From Candidatus Lokiarchaeum ossiferum (GTDB lineage Archaea > Asgardarchaeota > Lokiarchaeia > Sigyniarchaeales > Promethearchaeaceae): 32,000 bases of DNA. Positions 1-32,000 of the stretch are shown here, one piece after another. Both the position numbers and the translations under genes were made by a program. The notes beneath the pieces are model-generated. The model ran no database searches, was not told where the DNA came from, and saw nothing but the letters and a program-made list of their open reading frames with translations. How positions within the stretch are numbered: the first letter of the stretch is position 1; every line of letters begins with the position of its first letter. Where the stretch lies: positions 3,270,001 to 3,302,000 of the forward strand of contig CP104013.1 of assembly GCA_025839675.1 (NCBI GenBank). Direction: 5' to 3'.

Positions 1-222
1 AAAGGCCAAGGGACGATAAGGATGTTGTTCTTGAATAACCCCGTAATGTTGCTCATAGAGGGCTAACTTTGCGGCAGGCACCGAGAGCGTATAGAGGTCA
101 GGAAGAATTCGTGGAGGTACATTTAAACCTCGGAGAAAATCTACAACCTTCGGATGATGGGGGAGAGGCTCCAACACATGACAATTTTCGAGACAGAAGG
201 GAAACTCGGCAAAGGGGGGCAT
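1..222 (-). CDS. 5' part of a hypothetical protein gene running off the left edge (74 codons visible: MPPFAEFPFCLENCHVLEPLPHHPKVVDFLRGLNVPPRILPDLYTLSVPAAKLALYEQHYGVIQEQHPYRPLAF)
   Basis: Own minus-strand translation: ATG at 222-220, open to position 1. It is absent from the ORF track because no stop lies in the window. It is clearly more G+C-rich than the rest of the window. The ATG lies ~27 nt from the TATAAAAA box at 249-257, the spacing expected for a leaderless archaeal transcript. Confidence 0.5.
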   Translation of the reverse strand, partial: MPPFAEFPFCLENCHVLEPLPHHPKVVDFLRGLNVPPRILPDLYTLSVPAAKLALYEQHYGVIQEQHPYRPLAF

Positions 223-247
223 GAATCATCTTTTGGTTTCTAAGAAA

Positions 248-395
248 CTATAAAAAGATCACGATTGTGACAGAATTGAGATTTGCGAGTGGTTTTTATA
301 GATCAAAAGCAGTAGTATGGATGTAACCATTTGAATACAAAAGGATGAAATGACAAAAGTGGCATTCAAACTTTAGTCCACATCTCTTTAAGACC
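248..395 (+). promoter_or_regulatory. Conserved upstream module, copy 1 (CTATAAAAAG TATA box, TCACGATTGTGA inverted repeat, second TATA-like TTTTTATAG, conserved leader) in front of giant gene 1
   Basis: About 90% identical over ~115 nt to 4158-4272 and alignable with 8151-8295. Starts 228 nt upstream of ATG 476, in the same orientation as the gene. Confidence 0.6.
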
Positions 396-475
396 TAAGG
401 ATAATTTTCAGAAAATGTATTCGAAACTGGAAACATGAAATTACTAATAACGCAAAACCAAAAAGTGAAAAAAAT

Positions 476-3400
476 ATGAAACCAAAAAAATTAATCTTCA
501 TCTTTTTTGTAGGAATCCTCATGGTCCCCATCTTCCCCCAAGCGCAACTTTCCTTCGCAAGTGCAACGGTGGGTCAAAGTAATGGAGTCTGGGAAATAAC
601 CTATAATACTGATGATAGTGCAAATGTTGGTCCACTCTATGATGCCAACGGATATACTGCAATTTCCGAGTTAGATCCTGCAAGTTCAACCAATACATGG
701 TACGATTATTCCCCATTAGAAGCAGGACATCAAGAATTAGACTTTGAATGCAATATCAAATTTGAAAATGGAGGTCGGAAACACATTTATCTGTATTTGG
801 ATAACGATCCCTCCCAATATTTCCTACTGCAATATGAAAATGGGGATGTGTTTTCATACACTACAGATAATTGGGTAAAACAAAGCCAAAATATGGATTA
901 TAGTTATAATACTTGGCTGTCGTTTCAGTTAGAACTGATTCAAACCAGCTCCACCACAAAATTATTAACCGTAACTTTAGGAACCGATTCTTTTTCGATC
1001 GAACTGGATAGTGACAGTACTGTTGACGCACTCAAAATGCGCACAATGACGGCCGGAAGTTCCGTCTTCTTTTCTGACGTCGAAGTGTCTTATTTGGAGG
1101 AATCCTGGCAAAGAATTTATCCTGCGGAAAGCTCTGCATCTGCAATACCCCTTAATGATGAAACGGACGATGGACAGCTGTATTCAGATATTTATGAATT
1201 GGAGATGGACGTGGGACTGAATACGTGGTATGAATATACCAAATCGGGAATTGAATACAATTTCTTGCATTTTGATTGCAATTTGAAATTTCTGGATGGA
1301 GGAGCTAGAAAATGGTATTTTTATTTTGATGATGGGGCTTATTTCATTATCAACTTCGAAAATCAATGGATCAGATCATATGTTTCGAATGCTGACGTGC
1401 CAAACTGGGTTTCTCAGAGGTCTTACGGCTATGGGGATTGGAATCATATCGAATTTGATATCGTTCAAAAGAATTCTGTAACGAAAGAATTAAAAATGAG
1501 CATAAATGGGCTCCCATTTACTTATCCTGTCCTTATGTCTAGTGGATTCAATGTGAAAATTGAATACTTAAGAGTGCGTCTTCAAACTAGCGGAAGTCTT
1601 TTGATTTCCGATATGGCAGTCGATAATGATCAGGATGGATTGGATGAGGTTGAGGAAGCTATGCTAGGGTCTGATCCTCTCCTTAAAGATACTGATGGCG
1701 ATTTTGCTTATGATGGGGAAGAAGCCTCTATCTATGGAACGGATCCAACGGTTCCCGATGAGGCAAATGGTTTTACACTGATCTATCCAGAAGGTGGTCC
1801 AGGCAGAGTTGATATTTCCACAGATTCATCTACCGGTTCAAAGATATATCAGCTAAATTCGGAAGGTTCATCTAATACTTGGTTTCAACATCGATTGAAT
1901 GGCCTAAGAGCTCAATCTGTCGGATTTCATTGTAAAATAAAAGTGCATGATTCTCAAGAAAAATACTTGTACTTCTATTTTGACGATGGTGATTATTTCA
2001 TAGTTCGATTTATTAATCTACATCTCTATACCACCTATATTCATAATGGGGTTGGCAACGGGTGGAGGGATCAGTATATTTATTATGGGGACCAGGATTG
2101 GTTGGATTTATCAATCACTATTACTGGAGGACCCAATATCAAAACATTAGATGGATCTTTAGATGGAAATCCCTTTGATGATTCCGAATTCATGTATTCG
2201 AAAGGTGTTTTTGACAAGCTTAAAACCCGCCAAACTGGAACGGATAATTTGTGGAGTTTCACGGAGTTTATGATTGATTCGGATTTGGATGAGTTATCTG
2301 ATGTAGAGGAACTTGATTTAGGCACCGACCCGACGGATGCGGATTCGGATGGGGATGGGTTAACCGATGGAGAAGAAGTCAATAATCATGGCACTAACCC
2401 TCTAGTGGCGGATTCGGATGGTGATAAATTTTCTGATCTCCTCGAAATTCGTGGGAAATTAAATCCTATGGATCCCAGCGATGTATTTACAGATGAATGC
2501 ACCCTTGGAGGTTATGTTCCAAGCGAATGGGTGATTCCAAGCTCAGATGTGGGCATCCAAGCAATACCAAATGATTGGGATGATACTAGTTATTTAAGCG
2601 ACAATTTTATGCTCTCTATCAGTCCCACATATCGGCACGATTCTCGCAGTATAGAAATTCCATTACAACAACTAGATGTCATGGAAAATTTTGCATTTTC
2701 ATGTTATGTTGGGCAAAATTGGTTAGGAGGTGAAGAATCATGGCAAATTTATATTAAAGATACTTCAGGAAAAGGTTTTGCTTTGAACTATAAAGGTGAT
2801 CAATTCTACATTAGTGATACTACACTTCTTTCTTTCAGCTCGGATATTATTCAAGTACCTAATCCAAATAAAATTATGCATGAAATGAGGATAACCTTAA
2901 AATTTGTTGGCGATCATACCGATATTTTCCTATATTTTGCAGATACTTCAATGGGTAACTACTCCATCGAGATGGGAAAAATGTTATCCAAAATCATTGT
3001 TACTCGAACAACGACTTTTAATACTCCTGAGATACCCTCCTTTGGATTTGATAATTTTAAAATAATCCAATGGAAATGGCCTTATTATAAATTGATGGAA
3101 ACTTATCCTTCTAATGAAGGGAGAGATGGGCATTTAACCATTAATAACGTCCAAAAAGGCGTTGGTAAAGGACCTGGGTTCTATGAAATAATGTCCTCTG
3201 TCGATTTTGATCGGAATTGGAATGATGATGGTTTGGAAGGGATGCACTTGGATGGTTCTTTTTGTGATACAGGTTCCTTCAATTTTGTTTCTCATGCAAA
3301 ATTATTTGATATATTCGGGACTGGAATTACCCAACCTCAATCAAGTATAACTAAAATGGAACTTGATTTAAAGATCAATGGTCCTGATGGTCCTATCGAT

Positions 3401-3961
3401 TTATCTACAGCAAATGGAATCAGTAATCTAATAGATCCATACTTAATTAACATGATTGAAAATTTGGACACTATTACAGATTTAAATGAGGTTACTGAAA
3501 TTCTTGAAGGAGTTGGGACACTCTACCAAGTAACAGAACAATTATTAGATATGTATGATACCGTACCTGAATCACTTCAAGATGTTTTGGGACCAATTTC
3601 CCTGGTTATGGATCTTGTGGGTTTTTATTCTGAGGAAAATACACCACATCCCGAGTGGACTTGTGATACATTAGATAATGATCCTTATACCTATCAAGTC
3701 AAATATGACTTTGATTTCGTATCTGGAGTTTCTTGGGGTAGTACAAATTTTGCTATGGGATTTAATTTAAATTTTTACGAAGTAATTGAACATCTTGAAG
3801 AAACAATGGATATTGGTGACAGATACACTTTTACGATAACTCAAAGAACATTCTTGACTGGGATTTCCTATAATTGGATCTTTGGAAGATGGGAAGAATC
3901 CACAGAAATTATGGTTGAAGATACTTTTAAATTTGAACTCACATCCACCGATTCTTTTTAG
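476..3961 (+). CDS. Giant secreted multidomain protein 1 (1161 aa): signal peptide, 4 ConA/LamG-like modules, two TSP3-like Ca-binding repeat blocks, ~290-aa C-terminal domain of unknown function
   Basis: Long uninterrupted ORF. The N-terminus MKPKKLIFIFFVGILMVPIFPQAQLSFASA looks like a signal peptide. Repeated ~170-190 aa beta-rich modules share NTW[YF]...F.C.[IL]KF..GG.[RK]K..Y.YFDDG.YF and end in D[ND][FIV]x[IV]. DxDxDG motifs are present (DNDQDGLDEVEE, DTDGDFAYDGEE, DADSDGDGLTDGEE, DSDGDKFSDLLE). Confidence 0.9.
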   Translation: MKPKKLIFIFFVGILMVPIFPQAQLSFASATVGQSNGVWEITYNTDDSANVGPLYDANGYTAISELDPASSTNTWYDYSPLEAGHQELDFECNIKFENGGRKHIYLYLDNDPSQYFLLQYENGDVFSYTTDNWVKQSQNMDYSYNTWLSFQLELIQTSSTTKLLTVTLGTDSFSIELDSDSTVDALKMRTMTAGSSVFFSDVEVSYLEESWQRIYPAESSASAIPLNDETDDGQLYSDIYELEMDVGLNTWYEYTKSGIEYNFLHFDCNLKFLDGGARKWYFYFDDGAYFIINFENQWIRSYVSNADVPNWVSQRSYGYGDWNHIEFDIVQKNSVTKELKMSINGLPFTYPVLMSSGFNVKIEYLRVRLQTSGSLLISDMAVDNDQDGLDEVEEAMLGSDPLLKDTDGDFAYDGEEASIYGTDPTVPDEANGFTLIYPEGGPGRVDISTDSSTGSKIYQLNSEGSSNTWFQHRLNGLRAQSVGFHCKIKVHDSQEKYLYFYFDDGDYFIVRFINLHLYTTYIHNGVGNGWRDQYIYYGDQDWLDLSITITGGPNIKTLDGSLDGNPFDDSEFMYSKGVFDKLKTRQTGTDNLWSFTEFMIDSDLDELSDVEELDLGTDPTDADSDGDGLTDGEEVNNHGTNPLVADSDGDKFSDLLEIRGKLNPMDPSDVFTDECTLGGYVPSEWVIPSSDVGIQAIPNDWDDTSYLSDNFMLSISPTYRHDSRSIEIPLQQLDVMENFAFSCYVGQNWLGGEESWQIYIKDTSGKGFALNYKGDQFYISDTTLLSFSSDIIQVPNPNKIMHEMRITLKFVGDHTDIFLYFADTSMGNYSIEMGKMLSKIIVTRTTTFNTPEIPSFGFDNFKIIQWKWPYYKLMETYPSNEGRDGHLTINNVQKGVGKGPGFYEIMSSVDFDRNWNDDGLEGMHLDGSFCDTGSFNFVSHAKLFDIFGTGITQPQSSITKMELDLKINGPDGPIDLSTANGISNLIDPYLINMIENLDTITDLNEVTEILEGVGTLYQVTEQLLDMYDTVPESLQDVLGPISLVMDLVGFYSEENTPHPEWTCDTLDNDPYTYQVKYDFDFVSGVSWGSTNFAMGFNLNFYEVIEHLEETMDIGDRYTFTITQRTFLTGISYNWIFGRWEESTEIMVEDTFKFELTSTDSF
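1628..1771 (+). repeat. TSP3-like Ca-binding repeat block 1 of giant protein 1 (within CDS)
   Basis: Translation DNDQDGLDEVEEAMLGSDPLLKDTDGDFAYDGEEASIYGTDPTVPDE shows the DxDxDGxxDxxE pattern of thrombospondin type-3 repeats. Confidence 0.7.
2276..2483 (+). repeat. TSP3-like Ca-binding repeat block 2 of giant protein 1 (within CDS)
   Basis: Translation DSDLDELSDVEELDLGTDPTDADSDGDGLTDGEEVNNHGTNPLVADSDGDKFSDLLE. Contains the GC-rich conserved DNA island at 2321-2359. Confidence 0.8.
2321..2359 (+). repeat. GC-rich conserved DNA island, copy A (GGCACCGACCCGACGGATGCGGATTCGGATGGGGATGGG)
   Basis: Differs at only ~4 positions from the identical 39-mers at 6500-6538 and 9653-9691. Uses CCG/ACG/GCG/TCG codons, which look rare elsewhere in this AT-rich window. 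Confidence 0.85.
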
Positions 3962-4010
3962 ATTTTTATTGCTTTTTTTTTCTCAGGCTATAAGTATATT
4001 TTTTTTCTCA
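3962..4010 (+). terminator. Oligo-T tracts downstream of giant gene 1 (putative archaeal terminator)
   Basis: T5, T9 and T8 runs lie directly after stop codon 3959-3961. Archaeal RNA polymerase terminates at oligo-T tracts. Confidence 0.45.
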
Positions 4011-4157
4011 TTTTTGATAATATTTTCTTGATTTAAACGGAGAAAATATGAGTTATGAAATTTTGATGAAAATCAAGAAATTCTTTTCATTATGAAAACC
4101 CGAAAAATAAGAAGAAAAACATCTTTCCGAAACATCCATTGATATCTCATCAAGCAC

Positions 4158-4300
4158 CTATAAAAAGATCACGATTGTGATAGTTGTGCAAATTGCGAGT
4201 GGTTTTTATAGATCAAAAGCAGTATTATGGATGTAACCATTTGAATACAAAAGGATAAATGGACAAAAGTGAGAAACCGATTTTTGTTCCACATCTCCTT
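4158..4300 (+). promoter_or_regulatory. Conserved upstream module, copy 2, in front of giant gene 2
   Basis: CTATAAAAAGATCACGATTGTGA...GCGAGTGGTTTTTATAGATCAAAAGCAGTATTATGGATGTAACCATTTGAATACAAAAGGAT. About 90% identical to copy 1. Starts 212 nt upstream of ATG 4370. Confidence 0.6.
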
Positions 4301-4369
4301 AATAGTAATTTTTCAATATCCTTTTTGTATTCTACTTGAACAATATTTAAAAGAAAAAAGGTAAACATA

Positions 4370-7300
4370 ATGAATCAAAAAAAAAGACTGCTATCGTTAT
4401 ATGCGTTGCTTCTTTTGACCTGTTCCGCCTTAATATATACTAATATGGGAACTGGGGTCGCAGAAATCAATATTTCAGAATGGACAAATGTGCCAAATTA
4501 TGGTCCTTCGGAATTATCCAATTTCATGGATGAAGATCGAGGGGAGGTAATGAAAATATATGATGCCGGATGGGGATTAGTCCAAAAGGATATAATTCCG
4601 CAATATATTGCAGGAAACAAAATTTGGTATTCCTATTGCGTGAAAGTAACTGGTGGGGAATCGAATGATTATGGGGGGGTGAATTTAAGCCCATCTACCA
4701 TCAACACTGGGGCCGTAGGAATGCGAATTCATGCGGGAACGAGTTTAAAATATTGGCTTGGAGATGGACAAGAGCATGATACATTCATTGACGTAGAAAC
4801 AGATCAATGGTACCACATAGGATGTTCATATGAGTCTGATGGTCAATTCGAAGCATATTTGGATGGGGAGATGATCCTTTCAGAACAAGCCAAGCCTATC
4901 AGCAATTTAAATTATGTTTATGCTGCAACATGCTCCCAATCAACTTTTCTGGATGATATCTATGTTGGAGTTTCTAAGGATGAAGCATTTAATAGTTTCC
5001 AAGATGAAGTAACTACCATACTAATTGATGATTTTTCGGAAGATTCGATTGGGTTTTTACCCTTAGATTGGGAACTAACTGCAGGCGGATATTCATCTTT
5101 TAGAACTGTAGAACTAGCCGAATCTCCATATGATCAGGTTTTAAGAATCTATGATTATGGACAAATTCCCACCGTATACTCAAAAGTGGAAAAAAAAATT
5201 CCCGCTGGTTTTGGATCTATTGAATGGGATTTAAAAACAGATTCACCAGGAAATAATAATGGTTATTTCGGATTGATGGAAGGGGATAATTGGTTGATAT
5301 CGATTGGGATAATAAATAATCAATTCAGAGTTTATTACCACAATGATCATGCTTCGTATAGTGTCTACGACACAAACGTTGTTGCTTCAAATCAATGGAC
5401 CCACCTTAAAATGGAGTATGATGGCGAGCAAGATGATTGTCGAATATTTGTTAATGGGGTTGAGGTAAGAAGTACACCATTCAATACAAAATATGCCTCT
5501 TTTGTTGATGGTCTATATTTACACTCAGGAGAAACTGGATCTGGAAAAAGTTATTATGACAACATTCAAGTGAACTGGGTAAAACAGCGTGTGGATTCTT
5601 TTATGGAATATGCTGGCATTATCAATTTTGATGATAGTTACAATCAAGATCCTCTAGCAAGCTGTCAAGAATGGTCTTCCGATGTTAATTCGGGCTATCA
5701 AATCCTAGATGCAGTGACCACACACTCAAGTGTATTGGCAATAACCGATTTAGTTTCTTCTTCGAGCTGCTTTACAAAACTAAACATTAATACTCCTTTA
5801 GGGGTTGGAGGCTGTGTAGAAGGATGGATATCTGGATCGAGTATCATAAATAATGCGTATATGGGCATTAATTTTGGGGATAATTACTGGTTATTGTCCG
5901 TGGGGATCAATAATGGTCATTTTAAAGTTTATCATCGAACGAGCTATTCAACATATAGTACCGCTGTTTCTACCATAGAAGCAAATCCAAATCAATGGTA
6001 TTTTGTTTGTTTATATTATGATGGTATGTCTGATATTTGTACTGTATCGATAAATGGTGTTACTATTGGACAATATAGTCTTTATGACGTTGCTGGAATT
6101 ACATCAATATATCTCCATTCGGGAGAAAATGGGGGGGGTACAAGTTACTATGACTCAATTTCGTATGATTGGGCAAATGAATATGATGCAGGAGATGCAA
6201 GAATAATAGACTTCGATAGGGACCATTTAAGCCACAAGTATGAAGAGACCCATATTTATGAATCTGGATTAAAAACTTCTCCTTGGAAATGTGATTCTGA
6301 TAATGATAGGGTAAATGATTGGGATGAAATCTGTGGTATCTACGGATATATTACTGATCCAACTCGGATTGACTCTGAACCGATTGGATCTGAAGATGGG
6401 CTGAATGATTATTTAGAATTATTTAGATATCATACCGATCCAACTCACTATGATTCTGACCGTGATGGGCTGACTGATGGAGATGAAGTCAACTTATATG
6501 GCACCGACCCGACCACGGCGGATTCGGATGGGGATGGGTTGACCGATGGGGAAGAAATAAATGGGTATGATATGATGTATCTAGACGAGCTTTATCATGA
6601 ACATAAATATGCAACATATTATACAAATCCGCTTCTTGTTGATTCAGATAATGATAATTGGAGTGATAAGCAAGAACTTGATTTGATACAAGCTGATTTA
6701 GATCAAATTCATGAACCTAATCCTGCGGTAGATAACTATCGGTATTTAGATCCAATGTGCCGAGATAGTGATTTAGATTTTCTTCCCGATGGATGGGAAG
6801 AATATTATGGACTCGATCCTTGTGAATATAATTCAGAGCTGGAATTAATCGAAAACAATGTTCCTGATATATATTATTTCTTTGCGCCAATTCAAGAACC
6901 AGATCAAGAACGGGTCTCGGGATTGCGAATTGCCTTGATATTCATTAATCCAGACATAGTTTCGCCAAGTTGGGCAAATTATTACTCTCGAGTCTTCGAT
7001 AAGCTAAATTATGATGTAGTGCATGTTTATACAGGTTACACCCGAAATCAGTTTTATAATGAATTGTATCAGTGGACACCCCTTATTCAAGCGGATGATG
7101 AATTATTTATAATGATCCAAGGACATGGGCTGGTGGAGGACAATGAAGAAGAAACTCCGTTGGCGTATTTCACTCTTTATGATGACGATGAGGTGTTTGA
7201 CCAGGATGTTGGTGAAATTTCGGGACAAGAGTTTTTAAATCGATTGAAGTTATTTAGTGCCTACAGGAAATGTGTGTTTTTTGATACCTGTTTCGCTGGA

Positions 7301-7618
7301 AAAGTGCTTGAAAATTTCGATTCGGAAATAACTAAAGTCTTTCAAACTACTGATGCCACCCACGCACAGTATAGAACAGTCAGCAAATTTGATAAGATTA
7401 TGCAGAATGCTAAGTGGGAGAAAAGAAATACTTATGTTGCATCATTTTTCTGGGATACTTTAGGTGCAACCACTCTAAGTGAAGATCCAATTTTCAAATA
7501 TATTCAGGCGGATTTGGCATTTGGTTCTCTTTTACCGTGGAGTCGAACGGGTTATCAAGGAGGAACTATTTTGAATCCGGGCTGGAATTATTTGGAACGT
7601 TATAATATATTTGTCTAA
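4370..7618 (+). CDS. Giant secreted multidomain protein 2 (1082 aa): signal/anchor segment, 3 LamG-like modules, long TSP3-like repeat region, C-terminal caspase-like (clan CD) peptidase domain
   Basis: Long ORF with hydrophobic N-terminus LLSLYALLLLTCSALIYTNMGTGVA. LamG-type signatures: QWYHIGCSYESDGQFEAYLDGE, NQWTHLKMEYDGEQDDCRIFVNGVEV, NQWYFVCLYYDGMSDICTVSINGV. TSP3 motifs: DSDRDGLTDGDE, DSDGDGLTDGEE, DSDNDNWSDKQE. The C-terminus carries an H-G / D-x-C-x-x-G dyad. Confidence 0.9.
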   Translation: MNQKKRLLSLYALLLLTCSALIYTNMGTGVAEINISEWTNVPNYGPSELSNFMDEDRGEVMKIYDAGWGLVQKDIIPQYIAGNKIWYSYCVKVTGGESNDYGGVNLSPSTINTGAVGMRIHAGTSLKYWLGDGQEHDTFIDVETDQWYHIGCSYESDGQFEAYLDGEMILSEQAKPISNLNYVYAATCSQSTFLDDIYVGVSKDEAFNSFQDEVTTILIDDFSEDSIGFLPLDWELTAGGYSSFRTVELAESPYDQVLRIYDYGQIPTVYSKVEKKIPAGFGSIEWDLKTDSPGNNNGYFGLMEGDNWLISIGIINNQFRVYYHNDHASYSVYDTNVVASNQWTHLKMEYDGEQDDCRIFVNGVEVRSTPFNTKYASFVDGLYLHSGETGSGKSYYDNIQVNWVKQRVDSFMEYAGIINFDDSYNQDPLASCQEWSSDVNSGYQILDAVTTHSSVLAITDLVSSSSCFTKLNINTPLGVGGCVEGWISGSSIINNAYMGINFGDNYWLLSVGINNGHFKVYHRTSYSTYSTAVSTIEANPNQWYFVCLYYDGMSDICTVSINGVTIGQYSLYDVAGITSIYLHSGENGGGTSYYDSISYDWANEYDAGDARIIDFDRDHLSHKYEETHIYESGLKTSPWKCDSDNDRVNDWDEICGIYGYITDPTRIDSEPIGSEDGLNDYLELFRYHTDPTHYDSDRDGLTDGDEVNLYGTDPTTADSDGDGLTDGEEINGYDMMYLDELYHEHKYATYYTNPLLVDSDNDNWSDKQELDLIQADLDQIHEPNPAVDNYRYLDPMCRDSDLDFLPDGWEEYYGLDPCEYNSELELIENNVPDIYYFFAPIQEPDQERVSGLRIALIFINPDIVSPSWANYYSRVFDKLNYDVVHVYTGYTRNQFYNELYQWTPLIQADDELFIMIQGHGLVEDNEEETPLAYFTLYDDDEVFDQDVGEISGQEFLNRLKLFSAYRKCVFFDTCFAGKVLENFDSEITKVFQTTDATHAQYRTVSKFDKIMQNAKWEKRNTYVASFFWDTLGATTLSEDPIFKYIQADLAFGSLLPWSRTGYQGGTILNPGWNYLERYNIFV
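6290..6833 (+). repeat. TSP3-like Ca-binding repeat region of giant protein 2 (within CDS)
   Basis: Translation CDSDNDRVNDWDE...YDSDRDGLTDGDEVNLYGTDPTTADSDGDGLTDGEE...VDSDNDNWSDKQE...RDSDLDFLPDGWEE. Confidence 0.8.
6500..6538 (+). repeat. GC-rich conserved DNA island, copy B (GGCACCGACCCGACCACGGCGGATTCGGATGGGGATGGG)
   Basis: Read directly: 39/39 identical to 9653-9691, although the flanking codons and the rest of the two genes are highly diverged. Confidence 0.9.
6911..7420 (+). other. Caspase-hemoglobinase fold (peptidase clan CD: caspase/metacaspase/legumain-like) domain at the C-terminus of giant protein 2
   Basis: The order of elements fits the fold: RIALIFINPD (beta1), then ...VHVYTGYTRNQFYNEL..., then DELFIMIQGHG (His919, codon 7124-7126), then KCVFFDTCFAGK (Cys974, codon 7289-7291). 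The His-Gly and D-x-C-x-x-G motifs are ~55 residues apart, as in clan CD cysteine peptidases. Confidence 0.6.
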
Positions 7619-7628
7619 ATTTCGGGAT

Positions 7629-7659
7629 AGTGAGTAGTTTTGCTCTCACTTTTTTTTTA
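7629..7659 (+). terminator. Hairpin (AGTGAG...CTCACT) plus T9 tract after giant gene 2
   Basis: An inverted repeat at 7629-7634 / 7645-7650 is followed by TTTTTTTTT at 7650-7659. It overlaps the 3' end (KKK codons) of the convergent gene 7646-7984. Confidence 0.4.
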
Positions 7660-7984
7660 TTTCTTCTGCATTTAATGAATCCCCAAAAATGATTTCCTTA
7701 CGCTTTCTATCAACCAACCGCAAATTTCCCGTAAATAAGGGCATATGAAGCCACGTATTTAATAATTTTTCCCCTCCCAGTACATGATCCCATGATTTTA
7801 ATATTGTTCTTTCGTTTTTCGATATTTTCGCAAGGCACGAGCTACAAAAAAAAATAGGTAATGGATATGGAATGGAATTATTGGGTCTTTTTTCGGTTAC
7901 CGTAATAAATGGGGACATATCAGCACGCCACTGTTGACATATGTAACATAAGTTTTTGGAAGGTACTTTGTTTTTGGCCATCAA
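7646..7984 (-). CDS. Hypothetical small protein with two CxxC pairs (possible zinc ribbon)
   Basis: 112-codon ORF. CYIC...(35 aa)...CSSC suggests a Zn-binding knuckle pair. The first codon is TTG followed directly by ATG. No family recognised. Confidence 0.45.
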   Translation of the reverse strand: MMAKNKVPSKNLCYICQQWRADMSPFITVTEKRPNNSIPYPLPIFFCSSCLAKISKNERTILKSWDHVLGGEKLLNTWLHMPLFTGNLRLVDRKRKEIIFGDSLNAEEIKKK

Positions 7985-8054
7985 TGTTAGCTATGAAGGG
8001 CAGACTATTGAAATTTTTGGCGAACTTCTACTCCTTGGTCTTTCTGAAATTCAC

Positions 8055-8126
8055 TTAGTTTATATTGATGATGAGCCGTAAATTCCAATTCTCGAGATCG
8101 AAGGGGACCTCGGAGGGGAGGGGCAT
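8055..8126 (-). pseudogene. Truncated remnant (23 codons, MPLPSEVPFDLENWNLRLIININ*) of the gene whose intact 5' end is at 222-1
   Basis: Own translation. It has the same position and orientation relative to upstream-module copy 3 as ORF 1-222 has to copy 1. Compare the N-termini MPPFAEFPFCLEN and MPLPSEVPFDLEN. It is also locally GC-rich. Confidence 0.5.
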
Positions 8127-8150
8127 GAATCGCCCTATGTTTTTGGGATG

Positions 8151-8295
8151 CTATAAAAAAAACTCGCTTGTGACAGAAGTGTAAATTTCGTGTGGTTTTT
8201 ATAGATCAAAGTCAATATTAAGCATGTAGCCATTTGAATGCAAAAGGATGAAATGACAAAACTGGAATTCAAGCTATCGTCTTTGCCTCTTCCAT
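8151..8295 (+). promoter_or_regulatory. Conserved upstream module, copy 3 (diverged), in front of giant gene 3
   Basis: CTATAAAAAAAACTCGCTTGTGACAG...GTGTGGTTTTTATAGATCAAAGTC...CATTTGAATGCAAAAGGATGAAATGACAAAACTGG aligns along its length with copies 1 and 2. Starts 200 nt upstream of ATG 8351. Confidence 0.55.
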
Positions 8296-8350
8296 TCCTC
8301 ACCTTGATTTTCTGCCAAAAGTTCTTCAATGGGATACAGTGTGATAAAAA

Positions 8351-11149
8351 ATGTTGGATAAAAATAAAAAAGGCAAGAAGAAATTGTCCTTGGGATCTAA
8401 AATCGGAATGTGCCTCTTCATTGTTGCGATGATCTCTACCAATAGCCCAAATCTGATAAAAAGCGCTTCAGCAATTTCCGTGAATGATTGGGAATTAAAT
8501 CCTGAATGGGAAGGGTGGGAAGAGGATTCTACTCTTGGAAATCAATATACACGCGTCGCTGAATATTCAGATTTAGGCTCACGAGATCCGGTGTTGGGAC
8601 TCCGCGATGGTTCCTATTATGGAGAAGCGAAAATAAAGAATGAATTTCCCAACCAACCTGCGGGGGCTTTTTCCACCGAATTGAAAATCGTTGAAACCTC
8701 TTATGGAAATGAGGATTGTTCTTTTATTCGATTTTATTCAGGAACAACAATTGCTGCTGCTTTAATTATTGATAATAATTTTAGATATGCTCCTGACCAA
8801 GGAGTATCCGATGCCCCTATAAGATCGATCAATGTGGAATTGGAGACGTGGTACCACTTTGCTGCTGAATGGAATAGTCAAGCAACTGGAACTAATGAGT
8901 GGACATTTTACATTAACGGTCAAATTATTGCTCAGTTCGATTCGACCAATCCGTTTTCAGGAATTAATAATATCACAATTAGTACATATCTTGGCGATAT
9001 AACTCATAATCTGACCTTACATAACCTACGACATATGGATGATTCTTCCACAATTAACCAAATTTGGGAAGAAGATAAATTTTTTGAATGGACTAGCGGT
9101 GGGACGAATCAATGGTGTCATATTTCGACTAACATTTTTGAAGATCGAAACGTGTTAAAACTAAACGATGGTTCATGGGTCGGGGAAGCAATCGCAACAG
9201 CGAACTTTGATTTATCCGAAAAGGGATCGTTTTCTACAAATATTCGAATTGTTGATTCTGGTTATGGAGAAACAGATTGTTTCCTAATTAGATTTCTCTC
9301 AGGATCGACTGTGAGCAGCTATATGACCATGTGGGAAGATCAAGGTGTAAATACGATCAGATTTTGTGGATCTGACGGCAATTCTTACCCCACAGGATCA
9401 ACATACTCTACTAATGTGTGGAATGATGATTTCAAAGCCGAATGGGATTGCTCAGGAAGTGGTAAAGACCAATGGGTTTTTTCTCTGGGAGGCACAGTAA
9501 TAAAGACATTTGAATCTGAAAAATACACTTCAGGAATTAATCAAATTTCGATTCGCTCTTTATATAGCAAACCAACCAATTATGTCTATTTTAATGATAT
9601 TCAAATCGATTCGGATGATGATGGTCTATCACGTAAAGAAGAATTGCTCTTTGGCACCGACCCGACCACGGCGGATTCGGATGGGGATGGGCGCGAGGAC
9701 GGGGTGGAGATTAGATATATGACAAATCCTATAATAAATGAAGTCTTTTGGGAAGATTTTGAAGAAATTTCTTTACCAAGTGGATATATTGATAATGGAG
9801 ATACTATCGGAGAGTGGCAAGTGGCTAAAGATAATGATGATTTTTGTGATCTATATGTCGATCAGAGTCCAAGCTATTGGGGAGAATCTTCTCAAGTTTT
9901 ATGGCTTCATACTACTGATGAAAGTCTCATTGATATTTATAAAAATGATATCGCTTCATCTGGAGATAATTTGGTTTATTTTCGCTCCTCTATTAGTATA
10001 GGACAGCTTCAGTATCAACAGTTTTATGTTGATTTTACCTATGGAACTTCTTCACGCTTGCATTTTCTGTTTTCTAGTGGAGAATTATTTTTCTGGGATT
10101 CCTATTATATATATGGGAAACACCTTACTGCTTATAAACCTGTATATGATGCAGCGAGCAATGTTGTTGTTTATAGTGAAGATCAAAAAATTGATTTCGA
10201 AGTATTCATTGATAAGGACCAATCCACTTGGACTCTGAAATGGAATGGACAAGCAATAATGAAGCAATATGATCTTGATTTTGGTAATACTTTTAATCGA
10301 GTGATTTTAGGCACACCATCAACATCTTCTGGACGAGTTTTTCTTGATGATCTCGTTTTTGAACATGGGAAAATCACTAAAGATGATTCGAAGACCTTAT
10401 ACAATAAAATAGTTCCGAATATAGTCGCCTGTTTACCTGGGTTCAATGAGGAATTCTCTGAAGATTCTATTGGCGATACTAGCCTTGTAGGATTAGAAAT
10501 ATCATCAATCGTTTCTCGAGATACTGAGTATTCCTTCAATTTTCCTTTTGTTTCAGTTAGTTATGATGATGAAATTGAAACGGGTCCACATCATGATGAG
10601 GTTCGAACAATTGGTCAAGAACATTGGTATTGGTACTATAAAATTTATGGAGATATTGAATTTTACTCAATCGACTTAACAGAGTATTCATATTCTGCTT
10701 CCTTTTTGGCATTTTATTCATTTGACCCATATTCAACTCAAAACACCGTACTTACCAATCATCCCTATTCAGATCTCCGCGATGATTGCTCGTATTTAAA
10801 TCAGGAAACATTTGATTATTGGGTCCAGCCATCATATACTTCTGAATACTCTTGTCCTCAACAATACACGGATTCTGGGAGTCAAACTCAAAAAGGATGG
10901 GATTACACCATTAGTAAACAAACCACATTAGGATTGAATTTTGAGTTATCCTTTGCCACACCAGTCCAATCAATTTCTCTTCCCCTTGGCATATCTTTTG
11001 CATTCAATGTTGAACGAGATTTAGATTTCTGGTACTATCTGATATTGAAAGATACCCATACTTCTACTAAATCAGTAACTTATAATATGAATGCCAATGT
11101 AGCTAAAGGTTTTTATACTTTTTTTATTAGTGATTTTAAGATTCACTAA
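8351..11149 (+). CDS. Giant secreted multidomain protein 3 (932 aa): signal/anchor segment, 2 tandem LamG-like modules, TSP3-like repeats, a third module, ~230-aa beta-rich C-terminal domain
   Basis: Long ORF with N-terminus KKKLSLGSKIGMCLFIVAMISTNSPNLIKSASA. Duplicated modules: (...GSYYGEAKIKNEF...GAFSTELKIVETSYGNEDCSFIRFYSG...) and (...GSWVGEAIATANF...GSFSTNIRIVDSGYGETDCFLIRFLSG...). TSP3 motif: DSDDDGLSRKEELLFGTDPTTADSDGDGREDGVE. Confidence 0.9.
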   Translation: MLDKNKKGKKKLSLGSKIGMCLFIVAMISTNSPNLIKSASAISVNDWELNPEWEGWEEDSTLGNQYTRVAEYSDLGSRDPVLGLRDGSYYGEAKIKNEFPNQPAGAFSTELKIVETSYGNEDCSFIRFYSGTTIAAALIIDNNFRYAPDQGVSDAPIRSINVELETWYHFAAEWNSQATGTNEWTFYINGQIIAQFDSTNPFSGINNITISTYLGDITHNLTLHNLRHMDDSSTINQIWEEDKFFEWTSGGTNQWCHISTNIFEDRNVLKLNDGSWVGEAIATANFDLSEKGSFSTNIRIVDSGYGETDCFLIRFLSGSTVSSYMTMWEDQGVNTIRFCGSDGNSYPTGSTYSTNVWNDDFKAEWDCSGSGKDQWVFSLGGTVIKTFESEKYTSGINQISIRSLYSKPTNYVYFNDIQIDSDDDGLSRKEELLFGTDPTTADSDGDGREDGVEIRYMTNPIINEVFWEDFEEISLPSGYIDNGDTIGEWQVAKDNDDFCDLYVDQSPSYWGESSQVLWLHTTDESLIDIYKNDIASSGDNLVYFRSSISIGQLQYQQFYVDFTYGTSSRLHFLFSSGELFFWDSYYIYGKHLTAYKPVYDAASNVVVYSEDQKIDFEVFIDKDQSTWTLKWNGQAIMKQYDLDFGNTFNRVILGTPSTSSGRVFLDDLVFEHGKITKDDSKTLYNKIVPNIVACLPGFNEEFSEDSIGDTSLVGLEISSIVSRDTEYSFNFPFVSVSYDDEIETGPHHDEVRTIGQEHWYWYYKIYGDIEFYSIDLTEYSYSASFLAFYSFDPYSTQNTVLTNHPYSDLRDDCSYLNQETFDYWVQPSYTSEYSCPQQYTDSGSQTQKGWDYTISKQTTLGLNFELSFATPVQSISLPLGISFAFNVERDLDFWYYLILKDTHTSTKSVTYNMNANVAKGFYTFFISDFKIH
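9608..9731 (+). repeat. TSP3-like Ca-binding repeats of giant protein 3 (within CDS)
   Basis: Translation DSDDDGLSRKEELLFGTDPTTADSDGDGREDGVEIRYMTNP. Confidence 0.8.
9653..9691 (+). repeat. GC-rich conserved DNA island, copy C
   Basis: 39/39 identical to 6500-6538. Confidence 0.9.
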
Positions 11150-11162
11150 TATTTTTTTTTAA
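11150..11162 (+). terminator. T9 tract directly after giant gene 3
   Basis: TAATATTTTTTTTTAACC: an oligo-T run starts 3 nt after the stop codon. Confidence 0.45.
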
Positions 11163-11713
11163 CCTAGCCAAATTTTTAGTATATTTTGAAGCCCTAGAGA
11201 AAAAGAATAGTCCTGAATTTCTTAACTCGAAAAAAAACTTTATAGGAAAAACTTGCCAAAGGGGTTAAAAAAAGATTTTGATCCCAAAGGGGAAGAAAAC
11301 TGACAGGTGTGGAATTGGAAGCGATTTTGTGACTGTTTCATCGGTTTTGATCAAATGATAAAAGATCAGTTATTAGGAAGGGATGAATGACTATCTGAAA
11401 AATCACTTTTGGGACTGAATTAAGCGGAGTATTAGATAATATAGAAAGTGTATAGAGGTTGAAAAAGATTCGAGGAAGCATAGCGAACCAACAGGATTTG
11501 CAAAAGAAAGGACCGCCAACATGAGAAATCAAGGTTATGAGACTACCACCATCCAAAATGACTACATGAAATTCATATCGCGTCTATAATTGAAGATATT
11601 TTTTGGTGTGAATCTTTATCCTAAGAAAAGTCAAACCTAGCAAAATAAAGCGGTTTTTTTTAATACTTCTACTTTACATTTCAATCCGATAGGAAAAGTA
11701 GTGGATGGATGCT

Positions 11714-11872
11714 TTACTCGTTCTCTGGTATTAAAGCAGCCTTCAATTTCCGAACCGCTTCCTTGATCACTTCTGCCCGTGAACTATACCCAAATTTGGG
11801 ATTCTCGAGGATTTTATCAATATATTCTTCCACAAAAGGTTCAGGCAACGAAATCGAAGCAAATTTTCCCAT
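11714..11872 (-). CDS. Ribbon-helix-helix (CopG/Arc-like) DNA-binding protein, 52 aa (below the ORF-track size cutoff)
   Basis: Own translation: MGKFASISLPEPFVEEYIDKILENPKFGYSSRAEVIKEAVRKLKAALIPENE*. A beta-strand (ISLPE) followed by helix, G-x-S-R-[AS]-E-[VL]-I-[KR]-E-A-[VL] and helix is the classical RHH signature. Confidence 0.65.
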   Translation of the reverse strand: MGKFASISLPEPFVEEYIDKILENPKFGYSSRAEVIKEAVRKLKAALIPENE

Positions 11873-12555
11873 ATTTGCTCTAGAGATGCCCTACTATTTA
11901 TGTTTGTTGCTTGGTTTAAGTTCAATTATGTATCCATGATATATAAGTGAAGTATGATAGATCGATAAATTATATTTATAAGGATGCGTTTCATACAATT
12001 ATGTATCAAACACAGATCAAGCACGAGTAATGCTGATTCTTTTTGAACATGTCTTCCGAGTTTATAAGTTTCAAAAAGTAATTACAGTATCATAAATCTG
12101 GAAAAACAGATCTGTTTGGTAACCTATAGATTAGCGACAAACGTCCCAAGAGGTCTCATTATGTCTCAAAAACCTAGAATATCAATAACAACAGGGCAAA
12201 GGTCAACATCCTGTGTCAATCCTACCAAGTCTCCGTCAGAACCGCACGGATCTCCCATATCTGCCATCAATCCATTGGCAGATCAATCGCTTTCTCCTTC
12301 TGGATCTAAATTTTATTATCAGTATTTTAACGATCAAAATCATATTGAATGTTTTTGAACGTGAGCGATTATTATGGGAAAGCACTCATGAGGAACTCAG
12401 CTACTTACTTTTACATGTATCCAATAAAAATGACCTTATATCATCTCTATCAACAAAAAAGAGCTTCAAAATTAAAGGATCAGATAATCTTACCTTATGC
12501 TAGATTTCAATAAAAAATCATGATCAGATTTAATTTTGGAATATTAGAAAAAGAT

Positions 12556-12661
12556 TGGTGGGAAAGGTGGGCTTCGGACCCACGACCTCTGCCTTATCAG
12601 GGCAGCGCTCGATTGCCTTCATATGAAGAGATACATACAATCCAGGCTAAGCTACTCTCCC
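12556..12661 (-). tRNA. tRNA-Ile (anticodon GAU) with a ~28-30 nt insertion (putative non-canonical intron) in the D-loop and an encoded CCA
   Basis: Hand fold of the minus strand. Acceptor stem GGGAGAG/CUUUCCC. D-stem GCUU/GAGC enclosing a 38-nt loop. Anticodon arm CUGCC-CUGAUAA-GGCAG. Variable loop AGGUC. T-arm GUGGG-UCCGAAG-CCCAC. Discriminator A plus CCA. Caveats: T-loop position 55 is C rather than the near-universal U, and the intron boundaries were not resolved by eye. Confidence 0.7.
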
Positions 12662-12695
12662 GTTTCTGTTTTTACAAAACTGTCTGATATTTAAC

Positions 12696-12705
12696 AATTT
12701 TATAA
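12696..12705 (-). promoter_or_regulatory. Possible TATA box (TTATAAAATT) for the tRNA-Ile gene
   Basis: An A/T-rich TATA-like octamer lies 35-44 nt upstream of the mature 5' end, compatible with a short leader removed by RNase P. Confidence 0.3.
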
Positions 12706-13244
12706 TAGTCGGGATAAACAGACTATAATTGTCACTCATGATGGAACAATTAAAAAATTTCCGATTTTCATTCCATAAAAAGTTCTCTGTTTCAATCCGA
12801 ACAGTGGTTTGACAGTTTTAGGGGATTCAATTTACATGGGTGGCATTTGCTTCGTGGGGGGGAATTGTCGAAAGTATATAAGAATCTAGGATCTAAAAAA
12901 AAAGTCGAGTTGTGCGAAAAAAACCAAGAAATCGCAATGTGAGAAGGACAATTTTTTACAACAACTGAGCAAAGAAAAACCATAGAATACTAGGAATTAT
13001 AAAATGGATTTCAGAGATTTGAGTGAAGAAGGGGTAAAGTTTTAAAAAAAATTGAAAGAAATAGTTTTTTGAAAGAAAGTGGGAAGATTCCACATAATTC
13101 TTCAAGTAATTTATTATTTACAAGCGTCTCAAGTTCTACATCGGTGGAGGATTTTAAAATCAAAGAGATTTTTTCATTTGTCATGGATCTTTTTTGATCG
13201 AATCTTTTTTAATTATTTATGACTAAATATAAATTAAGATAAAA

Positions 13245-13709
13245 ATGAAAGACAAACAAAATGTAGGAAATTCTGGAGAATATTATATTGCAGCTTTCCT
13301 TTCTGCACGAAATTTTATAGTAACCATCACCCTAGGAAGAGCTATTGGCTATGATTTATTAGCGGTCAATCCAAGCGGAAAGTTAATCAAAATATCTGTA
13401 AAAACTCGCGATTCAAACTCAACTCATAGATTTGTGTTATCAGAAAAATCTGAGTCATTAAAATCCGAGGATCTGTTCTATGCATTTGTTAGAACGAATA
13501 AATTTGAATCTCTACCCGATTTTTGGATGATTCCATCAAAAATTGTTGCTGAGCAAACATATAATAGCCATAAGAAATGGCTTCAAGAAGATAGCAATCA
13601 CAAGGATAATACAATGCGAACATTTTGGGTGAAAAATCATGATCTTTTCCCAAAGAATTGGGGAGAAACAATGGAGCAATATCATAATAGTTATTCTAGT
13701 TTGCTATAG
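13245..13709 (+). CDS. Putative PD-(D/E)xK-fold (restriction endonuclease-like / Hjc-YraN-like) nuclease, 154 aa
   Basis: The N-terminal pattern GEYYIAAFLSARNFIVTITLGRAIGYDLLAVNPSGKLIKISVKT matches the (G)E-helix, D-strand and [ESQ]xK-strand arrangement of PD-(D/E)xK nucleases. This is pattern recognition only. Confidence 0.5.
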   Translation: MKDKQNVGNSGEYYIAAFLSARNFIVTITLGRAIGYDLLAVNPSGKLIKISVKTRDSNSTHRFVLSEKSESLKSEDLFYAFVRTNKFESLPDFWMIPSKIVAEQTYNSHKKWLQEDSNHKDNTMRTFWVKNHDLFPKNWGETMEQYHNSYSSLL

Positions 13710-13864
13710 TTTTTTTTTAAGAATATTATCTCAGATAATGTTTTTTCATATTGATCATTCATAGAATGCAAGAAGAAATTGGATTTTTCCAAAGATAAAG
13801 AGGTCTGGAAAAAAAGTTGGACTTCTTTTTTAGAATTTTTTCTCATTTTGAGGAAAAATTTCTT

Positions 13865-13986
13865 TCAGGGAAAATCTCAGTTCATCCTTTTGCATTCAAT
13901 ATTTGAACACTATTCATAGGGTGATATTTCTATTTAAACACCGTGGTAATAGCAAAATAATCACTCATGTGATCTTTTTATATTTA
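13865..13986 (-). promoter_or_regulatory. Conserved upstream module, copy 5 (orphan; same subtype as copy 4)
   Basis: The minus strand reads AAATATAAAAAGATCACATGAGTGATTATTTTGCTATTACCACGGTGTTTAAATAGAAAT...ATATTGAATGCAAAAGGATGAACTGA. It is collinear with copy 4 (20602-20470) and shares the TGAATGCAAAAGGATGAA core with copy 3. No giant gene follows; there is only a 51-codon ORF at 13845-13690. Confidence 0.55.
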
Positions 13987-14227
13987 TCCATTGTTTCAAA
14001 TCGAGCATATCTTCCTCGTATTTTTCAACGAGAGTCCGATATTTCTTTTGATAGATGCGTTCGGGAAGCAAGCCAACACTCCGGAACAACAACATCATAT
14101 TCAAAAATTCCAGTTTCATTTCAAACGGCCAACTATCGATGGGGTCATCCTTATAAACGGAGACTCGAGAGATCCCCGCCGATCCCAAGTTGATTTCAAA
14201 ATGGCACTTTTTATGCGGTTTGTTCAC
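13961..14227 (-). CDS. Hypothetical protein (88 aa), possibly a gene fragment
   Basis: ORF with a GTG start. The composition looks protein-like (…SAGISRVSVYKDDPIDSWPFEMKLEFLNMMLLFRSVGLLPERIYQKKYRTLVEKYEEDMLDLKQWI) but I recognise no family. Other frames here hold competing ORFs. Confidence 0.3.
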   Translation of the reverse strand: MNKPHKKCHFEINLGSAGISRVSVYKDDPIDSWPFEMKLEFLNMMLLFRSVGLLPERIYQKKYRTLVEKYEEDMLDLKQWINIKRSHE

Positions 14228-14609
14228 TTTTTTCCCTCTTGCCCATCCAAAATGTTCTTATAGTATTTATTAGATCCCCACCTTTTAAAATAGATTTTGA
14301 AAAGAAAATAAGGAAAAAAAAATCCAGCAAAAAGATAGAAAGATATAAATAAATTATCGGTAACTTGCTACGGTAGTATAAACATAGTGAAATGTTGCCC
14401 CAGCATTGATACATTTGGGGTAGATTTCTTTAGGAATTGTATTAATCGAAGATATTATTTCCGTTAACGCTAAAACGAAACTTTTATACCGTCAAACTCC
14501 CGTATGAGAGTAAAAGTGCAGCCAAACCAGATAGGAATAAAATGGAGTTGAATGATGTAATAAAAAAAAATTTGTAATAAAAGGGGTTTTGGGAAATTGA
14601 AAGGGAGTT

Positions 14610-14882
14610 TTATTTCTTCATTTTATTCCCAGAGGGTTTGTTGTTCTTTAAACGACGATTCTCAATAGAATTTGCTTGAGCTCGAGTTTTTGTAGTCTTC
14701 ACAGATACTTTTGAAAAGTGTTTACTTGGATCCTGATGATGTTCTTTGATCCTTCTGTTAAGATTATTCGTCATCCCAGTATAAGCGGTTTTTCCTGATT
14801 TAGACTTTAAATTATATACACCAGGGGATTTTGGAATTTTAGAACGACTTTTTTTTGTGTTAGAATATGTTTTCGATGTCAT
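14610..14882 (-). CDS. Small GIY-YIG nuclease-superfamily protein (90 aa)
   Basis: PGVYNLKSKSGKTAYTGMTNNLNRRIKEH matches GIY-(x9-11)-YIG followed by the conserved R...(K/E)H of GIY-YIG domains. The tails are basic. Confidence 0.7.
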   Translation of the reverse strand: MTSKTYSNTKKSRSKIPKSPGVYNLKSKSGKTAYTGMTNNLNRRIKEHHQDPSKHFSKVSVKTTKTRAQANSIENRRLKNNKPSGNKMKK

Positions 14883-15504
14883 ATTAATTATTTCCTATTT
14901 TTTTTTACATTTATTGTGAGTGTCAAGGGGCATTAGCCGATTCCTCGCCTCAAATAAAGATTCAATTTAAATTTCTGCGAGATAAGGAATGTCAAATCAC
15001 TTGTATTCATAAGATTTTTTTGCATCCTTTCTCTTCTTACGCCATGAACCATCTTTGTTTCGGGTTCGGGGTTCCATTCCACCTTTTGAAGGTACATGAG
15101 GTCCAGAACGTTTTCCAGCGCGTCTATCTACCAAATTTTAATTCACCTGAAAGTTGTGGTAACAATAAGTTGATGTATTGAAAGCTTTTCGCTGTAATCA
15201 ATCTCAAACATTATTGATGTTATTTTGTGAATATTATACTTCACCAGAGATCTAGGGGAGATGTTCCAAGTAATTTCGGTGAGGTTTCAATGTAACCGAA
15301 GTCCGAACTTCCTTGAATTGAGTTTTCCTTCCAATCTCTAAATATATTATAACGTACCTCTTTTTAAAACTAAGTAAGATTTTGTCAAATATTTTTGTCA
15401 GTTATTGTCGATTTTGAATTTAATTAAGTTCTTTCATTGTGTTCAATAGAAAAATCATAATTTATATATACATATAAAAACAATAAACACGCTAGAGTGT
15501 TTAT

Positions 15505-16299
15505 ATGAATAATATAATTCCTCAAGAACGAAATATTTTAATTGTACCAATTGGATTAGAAATAGACCGCGTAATTGCAGGATGCAAACTATATCCAATT
15601 AATGTTATATATCTCTTACATAATCCGCTTGTGGATTCAACCAAATTTGCAGTAGAACGATATTCAAGTTATTTTGCAAAAGAAGTTAAGAATAGGATAG
15701 GGAGTTCTTTCAATAAAATAGAAGAAGAAATTACAAATTTAGGTTCTTTTCATGATTCATTAACATGTTTGAACAGAATAATGAAATTGGAAGAAAAAAT
15801 AGAAAGATTGGGACATATCTACATAAATATATCGACAGCATCAAAAACCTTCGCAATGGCAGCTTATTTATTTGCAAGTAGAAAACCAGAACTTTTCACC
15901 TTATTCTATTTACAATCAAACAAATACATCCTACTAGAGCATTTTAATAAAGAAAATTCTTCTTTGGATAAACTGGAAGAAGAATTTAGAAAATCTGGTT
16001 TAACTCAAGGCGATTTTGAAGTAGAAGAAATTCCAATTTTGAAAACAGAATGGTTCAATAAAGAGGAAGCAGAAATTTTACGTATTTTCGATGGAAATAG
16101 ATCTTTTGATTCATTATTGGAGTTGATAGCTAATCTGAAACAGGAAAATAATCCAAAAAACAGAATGAAGATCAGAAGAATACTTAACAAATTTGAAGAT
16201 CTTGGAATCATTCAGATGAAAAAACGTGGAAAAAATTTAATTATAACTCCTACAAAAAAACACAGCAGTATTTCAAATATGACTGGAGTTTTTTACTAA
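15505..16299 (+). CDS. Putative transcriptional regulator: Csa3/CARF-like Rossmann N-domain (HFX_2341/DUF6293-like) plus C-terminal winged helix
   Basis: NILIVPIGLEIDRVIAG...IYINISTASKTFAMAAYLFAS resembles, from memory, the VHIVPVGFxYDRV / VNVSxxPRxxxFA motifs of that family. The C-terminus (ILRIF...SFDSLLELI...RRILNKFEDLGIIQMKKRGKNLIITPT) looks like a wHTH. An A/T-rich TATA-like stretch lies just upstream. Confidence 0.5.
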   Translation: MNNIIPQERNILIVPIGLEIDRVIAGCKLYPINVIYLLHNPLVDSTKFAVERYSSYFAKEVKNRIGSSFNKIEEEITNLGSFHDSLTCLNRIMKLEEKIERLGHIYINISTASKTFAMAAYLFASRKPELFTLFYLQSNKYILLEHFNKENSSLDKLEEEFRKSGLTQGDFEVEEIPILKTEWFNKEEAEILRIFDGNRSFDSLLELIANLKQENNPKNRMKIRRILNKFEDLGIIQMKKRGKNLIITPTKKHSSISNMTGVFY

Positions 16300-16584
16300 T
16301 CCTCACATTTTTAGATAGAAAAAAACCCCCCTTGATGTTATTTGTGCTGATGCAGTCTCAACAGCATAAGGTTTCAAAAGGTGTGCATTAGCTAGTATTA
16401 GATTTTTAATGCATTACACTCAATGAATTAGCCCATTAATCGAATCTCAAATTTCATAATTATTTTGGAGTAAAAATGCAATATCACGAGCTCGAGTAGA
16501 GATTGAGTAAAATAAATTGCCTTCCAACTGAAAATATAAAAGAATAAATTTCAAATTAAATATGTCCATTTTTTGATTGATCGT

Positions 16585-16693
16585 ATATTGAATGCCTACT
16601 CATAAAAAATAAAACCATAAATACTTCCTCAGCGAAGTAATCACATACTTTTTTGATGGAATAGATACTTAAGTATGACCCCATGGACCAATT
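16585..16693. repeat. Direct repeat, left copy (DR-L), flanking the giant gene 4 cassette
   Basis: ATATTGAATGCCTACTCATAAAAAATAAAACCATAAATACTTCC (44 nt identical), then ~85-90% identity up to ...AAGTATGAC..GACCAAT, when compared with 20717-20832. Confidence 0.85.
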
Positions 16694-16756
16694 TTCTCTC
16701 ATTTCAAATTTCGAATTAGGATCTTTGCTCCTTTAAATATTTTTCATAGATACTGG

Positions 16757-16788
16757 AAAGAAAGAAAAAAGAAAAGAAAAAAGAATAA
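16757..16788 (-). terminator. T-rich tract after giant gene 4 (minus strand CTTTCTTTTTTCTTTTCTTTTTTCTTATT)
   Basis: Oligo-T runs on the coding (minus) strand lie immediately downstream of stop codon 16789-16791. Confidence 0.45.
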
Positions 16789-19700
16789 TTAGCCTCGTAT
16801 TGTTGAAATAGTCATGAAATTTGAAGTAAATCTTCCATCTAATGGTTGGTTCGTACCATCAATGCTCATATAGAAACCTGTAGTTATTTCGAAATTAACA
16901 ATATAGGAAATTGCACTAGATTCAGAAACTAGATCAGTAAAGAAATGCTTCATTGTTATTTCTCCATTAAAATATTTCGCTGGATTCATTGTCAAATATC
17001 GTGAACCTAAATCAAAATCCCAAGAAAAATAGTTCCCTTGAATTGATTTTGTTAGAAAATTTGGTTGAAAAGCAGAAACCATCCCACCTCCAACATTTAA
17101 TGCGCCAACTAACTCGTCTAATGGCCCTAAGGGACCATCTGCTATATTACTACCGAATAGTAATAATAATTCAAAAATTGCATAGGCCTCTGTTCCGACG
17201 CTTGCATCATATTCATCACCAAGATTGATACCATCGGTCTCATAATTGATTTCAGCATCCCCTGAACTGGTCCTGGACACATCAAGGTCCAATGGATGTA
17301 CTGGAACACCATCAATAAGAATTCCCATTGATATGGTTAATCCTTGAAGATATGCCCACACATCGAAACCATTATAGTCTGGATGATTGATCTTCGTAGA
17401 TTCAACACCAGTTTGGAACCTTAAATCAACTTCTCCATTTGTAGCACTAAAATCATGAAAACCTCCATCTTCTTCAAGCAAACCCCAATCATATTGGAGA
17501 CCAAAATGACCTCCCAAATATCCAGAGCGAGGATCTGAACTGGAAAATTCGTGTTTGGGTCCAGCCGTCATATCATCATGTAAATTATAATAATTATTAT
17601 CAAGAAATTGATAGGTTGTTGGATTAGAATAGCAATTTTCATAATAATTAGAGATTTTTCCAAATTTGATGTTATCTACAAGAATATCTTGGGTTCCTTT
17701 AAAATAGAAACTTAAATAACTATACGAACTATCAGGAAGAACAGCTATCATAGGATAAGACACACGGCTTACCCCATCAATTCGAAAATCATAAGTATTG
17801 GTGTATCCATTCATTTCGACTTGAATGTTGTATAATGAATTCGGAGACAACTCTATTTGCTGAATTTTCTCACCTGTAGGAGTGAAAAAACCGATACTGT
17901 ATCCATAAAACTTTATAAATAGATTATAGTTCGTCTGAGGAATCATATTTGACCAGCCTAATTGTAACCACATTTCATCTATTCGAGTGCTTGTAAATAA
18001 ATCAAAGCTAATTACATTATTCTCAAAATTCTTTGAAGGATACACTTTTTTATTGAATCCCATAAATCCTTCAGACACATGGACCTTTAAGGCTTTTGAA
18101 GATTCTGTACCAAAGCCAACAGAATCTGCAACTACTTCAGTATATTGGTTTGAATTTTCTGAGAAACTAATTTCCCATCCATCTGGATTTGATCCGATGC
18201 TATCATATTCAAAATGTCCAATATTCCAGCTTAAATCACCTCTGTCGTACCCATTTTTAGGATCTGTTTTAAAAATTTTCACTTCTAATCCATCATTGAA
18301 CCCATCCTCATCCGAATCAGCATCCATCGGGTCGGTACCCAAGGCAATTTCTTCCCCATCTAAAAGTCCGTCATCATCCGAATCAGAATCTAAAGGATCC
18401 AATCTATTTGATGAAATAATCACATTATCTAGGTAAGTACTATATCCAGAATAACTGTTATAAGTTTCAAAAACAACACGTGAAATATAGGAAGCAGGTG
18501 AATAAAAAGCAAGATTTGAACCTATAGAGGAGGAACCTAGGAAAACCGAAAATGTATCCGTTGCAGTATCCCAACTGATTTTGAGATCTTTTTTCCATTC
18601 ATTACTCGCAATATTTTCCAACAAATGCCAAGAAGATCCGTCGTGATACTGCAGCCCATTATGGCCTCCATAACTTACAATTGCCATTAGAATTGCATTT
18701 GAACTACCTTGCCGTAAGAGTATATAAGTTATTTTCGCAGTATCAGTGGACATAATATCAAAAATCATTGATCCTTTTGTAGTATATTCAAAATTTTCAT
18801 AAATACCTGCAGAACCTGTTCCATGATCATACAATATAGCAGTATCATCATTCGGCCATGCTCCTGATCCAACGATGCATCCAGACCCTTGAATTTTCGT
18901 CCATCCTCCAAAAGGATTTTCATTCGCAGGGAATTCCCAAGAATTTAACTCGCGATTTCCATTTATATATGAAAATTCCACACAATCGCTTAATCCATCG
19001 TTGTCAGAATCAGAATTTGTTGGATCAGTATGTTCTCTAATTATAACATCGTCCACGTAGGCAGAATAACCGGTTTGGCTACTATAGGTTTGGAACTGCA
19101 TTCGAGAAATGGAGCTGACAGGATTATAGAAATCAAGGTTTTCAAATTTTTCTCCCGAATCTGGAAAATATATATTACAGGTGTCTGATAAGGTGTTCCA
19201 TGATATCTTGATAGATAACCAATCAGTATAGCTACATTCTTTCAACAAATTCCATTGGGTACCATCATGATATTGTATGCCATCTCCTTCTGCTGTACGA
19301 TAATTTGCCATTAATATCGCATTTGTGCTTCCTTGCTTCAAGAGAATATAGGTTAATTTAAAATTCGCATCAGTCCTGAATTCGAACTCCGCTGAACCAG
19401 AAATTAAGGAAGAATCAAAATTAGCATAAATTCCAGCGGTTCCCGTGCCATAATCATAAAGGCGAACGGCATTTGGATACGGCGTATTAACGCTATCTAC
19501 CACTGCACAACCGGATCCTGTAACGATGTTCCAATCCATCCCTAAGTCATCATCTACGCCATTATCTGTAAAATCCCAATCATAGAGTAAATTACTTCCT
19601 CCGATTCCACACATCTCATCAAAATCGGTCAATCCATCCCCGTCAGTATCGAAATCCTGTTCATAAAGAATTTCCATTTCCTCTTCAGAGAATGCTCTAT

Positions 19701-20388
19701 TAAACAAACCAATTTCATCAATTTTTCCATCAAACCATCGATTATCAGCTGATCGATAGGTTCCGATATTCATGCTAGTAATCGGTTCTAAAGATCCACC
19801 TGTGGAGACTTGTCCTTCCAATTGACCGTTTAAATATAATTTAAATCCATTGGTAGTATCTTTCTGATAAGTTGCCGCTAATTGATACCACTGGTTTGGA
19901 ACAATTATTGTGGTTCCTGAAGCGACTCGCGTACTTGAATCTCTAAGATATCCTTTTGCAATGGGTGTTGGACCTTTTTCGATGCATATCGAAATGGACC
20001 ACAATGGGGTTGTTTCTAATATAAAGCGCCTACCTTCTAATCCCCCTCCTCCTCCATCCCATTTAAACCATGCGGAGATTGTATATTCTGTAGAACCATC
20101 GGGAAGAGTCTTATGTGGCACCGAAACATAATCATTGGAACCATCAAAATTATAACAAGAACTTGATCTTCCCAACCGATCGGTGGCAGGGGTTGCACCA
20201 TGAAAAACACCATTAAAATCGTTTACAGGCTCATTAGCATTTCCATCCAAATCCCACCGCGCATATAGATCATCAGCATAAGATAGAAGAGCGGAACTTG
20301 GTTGTAGAAATTGTTGAATAGTTAAGGGTAAGCACAAACATATCAACAAAGTGGCAGTAATTTTTGTTTTATATTTCATTTTTCTCAT
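16789..20388 (-). CDS. Giant secreted multidomain protein 4 (~1199 aa from ATG 20388; the ORF extends to TTG 20415): signal peptide, LamG_3-type domain, 2 tandem ~190-aa modules, TSP3-like repeats, a further module, ~300-aa C-terminal domain related to that of protein 1
   Basis: Long ORF. MRKMKYKTKITATLLICLCLPLTIQQFLQPSSALLSYA looks like a signal peptide. It has a textbook LamG segment and a tandem duplication (…VRLYDYGTGTAGIYANF…YILLKQGSTNAILMA…YHDGTQWNLL… and …AILYDHGTGSAGIYENF…YILLRQGSSNAILMA…YHDGSSWHLL…). TSP3 motifs lie at 19612-19656, 18973-19032 and 18259-18405. Confidence 0.9.
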   Translation of the reverse strand: MRKMKYKTKITATLLICLCLPLTIQQFLQPSSALLSYADDLYARWDLDGNANEPVNDFNGVFHGATPATDRLGRSSSCYNFDGSNDYVSVPHKTLPDGSTEYTISAWFKWDGGGGGLEGRRFILETTPLWSISICIEKGPTPIAKGYLRDSSTRVASGTTIIVPNQWYQLAATYQKDTTNGFKLYLNGQLEGQVSTGGSLEPITSMNIGTYRSADNRWFDGKIDEIGLFNRAFSEEEMEILYEQDFDTDGDGLTDFDEMCGIGGSNLLYDWDFTDNGVDDDLGMDWNIVTGSGCAVVDSVNTPYPNAVRLYDYGTGTAGIYANFDSSLISGSAEFEFRTDANFKLTYILLKQGSTNAILMANYRTAEGDGIQYHDGTQWNLLKECSYTDWLSIKISWNTLSDTCNIYFPDSGEKFENLDFYNPVSSISRMQFQTYSSQTGYSAYVDDVIIREHTDPTNSDSDNDGLSDCVEFSYINGNRELNSWEFPANENPFGGWTKIQGSGCIVGSGAWPNDDTAILYDHGTGSAGIYENFEYTTKGSMIFDIMSTDTAKITYILLRQGSSNAILMAIVSYGGHNGLQYHDGSSWHLLENIASNEWKKDLKISWDTATDTFSVFLGSSSIGSNLAFYSPASYISRVVFETYNSYSGYSTYLDNVIISSNRLDPLDSDSDDDGLLDGEEIALGTDPMDADSDEDGFNDGLEVKIFKTDPKNGYDRGDLSWNIGHFEYDSIGSNPDGWEISFSENSNQYTEVVADSVGFGTESSKALKVHVSEGFMGFNKKVYPSKNFENNVISFDLFTSTRIDEMWLQLGWSNMIPQTNYNLFIKFYGYSIGFFTPTGEKIQQIELSPNSLYNIQVEMNGYTNTYDFRIDGVSRVSYPMIAVLPDSSYSYLSFYFKGTQDILVDNIKFGKISNYYENCYSNPTTYQFLDNNYYNLHDDMTAGPKHEFSSSDPRSGYLGGHFGLQYDWGLLEEDGGFHDFSATNGEVDLRFQTGVESTKINHPDYNGFDVWAYLQGLTISMGILIDGVPVHPLDLDVSRTSSGDAEINYETDGINLGDEYDASVGTEAYAIFELLLLFGSNIADGPLGPLDELVGALNVGGGMVSAFQPNFLTKSIQGNYFSWDFDLGSRYLTMNPAKYFNGEITMKHFFTDLVSESSAISYIVNFEITTGFYMSIDGTNQPLDGRFTSNFMTISTIRG
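18259..18405 (-). repeat. Main TSP3-like Ca-binding repeat block of giant protein 4 (within CDS)
   Basis: Translation RLDPLDSDSDDDGLLDGEEIALGTDPMDADSDEDGFNDGLEVKIFKTDP. Confidence 0.8.
18301..18339 (-). repeat. GC-rich conserved DNA island, copy D (minus strand GGTACCGACCCGATGGATGCTGATTCGGATGAGGATGGG)
   Basis: About 4-5 mismatches to copy A (2321-2359), with the same position in the TSP3 linker. Confidence 0.8.
19660..20275 (-). other. Laminin-G_3 / concanavalin A-like lectin domain at the N-terminus of giant protein 4
   Basis: LYARWDLDGNANE...FHGATPATDRLGRSSSCYNFDGSNDYVSVPH...YTISAWFKWDG...NQWYQLAATYQKDTTNGFKLYLNGQLEG...NIGTYRSADNRWFDGKIDEIGLFNRAFSEEEME carries all the classic LamG_3 landmarks (FDGxxDYVxV, W, W-x-hydrophobic-A-x-TY, LYxNG, F-x-G-x-IDE-hydrophobic-x-hydrophobic-x-NRA-hydrophobic-S). 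Confidence 0.8.
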
Positions 20389-20469
20389 TTTTGAGTTGTT
20401 TTCTATTCTTATCAAAATGTAGTCAACATATTTTTCTAAGATTCTTGCAAATTTTGAGAAAAAATATAC

Positions 20470-20602
20470 TTCTTTTAATCATGTAGGCTTCAAAAATTAG
20501 TGACTACTTTGCATTTTGGTTTTGAACATATATATTATAGAAAAAAATCTATTTAAACTCGGTGGTGTTAGCAAAACTGACACAATCATGATCTTTTTAT
20601 AG
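20470..20602 (-). promoter_or_regulatory. Conserved upstream module, copy 4 (second subtype), in front of giant gene 4
   Basis: The minus strand reads CTATAAAAAGATCATGATTGTGTCAGTTTTGCTAACACCACCGAGTTTAAATAGATTTTTTT...CAAAACCAAAATGCAAAG. The first 22 nt differ from copy 1 at one position. Starts 214 nt upstream of ATG 20388. Confidence 0.55.
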
Positions 20603-20716
20603 ATTCCTAGAACACAAAATACGCAAGAAGTTATATTACAAGATGAAAAAAATAGAAAATTTCATAGATATAATGGATGGAGAATGGAAAAATCGGTTTT
20701 AACGATTTTTTTTGAA

Positions 20717-20832
20717 ATATTGAATGCCTACTCATAAAAAATAAAACCATAAATACTTCCTTATCGAAGTAATCACATACATTTTTGATGGAAAAGTTAC
20801 TTAAGTATGACACCGTATGGTGGGTTGACCAA
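20717..20832. repeat. Direct repeat, right copy (DR-R); also the promoter/5' region of gene 20832-21155
   Basis: See DR-L. DR-R ends in GACCAATG, whose ATG is the start codon at 20832. DR-L ends in GACCAATT and has no gene after it. Confidence 0.85.
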
Positions 20833-21155
20833 TGAAAATAAATCGATTCATAGATAGAAACGTTTCACGCATTAGCATCTTTGAAGAAATGGTGCGAAAC
20901 ATCAGTAAAGAGACAAATCTAAGCCGGGATTCTATCAGTTCGGTGGGAGAGGAGGCTTTAAGATCATGGGAAGAAGCGACAAATCGAGATCCTCAACGAT
21001 TATTTTTTCAAAGCAAAGAAGTAATTTTGGTAGAGATTGATAAGATGATTCAGGAATTTAGAGAGAAAATTACTCCGATGATAGATTCTGATGTTTCTAT
21101 CAAAAAAAGTGTAGATCTTTTCCAAGATTCGTTGGGTAAAATGTTTGAAATCTAA
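20832..21155 (+). CDS. Hypothetical small helical protein (107 aa)
   Basis: ATG-initiated ORF with a charged, helical-looking sequence. No family recognised. Confidence 0.5.
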   Translation: MKINRFIDRNVSRISIFEEMVRNISKETNLSRDSISSVGEEALRSWEEATNRDPQRLFFQSKEVILVEIDKMIQEFREKITPMIDSDVSIKKSVDLFQDSLGKMFEI

Positions 21156-21168
21156 TTTTTTAATTTCT

Positions 21169-21906
21169 TCAATTAATTTTACCCTTAGTATCTTTATCGT
21201 TTGAATAAAACGCTGGTATAATAAAACCCAATCCAATTATGATAAGAGTTCCGAATTCTATAAGTTCTCCAATCCATGTAAGACCCCATACTCCAGATCC
21301 AAGGTCTTGCCAAAAATTGCGAAGAAACTGTGAAACAGCAAATAAAAACCACCCAATCGACAGAAGGAGTGAATTAATCTGCGGAAATCGCTTATTATAA
21401 TTTATTATTGCGAAAGATATGATTGAAAGAATAATCACAGGAAACGCAACAATTTGATTTATCAGAAGCATATGTGCATAAGTTTTTGCAACCATTACTG
21501 ATGTGATACTCACAATGAACCAAAGAGAACTCAAAATTACCCTGAGCCTAGGTTTTTCATTTAACCAAATAATTGTCATTAGTATAAGATAAGGAAGAAC
21601 AACTAAAATTGGGCTAACGATGAACCGAATCCTAAAAAGTATCTCAATATAAATATCTTGAGTATAAATTTCATTAAGATTACTTACATTTTGGTACTTA
21701 ACATAAACATACATGTCAATCCCTTTTCCGATTGCGTAAATAATAAATGTAATTGCATTGAGGAAAGGAAAGTCTGAATAATAACGTTTTTCTTGGTGCA
21801 ACCAGTTAAAAAATAAATATCCAGAGATACAAAGAAGGGTTATTATTTTTAACCCGGTACAAAATAATAAAATGAAGAGATTAGATTCCATATAATATTT
21901 CACCAA
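21169..21906 (-). CDS. Integral membrane protein with ~7 predicted TM helices (the start may be ATG 21891 rather than TTG 21906)
   Basis: Seven hydrophobic ~20-25 aa stretches seen by eye (residues ~8-33, 46-69, 87-115, 121-143, 146-170, 177-199, 206-234), followed by a short basic C-terminal tail. Confidence 0.7.
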   Translation of the reverse strand: MVKYYMESNLFILLFCTGLKIITLLCISGYLFFNWLHQEKRYYSDFPFLNAITFIIYAIGKGIDMYVYVKYQNVSNLNEIYTQDIYIEILFRIRFIVSPILVVLPYLILMTIIWLNEKPRLRVILSSLWFIVSITSVMVAKTYAHMLLINQIVAFPVIILSIISFAIINYNKRFPQINSLLLSIGWFLFAVSQFLRNFWQDLGSGVWGLTWIGELIEFGTLIIIGLGFIIPAFYSNDKDTKGKIN

Positions 21907-22039
21907 TCACTTTCTCTACCAGAATATATAATCTTCTTGGATCTTGCTTTTTTCTAGACAGAAAATATTAAACATAAAATGAATTAAGATAAATATATTA
22001 AAAGCGCTTGATTCAAAAGCAAAAAAATGAGGGAAAACT

Positions 22040-22663
22040 ATGGCAATACTAGGCTTAATGGGAGCAATGAACGTAGGAAAAACCGCCGTCTTGAAAATGT
22101 TTGTCGATTATGTGGAAAAAAATAAAATTGGCAAAATAAAGGGTGGAATGGATTGTCAAATTGAGAAACAAGATTTTAAAGGAGAATCTGAGATTGAAGT
22201 TGATGGTGATGATGGATATTCTAAAACGATAACCCCTAATAAAGTCGTATTTACCGAAAATAAATCGGGAGCATCTCATACTTTGTTCGCACCAGGTGGT
22301 GACCGGGATCGAGCAGTCATTCGAATGGGAATTATTACAATTTCGCGAATAGCACGCCAAATTGTGGGATTATTTGCCTTAGATCAGCCATTAAAAGAGC
22401 AATTTAAGTTATATGATTTAATCCGTTATATGCCCAAAACAATCTATGTGTGTTTAAATAAATATGATTTGTTAGAAGGATCTGAAGATGACAAAGTGAA
22501 AAAAGTGGAAAGTATTAAATCAGAAATTGAAGCTTATTTCAAGAAACGAAGAATCACTGTCAAAGGCTTTTTCCAAACCTGTGCTATTGATAAACCCGAT
22601 TTTATCGATTATAATGATAATACTGCCCGAATGATTTTAGATTTAGCTCTAGGTCGAATTTAA
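22040..22663 (+). CDS. Small GTPase of the Ras-like/TRAFAC superfamily with a non-canonical G3 motif (MglA/CvnD/Rag-like flavour)
   Basis: G1 is GAMNVGKT; G2 candidate is T in KTITPN; G3 is FAPGGDRD (no DxxGQ); G4 is NKYD; G5 is TCA. Size is 207 aa. Confidence 0.75.
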   Translation: MAILGLMGAMNVGKTAVLKMFVDYVEKNKIGKIKGGMDCQIEKQDFKGESEIEVDGDDGYSKTITPNKVVFTENKSGASHTLFAPGGDRDRAVIRMGIITISRIARQIVGLFALDQPLKEQFKLYDLIRYMPKTIYVCLNKYDLLEGSEDDKVKKVESIKSEIEAYFKKRRITVKGFFQTCAIDKPDFIDYNDNTARMILDLALGRI

Positions 22664-22722
22664 TTTTTTCATTCTTTATTGTTTTTTTCAAATTACCTAT
22701 TAATGATTCTGGTTGAAATCCA

Positions 22723-23475
22723 ATGTCAGAAGAGATATCTCCACGTATAAATGAATTAAATAGTCTAAATGAGCAATTTTTCTTCTTAGGAACAATGCAC
22801 ATCGCTCAATCCAGTTCTGAAGCAGTCCAAAAAACCATTGAAGAATTGGATCTTGATTGTGTAATGATTGAACTAGATCAAATGCGATACCAAAGCCTAA
22901 TCGATGCATCTCAAAATGTAGAAAGCAATCCTTCTATATTAGAAGGAAAAAACATTTCAGATTCGAACAATTCTCATAAAAAAAAGGATTTTATGGAAAG
23001 TCTAAAAGAAATTCAAGAAAGTATTGGTAAGTTACTTGGAATTACACCGGGAATAGAAATGATCTCAGCGATTGAGACAGTGAAAAAACTTCAAATTCCC
23101 CTCCGTTTTATTGATCGCCCAATTCTAGATACTTTTCAAAGGATGCAAGATATTCACGAGGATGTGCAAAAGGAACAAGAAGATTTGCTTGAAAGTTTAG
23201 AAGAAAATTCAATTGATTCTAATTCATCTGAAATACAAGACTTGATGGAAGAAATGCAAAAACCAGGATTTTTGGCCGAACTGATCGAAGATTTTAAGAA
23301 AAATTATCCCAATATTGCAACTGTCTTATTGACCGAGCGAAATGAATATATGGTGGATCAAATAATGGAATATTATCAAAACCACCCAAATCATCGCATT
23401 TTAATTGTGACAGGAGCAGGACACACCCAAGAAATGTTTTTGATGGTTCAAAAAAATCTTCCTGTCAAACCTTGA
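22723..23475 (+). CDS. TraB/PrgY/GumN-family protein (TRABD-like)
   Basis: The N-terminal FFFLGTMHIAQSSSEAVQKTIEELDLDCVMIELDQMRYQSL (GT-x-H...S...V-x-hydrophobic-ELD..R) and the C-terminal LLTERNEYMVDQI...ILIVTGAGHTQ (ER-[DN]-x-[YF]-M ... V-x-G-A-G-H) are the hallmark TraB motifs. Confidence 0.8.
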   Translation: MSEEISPRINELNSLNEQFFFLGTMHIAQSSSEAVQKTIEELDLDCVMIELDQMRYQSLIDASQNVESNPSILEGKNISDSNNSHKKKDFMESLKEIQESIGKLLGITPGIEMISAIETVKKLQIPLRFIDRPILDTFQRMQDIHEDVQKEQEDLLESLEENSIDSNSSEIQDLMEEMQKPGFLAELIEDFKKNYPNIATVLLTERNEYMVDQIMEYYQNHPNHRILIVTGAGHTQEMFLMVQKNLPVKP

Positions 23476-23533
23476 TAAACACGTAAAATTTTATTTCCTA
23501 TCCCATCACATTAAATTAATTAAGTGACGAAAA

Positions 23534-23959
23534 ATGGGAAAATTAAGTTTTAATATTGTAGGGTTACAAGAATTTATCATTTCTTTTGAAGATTATTGTG
23601 TGACTTGTGAATATCAAGCAAAATGCAAGTATGGAAAAGCAGCCCCCTTTCAAGTAAGTATCGATTGTAAAGAAATAACAACTGCTTTAGATTTCAAGAA
23701 AGCGGAAGCGATGGAAAAGCTGGGGAAAAAGCATCCAGAATGGGATTGGGATAAACGCGAACAAAAAGCAAAAGTATCTAAAGCGCAAATCTTCTCGAAA
23801 TTGTGGAACGATAAAGTAAAAAATTTAAAAGACGATATTTTATGCATGGATAGCCGAAAATTGGATAGTATGCTTACAAGTCAAAGGGGAGAAGAATGGT
23901 GGAGTGACTTTCGAGAAGTTATGACAGAAATCGATCAAGAATGTTCTAAAATCTGTTAG
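23534..23959 (+). CDS. Hypothetical protein (141 aa), Cys-containing N-terminal segment
   Basis: ORF in an operon-like position, 17 nt upstream of the C69 peptidase gene. Contains CVTCEYQAKC and a C-terminal CSKIC. No family recognised. Confidence 0.5.
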   Translation: MGKLSFNIVGLQEFIISFEDYCVTCEYQAKCKYGKAAPFQVSIDCKEITTALDFKKAEAMEKLGKKHPEWDWDKREQKAKVSKAQIFSKLWNDKVKNLKDDILCMDSRKLDSMLTSQRGEEWWSDFREVMTEIDQECSKIC

Positions 23960-23976
23960 GAGAAAGAGAATCTATC

Positions 23977-25284
23977 ATGTGTGATACAATCGTAGCAACT
24001 CCAAAAGCCACAAAAGAAGGTGTAATGTTATTCGGAAAGAATTCTGATAGAGAAGCCGATGAAGCACAGAATATAGATATACGGGAACGTCAGAAATATG
24101 AATTAAATTCAACAGTAAAATGCACTTACATTGAGATCCCACAAGTAAAGGAAACTAATCGCATCTTATTATCTAAACCATACTGGATGTTTGGTGCAGA
24201 AATTGGCATGAATGAACATGGCGTCACTATTGGAAATGAAGCGTTAATGACTCGAGTGAAGCCCGCCAAAACAGGATTAACTGGAATGGATCTACTGCGA
24301 TTAGCATTGGAACGGAGCAGTAACGCGATTGAAGCTCGAGATGTAATAATAAATTTATTGGAAACTTATGGTCAAGGAGGCAATTGTGGATATCGGGATA
24401 AACTCTATTATATGAACGGATTTATTATCGCCGATTATCAACAAGCAATTGTTTTAGAAACCGTTGAAAAAAATTGGGCTTGGAAAGAAATTAAAGGAGT
24501 GTGGAGCATTTCCAATAAAATCTCTTTGGAACATGATTATGACGCCAGATCTGAAGGATTAATTACGCACGCCATTAATAACGGATGGTGTAAATCAGAG
24601 GATGACTTTAACTTTACAAAAAACTATTCCAACAAACTCATAACTTGGGGAGCTGCGGGAAAAAAGCGAGAACAGACAAATCGGTGTCATTTACAAGAAA
24701 AGAAGGGCCGTCTAACAATTCAGGATTTGATGCAAATGTTACGTTTCCATACCAATGACTCTAATTGGAGACCTTATCAAGGATTGCGTATGACCGTCTG
24801 TGCTCATGCAGCGAATAATCTTACCAAACACACTCAAACAACAAATAGTTTGGTTTCACAGATGAGCAGTACAAATTTCAGCGGTTTCACCACAGGATCT
24901 GCAAATCCTTGCATGAGTCCATTCTTTCCCATTTTTGCACCAGGTACAACACTTCCTTCGGGATACAAACCAAGTGGAGAATTTTATAATCAAGAACATT
25001 TCTGGTGGTTTGCTGAAAAAATTCATCGACAAGTAGTCCTTAATTATCTCCCAATGATGAATCTTTTATACAACCCGATGGCAAAATATGAAAGGGAAAT
25101 GATTTCTGAGATCGAATCTGAGAATTTTATTTTAGATCAAAAGGAAATTAATAACTATTTTGAAAAAGCAAGAATATTAATTAAGAACTGGGGGGAAAAC
25201 ATCCCCACTAACCCTGTATTGAAAACTCCTATATTATTTCGTAGATTTTGGAGAAAATATAATAAATTAAATAAAATAGATTAA
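23977..25284 (+). CDS. Peptidase family C69 (dipeptidase A / secernin-like) Ntn-hydrolase
   Basis: The N-terminus MCDTIVATPKATKEGVMLFGKNSDREADEAQN has the nucleophile Cys2 directly after Met and the [LV]FGKNS-x-R...[DE]E-x-Q motif shared by C69 dipeptidases and secernins. Size is 435 aa. Confidence 0.75.
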   Translation: MCDTIVATPKATKEGVMLFGKNSDREADEAQNIDIRERQKYELNSTVKCTYIEIPQVKETNRILLSKPYWMFGAEIGMNEHGVTIGNEALMTRVKPAKTGLTGMDLLRLALERSSNAIEARDVIINLLETYGQGGNCGYRDKLYYMNGFIIADYQQAIVLETVEKNWAWKEIKGVWSISNKISLEHDYDARSEGLITHAINNGWCKSEDDFNFTKNYSNKLITWGAAGKKREQTNRCHLQEKKGRLTIQDLMQMLRFHTNDSNWRPYQGLRMTVCAHAANNLTKHTQTTNSLVSQMSSTNFSGFTTGSANPCMSPFFPIFAPGTTLPSGYKPSGEFYNQEHFWWFAEKIHRQVVLNYLPMMNLLYNPMAKYEREMISEIESENFILDQKEINNYFEKARILIKNWGENIPTNPVLKTPILFRRFWRKYNKLNKID

Positions 25285-25354
25285 TTTTTTTACAGTGTAA
25301 TGGACTTTGAATGTGAAAGTTCAGAAAAAGATAAAAAATAACACGAAAAACATC

Positions 25355-26692
25355 CTATTCATTCATTTTTTCCAAAGCTTTATTCCGTTCTTTTGAGAAA
25401 CTTCGGATTTTGCCTTTATCTTCCGCGATTTCAGCCAATTCGACACTTCTATCGTATAATTTATAAGCTTCTTCATAATTTTTGGCTTTATAAAGTTCAT
25501 CCCCTTCAGCATTAATATTTTTTGCAAGATTGAGACAGGCTTTATGGTATTCTGCTGTGAAATTTTTAATTTTTCCAGCATTTCCAGAACGGGTGACGAT
25601 ATTGACAGATCTCTTGTATTTATCCATAGCTTTTTCAAATTCTTTGGCTTTCATAAATTGGTCTCCAAGTTTATTTTCTTCTACGGCATATTTTTCAAGG
25701 CATTTCTCGTATTCCTTTTGGAAATTTTTAATCAGTCCTTTATTTTTTGATTCTTTTGCCACTTCCACGCTATTCTCATAAATTTTCGCAGCTTCTTCAT
25801 AATTTTTGGCTTTATAAAGTTCATCCCCTTTATCATTTATCATCTGAGCAAATTTTTCAAACGCTTTATTCATTTCTTTAGTATAATTATCAATTAACTT
25901 TTGATTCCCCGCTTCGGTGGCAATATTGACACTTTGAGCGTATAATTCGGAAGCTTTCATATACTCTTTTTCCTTCATCAATTTATCACCCAATGCGTTA
26001 ATTTCCTCGGCGTGTTCCGTGAAAGCTTTTGAAAGCTCCTTTTTAAAAGATTTCTTCTTCTTTTCATTATCCGATTTTTCAATTAACCGGACTGCTTCAG
26101 AATAAAGCTGAATAGCATCCTCGAAATTTTTCTCCTTATAGAGGGCATCCCCTTTATCGTTGACCTCTTGAGCCCATCGTTCATAAACCGTCATTTGATC
26201 ATGAACCATAGATTTATTCATTTTTTCATCCACTTCGGGAGTAACGATTGATAATACATTTCGATAAATTTTGTTTGCCTCTTCCCAATTATGATTTTTC
26301 ACATGATCTTCGGCTGTTTCTTGGACCTGTTTAGCAAAAGCTACTTTTGATTTATTTAACTCTTTTAAAAACTCTTTTCCACGCTTTTTGATCCATTTAT
26401 CACCCGCTTTTTGCAGAAAATCATAAGCATGCTGATATTTGGCGATGGCTTCTTCATAAAGCTTTTGTTTATACAAATCATCGGCTTCATTATTCAAGAT
26501 TTCACTTTGTTTTCCCACTGCAGCATCTAATTCTTCTTGATATTTACTGGCTTTCTTTTCTTCCCCTGCCATTTGCATGAGTTTGACTGATTCAACATAT
26601 AATTTTATTGCTTCAGTATATTGCTTGTTTTTATAGAATTTATCGCCTTGCTTATTGACAGCTTTTGCTTCTTTAATCATTTCATTTCCCAT
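25355..26692 (-). CDS. Cytoplasmic helical-repeat (TPR-like) protein with 8 tandem ~54-aa repeats (the ORF extends to GTG 26701)
   Basis: The repeat consensus N..GD.LYK.KNYEEA.KLY..SV..A.......I..F.KE..KA.E..A recurs 8 times. No signal peptide. Confidence 0.8.
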   Translation of the reverse strand: MGNEMIKEAKAVNKQGDKFYKNKQYTEAIKLYVESVKLMQMAGEEKKASKYQEELDAAVGKQSEILNNEADDLYKQKLYEEAIAKYQHAYDFLQKAGDKWIKKRGKEFLKELNKSKVAFAKQVQETAEDHVKNHNWEEANKIYRNVLSIVTPEVDEKMNKSMVHDQMTVYERWAQEVNDKGDALYKEKNFEDAIQLYSEAVRLIEKSDNEKKKKSFKKELSKAFTEHAEEINALGDKLMKEKEYMKASELYAQSVNIATEAGNQKLIDNYTKEMNKAFEKFAQMINDKGDELYKAKNYEEAAKIYENSVEVAKESKNKGLIKNFQKEYEKCLEKYAVEENKLGDQFMKAKEFEKAMDKYKRSVNIVTRSGNAGKIKNFTAEYHKACLNLAKNINAEGDELYKAKNYEEAYKLYDRSVELAEIAEDKGKIRSFSKERNKALEKMNE

Positions 26693-26795
26693 TGTTCTCA
26701 CCTATTTTATTCTTGTTACTTGTTAAACGTATGAATTTTTATTTTTTCCCTTTACTAAAAATTTTTGAAACTGGGGAATATATTAATATTAAATC

Positions 26796-28244
26796 ATGGA
26801 ACAAAATTCGAATACTCAACCAGATGGAACAAATGAAGATTACACAACAACAGATCCTCAAAAAGAAGAAAAAAAAAAAATTAAGAAATCCTACGTTGAA
26901 AGAGCTCTTTATAATTTTGTAGAAAATCAATTACTGGGGGGGTATAAAGTCTTATCAACCAAAAAATATCTCCCTTATTTCATTTATGTTATTGCATTAA
27001 CTTGTTCTTCAATTGGTTTTGTAGTTTTAGAATTTTTTAAAGTTCCAATACCAACCGAAATTTTACAATTATTGCTTATTTTGGGACTTTTTAGCGGACT
27101 ATCCCTTATTTTAGGCGGGATTTTTGGAGGATTGTCAACAAACGGAAAAACAGTTGATATATTAACTTTGATTCTTCTTGTTGGATCAATTGTATCAGCT
27201 ATATTTGTTTCCAATTATGATGATTTAATATTACAATGGCTAAAATTAGGATTTTTTGTTGCATATGTTTTGATCGGGTCAATTACAATGTTTTTCATTA
27301 TTTTAAATTTCCATACTTCGATTGAATATAAGCTAGTCACATTAGGGAATTCTCAAAACCGAATGTTTTTCCAGGAAATCATCCGTTTTGGTGCTTGGAT
27401 CACCCTTCCCATGTATGTTTATTTATTTTTCCAAAATACCCTTGATGCAAAAATTTTGGCAGTAATTGGCTTTATTTTCGCAACAATCATAATCTATTCT
27501 TTTAATAATCTTCCATTTATTGAGAAAAAAGAGAACTTTGAAGTAAAAGAAACAAAAAAAGCGAGAATGAATTTTTATCAGTCAATTGGATATTATAATT
27601 TCTTCCTTATTTATCATATCTCCCAATCTTATAATACTGGTGGTCAGATTTCAAATTTCATTATTGATTTTGTGCTGCTAATGTTCAACTCATTTTATTT
27701 AATCAATTGCTATAGCAGAAAAGTAGATGAAATTGAAGATTATAATGAAGTTCAACGCCGTACATTTAATTTCCAAAGGCCAAACTCAACAACAATGCGA
27801 TTTAAGAGAAGAATTGGGGAAAAAGGAATGATTTTTATTGCTTTAGGAATAGCAGTGGGATATAATACGGTTATGTTGGATTCTTATCTTGGTTCTCCAA
27901 TTGTTCTACTTCAAAATATAGGAAATGCCCCTCTAAATGTAATTTATCACCGGATGTGGACATACGCAGCATTAATCTTAATGATTAGTGCATCTATTAT
28001 TTTCAATTCTTCCAGGGATTTCCAACAAAAGGTGATTAATCGATATTCGTTTAGACATGCTTGGAAAATGTTTGGAGACATGTTTCGAGTGTCTGACGAG
28101 GGAAATGTTGGAGTTGTTCTTGAAAAATATGAAGAATCTAAACAAAAAATTGTAAATGTCGGGAATCAAGTTAAAGATAGAGTGAAGAAAAAATGGAACC
28201 AATTTTTTTCACTTGGGGATTCAGATCCAGATCCACAGAATTAA
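26796..28244 (+). CDS. Polytopic membrane protein of unknown function (482 aa)
   Basis: A lysine-rich N-terminal ~40 aa is followed by roughly 9-10 hydrophobic helices, then a charged C-terminal tail. Confidence 0.7.
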   Translation: MEQNSNTQPDGTNEDYTTTDPQKEEKKKIKKSYVERALYNFVENQLLGGYKVLSTKKYLPYFIYVIALTCSSIGFVVLEFFKVPIPTEILQLLLILGLFSGLSLILGGIFGGLSTNGKTVDILTLILLVGSIVSAIFVSNYDDLILQWLKLGFFVAYVLIGSITMFFIILNFHTSIEYKLVTLGNSQNRMFFQEIIRFGAWITLPMYVYLFFQNTLDAKILAVIGFIFATIIIYSFNNLPFIEKKENFEVKETKKARMNFYQSIGYYNFFLIYHISQSYNTGGQISNFIIDFVLLMFNSFYLINCYSRKVDEIEDYNEVQRRTFNFQRPNSTTMRFKRRIGEKGMIFIALGIAVGYNTVMLDSYLGSPIVLLQNIGNAPLNVIYHRMWTYAALILMISASIIFNSSRDFQQKVINRYSFRHAWKMFGDMFRVSDEGNVGVVLEKYEESKQKIVNVGNQVKDRVKKKWNQFFSLGDSDPDPQN

Positions 28245-28248
28245 AACT

Positions 28249-28845
28249 ATGAAGGACGATGAAATGAAAACTTTTCTAATATCTGGAATACCTGGGACAG
28301 GAAAGACTTCAGTTGCAAAAAAAATAAATGAGAAATATGGGTATCCATTCTTATCGTTGGGAGAGGTTGTGGTCAAAAACAAATTACATTGTGGTGAAGA
28401 TCCTTCCAGAGATACCAAAATAGTTGATACAGAAAAATTTAATGCCTTTTTTCGCACCTTTTTCTTAAATCAAAAAGAAGATATCATTTTGGAAGGACAT
28501 TATGCGGATTTAATTGAACATCCTTCAGTAAATATTGCAATCATACTCCGTGCTCACCCAAATGTAATTGAAACGCGATTAAAACCTCGGGGTTATTCCA
28601 AAAAAAAAATTATGGAAAATATTCAAGCAGAATTAGTCGGTGATTCAACTTCATTTATGTTGGAGAAAACAGAATTAGTAAAAAAGGAACATGTATTTGA
28701 GATAGATACCACTAACTTGACAATTGAAGAAATTGCGGATAAAATACATCTGATATTTAAATACCCGGAGAAATATCCGGAAGACGTAGCGGGGAAACTA
28801 TCTTGGCTTTCAGACAATTCAGTCCACATTGAAAAATATCTTTAA
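28249..28845 (+). CDS. AK6/Fap7-type putative adenylate kinase (P-loop NTPase)
   Basis: Walker A is ISGIPGTGKTSVAKKI. The ...ILEGHYADL... and ILRAHPNVIETRLKPRGYSKKKIMENIQAE pattern is typical of the archaeal/eukaryotic AK6 family. The ORF-track start (TTG 28213) overlaps the upstream gene, so ATG 28249 or ATG 28264 (MKTFLISG...) is more plausible. Confidence 0.75.
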   Translation: MKDDEMKTFLISGIPGTGKTSVAKKINEKYGYPFLSLGEVVVKNKLHCGEDPSRDTKIVDTEKFNAFFRTFFLNQKEDIILEGHYADLIEHPSVNIAIILRAHPNVIETRLKPRGYSKKKIMENIQAELVGDSTSFMLEKTELVKKEHVFEIDTTNLTIEEIADKIHLIFKYPEKYPEDVAGKLSWLSDNSVHIEKYL

Positions 28846-28949
28846 TTAATCCATTTTTTAAATATTTTTTCCACACAAAATATTAAGGGTTAGAATAAGT
28901 AAGGATCACTATAGATATTGAGACCAATTTAAATAAAAAAGTGGAAATT

Positions 28950-30104
28950 ATGAGTAGCAAGATTCCTTATGTGAATATCCTTCAATCAGCCATCTGTATT
29001 CCCGCGGCGGAAGAGATACCAATCGCTTTAGATATCAAAATTTTACCAGATAAAAATATCCCCCCAGAAGCATTCTTTGGAGTATGGTTATTGGATATTT
29101 CTGGGAGTATGGCTGGAGATCGCTTAGACAACGCAAAAGAATCATTAATAGAACAGGTTAAAATTCTTCCGGAGAATACTATATTCAATCTAATAACTTT
29201 TGAGAGTGAAATCCACGAAATCTTAACAAATGTTAAAATCACGAATAGTTCTCGAAGCGATATAATAAAGCGCATCGATAAAATTCAAGATCGGGGCACA
29301 ACTTCATTATTTGAGGCATTGGAAAAGGGAGTTGGATTAATAAGGGAATATGTTCGAAATGGTGGCAATCTCAGCGTAAAAAAAATAATTCTGATTAGCG
29401 ATGGAGATCCAACTGATGTTCAAGTAAAGTCAGGAGATGAATCAGATCCAAATTATCAAAAGTATTTCCAGCTAGCGAAGGAAGCTCTGGAATATAAATC
29501 ATCCATTGACACGGTTGGGGCGCTGGGTGAACATAACGTTTATCTAATGTATGAAATTGCAAAACAATCAGCAGGAAAATACATTTTTGCAGAAAATGAA
29601 GACGAGCTAAAAACAAAAATGATCATTGCGACTGAACAAACGGCAAAGATTGCATTTTCTCAACCAACAATGCAGTTAACAGGCATTTTGGGCAAAATAG
29701 ATTTGGAAGATGCTGCACAATATAAACCTACAGTAATCAGAATGCCATTTAATAAAGTGAACGATCAATTAGCCAACGCAACTTTCAGAAGTTTTGAAGC
29801 GGGAGATACATATCAAATTTTAGTCAAGGGTAAGCTATATTTGGACAAAAGCAAAATCAATATGGAAGTTCCCAATAAGATTTTAGGTTTAGAAATTGAT
29901 TTTGGAAAACCTGAAATGAAAATTCAACAAGATATTACGATTAAATTTTCCACCGATCCTTCAAAATTCAAACTAAATCAAGATATTAATAAAAAATACG
30001 CAAATGTCTTTTCACAAGCCGAAGAAATCGCGGATTGTACCATCCGGGGAGATGCACAAGCAACTCAAAGAATTCAAGGCGATGAAACTAAAAAAATTGG
30101 TTAG
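28950..30104 (+). CDS. von Willebrand factor A (vWA) domain protein with a ~150-aa C-terminal extension (ArnB-like architecture)
   Basis: The MIDAS motifs are complete: LLDISGSM (DxSxS), GTTSLFEAL (T), ILISDGDPT (D). The ORF-track start is GTG 28941; ATG 28950 (MSSK...) is more likely. Confidence 0.85.
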   Translation: MSSKIPYVNILQSAICIPAAEEIPIALDIKILPDKNIPPEAFFGVWLLDISGSMAGDRLDNAKESLIEQVKILPENTIFNLITFESEIHEILTNVKITNSSRSDIIKRIDKIQDRGTTSLFEALEKGVGLIREYVRNGGNLSVKKIILISDGDPTDVQVKSGDESDPNYQKYFQLAKEALEYKSSIDTVGALGEHNVYLMYEIAKQSAGKYIFAENEDELKTKMIIATEQTAKIAFSQPTMQLTGILGKIDLEDAAQYKPTVIRMPFNKVNDQLANATFRSFEAGDTYQILVKGKLYLDKSKINMEVPNKILGLEIDFGKPEMKIQQDITIKFSTDPSKFKLNQDINKKYANVFSQAEEIADCTIRGDAQATQRIQGDETKKIG

Positions 30105-30143
30105 AAAAGTTTTTTTTTGTAAAATAATACGAGGTAAAAAATC

Positions 30144-30941
30144 ATGGCATATCACTGTCCAGAATGTGGAAATGAAATTGGATTTGGAGAATCTATTTGT
30201 CCAAATTGTAAAGCAGATGTTACAGGCGTATGGGAACAAGCGTCTTCCCCTAAAAATTCGGGACCAAAAGTAGCACCAGGAATGGGAGGAATTGATCAAA
30301 ATGACTCATCACCCTTCCCACCACCAGCAGGAGGATCTTTGAATTCCCCTTTCCCTCCAGCTGCAGGGAATTCACCGTTTCCTCCAGCAGCAAATATGAG
30401 TTCACCATTTGCATCACCTAAAGAGAAGGTAGAAAAAAATACTTCAGACATAGGCTCCCCCTTCCCAGGATCAAATAATATGAATCCATTCGCCCCATCT
30501 AGCGAAATAACTTCTCCTTTCCCTCCAACACCCCAAGAAAGCACACCATTTCCACCAACTGCACCAGCATCATCACCTTTTCAACAAATTCAAGGTCCAT
30601 TTCTTGAAATTGCTCGAATTGGAGGAAAAATAGACATTCCAGAAGGAGAATTACGATTAGGAAGAGACGAAATACAAGGAGTTGCAACTATTGCCCTACC
30701 TGATTTAAATGCTTACAAAAACATCTCTCGTAAACGAGCAAATAGTGAACATTTCATACTAAGAAAAAAGGGAAATGTTGTAACAATAGAAGACAGAGGA
30801 AGTACCAATGGAACCTACATGGGAACAGAAAAGATAACTGGAACAAATCCTCGAACTTTGAAAAATGGAGATAAAATAGTCCTTCCAATTGAAGAACATG
30901 GAAAAATGGTACAGCTAGAAATGATTTTCAAAATAAAGTAA
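30144..30941 (+). CDS. Zinc-ribbon / proline-rich linker / FHA-domain protein (ArnA-like architecture)
   Basis: The N-terminal CPECG...(10)...CPNC forms a zinc ribbon. A ~95-aa [ST]PFPP-rich linker follows. The C-terminal FHA landmarks are LRLGRDE (G-R), ISRKRANSEH (S-R..H), STNGTYMG (N-G) and LKNGDKIVL. Confidence 0.85.
   Translation: MAYHCPECGNEIGFGESICPNCKADVTGVWEQASSPKNSGPKVAPGMGGIDQNDSSPFPPPAGGSLNSPFPPAAGNSPFPPAANMSSPFASPKEKVEKNTSDIGSPFPGSNNMNPFAPSSEITSPFPPTPQESTPFPPTAPASSPFQQIQGPFLEIARIGGKIDIPEGELRLGRDEIQGVATIALPDLNAYKNISRKRANSEHFILRKKGNVVTIEDRGSTNGTYMGTEKITGTNPRTLKNGDKIVLPIEEHGKMVQLEMIFKIK
30306..30594 (+). repeat. Degenerate tandem [ST]PFP(P) motif array (9-10 copies) in the linker of the ZnR-FHA protein
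   Basis: Translation SSPFPPP..NSPFPPA..NSPFPPA..SSPFASP..GSPFPGS..MNPFAPS..TSPFPPT..STPFPPT..SSPFQQ..QGPF. Confidence 0.8.
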
Positions 30942-30979
30942 AATTTTTTTAATTTAATAAAATAAGGCAGAATAGATTA

Positions 30980-32000
30980 ATGATGGGACAAAGTAAGATT
31001 GAATTCATATTGACTTGTGCTTTTTGTGGTGAAATGAATGAATTTACTAAAGAAGAATTATACGAAAGTGAAAAAGAAACAGATACGTTTAAGGAAAAAT
31101 ACTGCTTAGAGTGCAATGAACCCCTCACAATGATATGCCCTTCTTGTTTAAATATTTTTGAAGTTGAGGATAATTTTAGAACAAATAATTTCTTTCAAGT
31201 TTTACCCACATTTTGGAACCCAACCCCGTCTCCTTTAGACGAATTAATTCCTAACATTTTAAAATCATGGAATATATATGAAGAACAAGCAAAATATCTG
31301 ACAAGTGAGACATTCCGATTAAGTCAAAAAGAATTTTTAGAAGCAATCCCCAATTTACTTTCAGACATCAAGGTTCTTAAGCAGGAACTTATTTCATTAG
31401 CAAAAATTTCAGAAGTTTCTCCTTTAGAGAAGGATTTCAAAAAACTAGAGAAGGGAATTCAAAAATGTACAGAAGAATGCGCGTCAATTCTAGCGAGCAT
31501 TGAGGATGTATCCAAAGCAGTTAATGAAAAGAAAGAAAAGCAGTTAAAAAAACATGTCCCATTTATGGACATTCTACCAAATTTCCAAGAGTATATCGAG
31601 CAAGTGAAAAAGATTAGAGAAAAGGAAATTGAAGACGAAATTAACTCACTAAAACCTGGATATGAAAAGGTTAAAAATAATATTAAACAAGATCCAACAT
31701 TTTATAGAAATATTTGCCCGATTTGCCAGAAAATGATTTTCACAATTAATCATCAGGTCTACACAATGGGAAAATCTGATGAAAAATTAAGCCATATTAG
31801 AAATTTAGCTGAATACTACCAACAATCTCAACCAAAAAGTACATTTACACGCACATTAATGTTAAATATCAAAATTCATATTGAAAAAGACCAGCTATAT
31901 GAATTTCATGGGGACTTAGCGTTAGTACTTCATGAGAATGAAAACCAAGTAATTGGACGAGATCTTCTGAGGGAAATTGAATATATTGAACCTGAAAGTG
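30980..32000 (+). CDS. Second zinc-ribbon / coiled-coil / (start of) FHA-domain protein, truncated by the right window edge
   Basis: Own translation: ATG at 30980, open through 32000; not in the ORF track because there is no stop. There are four CxxC pairs (CAFCGEMN, CLECNEPL, CPSCLNIF, CPICQKMIF) and a long charged helical middle. The last residues, LYEFHGDLALVLHENENQVIGRDLL, look like the first FHA strands with the conserved G-R. Confidence 0.7.
   Translation, partial: MMGQSKIEFILTCAFCGEMNEFTKEELYESEKETDTFKEKYCLECNEPLTMICPSCLNIFEVEDNFRTNNFFQVLPTFWNPTPSPLDELIPNILKSWNIYEEQAKYLTSETFRLSQKEFLEAIPNLLSDIKVLKQELISLAKISEVSPLEKDFKKLEKGIQKCTEECASILASIEDVSKAVNEKKEKQLKKHVPFMDILPNFQEYIEQVKKIREKEIEDEINSLKPGYEKVKNNIKQDPTFYRNICPICQKMIFTINHQVYTMGKSDEKLSHIRNLAEYYQQSQPKSTFTRTLMLNIKIHIEKDQLYEFHGDLALVLHENENQVIGRDLLREIEYIEPES

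Follow-up and report, generated by a model that had tools for sequence, protein, structure and literature searches.

Within the 32,000-nt stretch of the Candidatus Lokiarchaeum ossiferum genome analysed here (hereafter "the window"), a non-coding module of ~170 bases occurs five times, and four of the five copies precede giant secreted-protein genes that look unrelated to one another. What does this module do, and why is it conserved where the genes behind it are not?

Five sharply bordered copies

The copies (c1 to c5) and the giant genes (g1 to g4) are as follows.

237-409 (+): c1, upstream of g1 (nhmmer E = 4.6e-45; pattern match 249-302)
4148-4314 (+): c2, upstream of g2 (E = 2.5e-43; pattern match 4159-4212)
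8141-8312 (+): c3, upstream of g3 (E = 7.3e-43; pattern match 8152-8205)
20438-20613 (-): c4, subtype 2, upstream of g4 (E = 6.2e-28; pattern match 20548-20601)
13832-13991 (-): c5, subtype 2, an orphan with no giant gene downstream (E = 1.2e-32)
476-3961 (+): g1, NEF87_002777, giant secreted protein with TSP3 repeats
4370-7618 (+): g2, NEF87_002778, giant secreted protein with three LamG domains and TSP3
8351-11149 (+): g3, giant secreted protein with TSP3
16789-20388 (-): g4, NEF87_002787, giant secreted protein with LamG and TSP3

For g1 we use the ATG at 476, which yields a signal peptide; the database entry begins at 521.

Scanning the window with an nhmmer profile of the five copies recovers the same five, with the rest at noise, and a fixed-spacing 54-nt pattern, TATAAAAARAWCWY-N4-GTG-N7-TG-N13-GTTTWWATAGA, matches these five modules only (0 matches in 100 dinucleotide shuffles), in agreement with the original prediction of five copies, four of them ahead of giant genes. 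The distance from the start of box 1 (see below) to the giant-gene ATG is 228, 212, 200 and 214 nt for g1 to g4, exactly the range proposed. Identity is 84.8% over 151 nt between c1 and c2 (88% from box 1 to box 2, 96% in the following 45 nt), 78% over 197 nt between c1 and c3, and 79% over a 56-nt core between c4 and c5. The borders are sharp: the 100 nt upstream of the modules are no more similar than shuffled sequence, conservation reaches ~90 nt into the transcribed side, and similarity is back at the shuffled-sequence level past +150 in the leader as well as over the initial 150 coding nucleotides, bearing out the claim that the module is much better conserved than the genes. The further claim that the proteins align only at the level of domain pattern holds in part: their common parts are TSP3 and LamG pieces, alignable over the TSP3 repeats, with the exception of two pairs, g3-g4 and g2-g4, which share 24% identity over longer stretches. 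A tblastn search with the giant proteins found no remnant of them around c5 (11150-16800).

Promoter-like geometry

Each copy carries the same ordered set of short elements.

248-257 (-): box 1 of c1, reading CTTTTTATAG, predicted TATA box for divergent transcription; equivalents at 4158-4167 and 8151-8160, and at 20593-20602 and 13974-13983 (+ strand reading)
258-271 (no strand): palindrome ATCAC-N4-GTGAC of c1, candidate operator; equivalents at 4168-4181 (perfect), 13960-13973 (perfect arms, other spacer), 8161-8174 and 20579-20592 (both degenerate)
292-301 (+): box 2 of c1, GTTTTTATAG, predicted TATA box on the giant-gene side; equivalents at 4202-4211 and 8195-8204 (c2, c3), 20549-20558 (-) and 13930-13939 (-)
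322-324 (+): invariant TGT, predicted initiator with a start at G323; equivalents at 4232-4234, 8225-8227, 20526-20528 (-) and 13907-13909 (-)
331-349 (+): block TTGAATRCAAAAGGATGAA, roughly +9 to +27 counted from the predicted start, a 19-mer identical in c3 and c5; equivalents at 4241-4259, 8234-8252 and 13881-13899 (-), eroded in c4 (20499-20518)

The two TATA boxes of a copy are identical and lie on opposite strands ([C/G]TTT(T/A)(T/A)ATAG), with the outward-facing 10-mers 34 nt apart. The 9-mers CTATAAAAA and TTTTTATAG are mutual reverse complements, separated by 36 nt in c1 to c3, as had been described; c4 and c5 have TTTAAATAG as their second box. The palindrome sits between the boxes in every copy, and the inverted repeat noted originally is good in c1, c2 and c5 (ATCAC-N4-GTGAT/C, arms intact in 3/5) and degenerate in c3 and c4. 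The TGT is found 23 nt past the last T of the TATA core in all five copies, and this spacing agrees with the archaeal rule of a TATA box at -30 to -23 and a pyrimidine/purine step at -1/+1 (PMC6640164), which supports a promoter reading. Counting against it, the BRE position is G-rich here (GAGTG, ACCGA, ACGGT), whereas it is A-rich in Thermococcales. Over the 260 nt ahead of every giant gene, box 2 is the sole exact match to the TATA-consensus 8-mers, and no proximal consensus is present in that interval. A search with the TTGAATRCAAAAGGATGAA motif returned four exact matches, every one within a module.

Transcript extent and predicted leaders

Starts at the TGT would give the following leaders.

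323-475 (+): predicted 5' leader of g1, 153 nt
4233-4369 (+): predicted leader of g2, 137 nt
8226-8350 (+): predicted leader of g3, 125 nt
20527-20389 (-): predicted leader of g4, 139 nt
3973-3981 (+): T9 run at the 3' end of the g1 transcript; three contigs, each of a different sample, stop at 3978/3979

An RNA-seq study of L. ossiferum with two replicates exists (PMC11216029), and we infer that the samples behind the RNA-like public contigs used here are RNA-seq. Three such contigs (L005, L006 and L007, from SRR32148621, SRR27313661 and SRR27313660) start at 343, 349 and 389 and continue into the g1 coding sequence to 3978/3979. The g1 transcript-like span is thus unbroken from 343 or earlier to the T-run that follows the stop codon by 17 nt, where one contig is joined directly to Illumina adapter; its end there indicates that g1 and g2 are separate transcription units. 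The earliest contig starts 20 nt downstream of G323, and at another gene used for calibration contig ends in these samples fall at 21903, 21891, 21882 and 21849, against a TATA-predicted start of ~21901-21904. A DNA contig (SRR22273277) spans 317-4222 and is broken at k-mers common to c1 and c2. Among the giant genes, the transcript-like contigs concern g1 only; they support its leader, and the predicted lengths are close to the ~150 nt first proposed. Shine-Dalgarno sites are rare in Lokiarchaea (review, PMC12993045). The suggestion of a structured leader, by contrast, finds no backing: folding z-scores of the five copies against shuffles are 0.10, -1.10, +1.93, +0.85 and -1.10, the consensus fold contains 0 base pairs, and a search of Rfam gives no match to the module even at E <= 1.

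The outward side

Three features lie on the far side of box 1.

1-222 (-): div1, divergent gene truncated at the edge of the window, the sole open frame across this interval
8055-8126 (-): relic of the 5' end of div1, next to c3, MPLPSEVPFDLEN..., 23 codons and then a stop
7646-7981 (-): 111-aa CxxC open reading frame

div1 is a real gene: its family has ~245 aa with a weakly PIN-like C-terminal half, and homologues that are 57% identical share its N-terminal register, their alignment (6-74 to 6-74) validating the start codon. Box 1 of c1 lies 25 nt upstream of the div1 ATG at 222. Beside c3, the relic (8086-8143) is 74% identical to 182-239, and the CxxC frame beyond it is probably fed by the c3 outward promoter; a contig from SRR32148623 (L011) covers 6509-8103 and ends ~27 nt before reaching the outward start predicted at ~8130. 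Both observations favour the bidirectional promoter suggested for c1 and c3. In c2, c4 and c5 box 1 is kept, yet a divergent gene is not evident.

Selection and copying

The original prediction offered selection or concerted evolution, and we find traces of both. A comparison of the two subtypes leaves only the boxes, the palindrome arms, the TGT and AATRCAAA as conserved; c5 retains the palindrome arms around an altered spacer, and the exact 19-mer common to c3 and c5 stands in otherwise diverged sequence. Traces of ectopic copying are seen in a c1/c2 tract with 61/62 identities (285-346), the div1 fragment at c3 and a 40/40-nt tract shared by g2 and g3 inside unrelated sequence. As the orphan c5 retains every motif without a gene, conservation does not come solely from selection on giant-gene expression. 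We suggest that purifying selection holds discrete motifs and that the module spread within the cluster by ectopic copying or gene conversion.

Interpretation and alternatives

We favour, with a probability of roughly 0.65, a pair of back-to-back archaeal core promoters with 125-153-nt leaders, under motif-level selection and subject to ectopic copying. The module would comprise both promoters and the first ~90 nt of transcribed leader. Box 2 would recruit TBP/TFB for the giant gene, with starts at the invariant T/G step 23 nt on (G323, G4233, G8226, G20527, G13908) and leaders that carry no conserved fold. Box 1 would fire outward, giving an almost leaderless mRNA of the PIN-like gene at c1, a long-leadered mRNA for the CxxC protein at c3, and probably only short or non-coding transcripts at c2, c4 and c5. 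The palindrome adjoins box 1 on its BRE side and occupies roughly -65 to -52 relative to the predicted giant-gene start; together with the +9 to +27 block it is probably a regulator binding site, a role proposed from sequence; if so, one regulator would tie four surface-protein genes together.

The conservation might instead be left over passively from the tandem duplication of a unit made up of div1, promoter and giant gene, with ordinary promoters kept alike by gene conversion alone and no shared regulator. The div1 remnant, the near-identical 62-nt tract, the persistence of c5 and the distant paralogy of g3-g4 and g2-g4 would all fit, but conservation between the subtypes is a mosaic shaped by motifs rather than tracts, and neither the c5 palindrome arms nor the 19-mer crossing subtypes is easily accommodated; we consider this unlikely. 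An independent small non-coding RNA gene, with box 2 as its promoter and proximal promoters serving the giant genes, would explain why c5 keeps a perfect TATA box, TGT and +9 to +27 block, why ~90 nt of the transcribed side is conserved, and the T4-T6 runs found 55-90 nt past the predicted start in several copies. The unbroken g1 contigs running from 343 through the coding sequence to the terminator, the missing proximal TATA consensus and the shuffle-level folding make it decidedly improbable.

Explanations based on mobility fare worse. If the copies served recombination by which surface-protein cassettes are shuffled, inverted or deleted (phase or antigenic variation), with promoter activity secondary, their direct (c1 to c3) and inverted (c4, c5) placement around variable cassettes, the exchange within the cluster and two contigs (L012, L013) joining 16584 to 20717 without g4 and c4 would be expected. 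That junction, however, passes through a separate 98-nt repeat and can arise as an artefact of a k=31 graph with uneven coverage; a DNA contig (L010) spans c3 in the reference arrangement, no recombinase gene was found in the window, and rearrangement would not switch expression when every giant gene already has a complete module, so we regard this as very unlikely. Least credible, to the point of being hardly tenable, is a MITE-like element or fragment that landed upstream by chance: the repeat is short, non-coding and present in both orientations, and CTATAAAAA and TTTTTATAG form a 9-bp inverted repeat around a 54-nt core, but that repeat is internal, with homology running ~100 nt past box 2 in c1 to c3 and c5. 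MITE termini and target-site duplications were looked for at the five copies and neither was found (left flanks of the core GAAA, GCAC, GATG, GAAT, TAAA; right flanks ATCA, ATCA, ATCA, ATTT, AAAT). In four of five copies the module has a constant orientation and lies 200-228 nt from a giant gene, and no further copy turned up in the remaining 11 kb of the window (nhmmer) or in species-representative genomes, JGI metagenomes, viral contigs, phages or plasmids.

Comparison with known systems

In bacterial systems such as the Mycoplasma vsp/vlp loci, conserved promoter/5'-UTR cassettes precede divergent surface-protein gene families, and switching occurs by homopolymer slippage or site-specific inversion. 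The present locus likewise combines a conserved non-coding 5' region, clustered and diverged secreted or surface genes, and signs of sequence exchange; it differs in its Asgard host and TBP/TFB-type promoter, and no homopolymer tract or recombinase is seen here. Some methanogen mRNAs, for example in Methanosarcina, have long 5' UTRs, and the leaders predicted here similarly exceed 100 nt, although their first ~90 nt are a shared repeated sequence without predicted structure. With MITEs and other short interspersed repeats the module shares its multi-copy nature, but it lacks terminal inverted repeats at its homology borders, keeps a fixed position relative to genes and is confined, as far as visible, to one 20-kb cluster.

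The module also resembles archaeal BRE/TATA/Inr core promoters and divergent promoter pairs (Pyrococcus furiosus, PMC6640164; Thermococcus kodakarensis and Haloferax volcanii, bioRxiv 10.1101/2020.01.31.928960), both in placing TTTWWATA ~23 nt before a pyrimidine/purine start step and in that a single short intergenic region is expected to be transcribed both ways. In most of the bidirectional promoters described in archaea, one symmetric TATA box is shared and the starts are 52 bp (sometimes 36 bp) apart, whereas the module has two separate, identical, back-to-back boxes with predicted starts ~96 bp apart, a BRE position that is not A-rich, and fivefold repetition of the whole unit. The module is real and tidy, yet most likely an element of a familiar kind, built from ordinary archaeal promoters.

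A repeated, probable promoter module with sharp borders

The window is from strain B35 of Candidatus Lokiarchaeum ossiferum. When the five copies of the non-coding module were turned into a profile, it recovered those five alone in the window. Modules c1 to c4 precede the giant secreted-protein genes g1 to g4 in order, and c5 is an orphan with no giant gene.

Profile matches to the module, and giant genes.
237-409, plus strand: module c1
4148-4314, plus strand: module c2
8141-8312, plus strand: module c3
13991-13832, minus strand: module c5
20613-20438, minus strand: module c4
476-3961, plus strand: g1, 100% identical to NEF87_002777
4370-7618, plus strand: g2, NEF87_002778
16789-20388, minus strand: g4, NEF87_002787

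A 54-nt pattern of fixed spacing, TATAAAAARAWCWY-N4-GTG-N7-TG-N13-GTTTWWATAGA, matched the five module copies and no others, with no match in 100 shuffles. Global alignments of each region, judged against shuffled sequence, show that the borders of the module are sharp. Between the outward-facing TATA box (box 1) and the TATA box that faces the giant gene (box 2), seven of the ten copy pairs are significantly similar (z ≥ 4), similarity being weak for c5-c1, c3-c4 and c3-c5; in the 45 nt after box 2, c1 to c3 are 82-96% identical to one another and other pairs are weaker. Similarity is at noise level in the 100 nt upstream, in the leader past +150 and in the first 150 nt of coding sequence, the sole upstream exception being c1 and c3, which share about 65 nt more leftward. 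The original prediction described the copies accurately. Its main reading, of a promoter/leader module that is repeated and laid out bidirectionally, holds.

The anatomy of the module was derived from an ungapped alignment of the five copies anchored on the 54-nt pattern. Box 1 is CTATAAAAAG, which reads CTTTTTATAG on the opposite strand, and box 2 is GTTTTTATAG in c1 to c3 and GTTTAAATAG in c4 and c5 (subtype 2); the two boxes read as one 10-mer on opposite strands, facing outward. Directly after box 1 lies a 14-nt dyad (ATCACGATTGTGAC in c1, ATCACGATTGTGAT in c2, ATCACATGAGTGAT in c5), whose ATCAC-N4-GTGAT/C form is intact in these three copies, with a new spacer between retained arms in c5, and degenerate in c3 and c4. 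A TGT is invariant in all five copies, its T/G step 23-24 nt past the TATA core, and a block TTGAATRCAAAAGGATGAA occupies about +9 to +27 of the predicted transcript, as the same 19-mer in c3 and c5 and in eroded form in c4. The 14-bp palindrome and this downstream block (TTGAATGCAAAAGGATGAA) are candidate binding targets for a regulator.

The palindrome may be an operator for a dimeric DNA-binding regulator. Our sole lead for its binder is a possible local regulator, an HFX_2341-like protein encoded inside the cluster (15505-16299). Its C-terminus has a winged-helix-like helix-helix-helix-strand-strand secondary structure, its match to the Fur DNA-binding domain is marginal (E = 0.12), and its structure model is too poor to rely on (pLDDT 47.6).

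Predicted core promoters on the two sides of the module

The archaeal TATA consensus is TTTAWATA or WTTTAAAW, about 23-30 nt before the start, and in the primary transcriptome of P. furiosus the BRE lies at -36 to -32 (RRAAA) and the TATA box at -30 to -23 (WTTTAAAW), with a pyrimidine/purine step at -1/+1 (PMC6640164). By this standard box 2 reads as an archaeal TATA box in 5/5 copies; the gene strand has no other exact TATA-consensus 8-mer within 260 nt before any giant gene. Judged from sequence alone, TGT supplies the pyrimidine/purine initiator in all five copies, and box 2 and TGT together match the P. furiosus TATA and -1/+1 positions within one base. The BRE position, which reads GAGTG in c1 and c2, GTGTG in c3, ACCGA in c4 and ACGGT in c5, is G-rich, unlike RRAAA, a P. 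furiosus consensus that may not be Lokiarchaeal; the same position of other promoters in the window looks A-rich. Predicted gene-side starts fall at 323 (c1), 4233 (c2), 8226 (c3), 20527 (c4) and 13908 (c5), giving predicted leaders of 153 nt for g1, 137 nt for g2, 125 nt for g3 and 139 nt for g4. Other genes of the window have TATA-like runs 30-50 nt ahead of their ATG.

On the outward side of c1, box 1 stands 25 nt from the ATG at 222, which starts the sole open frame spanning 1-222, that of the divergent minus-strand gene div1, cut by the window edge. With the 74-aa div1 fragment as query, word-indexed protein searching returned no matches, whereas an exhaustive search found homologues of about 245 aa at 57% identity, with weak PIN-domain signals in their C-terminal half. 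These align residues 6-74 to residues 6-74, and because they share this N-terminal register the div1 start codon is real. The geometry of box 1 and ATG would give a nearly leaderless div1 mRNA, and the two predicted starts of c1, at 227 and 323, are 96 bp apart.

Transcript-like contigs

Exact-protein look-up retrieved contigs from short public assemblies. One, from SRR22273277, is DNA-like: it spans 317-4222 and breaks exactly at the 31-mers common to c1 and c2. The g1 contigs of SRR32148621, SRR27313661 and SRR27313660 start at 343, 349 and 389 and end at 3978/3979, within a T9 run 17 nt past the stop codon, and an Illumina adapter is fused to one 3' end and one 5' end among them. From this behaviour we infer that these three are RNA. 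A two-replicate RNA-seq study of the L. ossiferum culture has been published (PMC11216029), and the runs presumably belong to it.

At another gene, used for calibration, SRR3214862x contigs end at 21903, 21891, 21882 and 21849 against a TATA-predicted start of about 21901-21904, so contig ends fall 0-50 nt short of predicted starts, without overshoot. The predicted c1 start at 323 compares with g1 contig starts of 343, 349 and 389, these 5' ends being assembly ends. The contigs support a g1 mRNA leader of at least 127-133 nt that begins inside the module, and g1 and g2 as separate transcription units. Contig L011 covers 6509-8103 and ends about 27 nt before the outward start predicted for c3 (about 8130), which fits box 1 of c3 feeding a 111-aa CxxC ORF (7981-7646). 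None of the transcript-like contigs crosses the boxes. Those of the GIY-YIG nuclease gene near c5 end at 14247-14314, and hence do not read through into the orphan module; exact look-ups for g2, g3 and the 51-aa ORF after c5 yielded zero contigs among public assemblies, and transcript evidence was obtained for neither g4 nor c5. The transcript-like contigs of this 90-aa GIY-YIG gene (14247-15261, minus strand) start about 370-380 nt before its ATG at 14882, and long leaders or unannotated small genes may be common in this region.

The giant genes and their neighbourhood

All four giant ORFs contain TSP3 repeats of bacterial type, with additional LamG/ConA-like domains in g2 and g4. The proteins align over the TSP3 repeats alone, except for g3-g4 and g2-g4, at 24% identity. 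Inspection of the translations found, at all four N-termini, a stretch rich in lysine, a hydrophobic segment and an A-x-A motif, features that in g1 need the ATG at 476 and not the database start at 521. The database start of NEF87_002777 (ATG 521, 1146 aa) drops the signal peptide, and ATG 476 yields MKPKKLIFIFFVGILMVPIFPQAQLSFASA.

Direct repeats of 98 nt, 94% identical, flank g4 and c4 (16585-16682 and 20717-20814); neither strand folds better than shuffles and there is no Rfam match. Contigs L012 (SRR32148623) and L013 (SRR32148621) join 16584 to 20717, omitting the whole g4 cassette; the join reflects either a deletion variant that arose through these repeats or an artefact of k-mer assembly under uneven coverage. 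The 8-mer TTGAATGC has 7 occurrences where about 2 are expected, a count that no shuffle reached; three modules carry it, as does the start of each 98-nt repeat (sites include 362-369, minus strand; 8234-8241; 13892-13899, minus strand; 16588-16595; 20720-20727). In c1 and c3, ATTCAA lies about 25 nt downstream of it, and the two form an inverted pair.

About 90 nt lying between c2 and the g1 terminator (3975-4062) are 79% identical to positions 1979-2068 of L024, a 71-kb contig of a related Lokiarchaeon in which the match is intergenic and the neighbouring genes differ; a conserved small RNA could explain this stretch, as could a promoter or a repeat. A credible ORF is lacking from the roughly 2 kb past g3 (11150-13245), where genes called on the DNA contig amount to one 54-aa ORF; a giant-gene remnant is likewise absent there. 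Orphan c5 is flanked by a PD-(D/E)XK-like nuclease gene (13245-13709) and the small GIY-YIG nuclease gene (14610-14882), and tblastn queries with the giant proteins gave no remnant in the sequence downstream of c5.

Distribution of the module

The DNA collections scanned seemingly exclude the source genome. Strict and relaxed two-box patterns found no module in species-representative genomes; a single match in a Ruminococcus MAG is due to chance. The strict pattern had zero matches in JGI metagenomes, and the CCATTTGAATRCAAAAGGAT 20-mer had seven there, discarded since similarity is confined to the 20-mer itself. No copies were found in the viral contigs, phages and plasmids scanned, nor on the 71-kb contig of the nearest relative recovered, which encodes the 57%-identical div1 homologue and has no adjacent giant gene. 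Across the protein database g1 and g2 have no close homologues, so the module is likely lineage-specific. These loci are not named in the literature searched.

Selection, copying and alternative explanations

Both selection and copying mark the modules. Between the subtypes (c1 to c3 against c4 and c5) discrete motifs alone survive, which, with the retained dyad arms around a new spacer in c5 and the exact 19-mer of c3 and c5, argues for functional constraint on the motifs as they appear in the alignment. Ectopic exchange within the cluster is in turn argued for by three tracts: c1 and c2 are identical at 61/62 positions over 285-346, including positions free to vary in c4 and c5; in c3 the 5' end of div1 persists as a dead copy 23 codons long; and g2 and g3 share a 40/40-nt identical tract (6499-6538 and 9652-9691) that encodes GTDPTTADSDGDG between unrelated flanks, suggestive of micro gene conversion between giant genes. 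As a neutral control, the div1 relic is 74% identical and the module about 84% (15/58 against 16/102 mismatches), a difference that is not significant at these lengths (roughly p = 0.1, our own estimate). Orphan c5 retains every motif with no gene to serve, and so was either orphaned recently or has a use of its own.

The suggestion of a structured 5' leader found no support. Rfam returned 0 matches for the whole window at the gathering threshold and 0 for two modules at E ≤ 1; leader folding z-scores of the five copies are ordinary (0.10, -1.10, +1.93, +0.85, -1.10); and RNAalifold gave a consensus fold of 0 pairs, from five sequences and hence at low power. With neither an Rfam match nor a stable or covarying fold, we set aside a structured RNA, whether cis-regulatory or small; inspection of both module strands showed no conserved upstream reading frame. 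A MITE or other short mobile repeat would account for the inverted repeat and the multiple copies, but the homology is asymmetric, the inverted repeat lies in its interior, and the bases on either side do not match. MITE-like termini and target-site duplications were found at none of the five copies, and no dispersed copies were found elsewhere in the window or among the public collections scanned.

Significance and relation to known promoters

Almost nothing is known of the promoters, operators and leaders of cultured Asgard archaea, and in this cluster one promoter exists in five natural variants, with two TATA boxes, initiator, palindrome and downstream block as clear, testable elements. 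The candidate regulon consists of giant secreted LamG/TSP3 proteins, which could matter for cell-cell contact in syntrophic Lokiarchaeum, and long-leadered mRNAs in a lineage reported to be without Shine-Dalgarno sites offer a way to study the translation of such messages. We consider it improbable, though worth stating, that the module marks a small giant-surface-protein regulon under operator, leader and recombination control, amounting to programmed cell-surface variation. The shared operator would impose coordinated or mutually exclusive transcription; translation would be tuned by the long leader, which is unstructured and has tiny upstream reading frames directly following an AAGGA motif; and ectopic recombination among modules and 98-nt repeats would add, delete or reshuffle cassettes. 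If true, such programmed variation of the cell surface would occur in the lineage nearest to eukaryotes.

Described archaeal bidirectional promoters mostly have one symmetric shared TATA box and starts 52 bp apart, whereas the module has two separate boxes, a 36-nt spacer and predicted starts about 96 bp apart; having no single symmetric box, it falls outside that class. The module nonetheless remains a promoter shared among clustered genes and does not define a new class of element: it adds an example to a known kind, from an organism for which none has been described.

Follow-up and report, generated by a model that had tools for sequence, protein, structure and literature searches.

Extracellular bacterial and archaeal proteins combining LamG_3 (PF13385) and TSP3_bac (PF18884) show a signal peptide, ConA-like/LamG modules, DxDxDGxxDxxE linker repeats and an acidic composition. 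The same traits are present in the products of four neighbouring genes, here named p1 to p4, of Candidatus Lokiarchaeum ossiferum, a cultured Asgard archaeon that has no ordered S-layer and has many unidentified surface proteins (PMC9834061). Most of the archaeal relatives, annotated as calcium-binding proteins, have long TSP3 arrays, whereas p1-p4 contain few TSP3 units, and the inspected archaeal relatives P0003, P0008 and P0010 carry a C-terminal transmembrane anchor that p1-p4 do not have. The TSP3 stretches of p1-p4 score against the NCBIfam models of CglD and MtsD, gliding and adhesion/cohesion proteins of Myxococcus, with 25-31 bits; the equivalog cut-offs are 400-800, so p1-p4 are not orthologues of either.

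Eukaryotic thrombospondins also combine type-3 calcium-binding repeats with a LamG-like domain at the N-terminus and, beyond the repeats, a lectin-like beta-sandwich, as in p1-p4, and the LG domains of laminin, agrin and neurexin superpose on the predicted model of a p1 module. However, p1-p4 match no eukaryotic TSP_3, TSP_C, EGF or TSP1 profile, and show neither a coiled coil nor orthologues in other Asgard archaea. The echo of thrombospondins noted in the initial annotation is a resemblance in domain types only: the repeats fit the bacterial-type TSP3_bac, the eukaryotic TSP_3, TSP_C and EGF profiles score nothing, and no specific evolutionary link follows, since both TSP3_bac and LamG_3 occur widely among prokaryotes.

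Gene cluster and common features

The window, which is the whole stretch of 32,000 nucleotides analysed, contains the four genes as follows:
476-3961, + strand: p1, NEF87_002777, 1161 aa from the ATG at 476
4370-7618, + strand: p2, NEF87_002778, 1082 aa
8351-11149, + strand: p3, NEF87_002780, 932 aa
16789-20388, - strand: p4, NEF87_002787, 1199 aa counted from the ATG

The encoded proteins range from 106 to 134 kDa and are very acidic (pI about 4.1-4.3). The initial annotation was borne out in the presence of these four long ORFs and in their general layout: each N-terminus shows a signal-peptide-like segment, with a K/R-rich start followed by the sole strongly hydrophobic segment of the protein; tandem beta-sandwich modules give highly significant internal repeats; and the motif scan found the strict DxDxDGxxDxxE motif of the TSP3-type linker in all four. 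The hydrophobic-segment scan likewise found no C-terminal anchor, which makes surface retention speculative. In Pfam, TSP3_bac is over threshold in p1 and p4 and slightly under it in p2 and p3, and Laminin_G_3 exceeds its threshold with 69 bits in p2 and 79 bits in p4. The GC3 of p1-p4 equals that of their neighbours, so the genes look native. Protein database searches returned no orthologues, other Asgard archaea included, and conservation therefore cannot back a function.

Module arrays

Protein p1 shows a predicted signal peptide, three ConA-like modules, TSP3 repeats, a probable fourth module and an orphan C-terminal domain. Its canonical signal peptide arises from the ATG at 476 (MKPKKLIFIFFVGILMVPIFPQAQLSFASA); the database version (NCBI, Logan) begins at M16 and has 1146 aa.
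563-1090, + strand: p1 ConA-like module m1
1112-1627, + strand: p1 ConA-like module m2
about 1631-1786, + strand: p1 TSP3 repeat between m2 and m3
1793-2278, + strand: p1 ConA-like module m3
2276-2473, + strand: p1 putative calcium-binding TSP3 repeats, three DxDxDxxxD units at residues 601-666 (motif scan; PF18884 47 bits, cut-off 25)
2483-3070, + strand: p1 m4, probable further beta-sandwich module ending in an FGFDNFKI strand motif, with weak profile support
3071-3958, + strand: p1 orphan C-terminal domain, about 296 aa, whose central part is acidic and helix-like

Modules m1 to m3 are internal repeats (three copies, 25-34% identity, E 1e-13 to 1e-19, alignment A1), and hhalign of m4 against this alignment gives a probability of 7%. 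The AF2 model of a p1 module is of moderate confidence (pLDDT 60.4, pTM 0.60). Foldseek with this model returned only ConA-like folds (E about 2e-5): galectins, agrin/neurexin/laminin LG domains, CBM66, PL7 alginate lyases, a GH43 accessory domain and a glutamic peptidase. With moderate confidence, the predicted fold of the p1 module is ConA-like. The ConA-like fold also houses enzymes, namely PL7 lyases, glutamic peptidases and glycoside hydrolases, some of which are among these matches.

Protein p2 shows a predicted signal peptide, three LamG_3 modules, about five TSP3 repeats and a candidate caspase-like C-terminal domain; its internal repeats comprise two copies with 33-38% identity.
4472-4984, 5012-5584 and 5612-6184, + strand: p2 LamG_3 modules
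6293-6829, + strand: p2 TSP3 repeats, about five
6842-7615, + strand: p2 C-terminal domain, probable clan-CD (caspase-like) fold, from a His-Gly...Cys motif and a sub-threshold NCBIfam match
7124-7126, + strand: p2 candidate catalytic His919, in LFIMIQGHG
7289-7291, + strand: p2 candidate catalytic Cys974, in VFFDTCFAG

Protein p3 shows a predicted signal peptide, two clear modules (two internal repeat copies, 36% identity), TSP3, a probable third module and an orphan C-terminal domain.
8483-9034 and 9047-9604, + strand: p3 clear modules
9608-9769, + strand: p3 TSP3
9773-10405, + strand: p3 m3, probable third module (hhalign against alignment A2, probability 39%)
10406-11146, + strand: p3 orphan C-terminal domain

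Protein p4 shows a predicted signal peptide, LamG_3, TSP3, m2, TSP3, m3, two TSP3, a possible m4 and an orphan C-terminal domain, with two internal repeat copies of 45% identity.
19666-20238, - strand: p4 LamG_3
19051-19563, - strand: p4 module m2
18427-18933, - strand: p4 module m3
18235-18384, - strand: p4 two TSP3
17701-18213, - strand: p4 possible module m4
16792-17700, - strand: p4 orphan C-terminal domain

Between proteins, the modules of p2, p3 and p4 share 14-22% identity pairwise and are linked by profiles (p4-p2, E 1e-8; p4-p3, E 1e-4), and aromatic and core positions are kept among the repeat modules. No sequence link was found between the p1 modules and those of the other proteins (hhalign probability 0.6%); p1 can be aligned to p2-p4 only via the TSP3 repeats, and the remaining likeness is one of fold. 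The module arrays are separate duplications inside each gene.

C-terminal regions

Among billions of proteins, the C-terminal regions of p1-p4 have no detectable homologues, and only p2 gives a weak caspase-like signal. The p1 domain returns only itself and shows no Pfam, NCBIfam, PADLOC or PDB match; the p3 domain also returns only itself and has no PDB match. A distantly related C-terminal domain of about 300 aa had been proposed for p1 and p4, but this similarity is at chance level: the Smith-Waterman score lies at z = -0.33 against shuffles, and an exhaustive phmmer search with residues 735-1208 of p4 recovered p4 alone out of 1.84 billion proteins, p1 not being among the matches. In p1, p3 and p4, the last 250-300 residues are possibly the functional end of each protein.

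For p2, a caspase-like peptidase end is weakly supported. In its favour are the His-Gly...Cys motif, colinear with that of P0010, a protein annotated as C14/C13, and a match to the NCBIfam caspase model NF047832 (E 1.1e-4); however, its 21.7 bits are below the cut-off of 140, and Pfam gives no match, neither to C14 nor to C13. The AF2 model of this region (pLDDT 35.6) is unusable for the fold. Clan CD peptidases (caspase/metacaspase C14, legumain C13, gingipain C25) are found fused to TSP3, as in P0010 and at the N-terminus of the Heimdallarchaeota protein P0003. In P0010 (LLFFYSGHG...ILILDCCRSG), order and spacing are as in p2: a hydrophobic strand with His-Gly, then a hydrophobic strand with D-x-Cys-x-x-Gly. 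In contrast, the p2 domain is under every curated threshold and lies C-terminal, after the TSP3 repeats, whereas these fusions have the peptidase domain N-terminal.

A secreted peptidase in p2 would suit nutrient acquisition, with CBM-like modules tethering catalytic C-termini to polymers and the C-termini of p1, p3 and p4 acting as unrecognised hydrolases or lyases. The p2 motif with its sub-threshold caspase match, the CBM66, PL7, GH43 accessory and glutamic peptidase folds matched by the p1 module, and a nearby Peptidase_C69-like gene (23977-25284) point this way. We consider this reading unlikely, as the C-terminal domains match no hydrolase or lyase family even at permissive thresholds, the p2 assignment is under family thresholds, and no transporter, sugar-utilisation or peptide-utilisation genes were found adjoining p1-p4.

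Clustered large secreted proteins with C-terminal regions unlike each other are also typical of polymorphic toxin systems (Rhs/YD, CDI CdiA-CT, MafB, LXG), and the initial annotation compared p1-p4 to them as a constant scaffold with variable C-termini. A delivery scaffold with interchangeable toxic ends, used against competitors, would agree with four clustered genes whose C-terminal domains differ and are homologue-free, and avoidance of glycosylation (see below) could suit entry or insertion into another cell. Two direct repeats of 98 nt (94% identity, repeat family D3), which flank the p4 gene and its promoter, suggest cassette-like mobility:
16585-16682, + strand: left copy
20717-20814, + strand: right copy

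However, a constant scaffold with swapped C-termini is not supported: the scaffolds are barely related, and the N-terminal regions diverge as much as the C-termini. No known toxin domain or family was detected in p1-p4, and no demarcating motif is present. As already noted in the initial annotation, recognisable immunity or secretion genes were not found nearby, and the window contains no dedicated secretion system; no small same-strand gene follows p1, p2, p3 or p4, and the array has a single small ORF (7646-7984), which runs on the opposite strand and matches no family. Such toxins or effectors are a very unlikely explanation of the cluster.

Shared upstream element

A conserved DNA element, defined by repeat-family analysis, pattern search and alignments A3 and A4, precedes all four genes. 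It has a core of 54 nt, extends to 174 nt at 71-76% identity, and is placed at a fixed distance and orientation, 199-227 nt ahead of the start codon in each case. The pattern search for the core gave five matches against zero expected.
236-409, core 249-302, + strand: copy preceding p1 (repeat family D1, pattern search, alignments A3/A4)
4146-4319, core 4159-4212, + strand: copy preceding p2, 71% identity to the p1 copy
8139-8312, core 8152-8205, + strand: copy preceding p3, 76% identity to the p1 copy (families D1, D5, D7); likeness to the p1 region reaches further upstream, to 8080
20548-20619, core 20548-20601, - strand: copy preceding p4, a variant with a TTTAAATA box (families I2, I3)
13929-13982, - strand: fifth, orphan copy of the core (family D6, pattern search), with no ORF of at least 60 aa downstream on the same strand

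Except for the TSP3 repeats, the coding DNA of p1-p4 is much less conserved than this element, which the initial annotation did not notice and which is the best evidence that the genes may have a common origin or regulation.

Depletion of N-glycosylation sequons

Asgard N-glycosylation acts on N-X-S/T (PMC11284389), and in eukaryotes sequon removal is an established signature of the secretory pathway (PMC5562741). Proteins p1-p4 contain six N-X-S/T sequons against 42-43 expected (z about -6.3), a depletion that the initial annotation did not report and that holds under local shuffling; neither control tripeptides nor the 15 neighbouring ORFs are depleted. This is unusual, because other archaeal TSP3 proteins, several of the relatives with which p1-p4 were compared among them, are sequon-enriched. 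Depletion is the sign expected of proteins exposed to oligosaccharyltransferase.

Together with the conserved upstream element, the depletion indicates ongoing selection on p1-p4. This bears on whether they are fast-decaying or functionless lineage-specific ORFs, left over from tandem duplication, or cytoplasmic proteins with incidental hydrophobic N-termini. Orthologues were found nowhere, and two features suggest local rearrangement, namely the fifth promoter copy, which is an orphan, and the nuclease and CARF genes that form an island between p3 and p4; however, it is very unlikely that, without selection, a genome of 35% GC would contain four uninterrupted ORFs with 932-1199 codons, and the repeat modules retain their conserved aromatic and core positions. 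We regard this as the least probable explanation.

Proposed function

The reading that we prefer, at a probability of about one half, is that p1-p4 are co-regulated, Sec-exported, unglycosylated, calcium-dependent proteins of lectin or adhesin type; export, calcium binding, ligand binding, co-regulation and a cell-surface role are what we infer. The promoter/operator-like upstream element would switch the four genes on jointly, and the products would leave the cell by the Sec pathway via a cleavable N-terminal signal peptide, with no membrane anchor. Outside the cell, the three or four ConA-like (LamG/galectin-type) beta-sandwich modules of each protein would act as binding units, with glycans or surface proteins as the likeliest ligands, and the bacterial-type TSP3 repeats of the linkers would bind calcium and stiffen upon binding. 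The species-specific C-terminal domain would confer an individual activity or specificity on each protein, p2 probably being a caspase-like cysteine peptidase. An N-glycan-free state would suit lectins that must not bear their own ligand sugars, or proteins that pack or bind tightly. Because they share a promoter element and avoid sequons, p1-p4 are probably extracellular binding proteins of L. ossiferum and not toxins with swapped ends.

Gene organization and putative export signals

The cluster contains four large genes, p1 to p4, whose products appear in public records as "hypothetical protein" or "LamG domain-containing protein":

476-3961, + strand, p1 gene, 1161 aa (NEF87_002777, 100% identical)
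4370-7618, + strand, p2 gene, 1082 aa (NEF87_002778)
8351-11149, + strand, p3 gene, 932 aa (NEF87_002780)
16789-20388, - strand, p4 gene, 1199 aa counted from the ATG (NEF87_002787)

The GC3 of these genes (0.26-0.31) is within the range of the neighbouring genes (0.20-0.33), so there is no sign of a recent foreign origin and horizontal transfer is unsupported. Each protein shows an N-terminal K/R-rich stretch followed by its sole strongly hydrophobic segment, and in p1, p3 and p4 an Ala-X-Ala-like site is located after this segment. The p1 protein of the databases (NCBI, Logan) has 1146 aa and starts at Met16, 15 codons past the ATG at 476, and so lacks the greater part of the signal peptide. 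A start at 476 brings back canonical n- and h-regions (476-520) and places the promoter as far from the ATG as in p2, p3 and p4. A hydrophobic C-terminal segment, transmembrane or anchor, was looked for and is absent from all four. The cluster described in the initial annotation is thus largely real: ORF calls and hydrophobicity recover four long ORFs with a signal-peptide-like N-terminus, and the scan for hydrophobic segments agrees that they have no C-terminal anchor. Protein database searches found no orthologue of p1-p4 in any other genome, including those of other Asgard archaea, and no mention of their locus tags or of LamG proteins of L. ossiferum was found in the literature.

Repeated modules and TSP3 repeats

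Pfam searches of p1-p4 at E<=0.01 gave only TSP3_bac, Laminin_G_3 and two weak matches of sialidase-type CBM. All four proteins contain statistically highly significant internal repeats. Protein p1 shows three copies of about 175-190 aa with 25-34% identity, p3 has two module copies with 36% identity, and p2 and p4 show two copies each (33-38% and 45% identity, respectively) behind a first LamG_3 module. The TSP3 repeat next to the module was duplicated along with it in p1 and p4. Laminin_G_3 (PF13385, clan CL0004; cut-off 27.6 bits) matches p2 with 69.4 bits over three stretches and p4 with 78.9 bits; p1 and p3 show no match to it, either at E<=0.01 for the whole protein or at E<=5 for separate segments. 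The p4 profile detects the p2 modules with an E value of 1e-8 and the p3 modules with 1e-4, the link between p3 and p4 being visible by profile only. In p3 there is probably one more module ahead of the C-terminal domain, its third, which aligns to A2, the module profile of the p2/p3/p4 side, with an hhalign probability of 39%. Proteins p1 and p4 may also have one in this position, as suggested by the strand motif found at module ends and by weak signals in the profile comparisons.

The p1 modules have no sequence connection to those of the other proteins (hhalign probability against A2, 0.6%). An AF2 model of the first p1 module, for which a three-sequence alignment of the p1 copies was used, is all-beta, with a pLDDT of 60.4 and a pTM of 0.60, and four of the five models score alike. 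Foldseek comparison of this model with the PDB gave 168 matches at E<=0.001, and all of the best are ConA-like folds (best E about 2e-5; TM 0.44-0.51 query-normalised and about 0.6 target-normalised). They comprise galectins, LG domains of agrin, neurexin and laminin, CBM66 and a legume lectin, as well as PL7 lyases and a glutamic peptidase. With moderate confidence, the model assigns the p1 modules to a curved two-sheet beta-sandwich (jelly-roll) fold. Taken with the profile links, it makes the term ConA/LamG-like modules, in tandem as first described, valid for the four proteins, in p1 at the level of the fold and with moderate confidence.

The strict DxDxDGxxDxxE motif of the TSP3 repeats is present in all four proteins, once in p1 and p3, twice in p2 and four times in p4, together with looser copies. 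TSP3_bac (PF18884, cut-off 25 bits) is above the cut-off in p1 (47 bits) and p4 (50.7 bits) and 0.5-2.5 bits short of it in p2 (24.5 bits) and p3 (22.5 bits), so the TSP3-type repeats reported in the cluster are well founded.

The N-terminal architecture of p1-p4 belongs to the LamG_3 plus TSP3_bac extracellular proteins, which are widespread in prokaryotes. The adhesion proteins CglD and MtsD of Myxococcus are matched through the TSP3 repeats only, far below the equivalog cut-offs. Since no TSP_C, TSP_3 or EGF profile matches p1-p4 (Pfam, E<=0.01), the echo of the thrombospondin domain set once proposed does not amount to a specific link to thrombospondins or laminins, and the findings show no link to eukaryotic matrix proteins.

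Nor do the four proteins share a constant scaffold with swapped C-termini, as had been suggested. BLAST similarity among them is mostly limited to the TSP3 repeats, module identity between proteins is only 14-22%, and the p1 modules are unrelated to the others by profile. Module copies resemble those of the same protein far more than those of the other proteins; therefore, the arrays were built, or homogenised, gene by gene.

C-terminal domains

The four C-terminal domains, of 250-300 residues, are without detectable relatives among billions of sequences and may therefore represent new folds or activities. The C-termini of p1, p2 and p3 gave self-matches only in word-seeded searches of 5.8 billion clusters, carried out with chimeric queries of which one is valid for p1 and p2 only and the other for p3 only. 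The p4 C-terminus was covered by exhaustive phmmer instead: residues 735-1208 retrieved only p4 itself from 1.84 billion representative proteins. No match to the C-termini of p1, p3 and p4 was found in Pfam, NCBIfam, PADLOC or PDB sequences. A domain of about 300 aa shared by p1 and p4 had been proposed; these two C-termini are no more similar than expected by chance (Smith-Waterman z = -0.33), phmmer retrieves p4 only and hhalign finds nothing, and homology is rejected at the sequence level. That the C-termini are further ConA-like modules is likewise unsupported (hhalign probability against both module profiles <=1.3%). The end of p3, FFISDFKIH, fits the module-end strand motif, and the ends of p1 and p4 were judged similar to it by eye, which is only a hint that the C-termini may be ConA-like modules.

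The caspase-like peptidase assigned to the end of p2 has partial support. A candidate dyad can be read in order, LFIMIQGH919G and then VFFDTC974FAG, each after a hydrophobic beta-strand. This region is colinear with P0010, an archaeal TSP3 relative annotated as Peptidase_C14/C13 by Pfam, with fitting order and spacing. The caspase model NF047832 of NCBIfam matches the dyad stretch with an E value of 1.1e-4 and 21.7 bits, below its curated cut-off of 140, and there is no Pfam match even at E<=5, nor any PDB sequence match. The single-sequence AF2 model (pLDDT 35.6) is unusable and Foldseek found nothing at E<=0.001; a caspase-hemoglobinase fold could accommodate the predicted beta-alpha-beta-alpha-beta order, which is no evidence for it. 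The motifs and the NCBIfam match thus favour a putative clan CD caspase-like cysteine peptidase, and the assignment stays short of the curated thresholds. It is also plausible that p1-p4, and p2 above all, are secreted degradative enzymes with CBM-like modules.

Polymorphic toxins, the analogy first drawn for this cluster, fail on their defining features. The proteins show no conserved N-terminal delivery region that gives way abruptly to variable C-termini. The weak caspase match of p2 aside, the C-termini contain no known toxin domain (Pfam, NCBIfam, PADLOC). There is no immunity gene, and no small ORF on the same strand is located behind p1-p4.

A shared upstream element

A conserved DNA element with a 54-nt core is located before each of the four genes, in the orientation of the gene and 199-227 nt ahead of its start codon:

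249-302, + strand, core before p1
4159-4212, + strand, core before p2
8152-8205, + strand, core before p3
20548-20601, - strand, core before p4
13929-13982, - strand, fifth, orphan copy with no gene behind

These five copies compare with none in 100 shuffles of the window. The copies of p1, p2 and p3 are alike along 174 nt (71-76% identity), those of p1 and p3 along up to about 235 nt. The element is the longest conserved DNA block that the loci have in common; comparable nucleotide identity is found only in the TSP3-coding stretches (70-74% over 87-102 nt), outside which p1-p4 are almost unalignable. It contains an inverted pair, CTATAAAAA...TTTTTATAG, with an ATCAC-N4-GTGAT palindrome directly behind the first box. 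Further parts are a TATA-like box of the archaeal kind, TTTTTATA (replaced by TTTAAATA in the p4-type variant), and a conserved motif, TTGAATRCAAAAGGATGAA, downstream. A structured RNA was rejected (RNAalifold -3.6 kcal/mol, almost no covariation), as was an upstream ORF, the short reading frames differing among the copies in our reading. We read the element as a promoter with a palindromic operator and leader, which would imply common regulation of p1-p4. The coding DNA, the TSP3 stretches excepted, is far less conserved than this element, which would mark out a small regulon and the likely site where its regulator binds.

Searches of genome and metagenome contig collections gave no matches to the element; the copies of the window itself were not retrieved either, so the genome collection evidently does not include the L. 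ossiferum genome. Short Logan contigs carrying p1 and p4 (L001-L005) reach only slightly beyond the genes and could be taken for monocistronic transcripts at first sight. This was rejected: the mapped ends (L001 for p1 and L005 for p4) fall inside D1 and D3, repeat families that include the element and a 98-nt direct repeat, and are therefore assembly breaks and no evidence of expression.

The copies before p1 and p2 are 3910 nt apart and those before p2 and p3 3993 nt, and p4 with its promoter is flanked by the 98-nt direct repeat (16585-16682 and 20717-20814; 94% identity, 4132 nt apart). These spacings fit a unit of about 4 kb that was duplicated and whose coding sequence then diverged to an extreme degree; capture of the promoter at a later stage is equally possible. 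The flanking repeat points to a cassette that was duplicated or is mobile, or to a site on which recombination could act.

Gene neighbourhood

Between p3 and p4 lies a 5.6-kb stretch (11150-16788) of low coding density, which contains the fifth core copy. It resembles a small island, of defence or mobile type, that was inserted into the array, and tblastn of p1-p4 against the intergenic DNA found no decayed fifth paralogue in it. An ORF of 112 aa with two Cys-x-x-Cys pairs (zinc-ribbon-like) lies between p2 and p3 and matches no family in Pfam or PADLOC; it might, for example, be a regulator. The genes at 22040-30941 have no evident connection to p1-p4.

7646-7984, - strand, 112-aa ORF
13245-13709, PD-(D/E)XK nuclease-like ORF
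14610-14882, - strand, short GIY-YIG ORF
15505-16299, CARF/HFX_2341-like ORF (PADLOC CARF3, 2e-15)
22040-22663, small GTPase-like protein (weak Gtr1/RagA match)
22723-23475, TraB/PrgY-like protein
23977-25284, Peptidase_C69-like protein
25355-26701, - strand, TPR/MIT protein
28941-30104, VWA protein
30144-30941, zinc-ribbon and FHA protein

Avoidance of N-glycosylation sequons

Only six N-X-S/T sequons are present in the 4374 residues of p1-p4, against 42-43 expected (z about -6.3); the lowest count in 1000 local shuffles was 24. Both residues at position +2 from Asn are affected, Ser occurring four times (24 expected) and Thr twice (18 expected), and the control patterns Q-x-S/T, D-x-S/T, N-x-A/G, S/T-x-N and N-x-D/E are as frequent as expected. 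The other 15 ORFs of the window show no depletion (35 sequons, 28 expected), and several other archaeal TSP3 proteins show the opposite, an enrichment with z of +2.3 to +11. Proteins p1-p4 do not fit the class of anchored archaeal surface (S-layer-type) glycoproteins, defined by a C-terminal anchor of transmembrane or PGF-CTERM type and by abundant sequons: they show no hydrophobic C-terminal segment and few sequons.

The N-glycosylation of Asgard archaea recognises N-X-S/T, with heavy modification seen on an extracellular solute-binding protein (PMC11284389). In eukaryotes, one of the sharpest marks of secretory proteins is that sequons have been eliminated where a glycan would do harm (PMC5562741). 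From the sequon depletion we infer that p1-p4 meet the oligosaccharyltransferase, and hence are exported, and that glycans on them have been selected against. The near-complete removal of sequons would be an independent indication of export and a clue to function. The possibility that p1-p4 are functionless ORFs is contradicted by two signatures of selection, the upstream element and the avoidance of sequons.

Proposed function and significance

Proteins p1-p4 would be acidic, Sec-exported and without an anchor, and would be turned on jointly via the common upstream element. Their ConA-like modules would bind ligands, probably glycans, the TSP3 repeats would act as calcium-binding linkers, and a species-specific C-terminal domain would add an individual activity, in p2 probably that of a cysteine peptidase. 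A glycan-free state would fit lectins that must avoid bearing the ligand they bind, or proteins for which tight packing or docking is essential.

The cited literature deals with only two Asgard archaea in culture, of which L. ossiferum is one. Its envelope has no ordered S-layer and shows many protruding proteins of unidentified nature, to which a role in contacts with partner cells is ascribed (PMC9834061). Such an envelope makes p1-p4 plausible candidates for these protruding structures. A more specific reading, unlikely as it stands and with a probability of about one in ten, is that p1-p4 are jointly switched, glycan-free lectins in the 'complex surface densities' of this S-layer-less envelope. 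As such lectins, they would bind N-glycans through their modules, on the cell's own surface or on those of syntrophic partners, sequons would have been purged because self-binding is avoided, and the fast-evolving orphan C-terminal domains would fix the specificity for partner or substrate.

The interest of the cluster is raised by its orphan C-terminal domains, its shared regulatory element and its avoidance of sequons, each of them unusual among archaeal surface proteins. It provides concrete candidates for the surface proteins of L. ossiferum and, if the lectin reading is true, p1-p4 would be the molecules that mediate the contacts between cells on which models of eukaryogenesis draw.

Follow-up and report, generated by a model that had tools for sequence, protein, structure and literature searches.

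Why should four neighbouring AT-rich genes, otherwise diverged, share a short GC-rich stretch almost letter for letter? The question is raised by a window of 32,000 nucleotides from Candidatus Lokiarchaeum ossiferum (contig CP104013.1, positions 3,270,001 to 3,302,000), in which an island of about 39 nucleotides is found in each of four genes. The best account of the synonymous near-identity of the copies is that one lineage of TSP3 unit was recently converted ectopically in short patches or, equivalently, that the patch spread recently; we rate this explanation at about an even chance. Most likely the island is the trace of short DNA copying between genes and not a new kind of signal.

The genes and their TSP3 modules

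The four genes encode secreted or surface proteins particular to this Ca. L. ossiferum strain, with signal peptide-like N-termini, and are arranged as follows.

476..3961, + strand: gene 1, 1161 aa; orphan apart from the TSP3 units and an N-terminus resembling a signal peptide
4370..7618, + strand: gene 2, 1082 aa; TSP3 units and one or more LamG-like domains, C-terminal half orphan
8351..11149, + strand: gene 3, 932 aa; TSP3 module
16789..20415, - strand: gene 4, about 1196-1208 aa; TSP3 units and LamG, C-terminal half orphan; a 98-nt direct repeat on both sides

The N-terminal halves show weak LamG-like similarity among genes 2-4 and none for gene 1, while the C-terminal halves are mutually unrelated and gave no Pfam matches; genes 3 and 4 have 24% protein identity over about 460 aa. 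Apart from the LamG similarity, the genes have in common only a TSP3 module of about 85-112 nt and, in genes 1-3, a conserved upstream element of about 170 nt. The divergence described in the original prediction is real and was if anything understated, the genes being essentially unalignable beyond the module. Orthologues were found in none of the collections searched, and for gene 3 the best 150 of 6059 matches among 1.84 billion representative proteins cover only residues ~375-504, mostly ~415-465, which is the TSP3 module. A sister strain, 99% identical over the adjoining 11.3 kb, lacks the whole 20-kb region that holds the locus. 'Complex surface proteins' have been reported on Ca. L. ossiferum cells (PMC9834061), and the orphan LamG/TSP3 secreted proteins of this strain-specific locus are candidates for them.

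The island codes for the best-conserved residues of a calcium-binding TSP3 repeat of the bacterial type. It runs from the last residues of one unit (GTDPxxA) into the first of the following unit (DSDGDG) and always lies near the junction between the N-terminal and the C-terminal half of the protein. Genes 1 and 4 score 47 and 50.7 bits against Pfam TSP3 (PF18884; gathering score 25), and genes 2 and 3, scored as whole proteins, narrowly miss this cut-off at 24.5 and 22.5. The tandem acidic consensus DxDxDG...D..E is present, for example in DSDGDGLTDGEE, with a period of 69 nt (23 residues) and predicted calcium binding. The likeness to the bacterial repeat, with its DxDxDGxxDxxE motif, extends to both the repeat core GTDPxxA|DSDGDG and the period, but a match at the level of the protein motif accounts for neither the synonymous identity nor the rare codons. 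The modules are located as follows.

2273..2440, + strand: TSP3 module of gene 1, units around the island; 75-77% DNA similarity to the other genes, confined to the module
6434..6604, + strand: TSP3 module of gene 2, unit period 69 nt
9605..9691, + strand: TSP3 module of gene 3, similar in DNA to genes 1 and 4 exactly up to the island's 3' end and no further
18271..18417, - strand: TSP3 module of gene 4, TSP3 units

Four copies of one island

The reference 39-mer, GGCACCGACCCGACCACGGCGGATTCGGATGGGGATGGG, occurs exactly at 6500-6538 and 9653-9691 on the forward strand and was matched 0 times in 100 shuffles. The complete identity predicted for these two positions was confirmed and is in fact 40 nt long, one extra upstream T also matching.

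2321..2359, + strand: island of gene 1, GTDPTDADSDGDG; 4 mismatches to the reference 39-mer, all in codons 5-6; 9/13 GC3
6499..6538, + strand: island of gene 2, GTDPTTADSDGDG; 40-nt tract identical to gene 3; 10/13 GC3
9652..9709, + strand: island of gene 3; 9652-9691 is the gene 2 sequence, followed by a private GC-rich extension to 9709; 10/13 GC3 within the island
18301..18339, - strand: island of gene 4, GTDPMDADSDEDG; 8 mismatches to the reference 39-mer; 7/13 GC3

For gene 1 the expected four or so mismatches are exactly four. Gene 4 is more distant than the four to five mismatches first proposed, with eight counted, and the encoded pattern GTDPT(T/D)ADSDGDG does not extend to it, since GTDPMDADSDEDG falls outside the pattern; two of the differences in gene 4 are synonymous, both GC->T. 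A direct count bears out the G/C content given earlier (28/39 bases, about 72%, in a window of 29-39% GC). The copies become poorer in GC in the order gene 3 > gene 2 > gene 1 > gene 4. In gene 3 the extension (9692-9709) reads CGC GAG GAC GGG GTG GAG and has no partner among the four copies, and no other stretch of 57 nt in the window is as rich in GC as the core from 9653 to 9709 (74% GC, 16/19 GC3). Each gene has exactly one island-bearing unit, and the window has no further copies outside the four full-length genes; three stand in tandem 3.2-4.2 kb apart, and that of gene 4 is inverted and farthest away.

Codon usage

The anomaly sits at third codon positions. Positions 1 and 2 hold 18 of the 28 G/C bases, which are forced by the peptide and correspond to 46% GC, and the rare codons lift this to 72%. 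GC3 in the island ranges from 7/13 to 10/13 against gene-wide values of 0.27-0.31, and only 16 of 7550 segments of 13 codons reach 10/13, 14 of these 16 lying within the islands of genes 2 and 3. The codons concerned are, as had been supposed, rare elsewhere in the window, with fractions of 0.09 for CCG, ACG and TCG, 0.10 for GGC, 0.13 for GAC, 0.15 for GCG and 0.17 for GGG. Given the peptide, such codons have a probability of about 2e-9 to 4e-7 per copy; under codon usage, identity at 13/13 codons between genes 2 and 3 has a probability of about 1.5e-5, and pairwise values among the copies range from 1.5e-5 to 0.03. CpG occurs 5 times per copy (3 in gene 4) vs about 1 expected per 39 nt, and DSDGDG has GAT for all three of its Asp residues.

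Rare ACC-GAC-CCG, TCG and GGG are common to all four copies and absent from about 20 other TSP3-like units of the same genes, in which AT-ending codons were seen, in line with the original prediction, and GC3 is 0.12-0.31. Among 64 TSP3 units of three other low-GC Asgard proteins GC3 is 0-0.46, with nothing similar to the island; a GC-rich codon habit common to TSP3 repeats, which would have refuted the original observation, was looked for in both sets of units and is not seen in either. Where residues are the same, codons are identical at 60/68 positions (88%) in the island and at 31/59 (53%) in the flanks, the latter mostly from the dominant GAT and GAA codons. Together with the shared rare codons, this comparison upholds the earlier proposal that synonymous identity exceeds what conservation of the peptide would give.

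Proposed gene conversion between neighbouring genes

Identity between copies, rare codons, a single such unit per gene, saturated flanks and small-scale mosaicism characterize the locus; a mechanism of conversion, the direction of transfer and the source of the template are what we infer. One TSP3 unit lineage, written in rare GC-ending codons, would have been copied non-reciprocally among the four neighbouring genes, and the latest event would have linked genes 2 and 3 through the 40-nt tract. The GC-rich codons would be inherited from the copied template rather than being a selected signal, and less-converted copies may drift back toward AT, as suggested by gene 4, inverted and farthest, with its two synonymous changes to T.

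Among the four causes put forward originally, gene conversion fits best, given the abrupt ends of the 40-nt tract and a nearest pair that shifts along the module. The tract in genes 2 and 3 stops abruptly on both sides, the residues themselves differing beyond it, and gene 3 is unalignable immediately after the island. Over segments of 36-54 nt in four sequences, genes 3 and 4 are closest to each other in the left flank (0.75), genes 2 and 3 within the island (1.00), and genes 1 and 2 on its right side (0.67); with only four copies and such short segments, this signal of incongruence rests on tens of nucleotides. With no more than 24% protein identity, genes 3 and 4 are old paralogues in which ordinary synonymous sites are expected to be saturated. 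In other TSP3-rich Asgard genes, with 16-29 units scored in each, exact repeats between units reach 20-21 nt at most and are made up of common codons, so that 40 nt in rare codons exceeds the background. The clustering of the copies is a favourable setting for conversion. Short-read Logan assemblies, which are built with k=31, contain genes 1 and 4 whole and genes 2 and 3 not, as expected if the shared repeat is real and exceeds the assembly k-mer in length.

Several points speak against conversion. The tract ends match the limits of strongest residue conservation, which site-specific constraint predicts and conversion does not require, and flanks of 57-75% identity are poor substrates for homologous recombination. 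Conversion accounts for the identity but not for the GC-rich template, and the gene 3 extension is left without a partner to be copied from among the four. GC-biased conversion is undocumented in archaea, the single archaeal dataset in PMC4450053 having had too little recombination for a test.

The resemblance to ectopic gene conversion in other paralogues lies in a short, perfect or nearly perfect tract in diverged paralogues of one genome, with abrupt ends, a shifting nearest neighbour and clustered copies; the present case differs in that the tract is only about 40 nt, falls on the most constrained peptide motif and carries atypical GC-ending codons. Short recombination tracts have been described in Sulfolobus, and to our knowledge almost nothing is known of tract lengths and biases of recombination in Asgard archaea. 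If conversion is the true explanation, the locus would show, in a small and clean case, an Asgard archaeon whose paralogues evolve in concert through short patches.

A possible GC-richer template from elsewhere

An origin outside the window is rather unlikely, yet it is the strongest of the rival explanations. The patch would have been imported from a GC-richer TSP3 gene, whether bacterial, viral or elsewhere in the same genome, by short-patch recombination or as a shuffled module, and the four copies would be descendants not yet at host composition. The gene 3 tract of 57 nt, 18 of them beyond the shared island in private codons, hints at an unseen GC-richer source, and the gradient in GC among the copies, with the GC->T changes in gene 4, points the same way. 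The 20-mer GCGGATTCGGATGGGGATGG is found in 20 GTDB genomes vs about 1 expected by chance, and nearly all of these have a GC content of 0.47-0.73, so the codon style is typical of GC-richer TSP3 genes. TSP3_bac is an overwhelmingly bacterial repeat, and the whole 20-kb region is missing from the sister strain. However, no donor was found: a pattern covering the four copies had 0 matches in genome, metagenome and viral collections, the best match elsewhere to the 39-mer has 6 mismatches, and the gene 3 extension had 0 matches in viral contigs. The uniform GAT codons of DSDGDG are unlike those of a high-GC donor, and the genes as a whole are host-like in GC3. Recent import, as first suggested, thus has no identifiable donor and is kept alive by the private extension of gene 3.

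A possible signal at the nucleotide level

Rare-codon clusters at domain boundaries have been linked to translational pausing, and the island likewise places rare codons where secreted proteins have a linker joining large domains. It might have been selected as such, rare in codons and rich in CpG, as a translational pause before the C-terminal half (for folding, Ca2+ loading or secretion) or as a binding site on mRNA or DNA. The position of the single unit per gene, codons among the rarest in the window, the excess of CpG and a conservation that stops where the conserved peptide stops all agree with this, and still we consider it improbable. A pause would keep codon rarity and not codon identity, which is what is kept here, and the 64 TSP3 units of related low-GC Asgard proteins are without a similar feature. 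The proposed RNA- or DNA-level signal also found no backing: fold z-scores range from -0.86 to +0.64, each copy folds differently with no stable or shared RNA structure, and there was no Rfam match, no conserved antisense ORF and no consistent downstream start codon. The island would carry greater weight only as a selected recombination or translation signal, a role that the evidence so far does not support.

A possible recombination joint

It is quite improbable that the island and the upstream element form a homology anchor for programmed or recurrent exchange, deletion or inversion of surface-protein halves. The layout is mosaic (the upstream element of genes 1-3, unrelated or distant N-halves, the island and unrelated C-halves), the gene 4 island is inverted, the locus is hypervariable between strains, and gene 3 loses its homology to genes 1 and 4 exactly where the island ends. 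However, the ORFs scanned with Pfam or NCBIfam include no recombinase, integrase or reverse transcriptase, showing only weak PD-(D/E)XK, GIY-YIG and HFX_2341_N matches. No promoterless or orphan cassettes carry the island, all four copies being in full-length genes; the inverted arms reach only 72-76% complementarity; public protein sets yielded no relative with just one half of gene 2, 3 or 4 in common; and crossover between the copies in direct orientation would lead to gene loss, not to reversible switching. We give very little credence to the more specific idea that the two elements are a dedicated anchor recombining protein halves for cell-surface diversity, with GC- and CpG-richness kept to promote or mark recombination. 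One possible route for such an anchor would be break-induced conversion tied to the neighbouring GIY-YIG or PD-(D/E)XK nuclease-like ORFs.

Known variable-protein systems were also compared. A site-specific inversion or shufflon-type switch was rejected on the lack of a recombinase domain in the scanned ORFs and on the incomplete complementarity of the arms, and a diversity-generating retroelement target on the lack of a reverse transcriptase there and on differences between copies that are not adenine-specific. Polymorphic toxins have demarcation motifs such as VENN in CdiA and PxxxxDPxGL in Rhs, and the locus resembles them in a short DNA-conserved motif before unrelated C-termini in large secreted paralogues of a strain-variable locus. 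It differs in having non-conserved N-parts (unrelated or ~24% identical), no immunity-like genes or orphan C-cassettes seen, no extra island copies, no toxin domains detected and no Pfam matches in the C-halves, and in that its motif is a generic Ca-binding repeat; this candidate was likewise rejected.

Chance, or a codon habit of the repeat by which a GC-rich peptide and TSP3 units generally alike in DNA would suffice, has next to no probability left and is effectively refuted, for although the peptide does force 18/28 of the G/C bases and 8 units of these genes contain GAT-TCG-GAT, the island is an extreme GC3 outlier, other units of the same genes and of related genomes have AT-ending codons, and codon-usage probabilities are 1e-5 to 1e-9.

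Identity and composition of the island copies

Genes 1–4 encode proteins with signal peptide-like N-termini and Pfam TSP3_bac repeats, and each gene carries one copy of a GC-rich island in its TSP3 region. The four ORFs are located as follows:

476-3961, plus strand: gene 1
4370-7618, plus strand: gene 2, with a LamG-type domain
8351-11149, plus strand: gene 3
16789-20415, minus strand: gene 4, with a LamG-type domain

The island is a real and statistically solid local anomaly. As originally noted, the 39-mer GGCACCGACCCGACCACGGCGGATTCGGATGGGGATGGG was found exactly at both 6500-6538 (gene 2) and 9653-9691 (gene 3), and 100 shuffles yielded no match. In BLASTN this identity extended to 40 nt rather than 39, because one further upstream T also matches, and it stopped abruptly at both ends. 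The copy in gene 1 (2321-2359) held the expected 4 mismatches, confined to codons 5-6, whereas gene 4 carries on the minus strand, at 18339-18301, a copy that encodes GTDPMDADSDEDG and differs from the 39-mer at 8 positions and not at the 4-5 first estimated. An orphan-cassette check found no island copies beyond genes 1–4 in the window.

The earlier count of 28 G/C bases in the 39-mer was reproduced, in a window of 29-39% GC. The peptide itself dictates 18 of these 28, which occupy first and second codon positions, and the anomaly therefore sits at third positions; written in its commonest codons, the same peptide would reach 46% GC. The islands of genes 2 and 3 each have a GC content at third codon positions (GC3) of 10/13; the gene 1 copy reaches 9/13 and the gene 4 copy 7/13, against gene-wide values of 0.27-0.31. 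A GC3 of 10/13 was reached by only 16 of 7550 13-codon windows from the 15 large ORFs, and 14 of the 16 belong to the islands of genes 2 and 3. The codons that had appeared rare (CCG, ACG, GCG and TCG) are indeed used in these genes at frequencies of about 0.09, 0.09, 0.16 and 0.10, as are GGC (0.09), GAC (0.12) and GGG (0.17), and the probability of the codons given the peptide was 2e-9 to 4e-7 for each island copy. In gene 3 the GC-rich tract is longer, at 57 nt with a GC3 of 16/19, and continues beyond the shared part in the private codons CGC GAG GAC GGG GTG GAG:

Gene 3 tract, distinguishing sequence: ...GATGGGCGCGAGGACGGGGTGGAG

GC-richness is highest in gene 3 and declines through gene 2 and gene 1 to gene 4, whose two synonymous differences are both GC→T.

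Codon usage in other TSP3 units

The island straddles two consecutive 23-residue TSP3 units, taking in the terminal GTDPxxA of the first and the initial DSDGDG of the second; these residues form the most conserved part of the repeat. A codon habit common to all TSP3 units was ruled out as the source of its composition. Among the approximately 24 xDP/xNP TSP3-like units of genes 1–4, a GC3 of 0.56-0.75 was confined to the four island copies; the other units, about 20, had 0.12-0.31, in agreement with the original observation of AT-rich codons there (the second GTDP of gene 1, for example, is GGA ACG GAT CCA). In a TSP3-rich protein encoded by the sister strain (L021), all 21 TSP3-like units had AT-ending codons, and 64 units defined by a stricter motif in this protein and in proteins from one Promethearchaeota and one Kariarchaeaceae genome had a GC3 of 0-0.46. 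The longest exact unit-to-unit repeats in these three low-GC Asgard proteins were 20-21 nt and consisted of common codons.

The triplet series GAT-TCG-GAT (Asp-Ser-Asp with the rare TCG) occurs eight times, at 2276, 2342, 2411, 6521, 9608 and 9674 on the plus strand and at 18310 and 18376 on the minus strand, always in TSP3 units of genes 1–4, island and non-island alike; the TSP3 units in the sister-strain protein P0091 lack it altogether. This recurrence suggests that all TSP3 units of the gene 1–4 family derive from one DNA template.

Synonymous sites and relationship of the four genes

At positions where two copies encode the same residue, the codons were identical in 60 of 68 comparisons within the island, compared with 31 of 59 across 29 flanking codons, where the matches were mostly the dominant GAT and GAA. 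Under codon usage alone, the 13/13 identical codons of genes 2 and 3 have P ~1.5e-5, and the other pairs 5e-4 to 0.03. The proteins of genes 3 and 4 share only 24% identity over ~460 aa, a divergence at which ordinary synonymous sites would be expected to be saturated. The synonymous identity of the island is beyond what peptide conservation alone explains, as had been proposed.

DNA similarity among the four genes is restricted to the 85-112-nt TSP3 module around the island (75-77% identity). The N-terminal halves show weak LamG-like similarity in genes 2–4 only, and the C-terminal halves, from 30 residues past the island, show no similarity to one another. With four copies, the nearest pair changes along the module, from genes 3 and 4 in the left flank (0.75) to genes 2 and 3 in the island (1.00) and genes 1 and 2 in the right flank (0.67); gene 3 becomes unalignable directly after the island. 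For the gene 3 protein, the best 150 of 6059 matches among 1.84 billion representative proteins are confined to residues ~375-504 and fall mostly in the TSP3 module at ~415-465. Protein searches with genes 2 and 4 returned no relatives beyond the TSP3 or LamG segments, and no relatives were found of gene 3 in metagenome contigs or of gene 1 in viral contigs.

Origin of the island

An ordinary cause is the most likely one for this anomaly. The observations agree with a recent, non-reciprocal transfer of one TSP3 unit lineage among neighbouring genes of the family, that is, short-patch ectopic gene conversion. The latest conversion event would have taken place between genes 2 and 3. Conversion accounts for the identity of the copies but not for their GC-rich template. 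The private GC-rich extension of gene 3, the gradient from gene 3 to gene 4 and the GC→T differences in gene 4 together suggest a source of higher GC, either foreign or at another site of the genome, now decaying toward host composition. A degenerate 35-nt pattern covering all four copies matched nothing in the genome, metagenome and viral collections. Scans of genome contigs gave no hit in Lokiarchaeum, though further copies may exist elsewhere in the 6.03-Mb chromosome. The 20-mer core was found in 20 unrelated genomes, mostly of GC 0.47-0.73, where ~1 would be expected by chance; the carriers were GC-richer bacteria and one Thermoplasmatota genome, all with at least 6 mismatches over the 39 nt. 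Viral contigs contained neither the core nor a private 24-mer of gene 3.

GC-biased conversion among the four copies alone fits the copy pattern less well than a decaying GC-richer source does, and such bias is undocumented in archaea (PMC4450053). A selected role at the nucleotide level, as a pause site or recombination joint, is a less likely alternative and found no positive support, and it seems very improbable that this Asgard archaeon uses the island as a homology anchor to shuffle the halves of its surface proteins.

The RNA part of the proposed RNA- or DNA-level signal did not hold: with each island folded together with 30 nt per side, z-scores ranged from -0.86 to +0.64, the folds differed between copies and Rfam gave no match to the island, so RNA structure was ruled out. 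An overlapping antisense gene (no ORF conserved across copies), a start or SD-like site inside the genes (reading the sequence revealed no start codon consistently placed downstream) and a G-quadruplex (copies with only two or three runs of at least 3 G) were likewise dismissed. A shufflon or diversity-generating retroelement (DGR) was also rejected, given that the scanned ORFs yielded neither a recombinase nor a reverse transcriptase, that the inverted-repeat arms of gene 4 against genes 2 and 3 are poor (72-76% complementary) and that the differences are not A-specific.

Upstream elements

Genes 1–3 share an upstream element of ~170 nt with 71-76% identity, in which genes 1 and 2 agree fully over blocks of 30 nt, and weaker copies occur elsewhere:

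236-409, plus strand: element upstream of gene 1
4146-4319, plus strand: element upstream of gene 2
8139-8312, plus strand: element upstream of gene 3
20568-20619, minus orientation: weaker copy 5' of gene 4
13929-13982: weaker copy, an orphan with no obvious gene

The element contains a perfect 9-bp inverted repeat, CTATAAAAA-N37-TTTTTATAG, resembling two facing TATA-type boxes, and is probably a shared promoter or leader. A separate GC-rich element (up to 67% GC) lies upstream of genes 1 and 3, at 182-239 and 8086-8143, with 74% identity; it is among the few GC peaks of the window besides the islands and the tRNA.

Genomic setting

Two cultured strains of Ca. L. ossiferum are described, B35 and B36 (PMC9834061; bioRxiv 10.64898/2026.02.13.705702). 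Logan look-ups placed gene 1 in four sequencing runs, SRR22273277, SRR32148621, SRR27313660 and SRR27313661. The right side of the window encodes housekeeping-type proteins that cluster, at 90% identity or more, with proteins of the sister chromosome, and 20715-32000 is 98.96% identical to the aligned sister segment (L022), with synteny lost leftward. Where gene 4 lies in the window, the sister strain carries an unrelated K/N-rich ORF of 1107 aa (L022 4826-8149, minus strand, CP163304.1), with no recorded Pfam match and none of the acidic TSP3 motifs scanned for, and it has ABC/PhoU genes farther left. Genes 1–4 are therefore located in a strain-specific, hypervariable region.

A direct repeat of 98 nt (16585-16682 and 20717-20814, 94% identity) flanks gene 4 together with its promoter. 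The right copy lies exactly at the start of sister synteny (L022 8675 onward), and the repeat is single-copy in the sister strain, a layout that suggests a possible cassette insertion or replacement at gene 4.

A tRNA-like gene with a CCA end and an apparent intron is found at ~12559-12664 (minus strand), within 12546-12863; it gave a partial tRNA match in Rfam (23.6 bits) and was missed by ARAGORN. Of the variable region, only a 318-nt piece is shared with the sister strain (92%); the tRNA-like gene lies in this piece, a position typical of integration hotspots. Small ORFs between genes 3 and 4 (13245-13709, plus; 14610-14882, minus; 15505-16299, plus) had weak PD-(D/E)XK, GIY-YIG and HFX_2341_N matches, which is nuclease-, mobile- or defence-like content within the strain-specific region. 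Farther right, a gene for a TPR-type protein (25355-26701, minus strand) has internal repeats at multiples of 162 nt, with a 70-nt core present five times at 63-81% identity.

What the first reader, a model, noticed from the sequence alone, without database searches (positions are those of the whole stretch)
6911..7420. Caspase-like (clan CD) peptidase domain fused to the C-terminus of a secreted LamG/TSP3 protein
Residues ~848-1017 of giant protein 2 show the ordered elements of the caspase-hemoglobinase fold. These are a hydrophobic beta1 (RIALIFINPD), FIMIQGHG (His919) and VFFDTCFAGK (Cys974) ~55 residues later. That is the catalytic His-Gly / x-C-x-x-G dyad of caspases, metacaspases, legumains, clostripain and gingipains. 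It sits directly after a long Ca-binding TSP3 array, on a protein with a signal peptide. That would make it an extracellular, possibly Ca-regulated protease tethered to lectin-like modules. I do not recognise this combination.
Basis: partly seen in the sequence, partly recalled or inferred. Interest (0 to 1): 0.65.

Follow-up and report, generated by a model that had tools for sequence, protein, structure and literature searches.

The report
Secreted caspase-like protease in Lokiarchaeum
The last 230 residues of a large secreted, lectin-like protein of the Asgard archaeon Lokiarchaeum ossiferum are a very divergent caspase/metacaspase-type cysteine protease domain with its catalytic His and Cys intact, most likely an extracellular protease tethered to binding modules; this is a new variant of a known kind, not a new kind of system.

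Summary
ORF 4370-7618 (+) encodes a 1082-aa protein with a signal-peptide-like N-terminus, three LamG/ConA-like modules, a TSP3 calcium-repeat array and a C-terminal domain (res 853-1082). That domain carries RIALIFINPD, FIMIQGHG (His919) and VFFDTCFAGK (Cys974).

- Pfam and direct PDB sequence searches find nothing for the domain.
- NCBIfam gives a sub-threshold caspase hit.
- An exhaustive HMMER scan of 1.84 billion proteins finds three relatives: a 73%-identical truncated paralogue in the same genome and two distant caspase-domain proteins.
- hhalign against 118 genuine PF00656 proteins gives 94% probability (E 1.2e-7), with GHG and DxCxxG in register. Shuffled controls give 0.4% or less.
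- An AlphaFold model (core pLDDT 76-86) matches MALT1 paracaspase, metacaspases and caspase-9/-8.

Asp972 at Cys-2 and the post-His hairpin point to the metacaspase/paracaspase/orthocaspase type, which cleaves after Arg/Lys. dN/dS of 0.18 between the paralogues shows purifying selection.

My best reading is an active extracellular Arg/Lys-directed cysteine endopeptidase on a lectin/Ca2+ scaffold, functionally like gingipains, in a peptide-fermenting syntrophic archaeon. Activity, specificity and Ca2+ control are inferred, not shown. Secreted prokaryotic caspase homologues are already known. What is new is the very divergent, lineage-restricted domain and the LamG-TSP3-caspase architecture.

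The parts
4370..7618 (+). Gene for 'giant protein 2' (G2), 1082 aa: signal peptide, 3 LamG-like modules, TSP3 array, caspase-like domain
   Evidence: ORF list and translation; Pfam
4370..4462 (+). Signal-peptide-like N-terminus (residues 1-31: KKR n-region, 15-residue hydrophobic core, ...GVA|E)
   Evidence: Read from the translation. The other three giant proteins have equivalent N-termini. No predictor was run.
4457..6205 (+). Three LamG / concanavalin-A-like jelly-roll modules (about residues 30-210, 211-405, 406-612)
   Evidence: PF13385 at 25.5, 35.3 and 30.7 bits on the separate segments; E 5e-19 on the whole protein
6209..6805 (+). TSP3-type calcium-binding repeat array (residues 614-812; D-x-D-x-D motifs at 614, 642, 695, 718, 758, 799)
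   Evidence: PF18884 at 33.5 bits on the segment; motif positions
6926..7615 (+). Caspase-like (clan CD, C14B-like) domain, residues 853-1082: beta1 RIALIFI, His919-Gly920, acidic hairpin AYFTLYDDD, Asp972-x-Cys974-x-x-Gly977, beta5 KVFQTTDATH, C-terminal helices
7124..7126 (+). Codon of predicted catalytic His919
   Evidence: Aligned with the His of GHG in 118 PF00656 proteins and yeast metacaspase
7283..7291 (+). Codons of Asp972-Thr973-Cys974: predicted catalytic Cys, plus the Cys-2 Asp that lines the S1 pocket in metacaspases
   Evidence: The D and C columns are invariant or nearly invariant in alignment A3. TbMCA2 Asp211 (Cys-2; the Cys213 numbering is from my own knowledge) is an S1 residue, and caspase-7 Gln184 occupies Cys-2 of Cys186 (PMC4357240).
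4146..4319 (+). Conserved upstream (promoter/leader-like) element shared with the three other giant genes
   Evidence: Repeat family D1 and inverted pair I2; alignment; 26-mer found 3 times against 0 expected
7646..7984 (-). Convergent 112-aa CxxC...CxxC ORF, duplicated together with the caspase-like domain
   Evidence: blastn/tblastx of window 6965-8027 against L001 3734-4793; dN/dS 0.32; no Pfam family

Best explanation
G2 is a secreted or surface-exposed multidomain protein of Candidatus Lokiarchaeum ossiferum. Its C-terminal 230 residues form a highly divergent caspase-hemoglobinase-fold (clan CD, family C14-like) cysteine peptidase domain of the metacaspase/paracaspase/orthocaspase type.

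Shown:
- The domain is homologous to PF00656 domains.
- His919-Gly and Asp972-x-Cys974-x-x-Gly sit in the catalytic positions.
- The domain is under purifying selection.
- It follows three LamG-like modules and a TSP3 calcium-repeat array behind a signal-peptide-like N-terminus.

Inferred:
- After Sec export, the LamG/TSP3 part binds glycan or protein ligands. These could be on the archaeon's own surface, on partner cells or on detrital protein.
- The tethered Cys-His dyad then cleaves polypeptides, most likely after Arg/Lys, because the S1-lining residue at Cys-2 is Asp as in metacaspases and MALT1.
- The acidic stretch between His and Cys (EDNEEE...YDDDEVFDQD) and the adjacent TSP3 array make Ca2+ dependence plausible.
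- The likely role is generating peptides for this peptide/amino-acid-fermenting syntroph, or remodelling surface proteins at cell-cell contacts. This is a gingipain-like logic.

I put the fold and family assignment at about 0.9. The figure of 0.6 below is for the full statement, including extracellular catalytic activity.
For: Homology:
- NCBIfam caspase model, E 1.3e-4 for the domain and 1.3e-5 for the paralogue.
- In a filter-only HMMER scan of 1.84e9 proteins, the only non-self hits are P0002 (two caspase domains, PF00656 E 7.7e-42) and P0003 (secreted; beta-rich N-terminal region plus C-terminal caspase/legumain-like domain).
- hhalign of window+paralogue against 118 PF00656 proteins: 94.1% probability, E 1.2e-7. 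Controls give 0.4% or less.
- A PF00656-only HMM hits only this ORF in the window, E 1.8e-6.
- The profile that includes these proteins reaches yeast metacaspase 4f6o, E 3.5e-5.

Fold:
- AF2 gives pTM 0.65, core pLDDT 76-86 and the canonical element order.
- Foldseek returns MALT1, AtMC4, Candida glabrata metacaspase and caspase-9/-8.

Catalytic and S1 residues:
- H, G, D, C and G are conserved in all alignments.
- Cys-2 is an S1 determinant in caspase-7 (Gln184) and TbMCA2 (Asp211).

Selection:
- dN/dS is 0.175 over 219 codons between the two paralogues. The longest identical blocks lie around His, Cys and beta5.

Export and scaffold.

Physiology:
- L. ossiferum lives on anaerobic peptide/amino-acid degradation, and extracellular peptidases are expected in such Asgard isolates (bioRxiv 10.1101/2025.02.26.640444).
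- Secreted prokaryotic caspase homologues are known (PMC3501461).
Against: - No curated family model is passed. Pfam finds nothing for the domain even at E<=10, and the NCBIfam score is 21.5 bits against a cut-off of 140.
- Direct PDB sequence and profile searches find nothing.
- The structural evidence is partly circular. The AF2 alignment consisted of PF00656 proteins, and those proteins were retrieved with a profile that contained the query.
- The single-sequence model failed, with pLDDT 33.
- The region after Cys (residues 977-1019) is modelled with pLDDT below 50.
- The loop after beta1, which supplies S1 residues in metacaspases (TbMCA2 Cys92/Asp95), is about 8 residues shorter here. Specificity and even competence are therefore uncertain.
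- There is no expression or activity data.
- The signal peptide was not checked with a predictor.
- Only two copies of the domain exist in all data searched, so conservation evidence is thin.
Confidence: 0.6

Rival explanations
1. The domain acts in cis for autoprocessing or release. It cleaves G2 itself, for example in the linker after the TSP3 array or in the loop after Cys974, to mature or shed the lectin/TSP3 modules. It would not digest external substrates. This is how the clan CD CPD domains of MARTX and large clostridial toxins work, and how orthocaspase/gingipain self-maturation works.
For: - Clan CD domains inside large secreted proteins often work in cis (MARTX-CPD; PMC4357240).
- Basic residues lie in the linker before beta1 (QERVSGLR) and in the low-confidence loop after Cys.
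- The intact dyad and purifying selection fit this reading as well.
Against: - There is no sequence or profile similarity to C80 CPD.
- The best matches are trans-acting C14B enzymes.
- The domain is at the extreme C-terminus, so no cargo lies downstream to release.
- Self-cleavage and trans activity are not mutually exclusive.
Confidence: 0.15
2. The domain is a catalytically dead caspase-fold module used for binding or scaffolding, like pseudo-orthocaspases or the Raptor N-terminal caspase-like domain. The His/Cys would be retained by descent only.
For: - The domain is extremely divergent and fails all curated models.
- The L1 loop is shortened.
- The paralogue P0001 lacks beta1 altogether and still looks constrained.
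- P0002's first caspase-like domain has Ser in place of Cys.
Against: - His-Gly, Asp-x-Cys and the Gly at Cys+3 are all conserved in both paralogues and in P0003.
- Described pseudo-orthocaspases have lost the dyad (PMC6426788 abstract).
- The longest identical blocks lie around the dyad.
Confidence: 0.1
3. The domain is a transpeptidase or ligase in the manner of the C13 enzymes (legumain ligases, GPI8 transamidase). It would covalently attach or cross-link surface proteins rather than hydrolyse them.
For: - The nearest architecture-mate, P0003, has its only Pfam hit, a weak one, to Peptidase_C13 (E 0.011).
- Clan CD chemistry allows transpeptidation (established knowledge of GPI8 and plant legumains).
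Against: - G2 itself has no C13 hit.
- Fold and profile matches are to C14B, not C13.
- No partner subunits or recognisable sorting signals are encoded nearby.
Confidence: 0.05
4. The domain is an intracellular conflict or defence-system caspase effector of the EACC1-associated type, and the secretion signal is misread.
For: The only curated model with any hit is NF047832 'caspase, EACC1-associated type'.
Against: - The score is 21.5 bits against a cut-off of 140.
- There are no PADLOC hits.
- No NTPase or EACC1 partners are nearby.
- The domain sits behind a hydrophobic N-terminal signal, three LamG modules and a TSP3 array, all typical of extracellular proteins.
Confidence: 0.04
5. The similarity is a chance co-occurrence of short GHG and DxCxxG motifs in an unrelated fold.
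For: The motifs are short. Pfam and direct PDB searches are silent.
Against: - hhalign gives 94% probability against 0.4% or less for 21 controls.
- This is the only significant hit of the PF00656-only HMM in the window.
- The in-register alignment extends from beta1 to the C-terminal helices.
- The secondary-structure order matches the fold even in the single-sequence model.
Confidence: 0.03

Closest known systems
Prokaryotic caspase homologues (orthocaspases / bacterial metacaspases), MEROPS C14B, Pfam PF00656
   Same: - Order of secondary-structure elements.
- His-Gly and Asp-x-Cys-x-x-Gly in register.
- A hairpin of the 'YLLPxD' type after the His (here AYFTLYD).
- An 'F..L..L' helix and an 'ELxxY'-like helix in the p10-like part.
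- Many members have N-terminal signal or TM segments and extracellular partner domains (PMC3501461).
   Different: - Fails the PF00656 model entirely.
- About 23-25% identity to the nearest members.
- The loop after beta1 is about 8 residues shorter.
- Family-specific motifs are shared only with P0001/P0003 (C-x-AGK, T-[TS]-D-x-[TS]-H).
- None of the 120 listed PF00656 relatives shows a LamG domain in its precomputed Pfam list.
- Found in an Asgard archaeon.
MALT1 paracaspase and type I metacaspases (Yca1, TbMCA2, AtMC4)
   Same: - Best structural matches and, via profile A3, the best PDB sequence matches.
- Asp at Cys-2, as in TbMCA2 Asp211 and, from my own knowledge, MALT1 Asp462. This implies Arg/Lys at P1.
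- An acidic segment after His, reminiscent of the metacaspase Ca2+ site.
   Different: - Those enzymes are intracellular signalling or death proteases.
- TM-scores are only about 0.4.
- The S1 residues from the alpha1/L1 region are not recognisably conserved.
- There is no pro-domain, death domain or Ig domain.
Gingipains RgpA/Kgp (clan CD, family C25) of Porphyromonas gingivalis
   Same: - Functional logic: an extracellular Arg/Lys-specific clan CD cysteine protease that is stabilised by Ca2+.
- It is joined to non-catalytic adhesin beta-sandwich modules (own knowledge) in an anaerobic peptide fermenter. P. gingivalis is listed as a peptidotroph in 10.1101/2025.02.26.640444.
   Different: - No detectable sequence or profile relationship to C25.
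- The domain order is reversed: in gingipains the catalytic domain is N-terminal to the adhesins.
- There is no type IX secretion C-terminal domain.
P0001 = NEF87_002771 (UYP46486.1), Ca. L. ossiferum; UniRef name 'Caspase family protein'
   Same: 73% identical over 219 residues, with identical dyad environment. It is in the same genome and was duplicated together with the downstream CxxC ORF.
   Different: It is a stand-alone 222-aa ORF with no signal peptide, LamG or TSP3. It lacks the beta1 strand, and the upstream ORF is unrelated.

Membership tests
Peptidase family C14 (Pfam PF00656 Caspase domain) | Scores above the Pfam gathering threshold for PF00656 | tested here: not met
   No PF00656 hit for the domain or the whole protein even at E<=10. 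None for paralogue P0001 at E<=1.
Peptidase family C14 (Pfam PF00656 Caspase domain) | Significant profile-level homology to genuine family members, with the catalytic motifs in register | tested here: met
   - hhalign: 94.1% probability, E 1.2e-7, GHG aligned with GHG and DTCFAG with DTCYSG.
- Controls give 0.4% or less.
- PF00656-only HMM: E 1.8e-6, the only hit in the window.
- phmmer hits to P0002/P0003: E 1.7e-4 and 8.1e-4 in 1.84e9 proteins.
Clan CD (caspase-hemoglobinase fold) | Catalytic His (followed by Gly) after beta3 and catalytic Cys after beta4, in that order, about 40-60 residues apart | tested here: met
   His919-Gly920 and Cys974 are 55 residues apart. They lie on modelled strands E69-81 and E124-134 of the domain. 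They align with the dyad of PF00656 proteins and yeast metacaspase.
Clan CD (caspase-hemoglobinase fold) | Alpha/beta sandwich with the order beta1-alpha1-beta2-alpha2-beta3-alpha3-beta4-...-beta5/6, and structural similarity to solved clan CD enzymes | tested here: inconclusive
   The AF2 model (pTM 0.65, core pLDDT 76-86) matches MALT1, metacaspases and caspase-9/-8 at E 7e-6 to 1e-3 with TM about 0.4. However, the alignment given to AF2 consisted of PF00656 proteins, the p10-like part has low confidence, and the single-sequence model failed.
Clan CD (caspase-hemoglobinase fold) | His and Cys side chains adjacent in three dimensions | not testable with these tools
   Model coordinates are not exposed. 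Only DSSP strings and Foldseek matches are returned.
Metacaspase/paracaspase/orthocaspase branch (C14B) | Acidic S1 pocket: Asp at Cys-2 plus acidic residues from alpha1/L1 and L5, giving Arg/Lys specificity | tested here: inconclusive
   Asp972 at Cys-2 is present, and that column is invariant. It is equivalent to TbMCA2 Asp211. The L1 segment that carries TbMCA2 Cys92/Asp95 is shortened by about 8 residues. D862 and D995 are only candidate substitutes.
Metacaspase/paracaspase/orthocaspase branch (C14B) | Cysteine endopeptidase activity, with Ca2+ dependence in many metacaspases | not testable with these tools
   Requires biochemistry.
NCBIfam NF047832 caspase, EACC1-associated type | Score above the curated cut-off (140 bits) and association with an EACC1/NTPase conflict system | tested here: not met
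   Scores of 21.5 bits (domain) and 24.8 bits (P0001). No PADLOC hits. No such neighbours.
Other clan CD families (C11 clostripain, C13 legumain, C25 gingipain, C80 CPD, C50 separase) | Pfam, PDB-sequence or fold match to the family | tested here: not met
   No Pfam hit. No PDB sequence hit. The Foldseek top 50 holds C14 enzymes plus two unrelated glycosyltransferases, and none of these families. Only the distant relative P0003 has a weak C13 hit, E 0.011.
LamG/ConA-like + bacterial TSP3 secreted proteins | Pfam PF13385 and PF18884 matches behind an N-terminal signal sequence | tested here: met
   PF13385 matches three times (E 5e-19 overall) and PF18884 scores 33.5 bits. The signal peptide was judged from the sequence only.

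The most novel reading that the evidence does not exclude
G2 is one member of a co-regulated, strain-variable set of giant Lokiarchaeum surface proteins. They share a promoter/leader element and a jelly-roll + TSP3 scaffold but carry different orphan C-terminal 'effector' domains. G2's effector is a lineage-specific, Ca2+-gated extracellular caspase-like protease. It would act on the surfaces of syntrophic partner cells, or on the archaeon's own protrusion proteins, during cell-cell contact. That would make it an Asgard-specific contact-dependent proteolytic system rather than a simple feeding enzyme.
Probability: 0.15. Interest if true: 0.65.

Novelty: new variant of a known kind. Interest (0 to 1): 0.42.

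Why it matters
Caspase-fold proteases of eukaryotes are usually traced to bacteria, and archaeal examples are few. This window provides a caspase-fold domain with an intact dyad, under purifying selection, in a cultured Asgard archaeon. It is placed outside the cell on a lectin/Ca2+-repeat scaffold.

If the domain is active, it would be a candidate for two roles. One is how a peptide-fermenting syntroph obtains peptides. The other is how it remodels contacts with its partners. Either would extend clan CD by a very divergent subfamily that the curated Pfam and NCBIfam models used here miss.

It does not bear directly on the origin of eukaryotic caspases. Its nearest relatives are bacterial-type domains, and it appears confined to one species.

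Tried and rejected
- Pfam on the isolated domain and on the whole protein: no clan CD family.
- PADLOC: nothing.
- phmmer and profile searches of PDB sequences with the domain, A1 and A6: nothing relevant.
- Single-sequence AlphaFold: unusable, pLDDT 33.
- Word-indexed searches of 5.8e9 proteins with the domain and with A1 returned only the paralogue.
- Scans of GTDB genome contigs (A1) and JGI metagenome contigs (A6) gave pattern matches, but none was confirmed.
- Exact look-ups of G2 (two alternative starts) and G3 in the assembly index: not on record, although neighbouring window proteins are. I take this to be masking of the target rather than biology.
- I checked whether the L. ossiferum paralogue hides an upstream beta1 through a frameshift. 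All three frames upstream of L001:3719 lack it.
- I checked whether G1, G3 and G4 carry the same C-terminal domain. They do not: only TSP3 and weak jelly-roll similarity are shared, and their C-terminal 460-500 residues have no Pfam family.
- Rfam on the whole window: no family.
- Literature searches for Asgard + orthocaspase and for Lokiarchaeum + LamG/TSP3 found nothing specific.
- Some tool calls failed for technical reasons and were repeated.

Full report
**1. What is in the sequence**

The window has a 1082-codon ORF at 4370-7618 on the + strand.
- RIALIFINPD at residues 853-862.
- FIMIQGHG at 913-920, with His919.
- VFFDTCFAGK at 969-978, with Cys974, 55 residues after the His.

The domain actually continues to the stop codon.

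The upstream architecture is also as described:
- Three Laminin_G_3 (ConA-like) modules score 25.5, 35.3 and 30.7 bits when scanned separately, and E 5e-19 together.
- A TSP3_bac array scores 33.5 bits and has six D-x-D-x-D motifs between residues 614 and 803.
- The N-terminus (KKR, then a 15-residue hydrophobic core, then GVA|E) reads as a Sec signal peptide. I could not run a predictor.

**2. Where the window comes from**

The window is therefore from this cultured Asgard archaeon. G2 and G3 themselves are not retrievable from the protein or assembly indices. I attribute this to masking.

**3. Is the C-terminal domain a caspase-fold domain?**

Standard annotation fails:
- Pfam has no hit for the domain even at E<=10.
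- PDB sequence searches are empty.
- PADLOC is empty.
- The only curated model that responds is NCBIfam NF047832 'caspase, EACC1-associated type'. It scores 21.5 bits (E 1.3e-4) for the domain and 24.8 bits (E 1.3e-5) for the paralogue, far below the 140-bit cut-off.

More sensitive tests agree with each other.

(a) An exhaustive HMMER scan of 1.84 billion representative proteins returned just three proteins:
- P0001 (E 1.9e-103).
- P0002 (E 1.7e-4). This is a 706-aa protein with two caspase domains (PF00656 E 7.7e-42), and both align with the query's GHG...DxC segment.
- P0003 (E 8.1e-4). This is a 408-aa secreted protein with a beta-rich N-terminal part and a C-terminal caspase/legumain-like domain carrying 'GAHG' and 'DACQAGK'.

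(b) A profile made only of the window domain and P0001 was aligned by hhalign to a profile of 118 PF00656 proteins.
- The result was 94.1% probability, E 1.2e-7, matching FIMIQGHGLV to IFFAGHGLAS and VFFDTCFAG to TMFFDTCYSG.
- One reversed and 20 column-shuffled versions of the query profile gave probabilities of 0.4% or less and scores of 18 or less, against 59 for the real profile.

(c) An HMM built only from those 118 PF00656 proteins was run against all 104 stop-to-stop ORFs of the window. It hit only G2 residues 894-978 (E 1.8e-6; next best 0.72).

(d) The multiple alignment is in register well beyond the dyad:
- beta1 (ALIF).
- The 'YLLPxD'-type hairpin after the His (AYFTLYD).
- The invariant Asp at Cys-2 and Gly at Cys+3.
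- beta5 (KVFQTTDA).
- The two C-terminal helices (ASFFWDTLG; PIFKYIQADL).

(e) AlphaFold2 with that alignment gave pTM 0.65 and pLDDT 76-86 for the core.
- The element order was beta1-alpha1-beta2-alpha2-beta3(His)-hairpin-alpha3-beta4(Cys).
- Foldseek against the PDB returned MALT1 paracaspase (E 7e-6), Arabidopsis metacaspase 4, Candida glabrata metacaspase and caspase-9/-8.
- The profile containing these sequences also reaches yeast metacaspase Yca1 by sequence, E 3.5e-5.

Caveats:
- The PF00656 set was retrieved with a profile that included the query.
- The AF2 alignment was made of caspases, so (e) is not independent.
- TM-scores are only about 0.4.
- Residues 977-1019 are poorly modelled.

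Taken together, I regard homology to family C14 (clan CD) as established at about 0.9. The domain is a far outlier that no curated model used here recognises.

**4. Which kind of caspase homologue, and what it probably does**

The hairpin after His-Gly, the structural ranking (MALT1 and metacaspases above caspases) and the Asp at Cys-2 put it with the metacaspase/paracaspase/orthocaspase (C14B) type.

Position Cys-2 is an S1 specificity residue. It is Gln184 in caspase-7 (Asp at P1) and Asp211 in TbMCA2 (Arg/Lys at P1) (PMC4357240). Asp972 therefore predicts cleavage after basic residues.

The prediction is weakened because the loop after beta1, which supplies further S1 residues in TbMCA2 (Cys92, Asp95), is about 8 residues shorter here. 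D862, D995 and H998 are only candidates for the rest of the pocket.

The segment between His and Cys is strongly acidic (EDNEEE...YDDDEVFDQD), as in Ca2+-dependent metacaspases, and it follows a TSP3 Ca2+ array. Ca2+ control is plausible but untested.

**5. Is the domain functional?**

The domain has exactly one close relative, P0001 (NEF87_002771), in the same genome.
- It is 73% identical in protein and nucleotide sequence.
- dS is about 1.2 and dN/dS is 0.175 over 219 codons.
- The longest identical blocks lie around His, Cys and beta5.

That is purifying selection on the coding sequence, which argues against a decaying or purely structural relic.

P0001 is a 222-aa stand-alone ORF without signal peptide, LamG or TSP3. 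It also lacks beta1, and none of the three frames upstream encodes it.

The duplicated DNA segment (window 6965-8027 against L001 3734-4793) begins inside the domain. It also includes a convergent 112-aa CxxC...CxxC ORF, which has dN/dS 0.32.

**6. Context**

G2 is one of four giant secreted jelly-roll/TSP3 proteins in the window:
- G1, 476-3961 (+).
- G2, 4370-7618 (+).
- G3, 8351-11149 (+).
- G4, 16789-20415 (-).

They share only TSP3 repeats and weak jelly-roll similarity. Each ends in a different 460-500-residue region with no Pfam family.

All four are preceded by a conserved element of about 170 nt with two TATA-like boxes (CTATAAAAAGATCACGATTGTGACAG ... TTTTTATAGATC). Its 71-83% nucleotide identity is higher than that of the coding regions. 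Copies also occur at the P0001 locus.

A second Lokiarchaeum genome (CP163304.1) is 99% identical to the window from position 20715 onward. Over the 6.7 kb of that genome held upstream of the junction, it shares only two short segments with window 1-20714, and it has an unrelated 1107-aa gene where G4 lies. A 98-nt direct repeat flanks G4. The giant genes therefore appear to sit in a strain-variable island.

L. ossiferum lives by syntrophic degradation of peptides and amino acids, and extracellular peptidases are a hallmark of such Asgard isolates (bioRxiv 10.1101/2025.02.26.640444).

**7. Best explanation and rivals**

Best explanation (0.6): an exported, lectin-tethered, probably Arg/Lys-specific and possibly Ca2+-dependent cysteine endopeptidase. 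It would act on external proteins for peptide supply and/or surface remodelling. This is the same logic as gingipains, although it is unrelated to C25 in sequence.

Rivals:
- cis-autoprocessing domain (0.15).
- Inactive binding module (0.1).
- Transpeptidase (0.05).
- Intracellular conflict-system caspase (0.04).
- Chance motifs (0.03).

Their evidence and refutation tests are given in the structured fields.

**8. Novelty**

Prokaryotic caspase homologues with signal peptides and extracellular partner domains were catalogued in 2012 (PMC3501461). UniRef already labels the paralogue 'Caspase family protein'. Clan CD proteases joined to adhesin modules are known from gingipains.

Three things are new here:
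- The extreme divergence and narrow distribution of the domain: two copies in one species among about 15 billion proteins, plus one distant metagenomic relative.
- The LamG x3 - TSP3 - caspase architecture.
- The Asgard host.

I class it as a new variant of a known kind, with moderate interest (0.42).

Noticed in passing
window 236-409, 4146-4319, 8139-8312 (+) and 20572-20619 (-); also L001 2609-2699 and 7919-8044: A conserved element of about 170 nt precedes all four giant secreted-protein genes. It has two TATA-like boxes and the core CTATAAAAAGATCACGATTGTGACAG, at 71-83% nucleotide identity. It is better conserved than the genes themselves and recurs at the paralogue locus. It is probably a shared archaeal promoter/leader of a surface-protein regulon. 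There is no Rfam match.
   Followed up: partly
window 6965-8027 versus L001 3734-4793; small ORF at window 7646-7984 (-): A segmental duplication within the L. ossiferum genome (73% nt identity) covers the caspase-like domain minus beta1, plus a convergent 112-aa CxxC...CxxC (zinc-ribbon-like) ORF. The small ORF has dN/dS 0.32 and no Pfam family. Whether it is functionally linked to the protease domain, for example as a regulator or inhibitor, is unknown.
   Followed up: partly
L001 3719-4387 (P0001, NEF87_002771): The only close homologue of the domain is a stand-alone 222-aa ORF. It starts at TTG, lacks the central beta1 strand and any signal peptide, and follows an unrelated 250-aa ORF. Even so, the pair shows dN/dS 0.175. 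How a caspase fold without beta1 could be functional is unexplained.
   Followed up: partly
window 1-20714 versus L004 (CP163304.1:3560611-3581918): A second Lokiarchaeum genome is 99% identical from window 20715 onward. Within the 6.7 kb of it held upstream of the junction, it shares only two short segments with window 1-20714. It carries an unrelated 1107-aa gene without a signal peptide where G4 lies. The giant-protein genes therefore appear to lie in a strain-variable island. A 98-nt direct repeat (16585-16682 and 20717-20814, 94% identical) flanks G4.
   Followed up: partly
window 2453-3958 (+), 9761-11146 (+), 16792-18198 (-): The C-terminal 460-500 residues of G1, G3 and G4 have no Pfam family and are unrelated to each other and to the caspase-like domain. 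These orphan C-terminal domains sit on a common jelly-roll/TSP3 scaffold, a 'variable C-terminal effector' layout.
   Followed up: partly
L005 126-1352 (P0003, Logan SRR34261176): This 408-aa metagenomic protein has a signal peptide, a beta-rich N-terminal part and a C-terminal caspase/legumain-like domain. It shares family-specific motifs with G2 (C-x-AGK; T-[ST]-D-x-[ST]-H). It is a miniature of the G2 design and the only intermediate between G2 and ordinary PF00656 proteins.
   Followed up: partly
window 25355-26701 (-), 23977-25284 (+), 28941-30941 (+): Neighbouring genes include a MIT-domain plus TPR protein (MIT is an ESCRT-associated domain), a weak Peptidase_C69-like protein, and a VWA gene followed by an FHA gene. 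In the sister strain a Ser/Thr kinase gene lies further downstream of the FHA gene, after three genes without Pfam hits. None has an evident link to G2.
   Followed up: no
window 13245-13709 (+), 15505-16299 (+): A PD-(D/E)XK endonuclease-like ORF and an HFX_2341_N-family ORF lie between G3 and G4, inside the strain-variable stretch. They could be remnants of a mobile or defence element.
   Followed up: no
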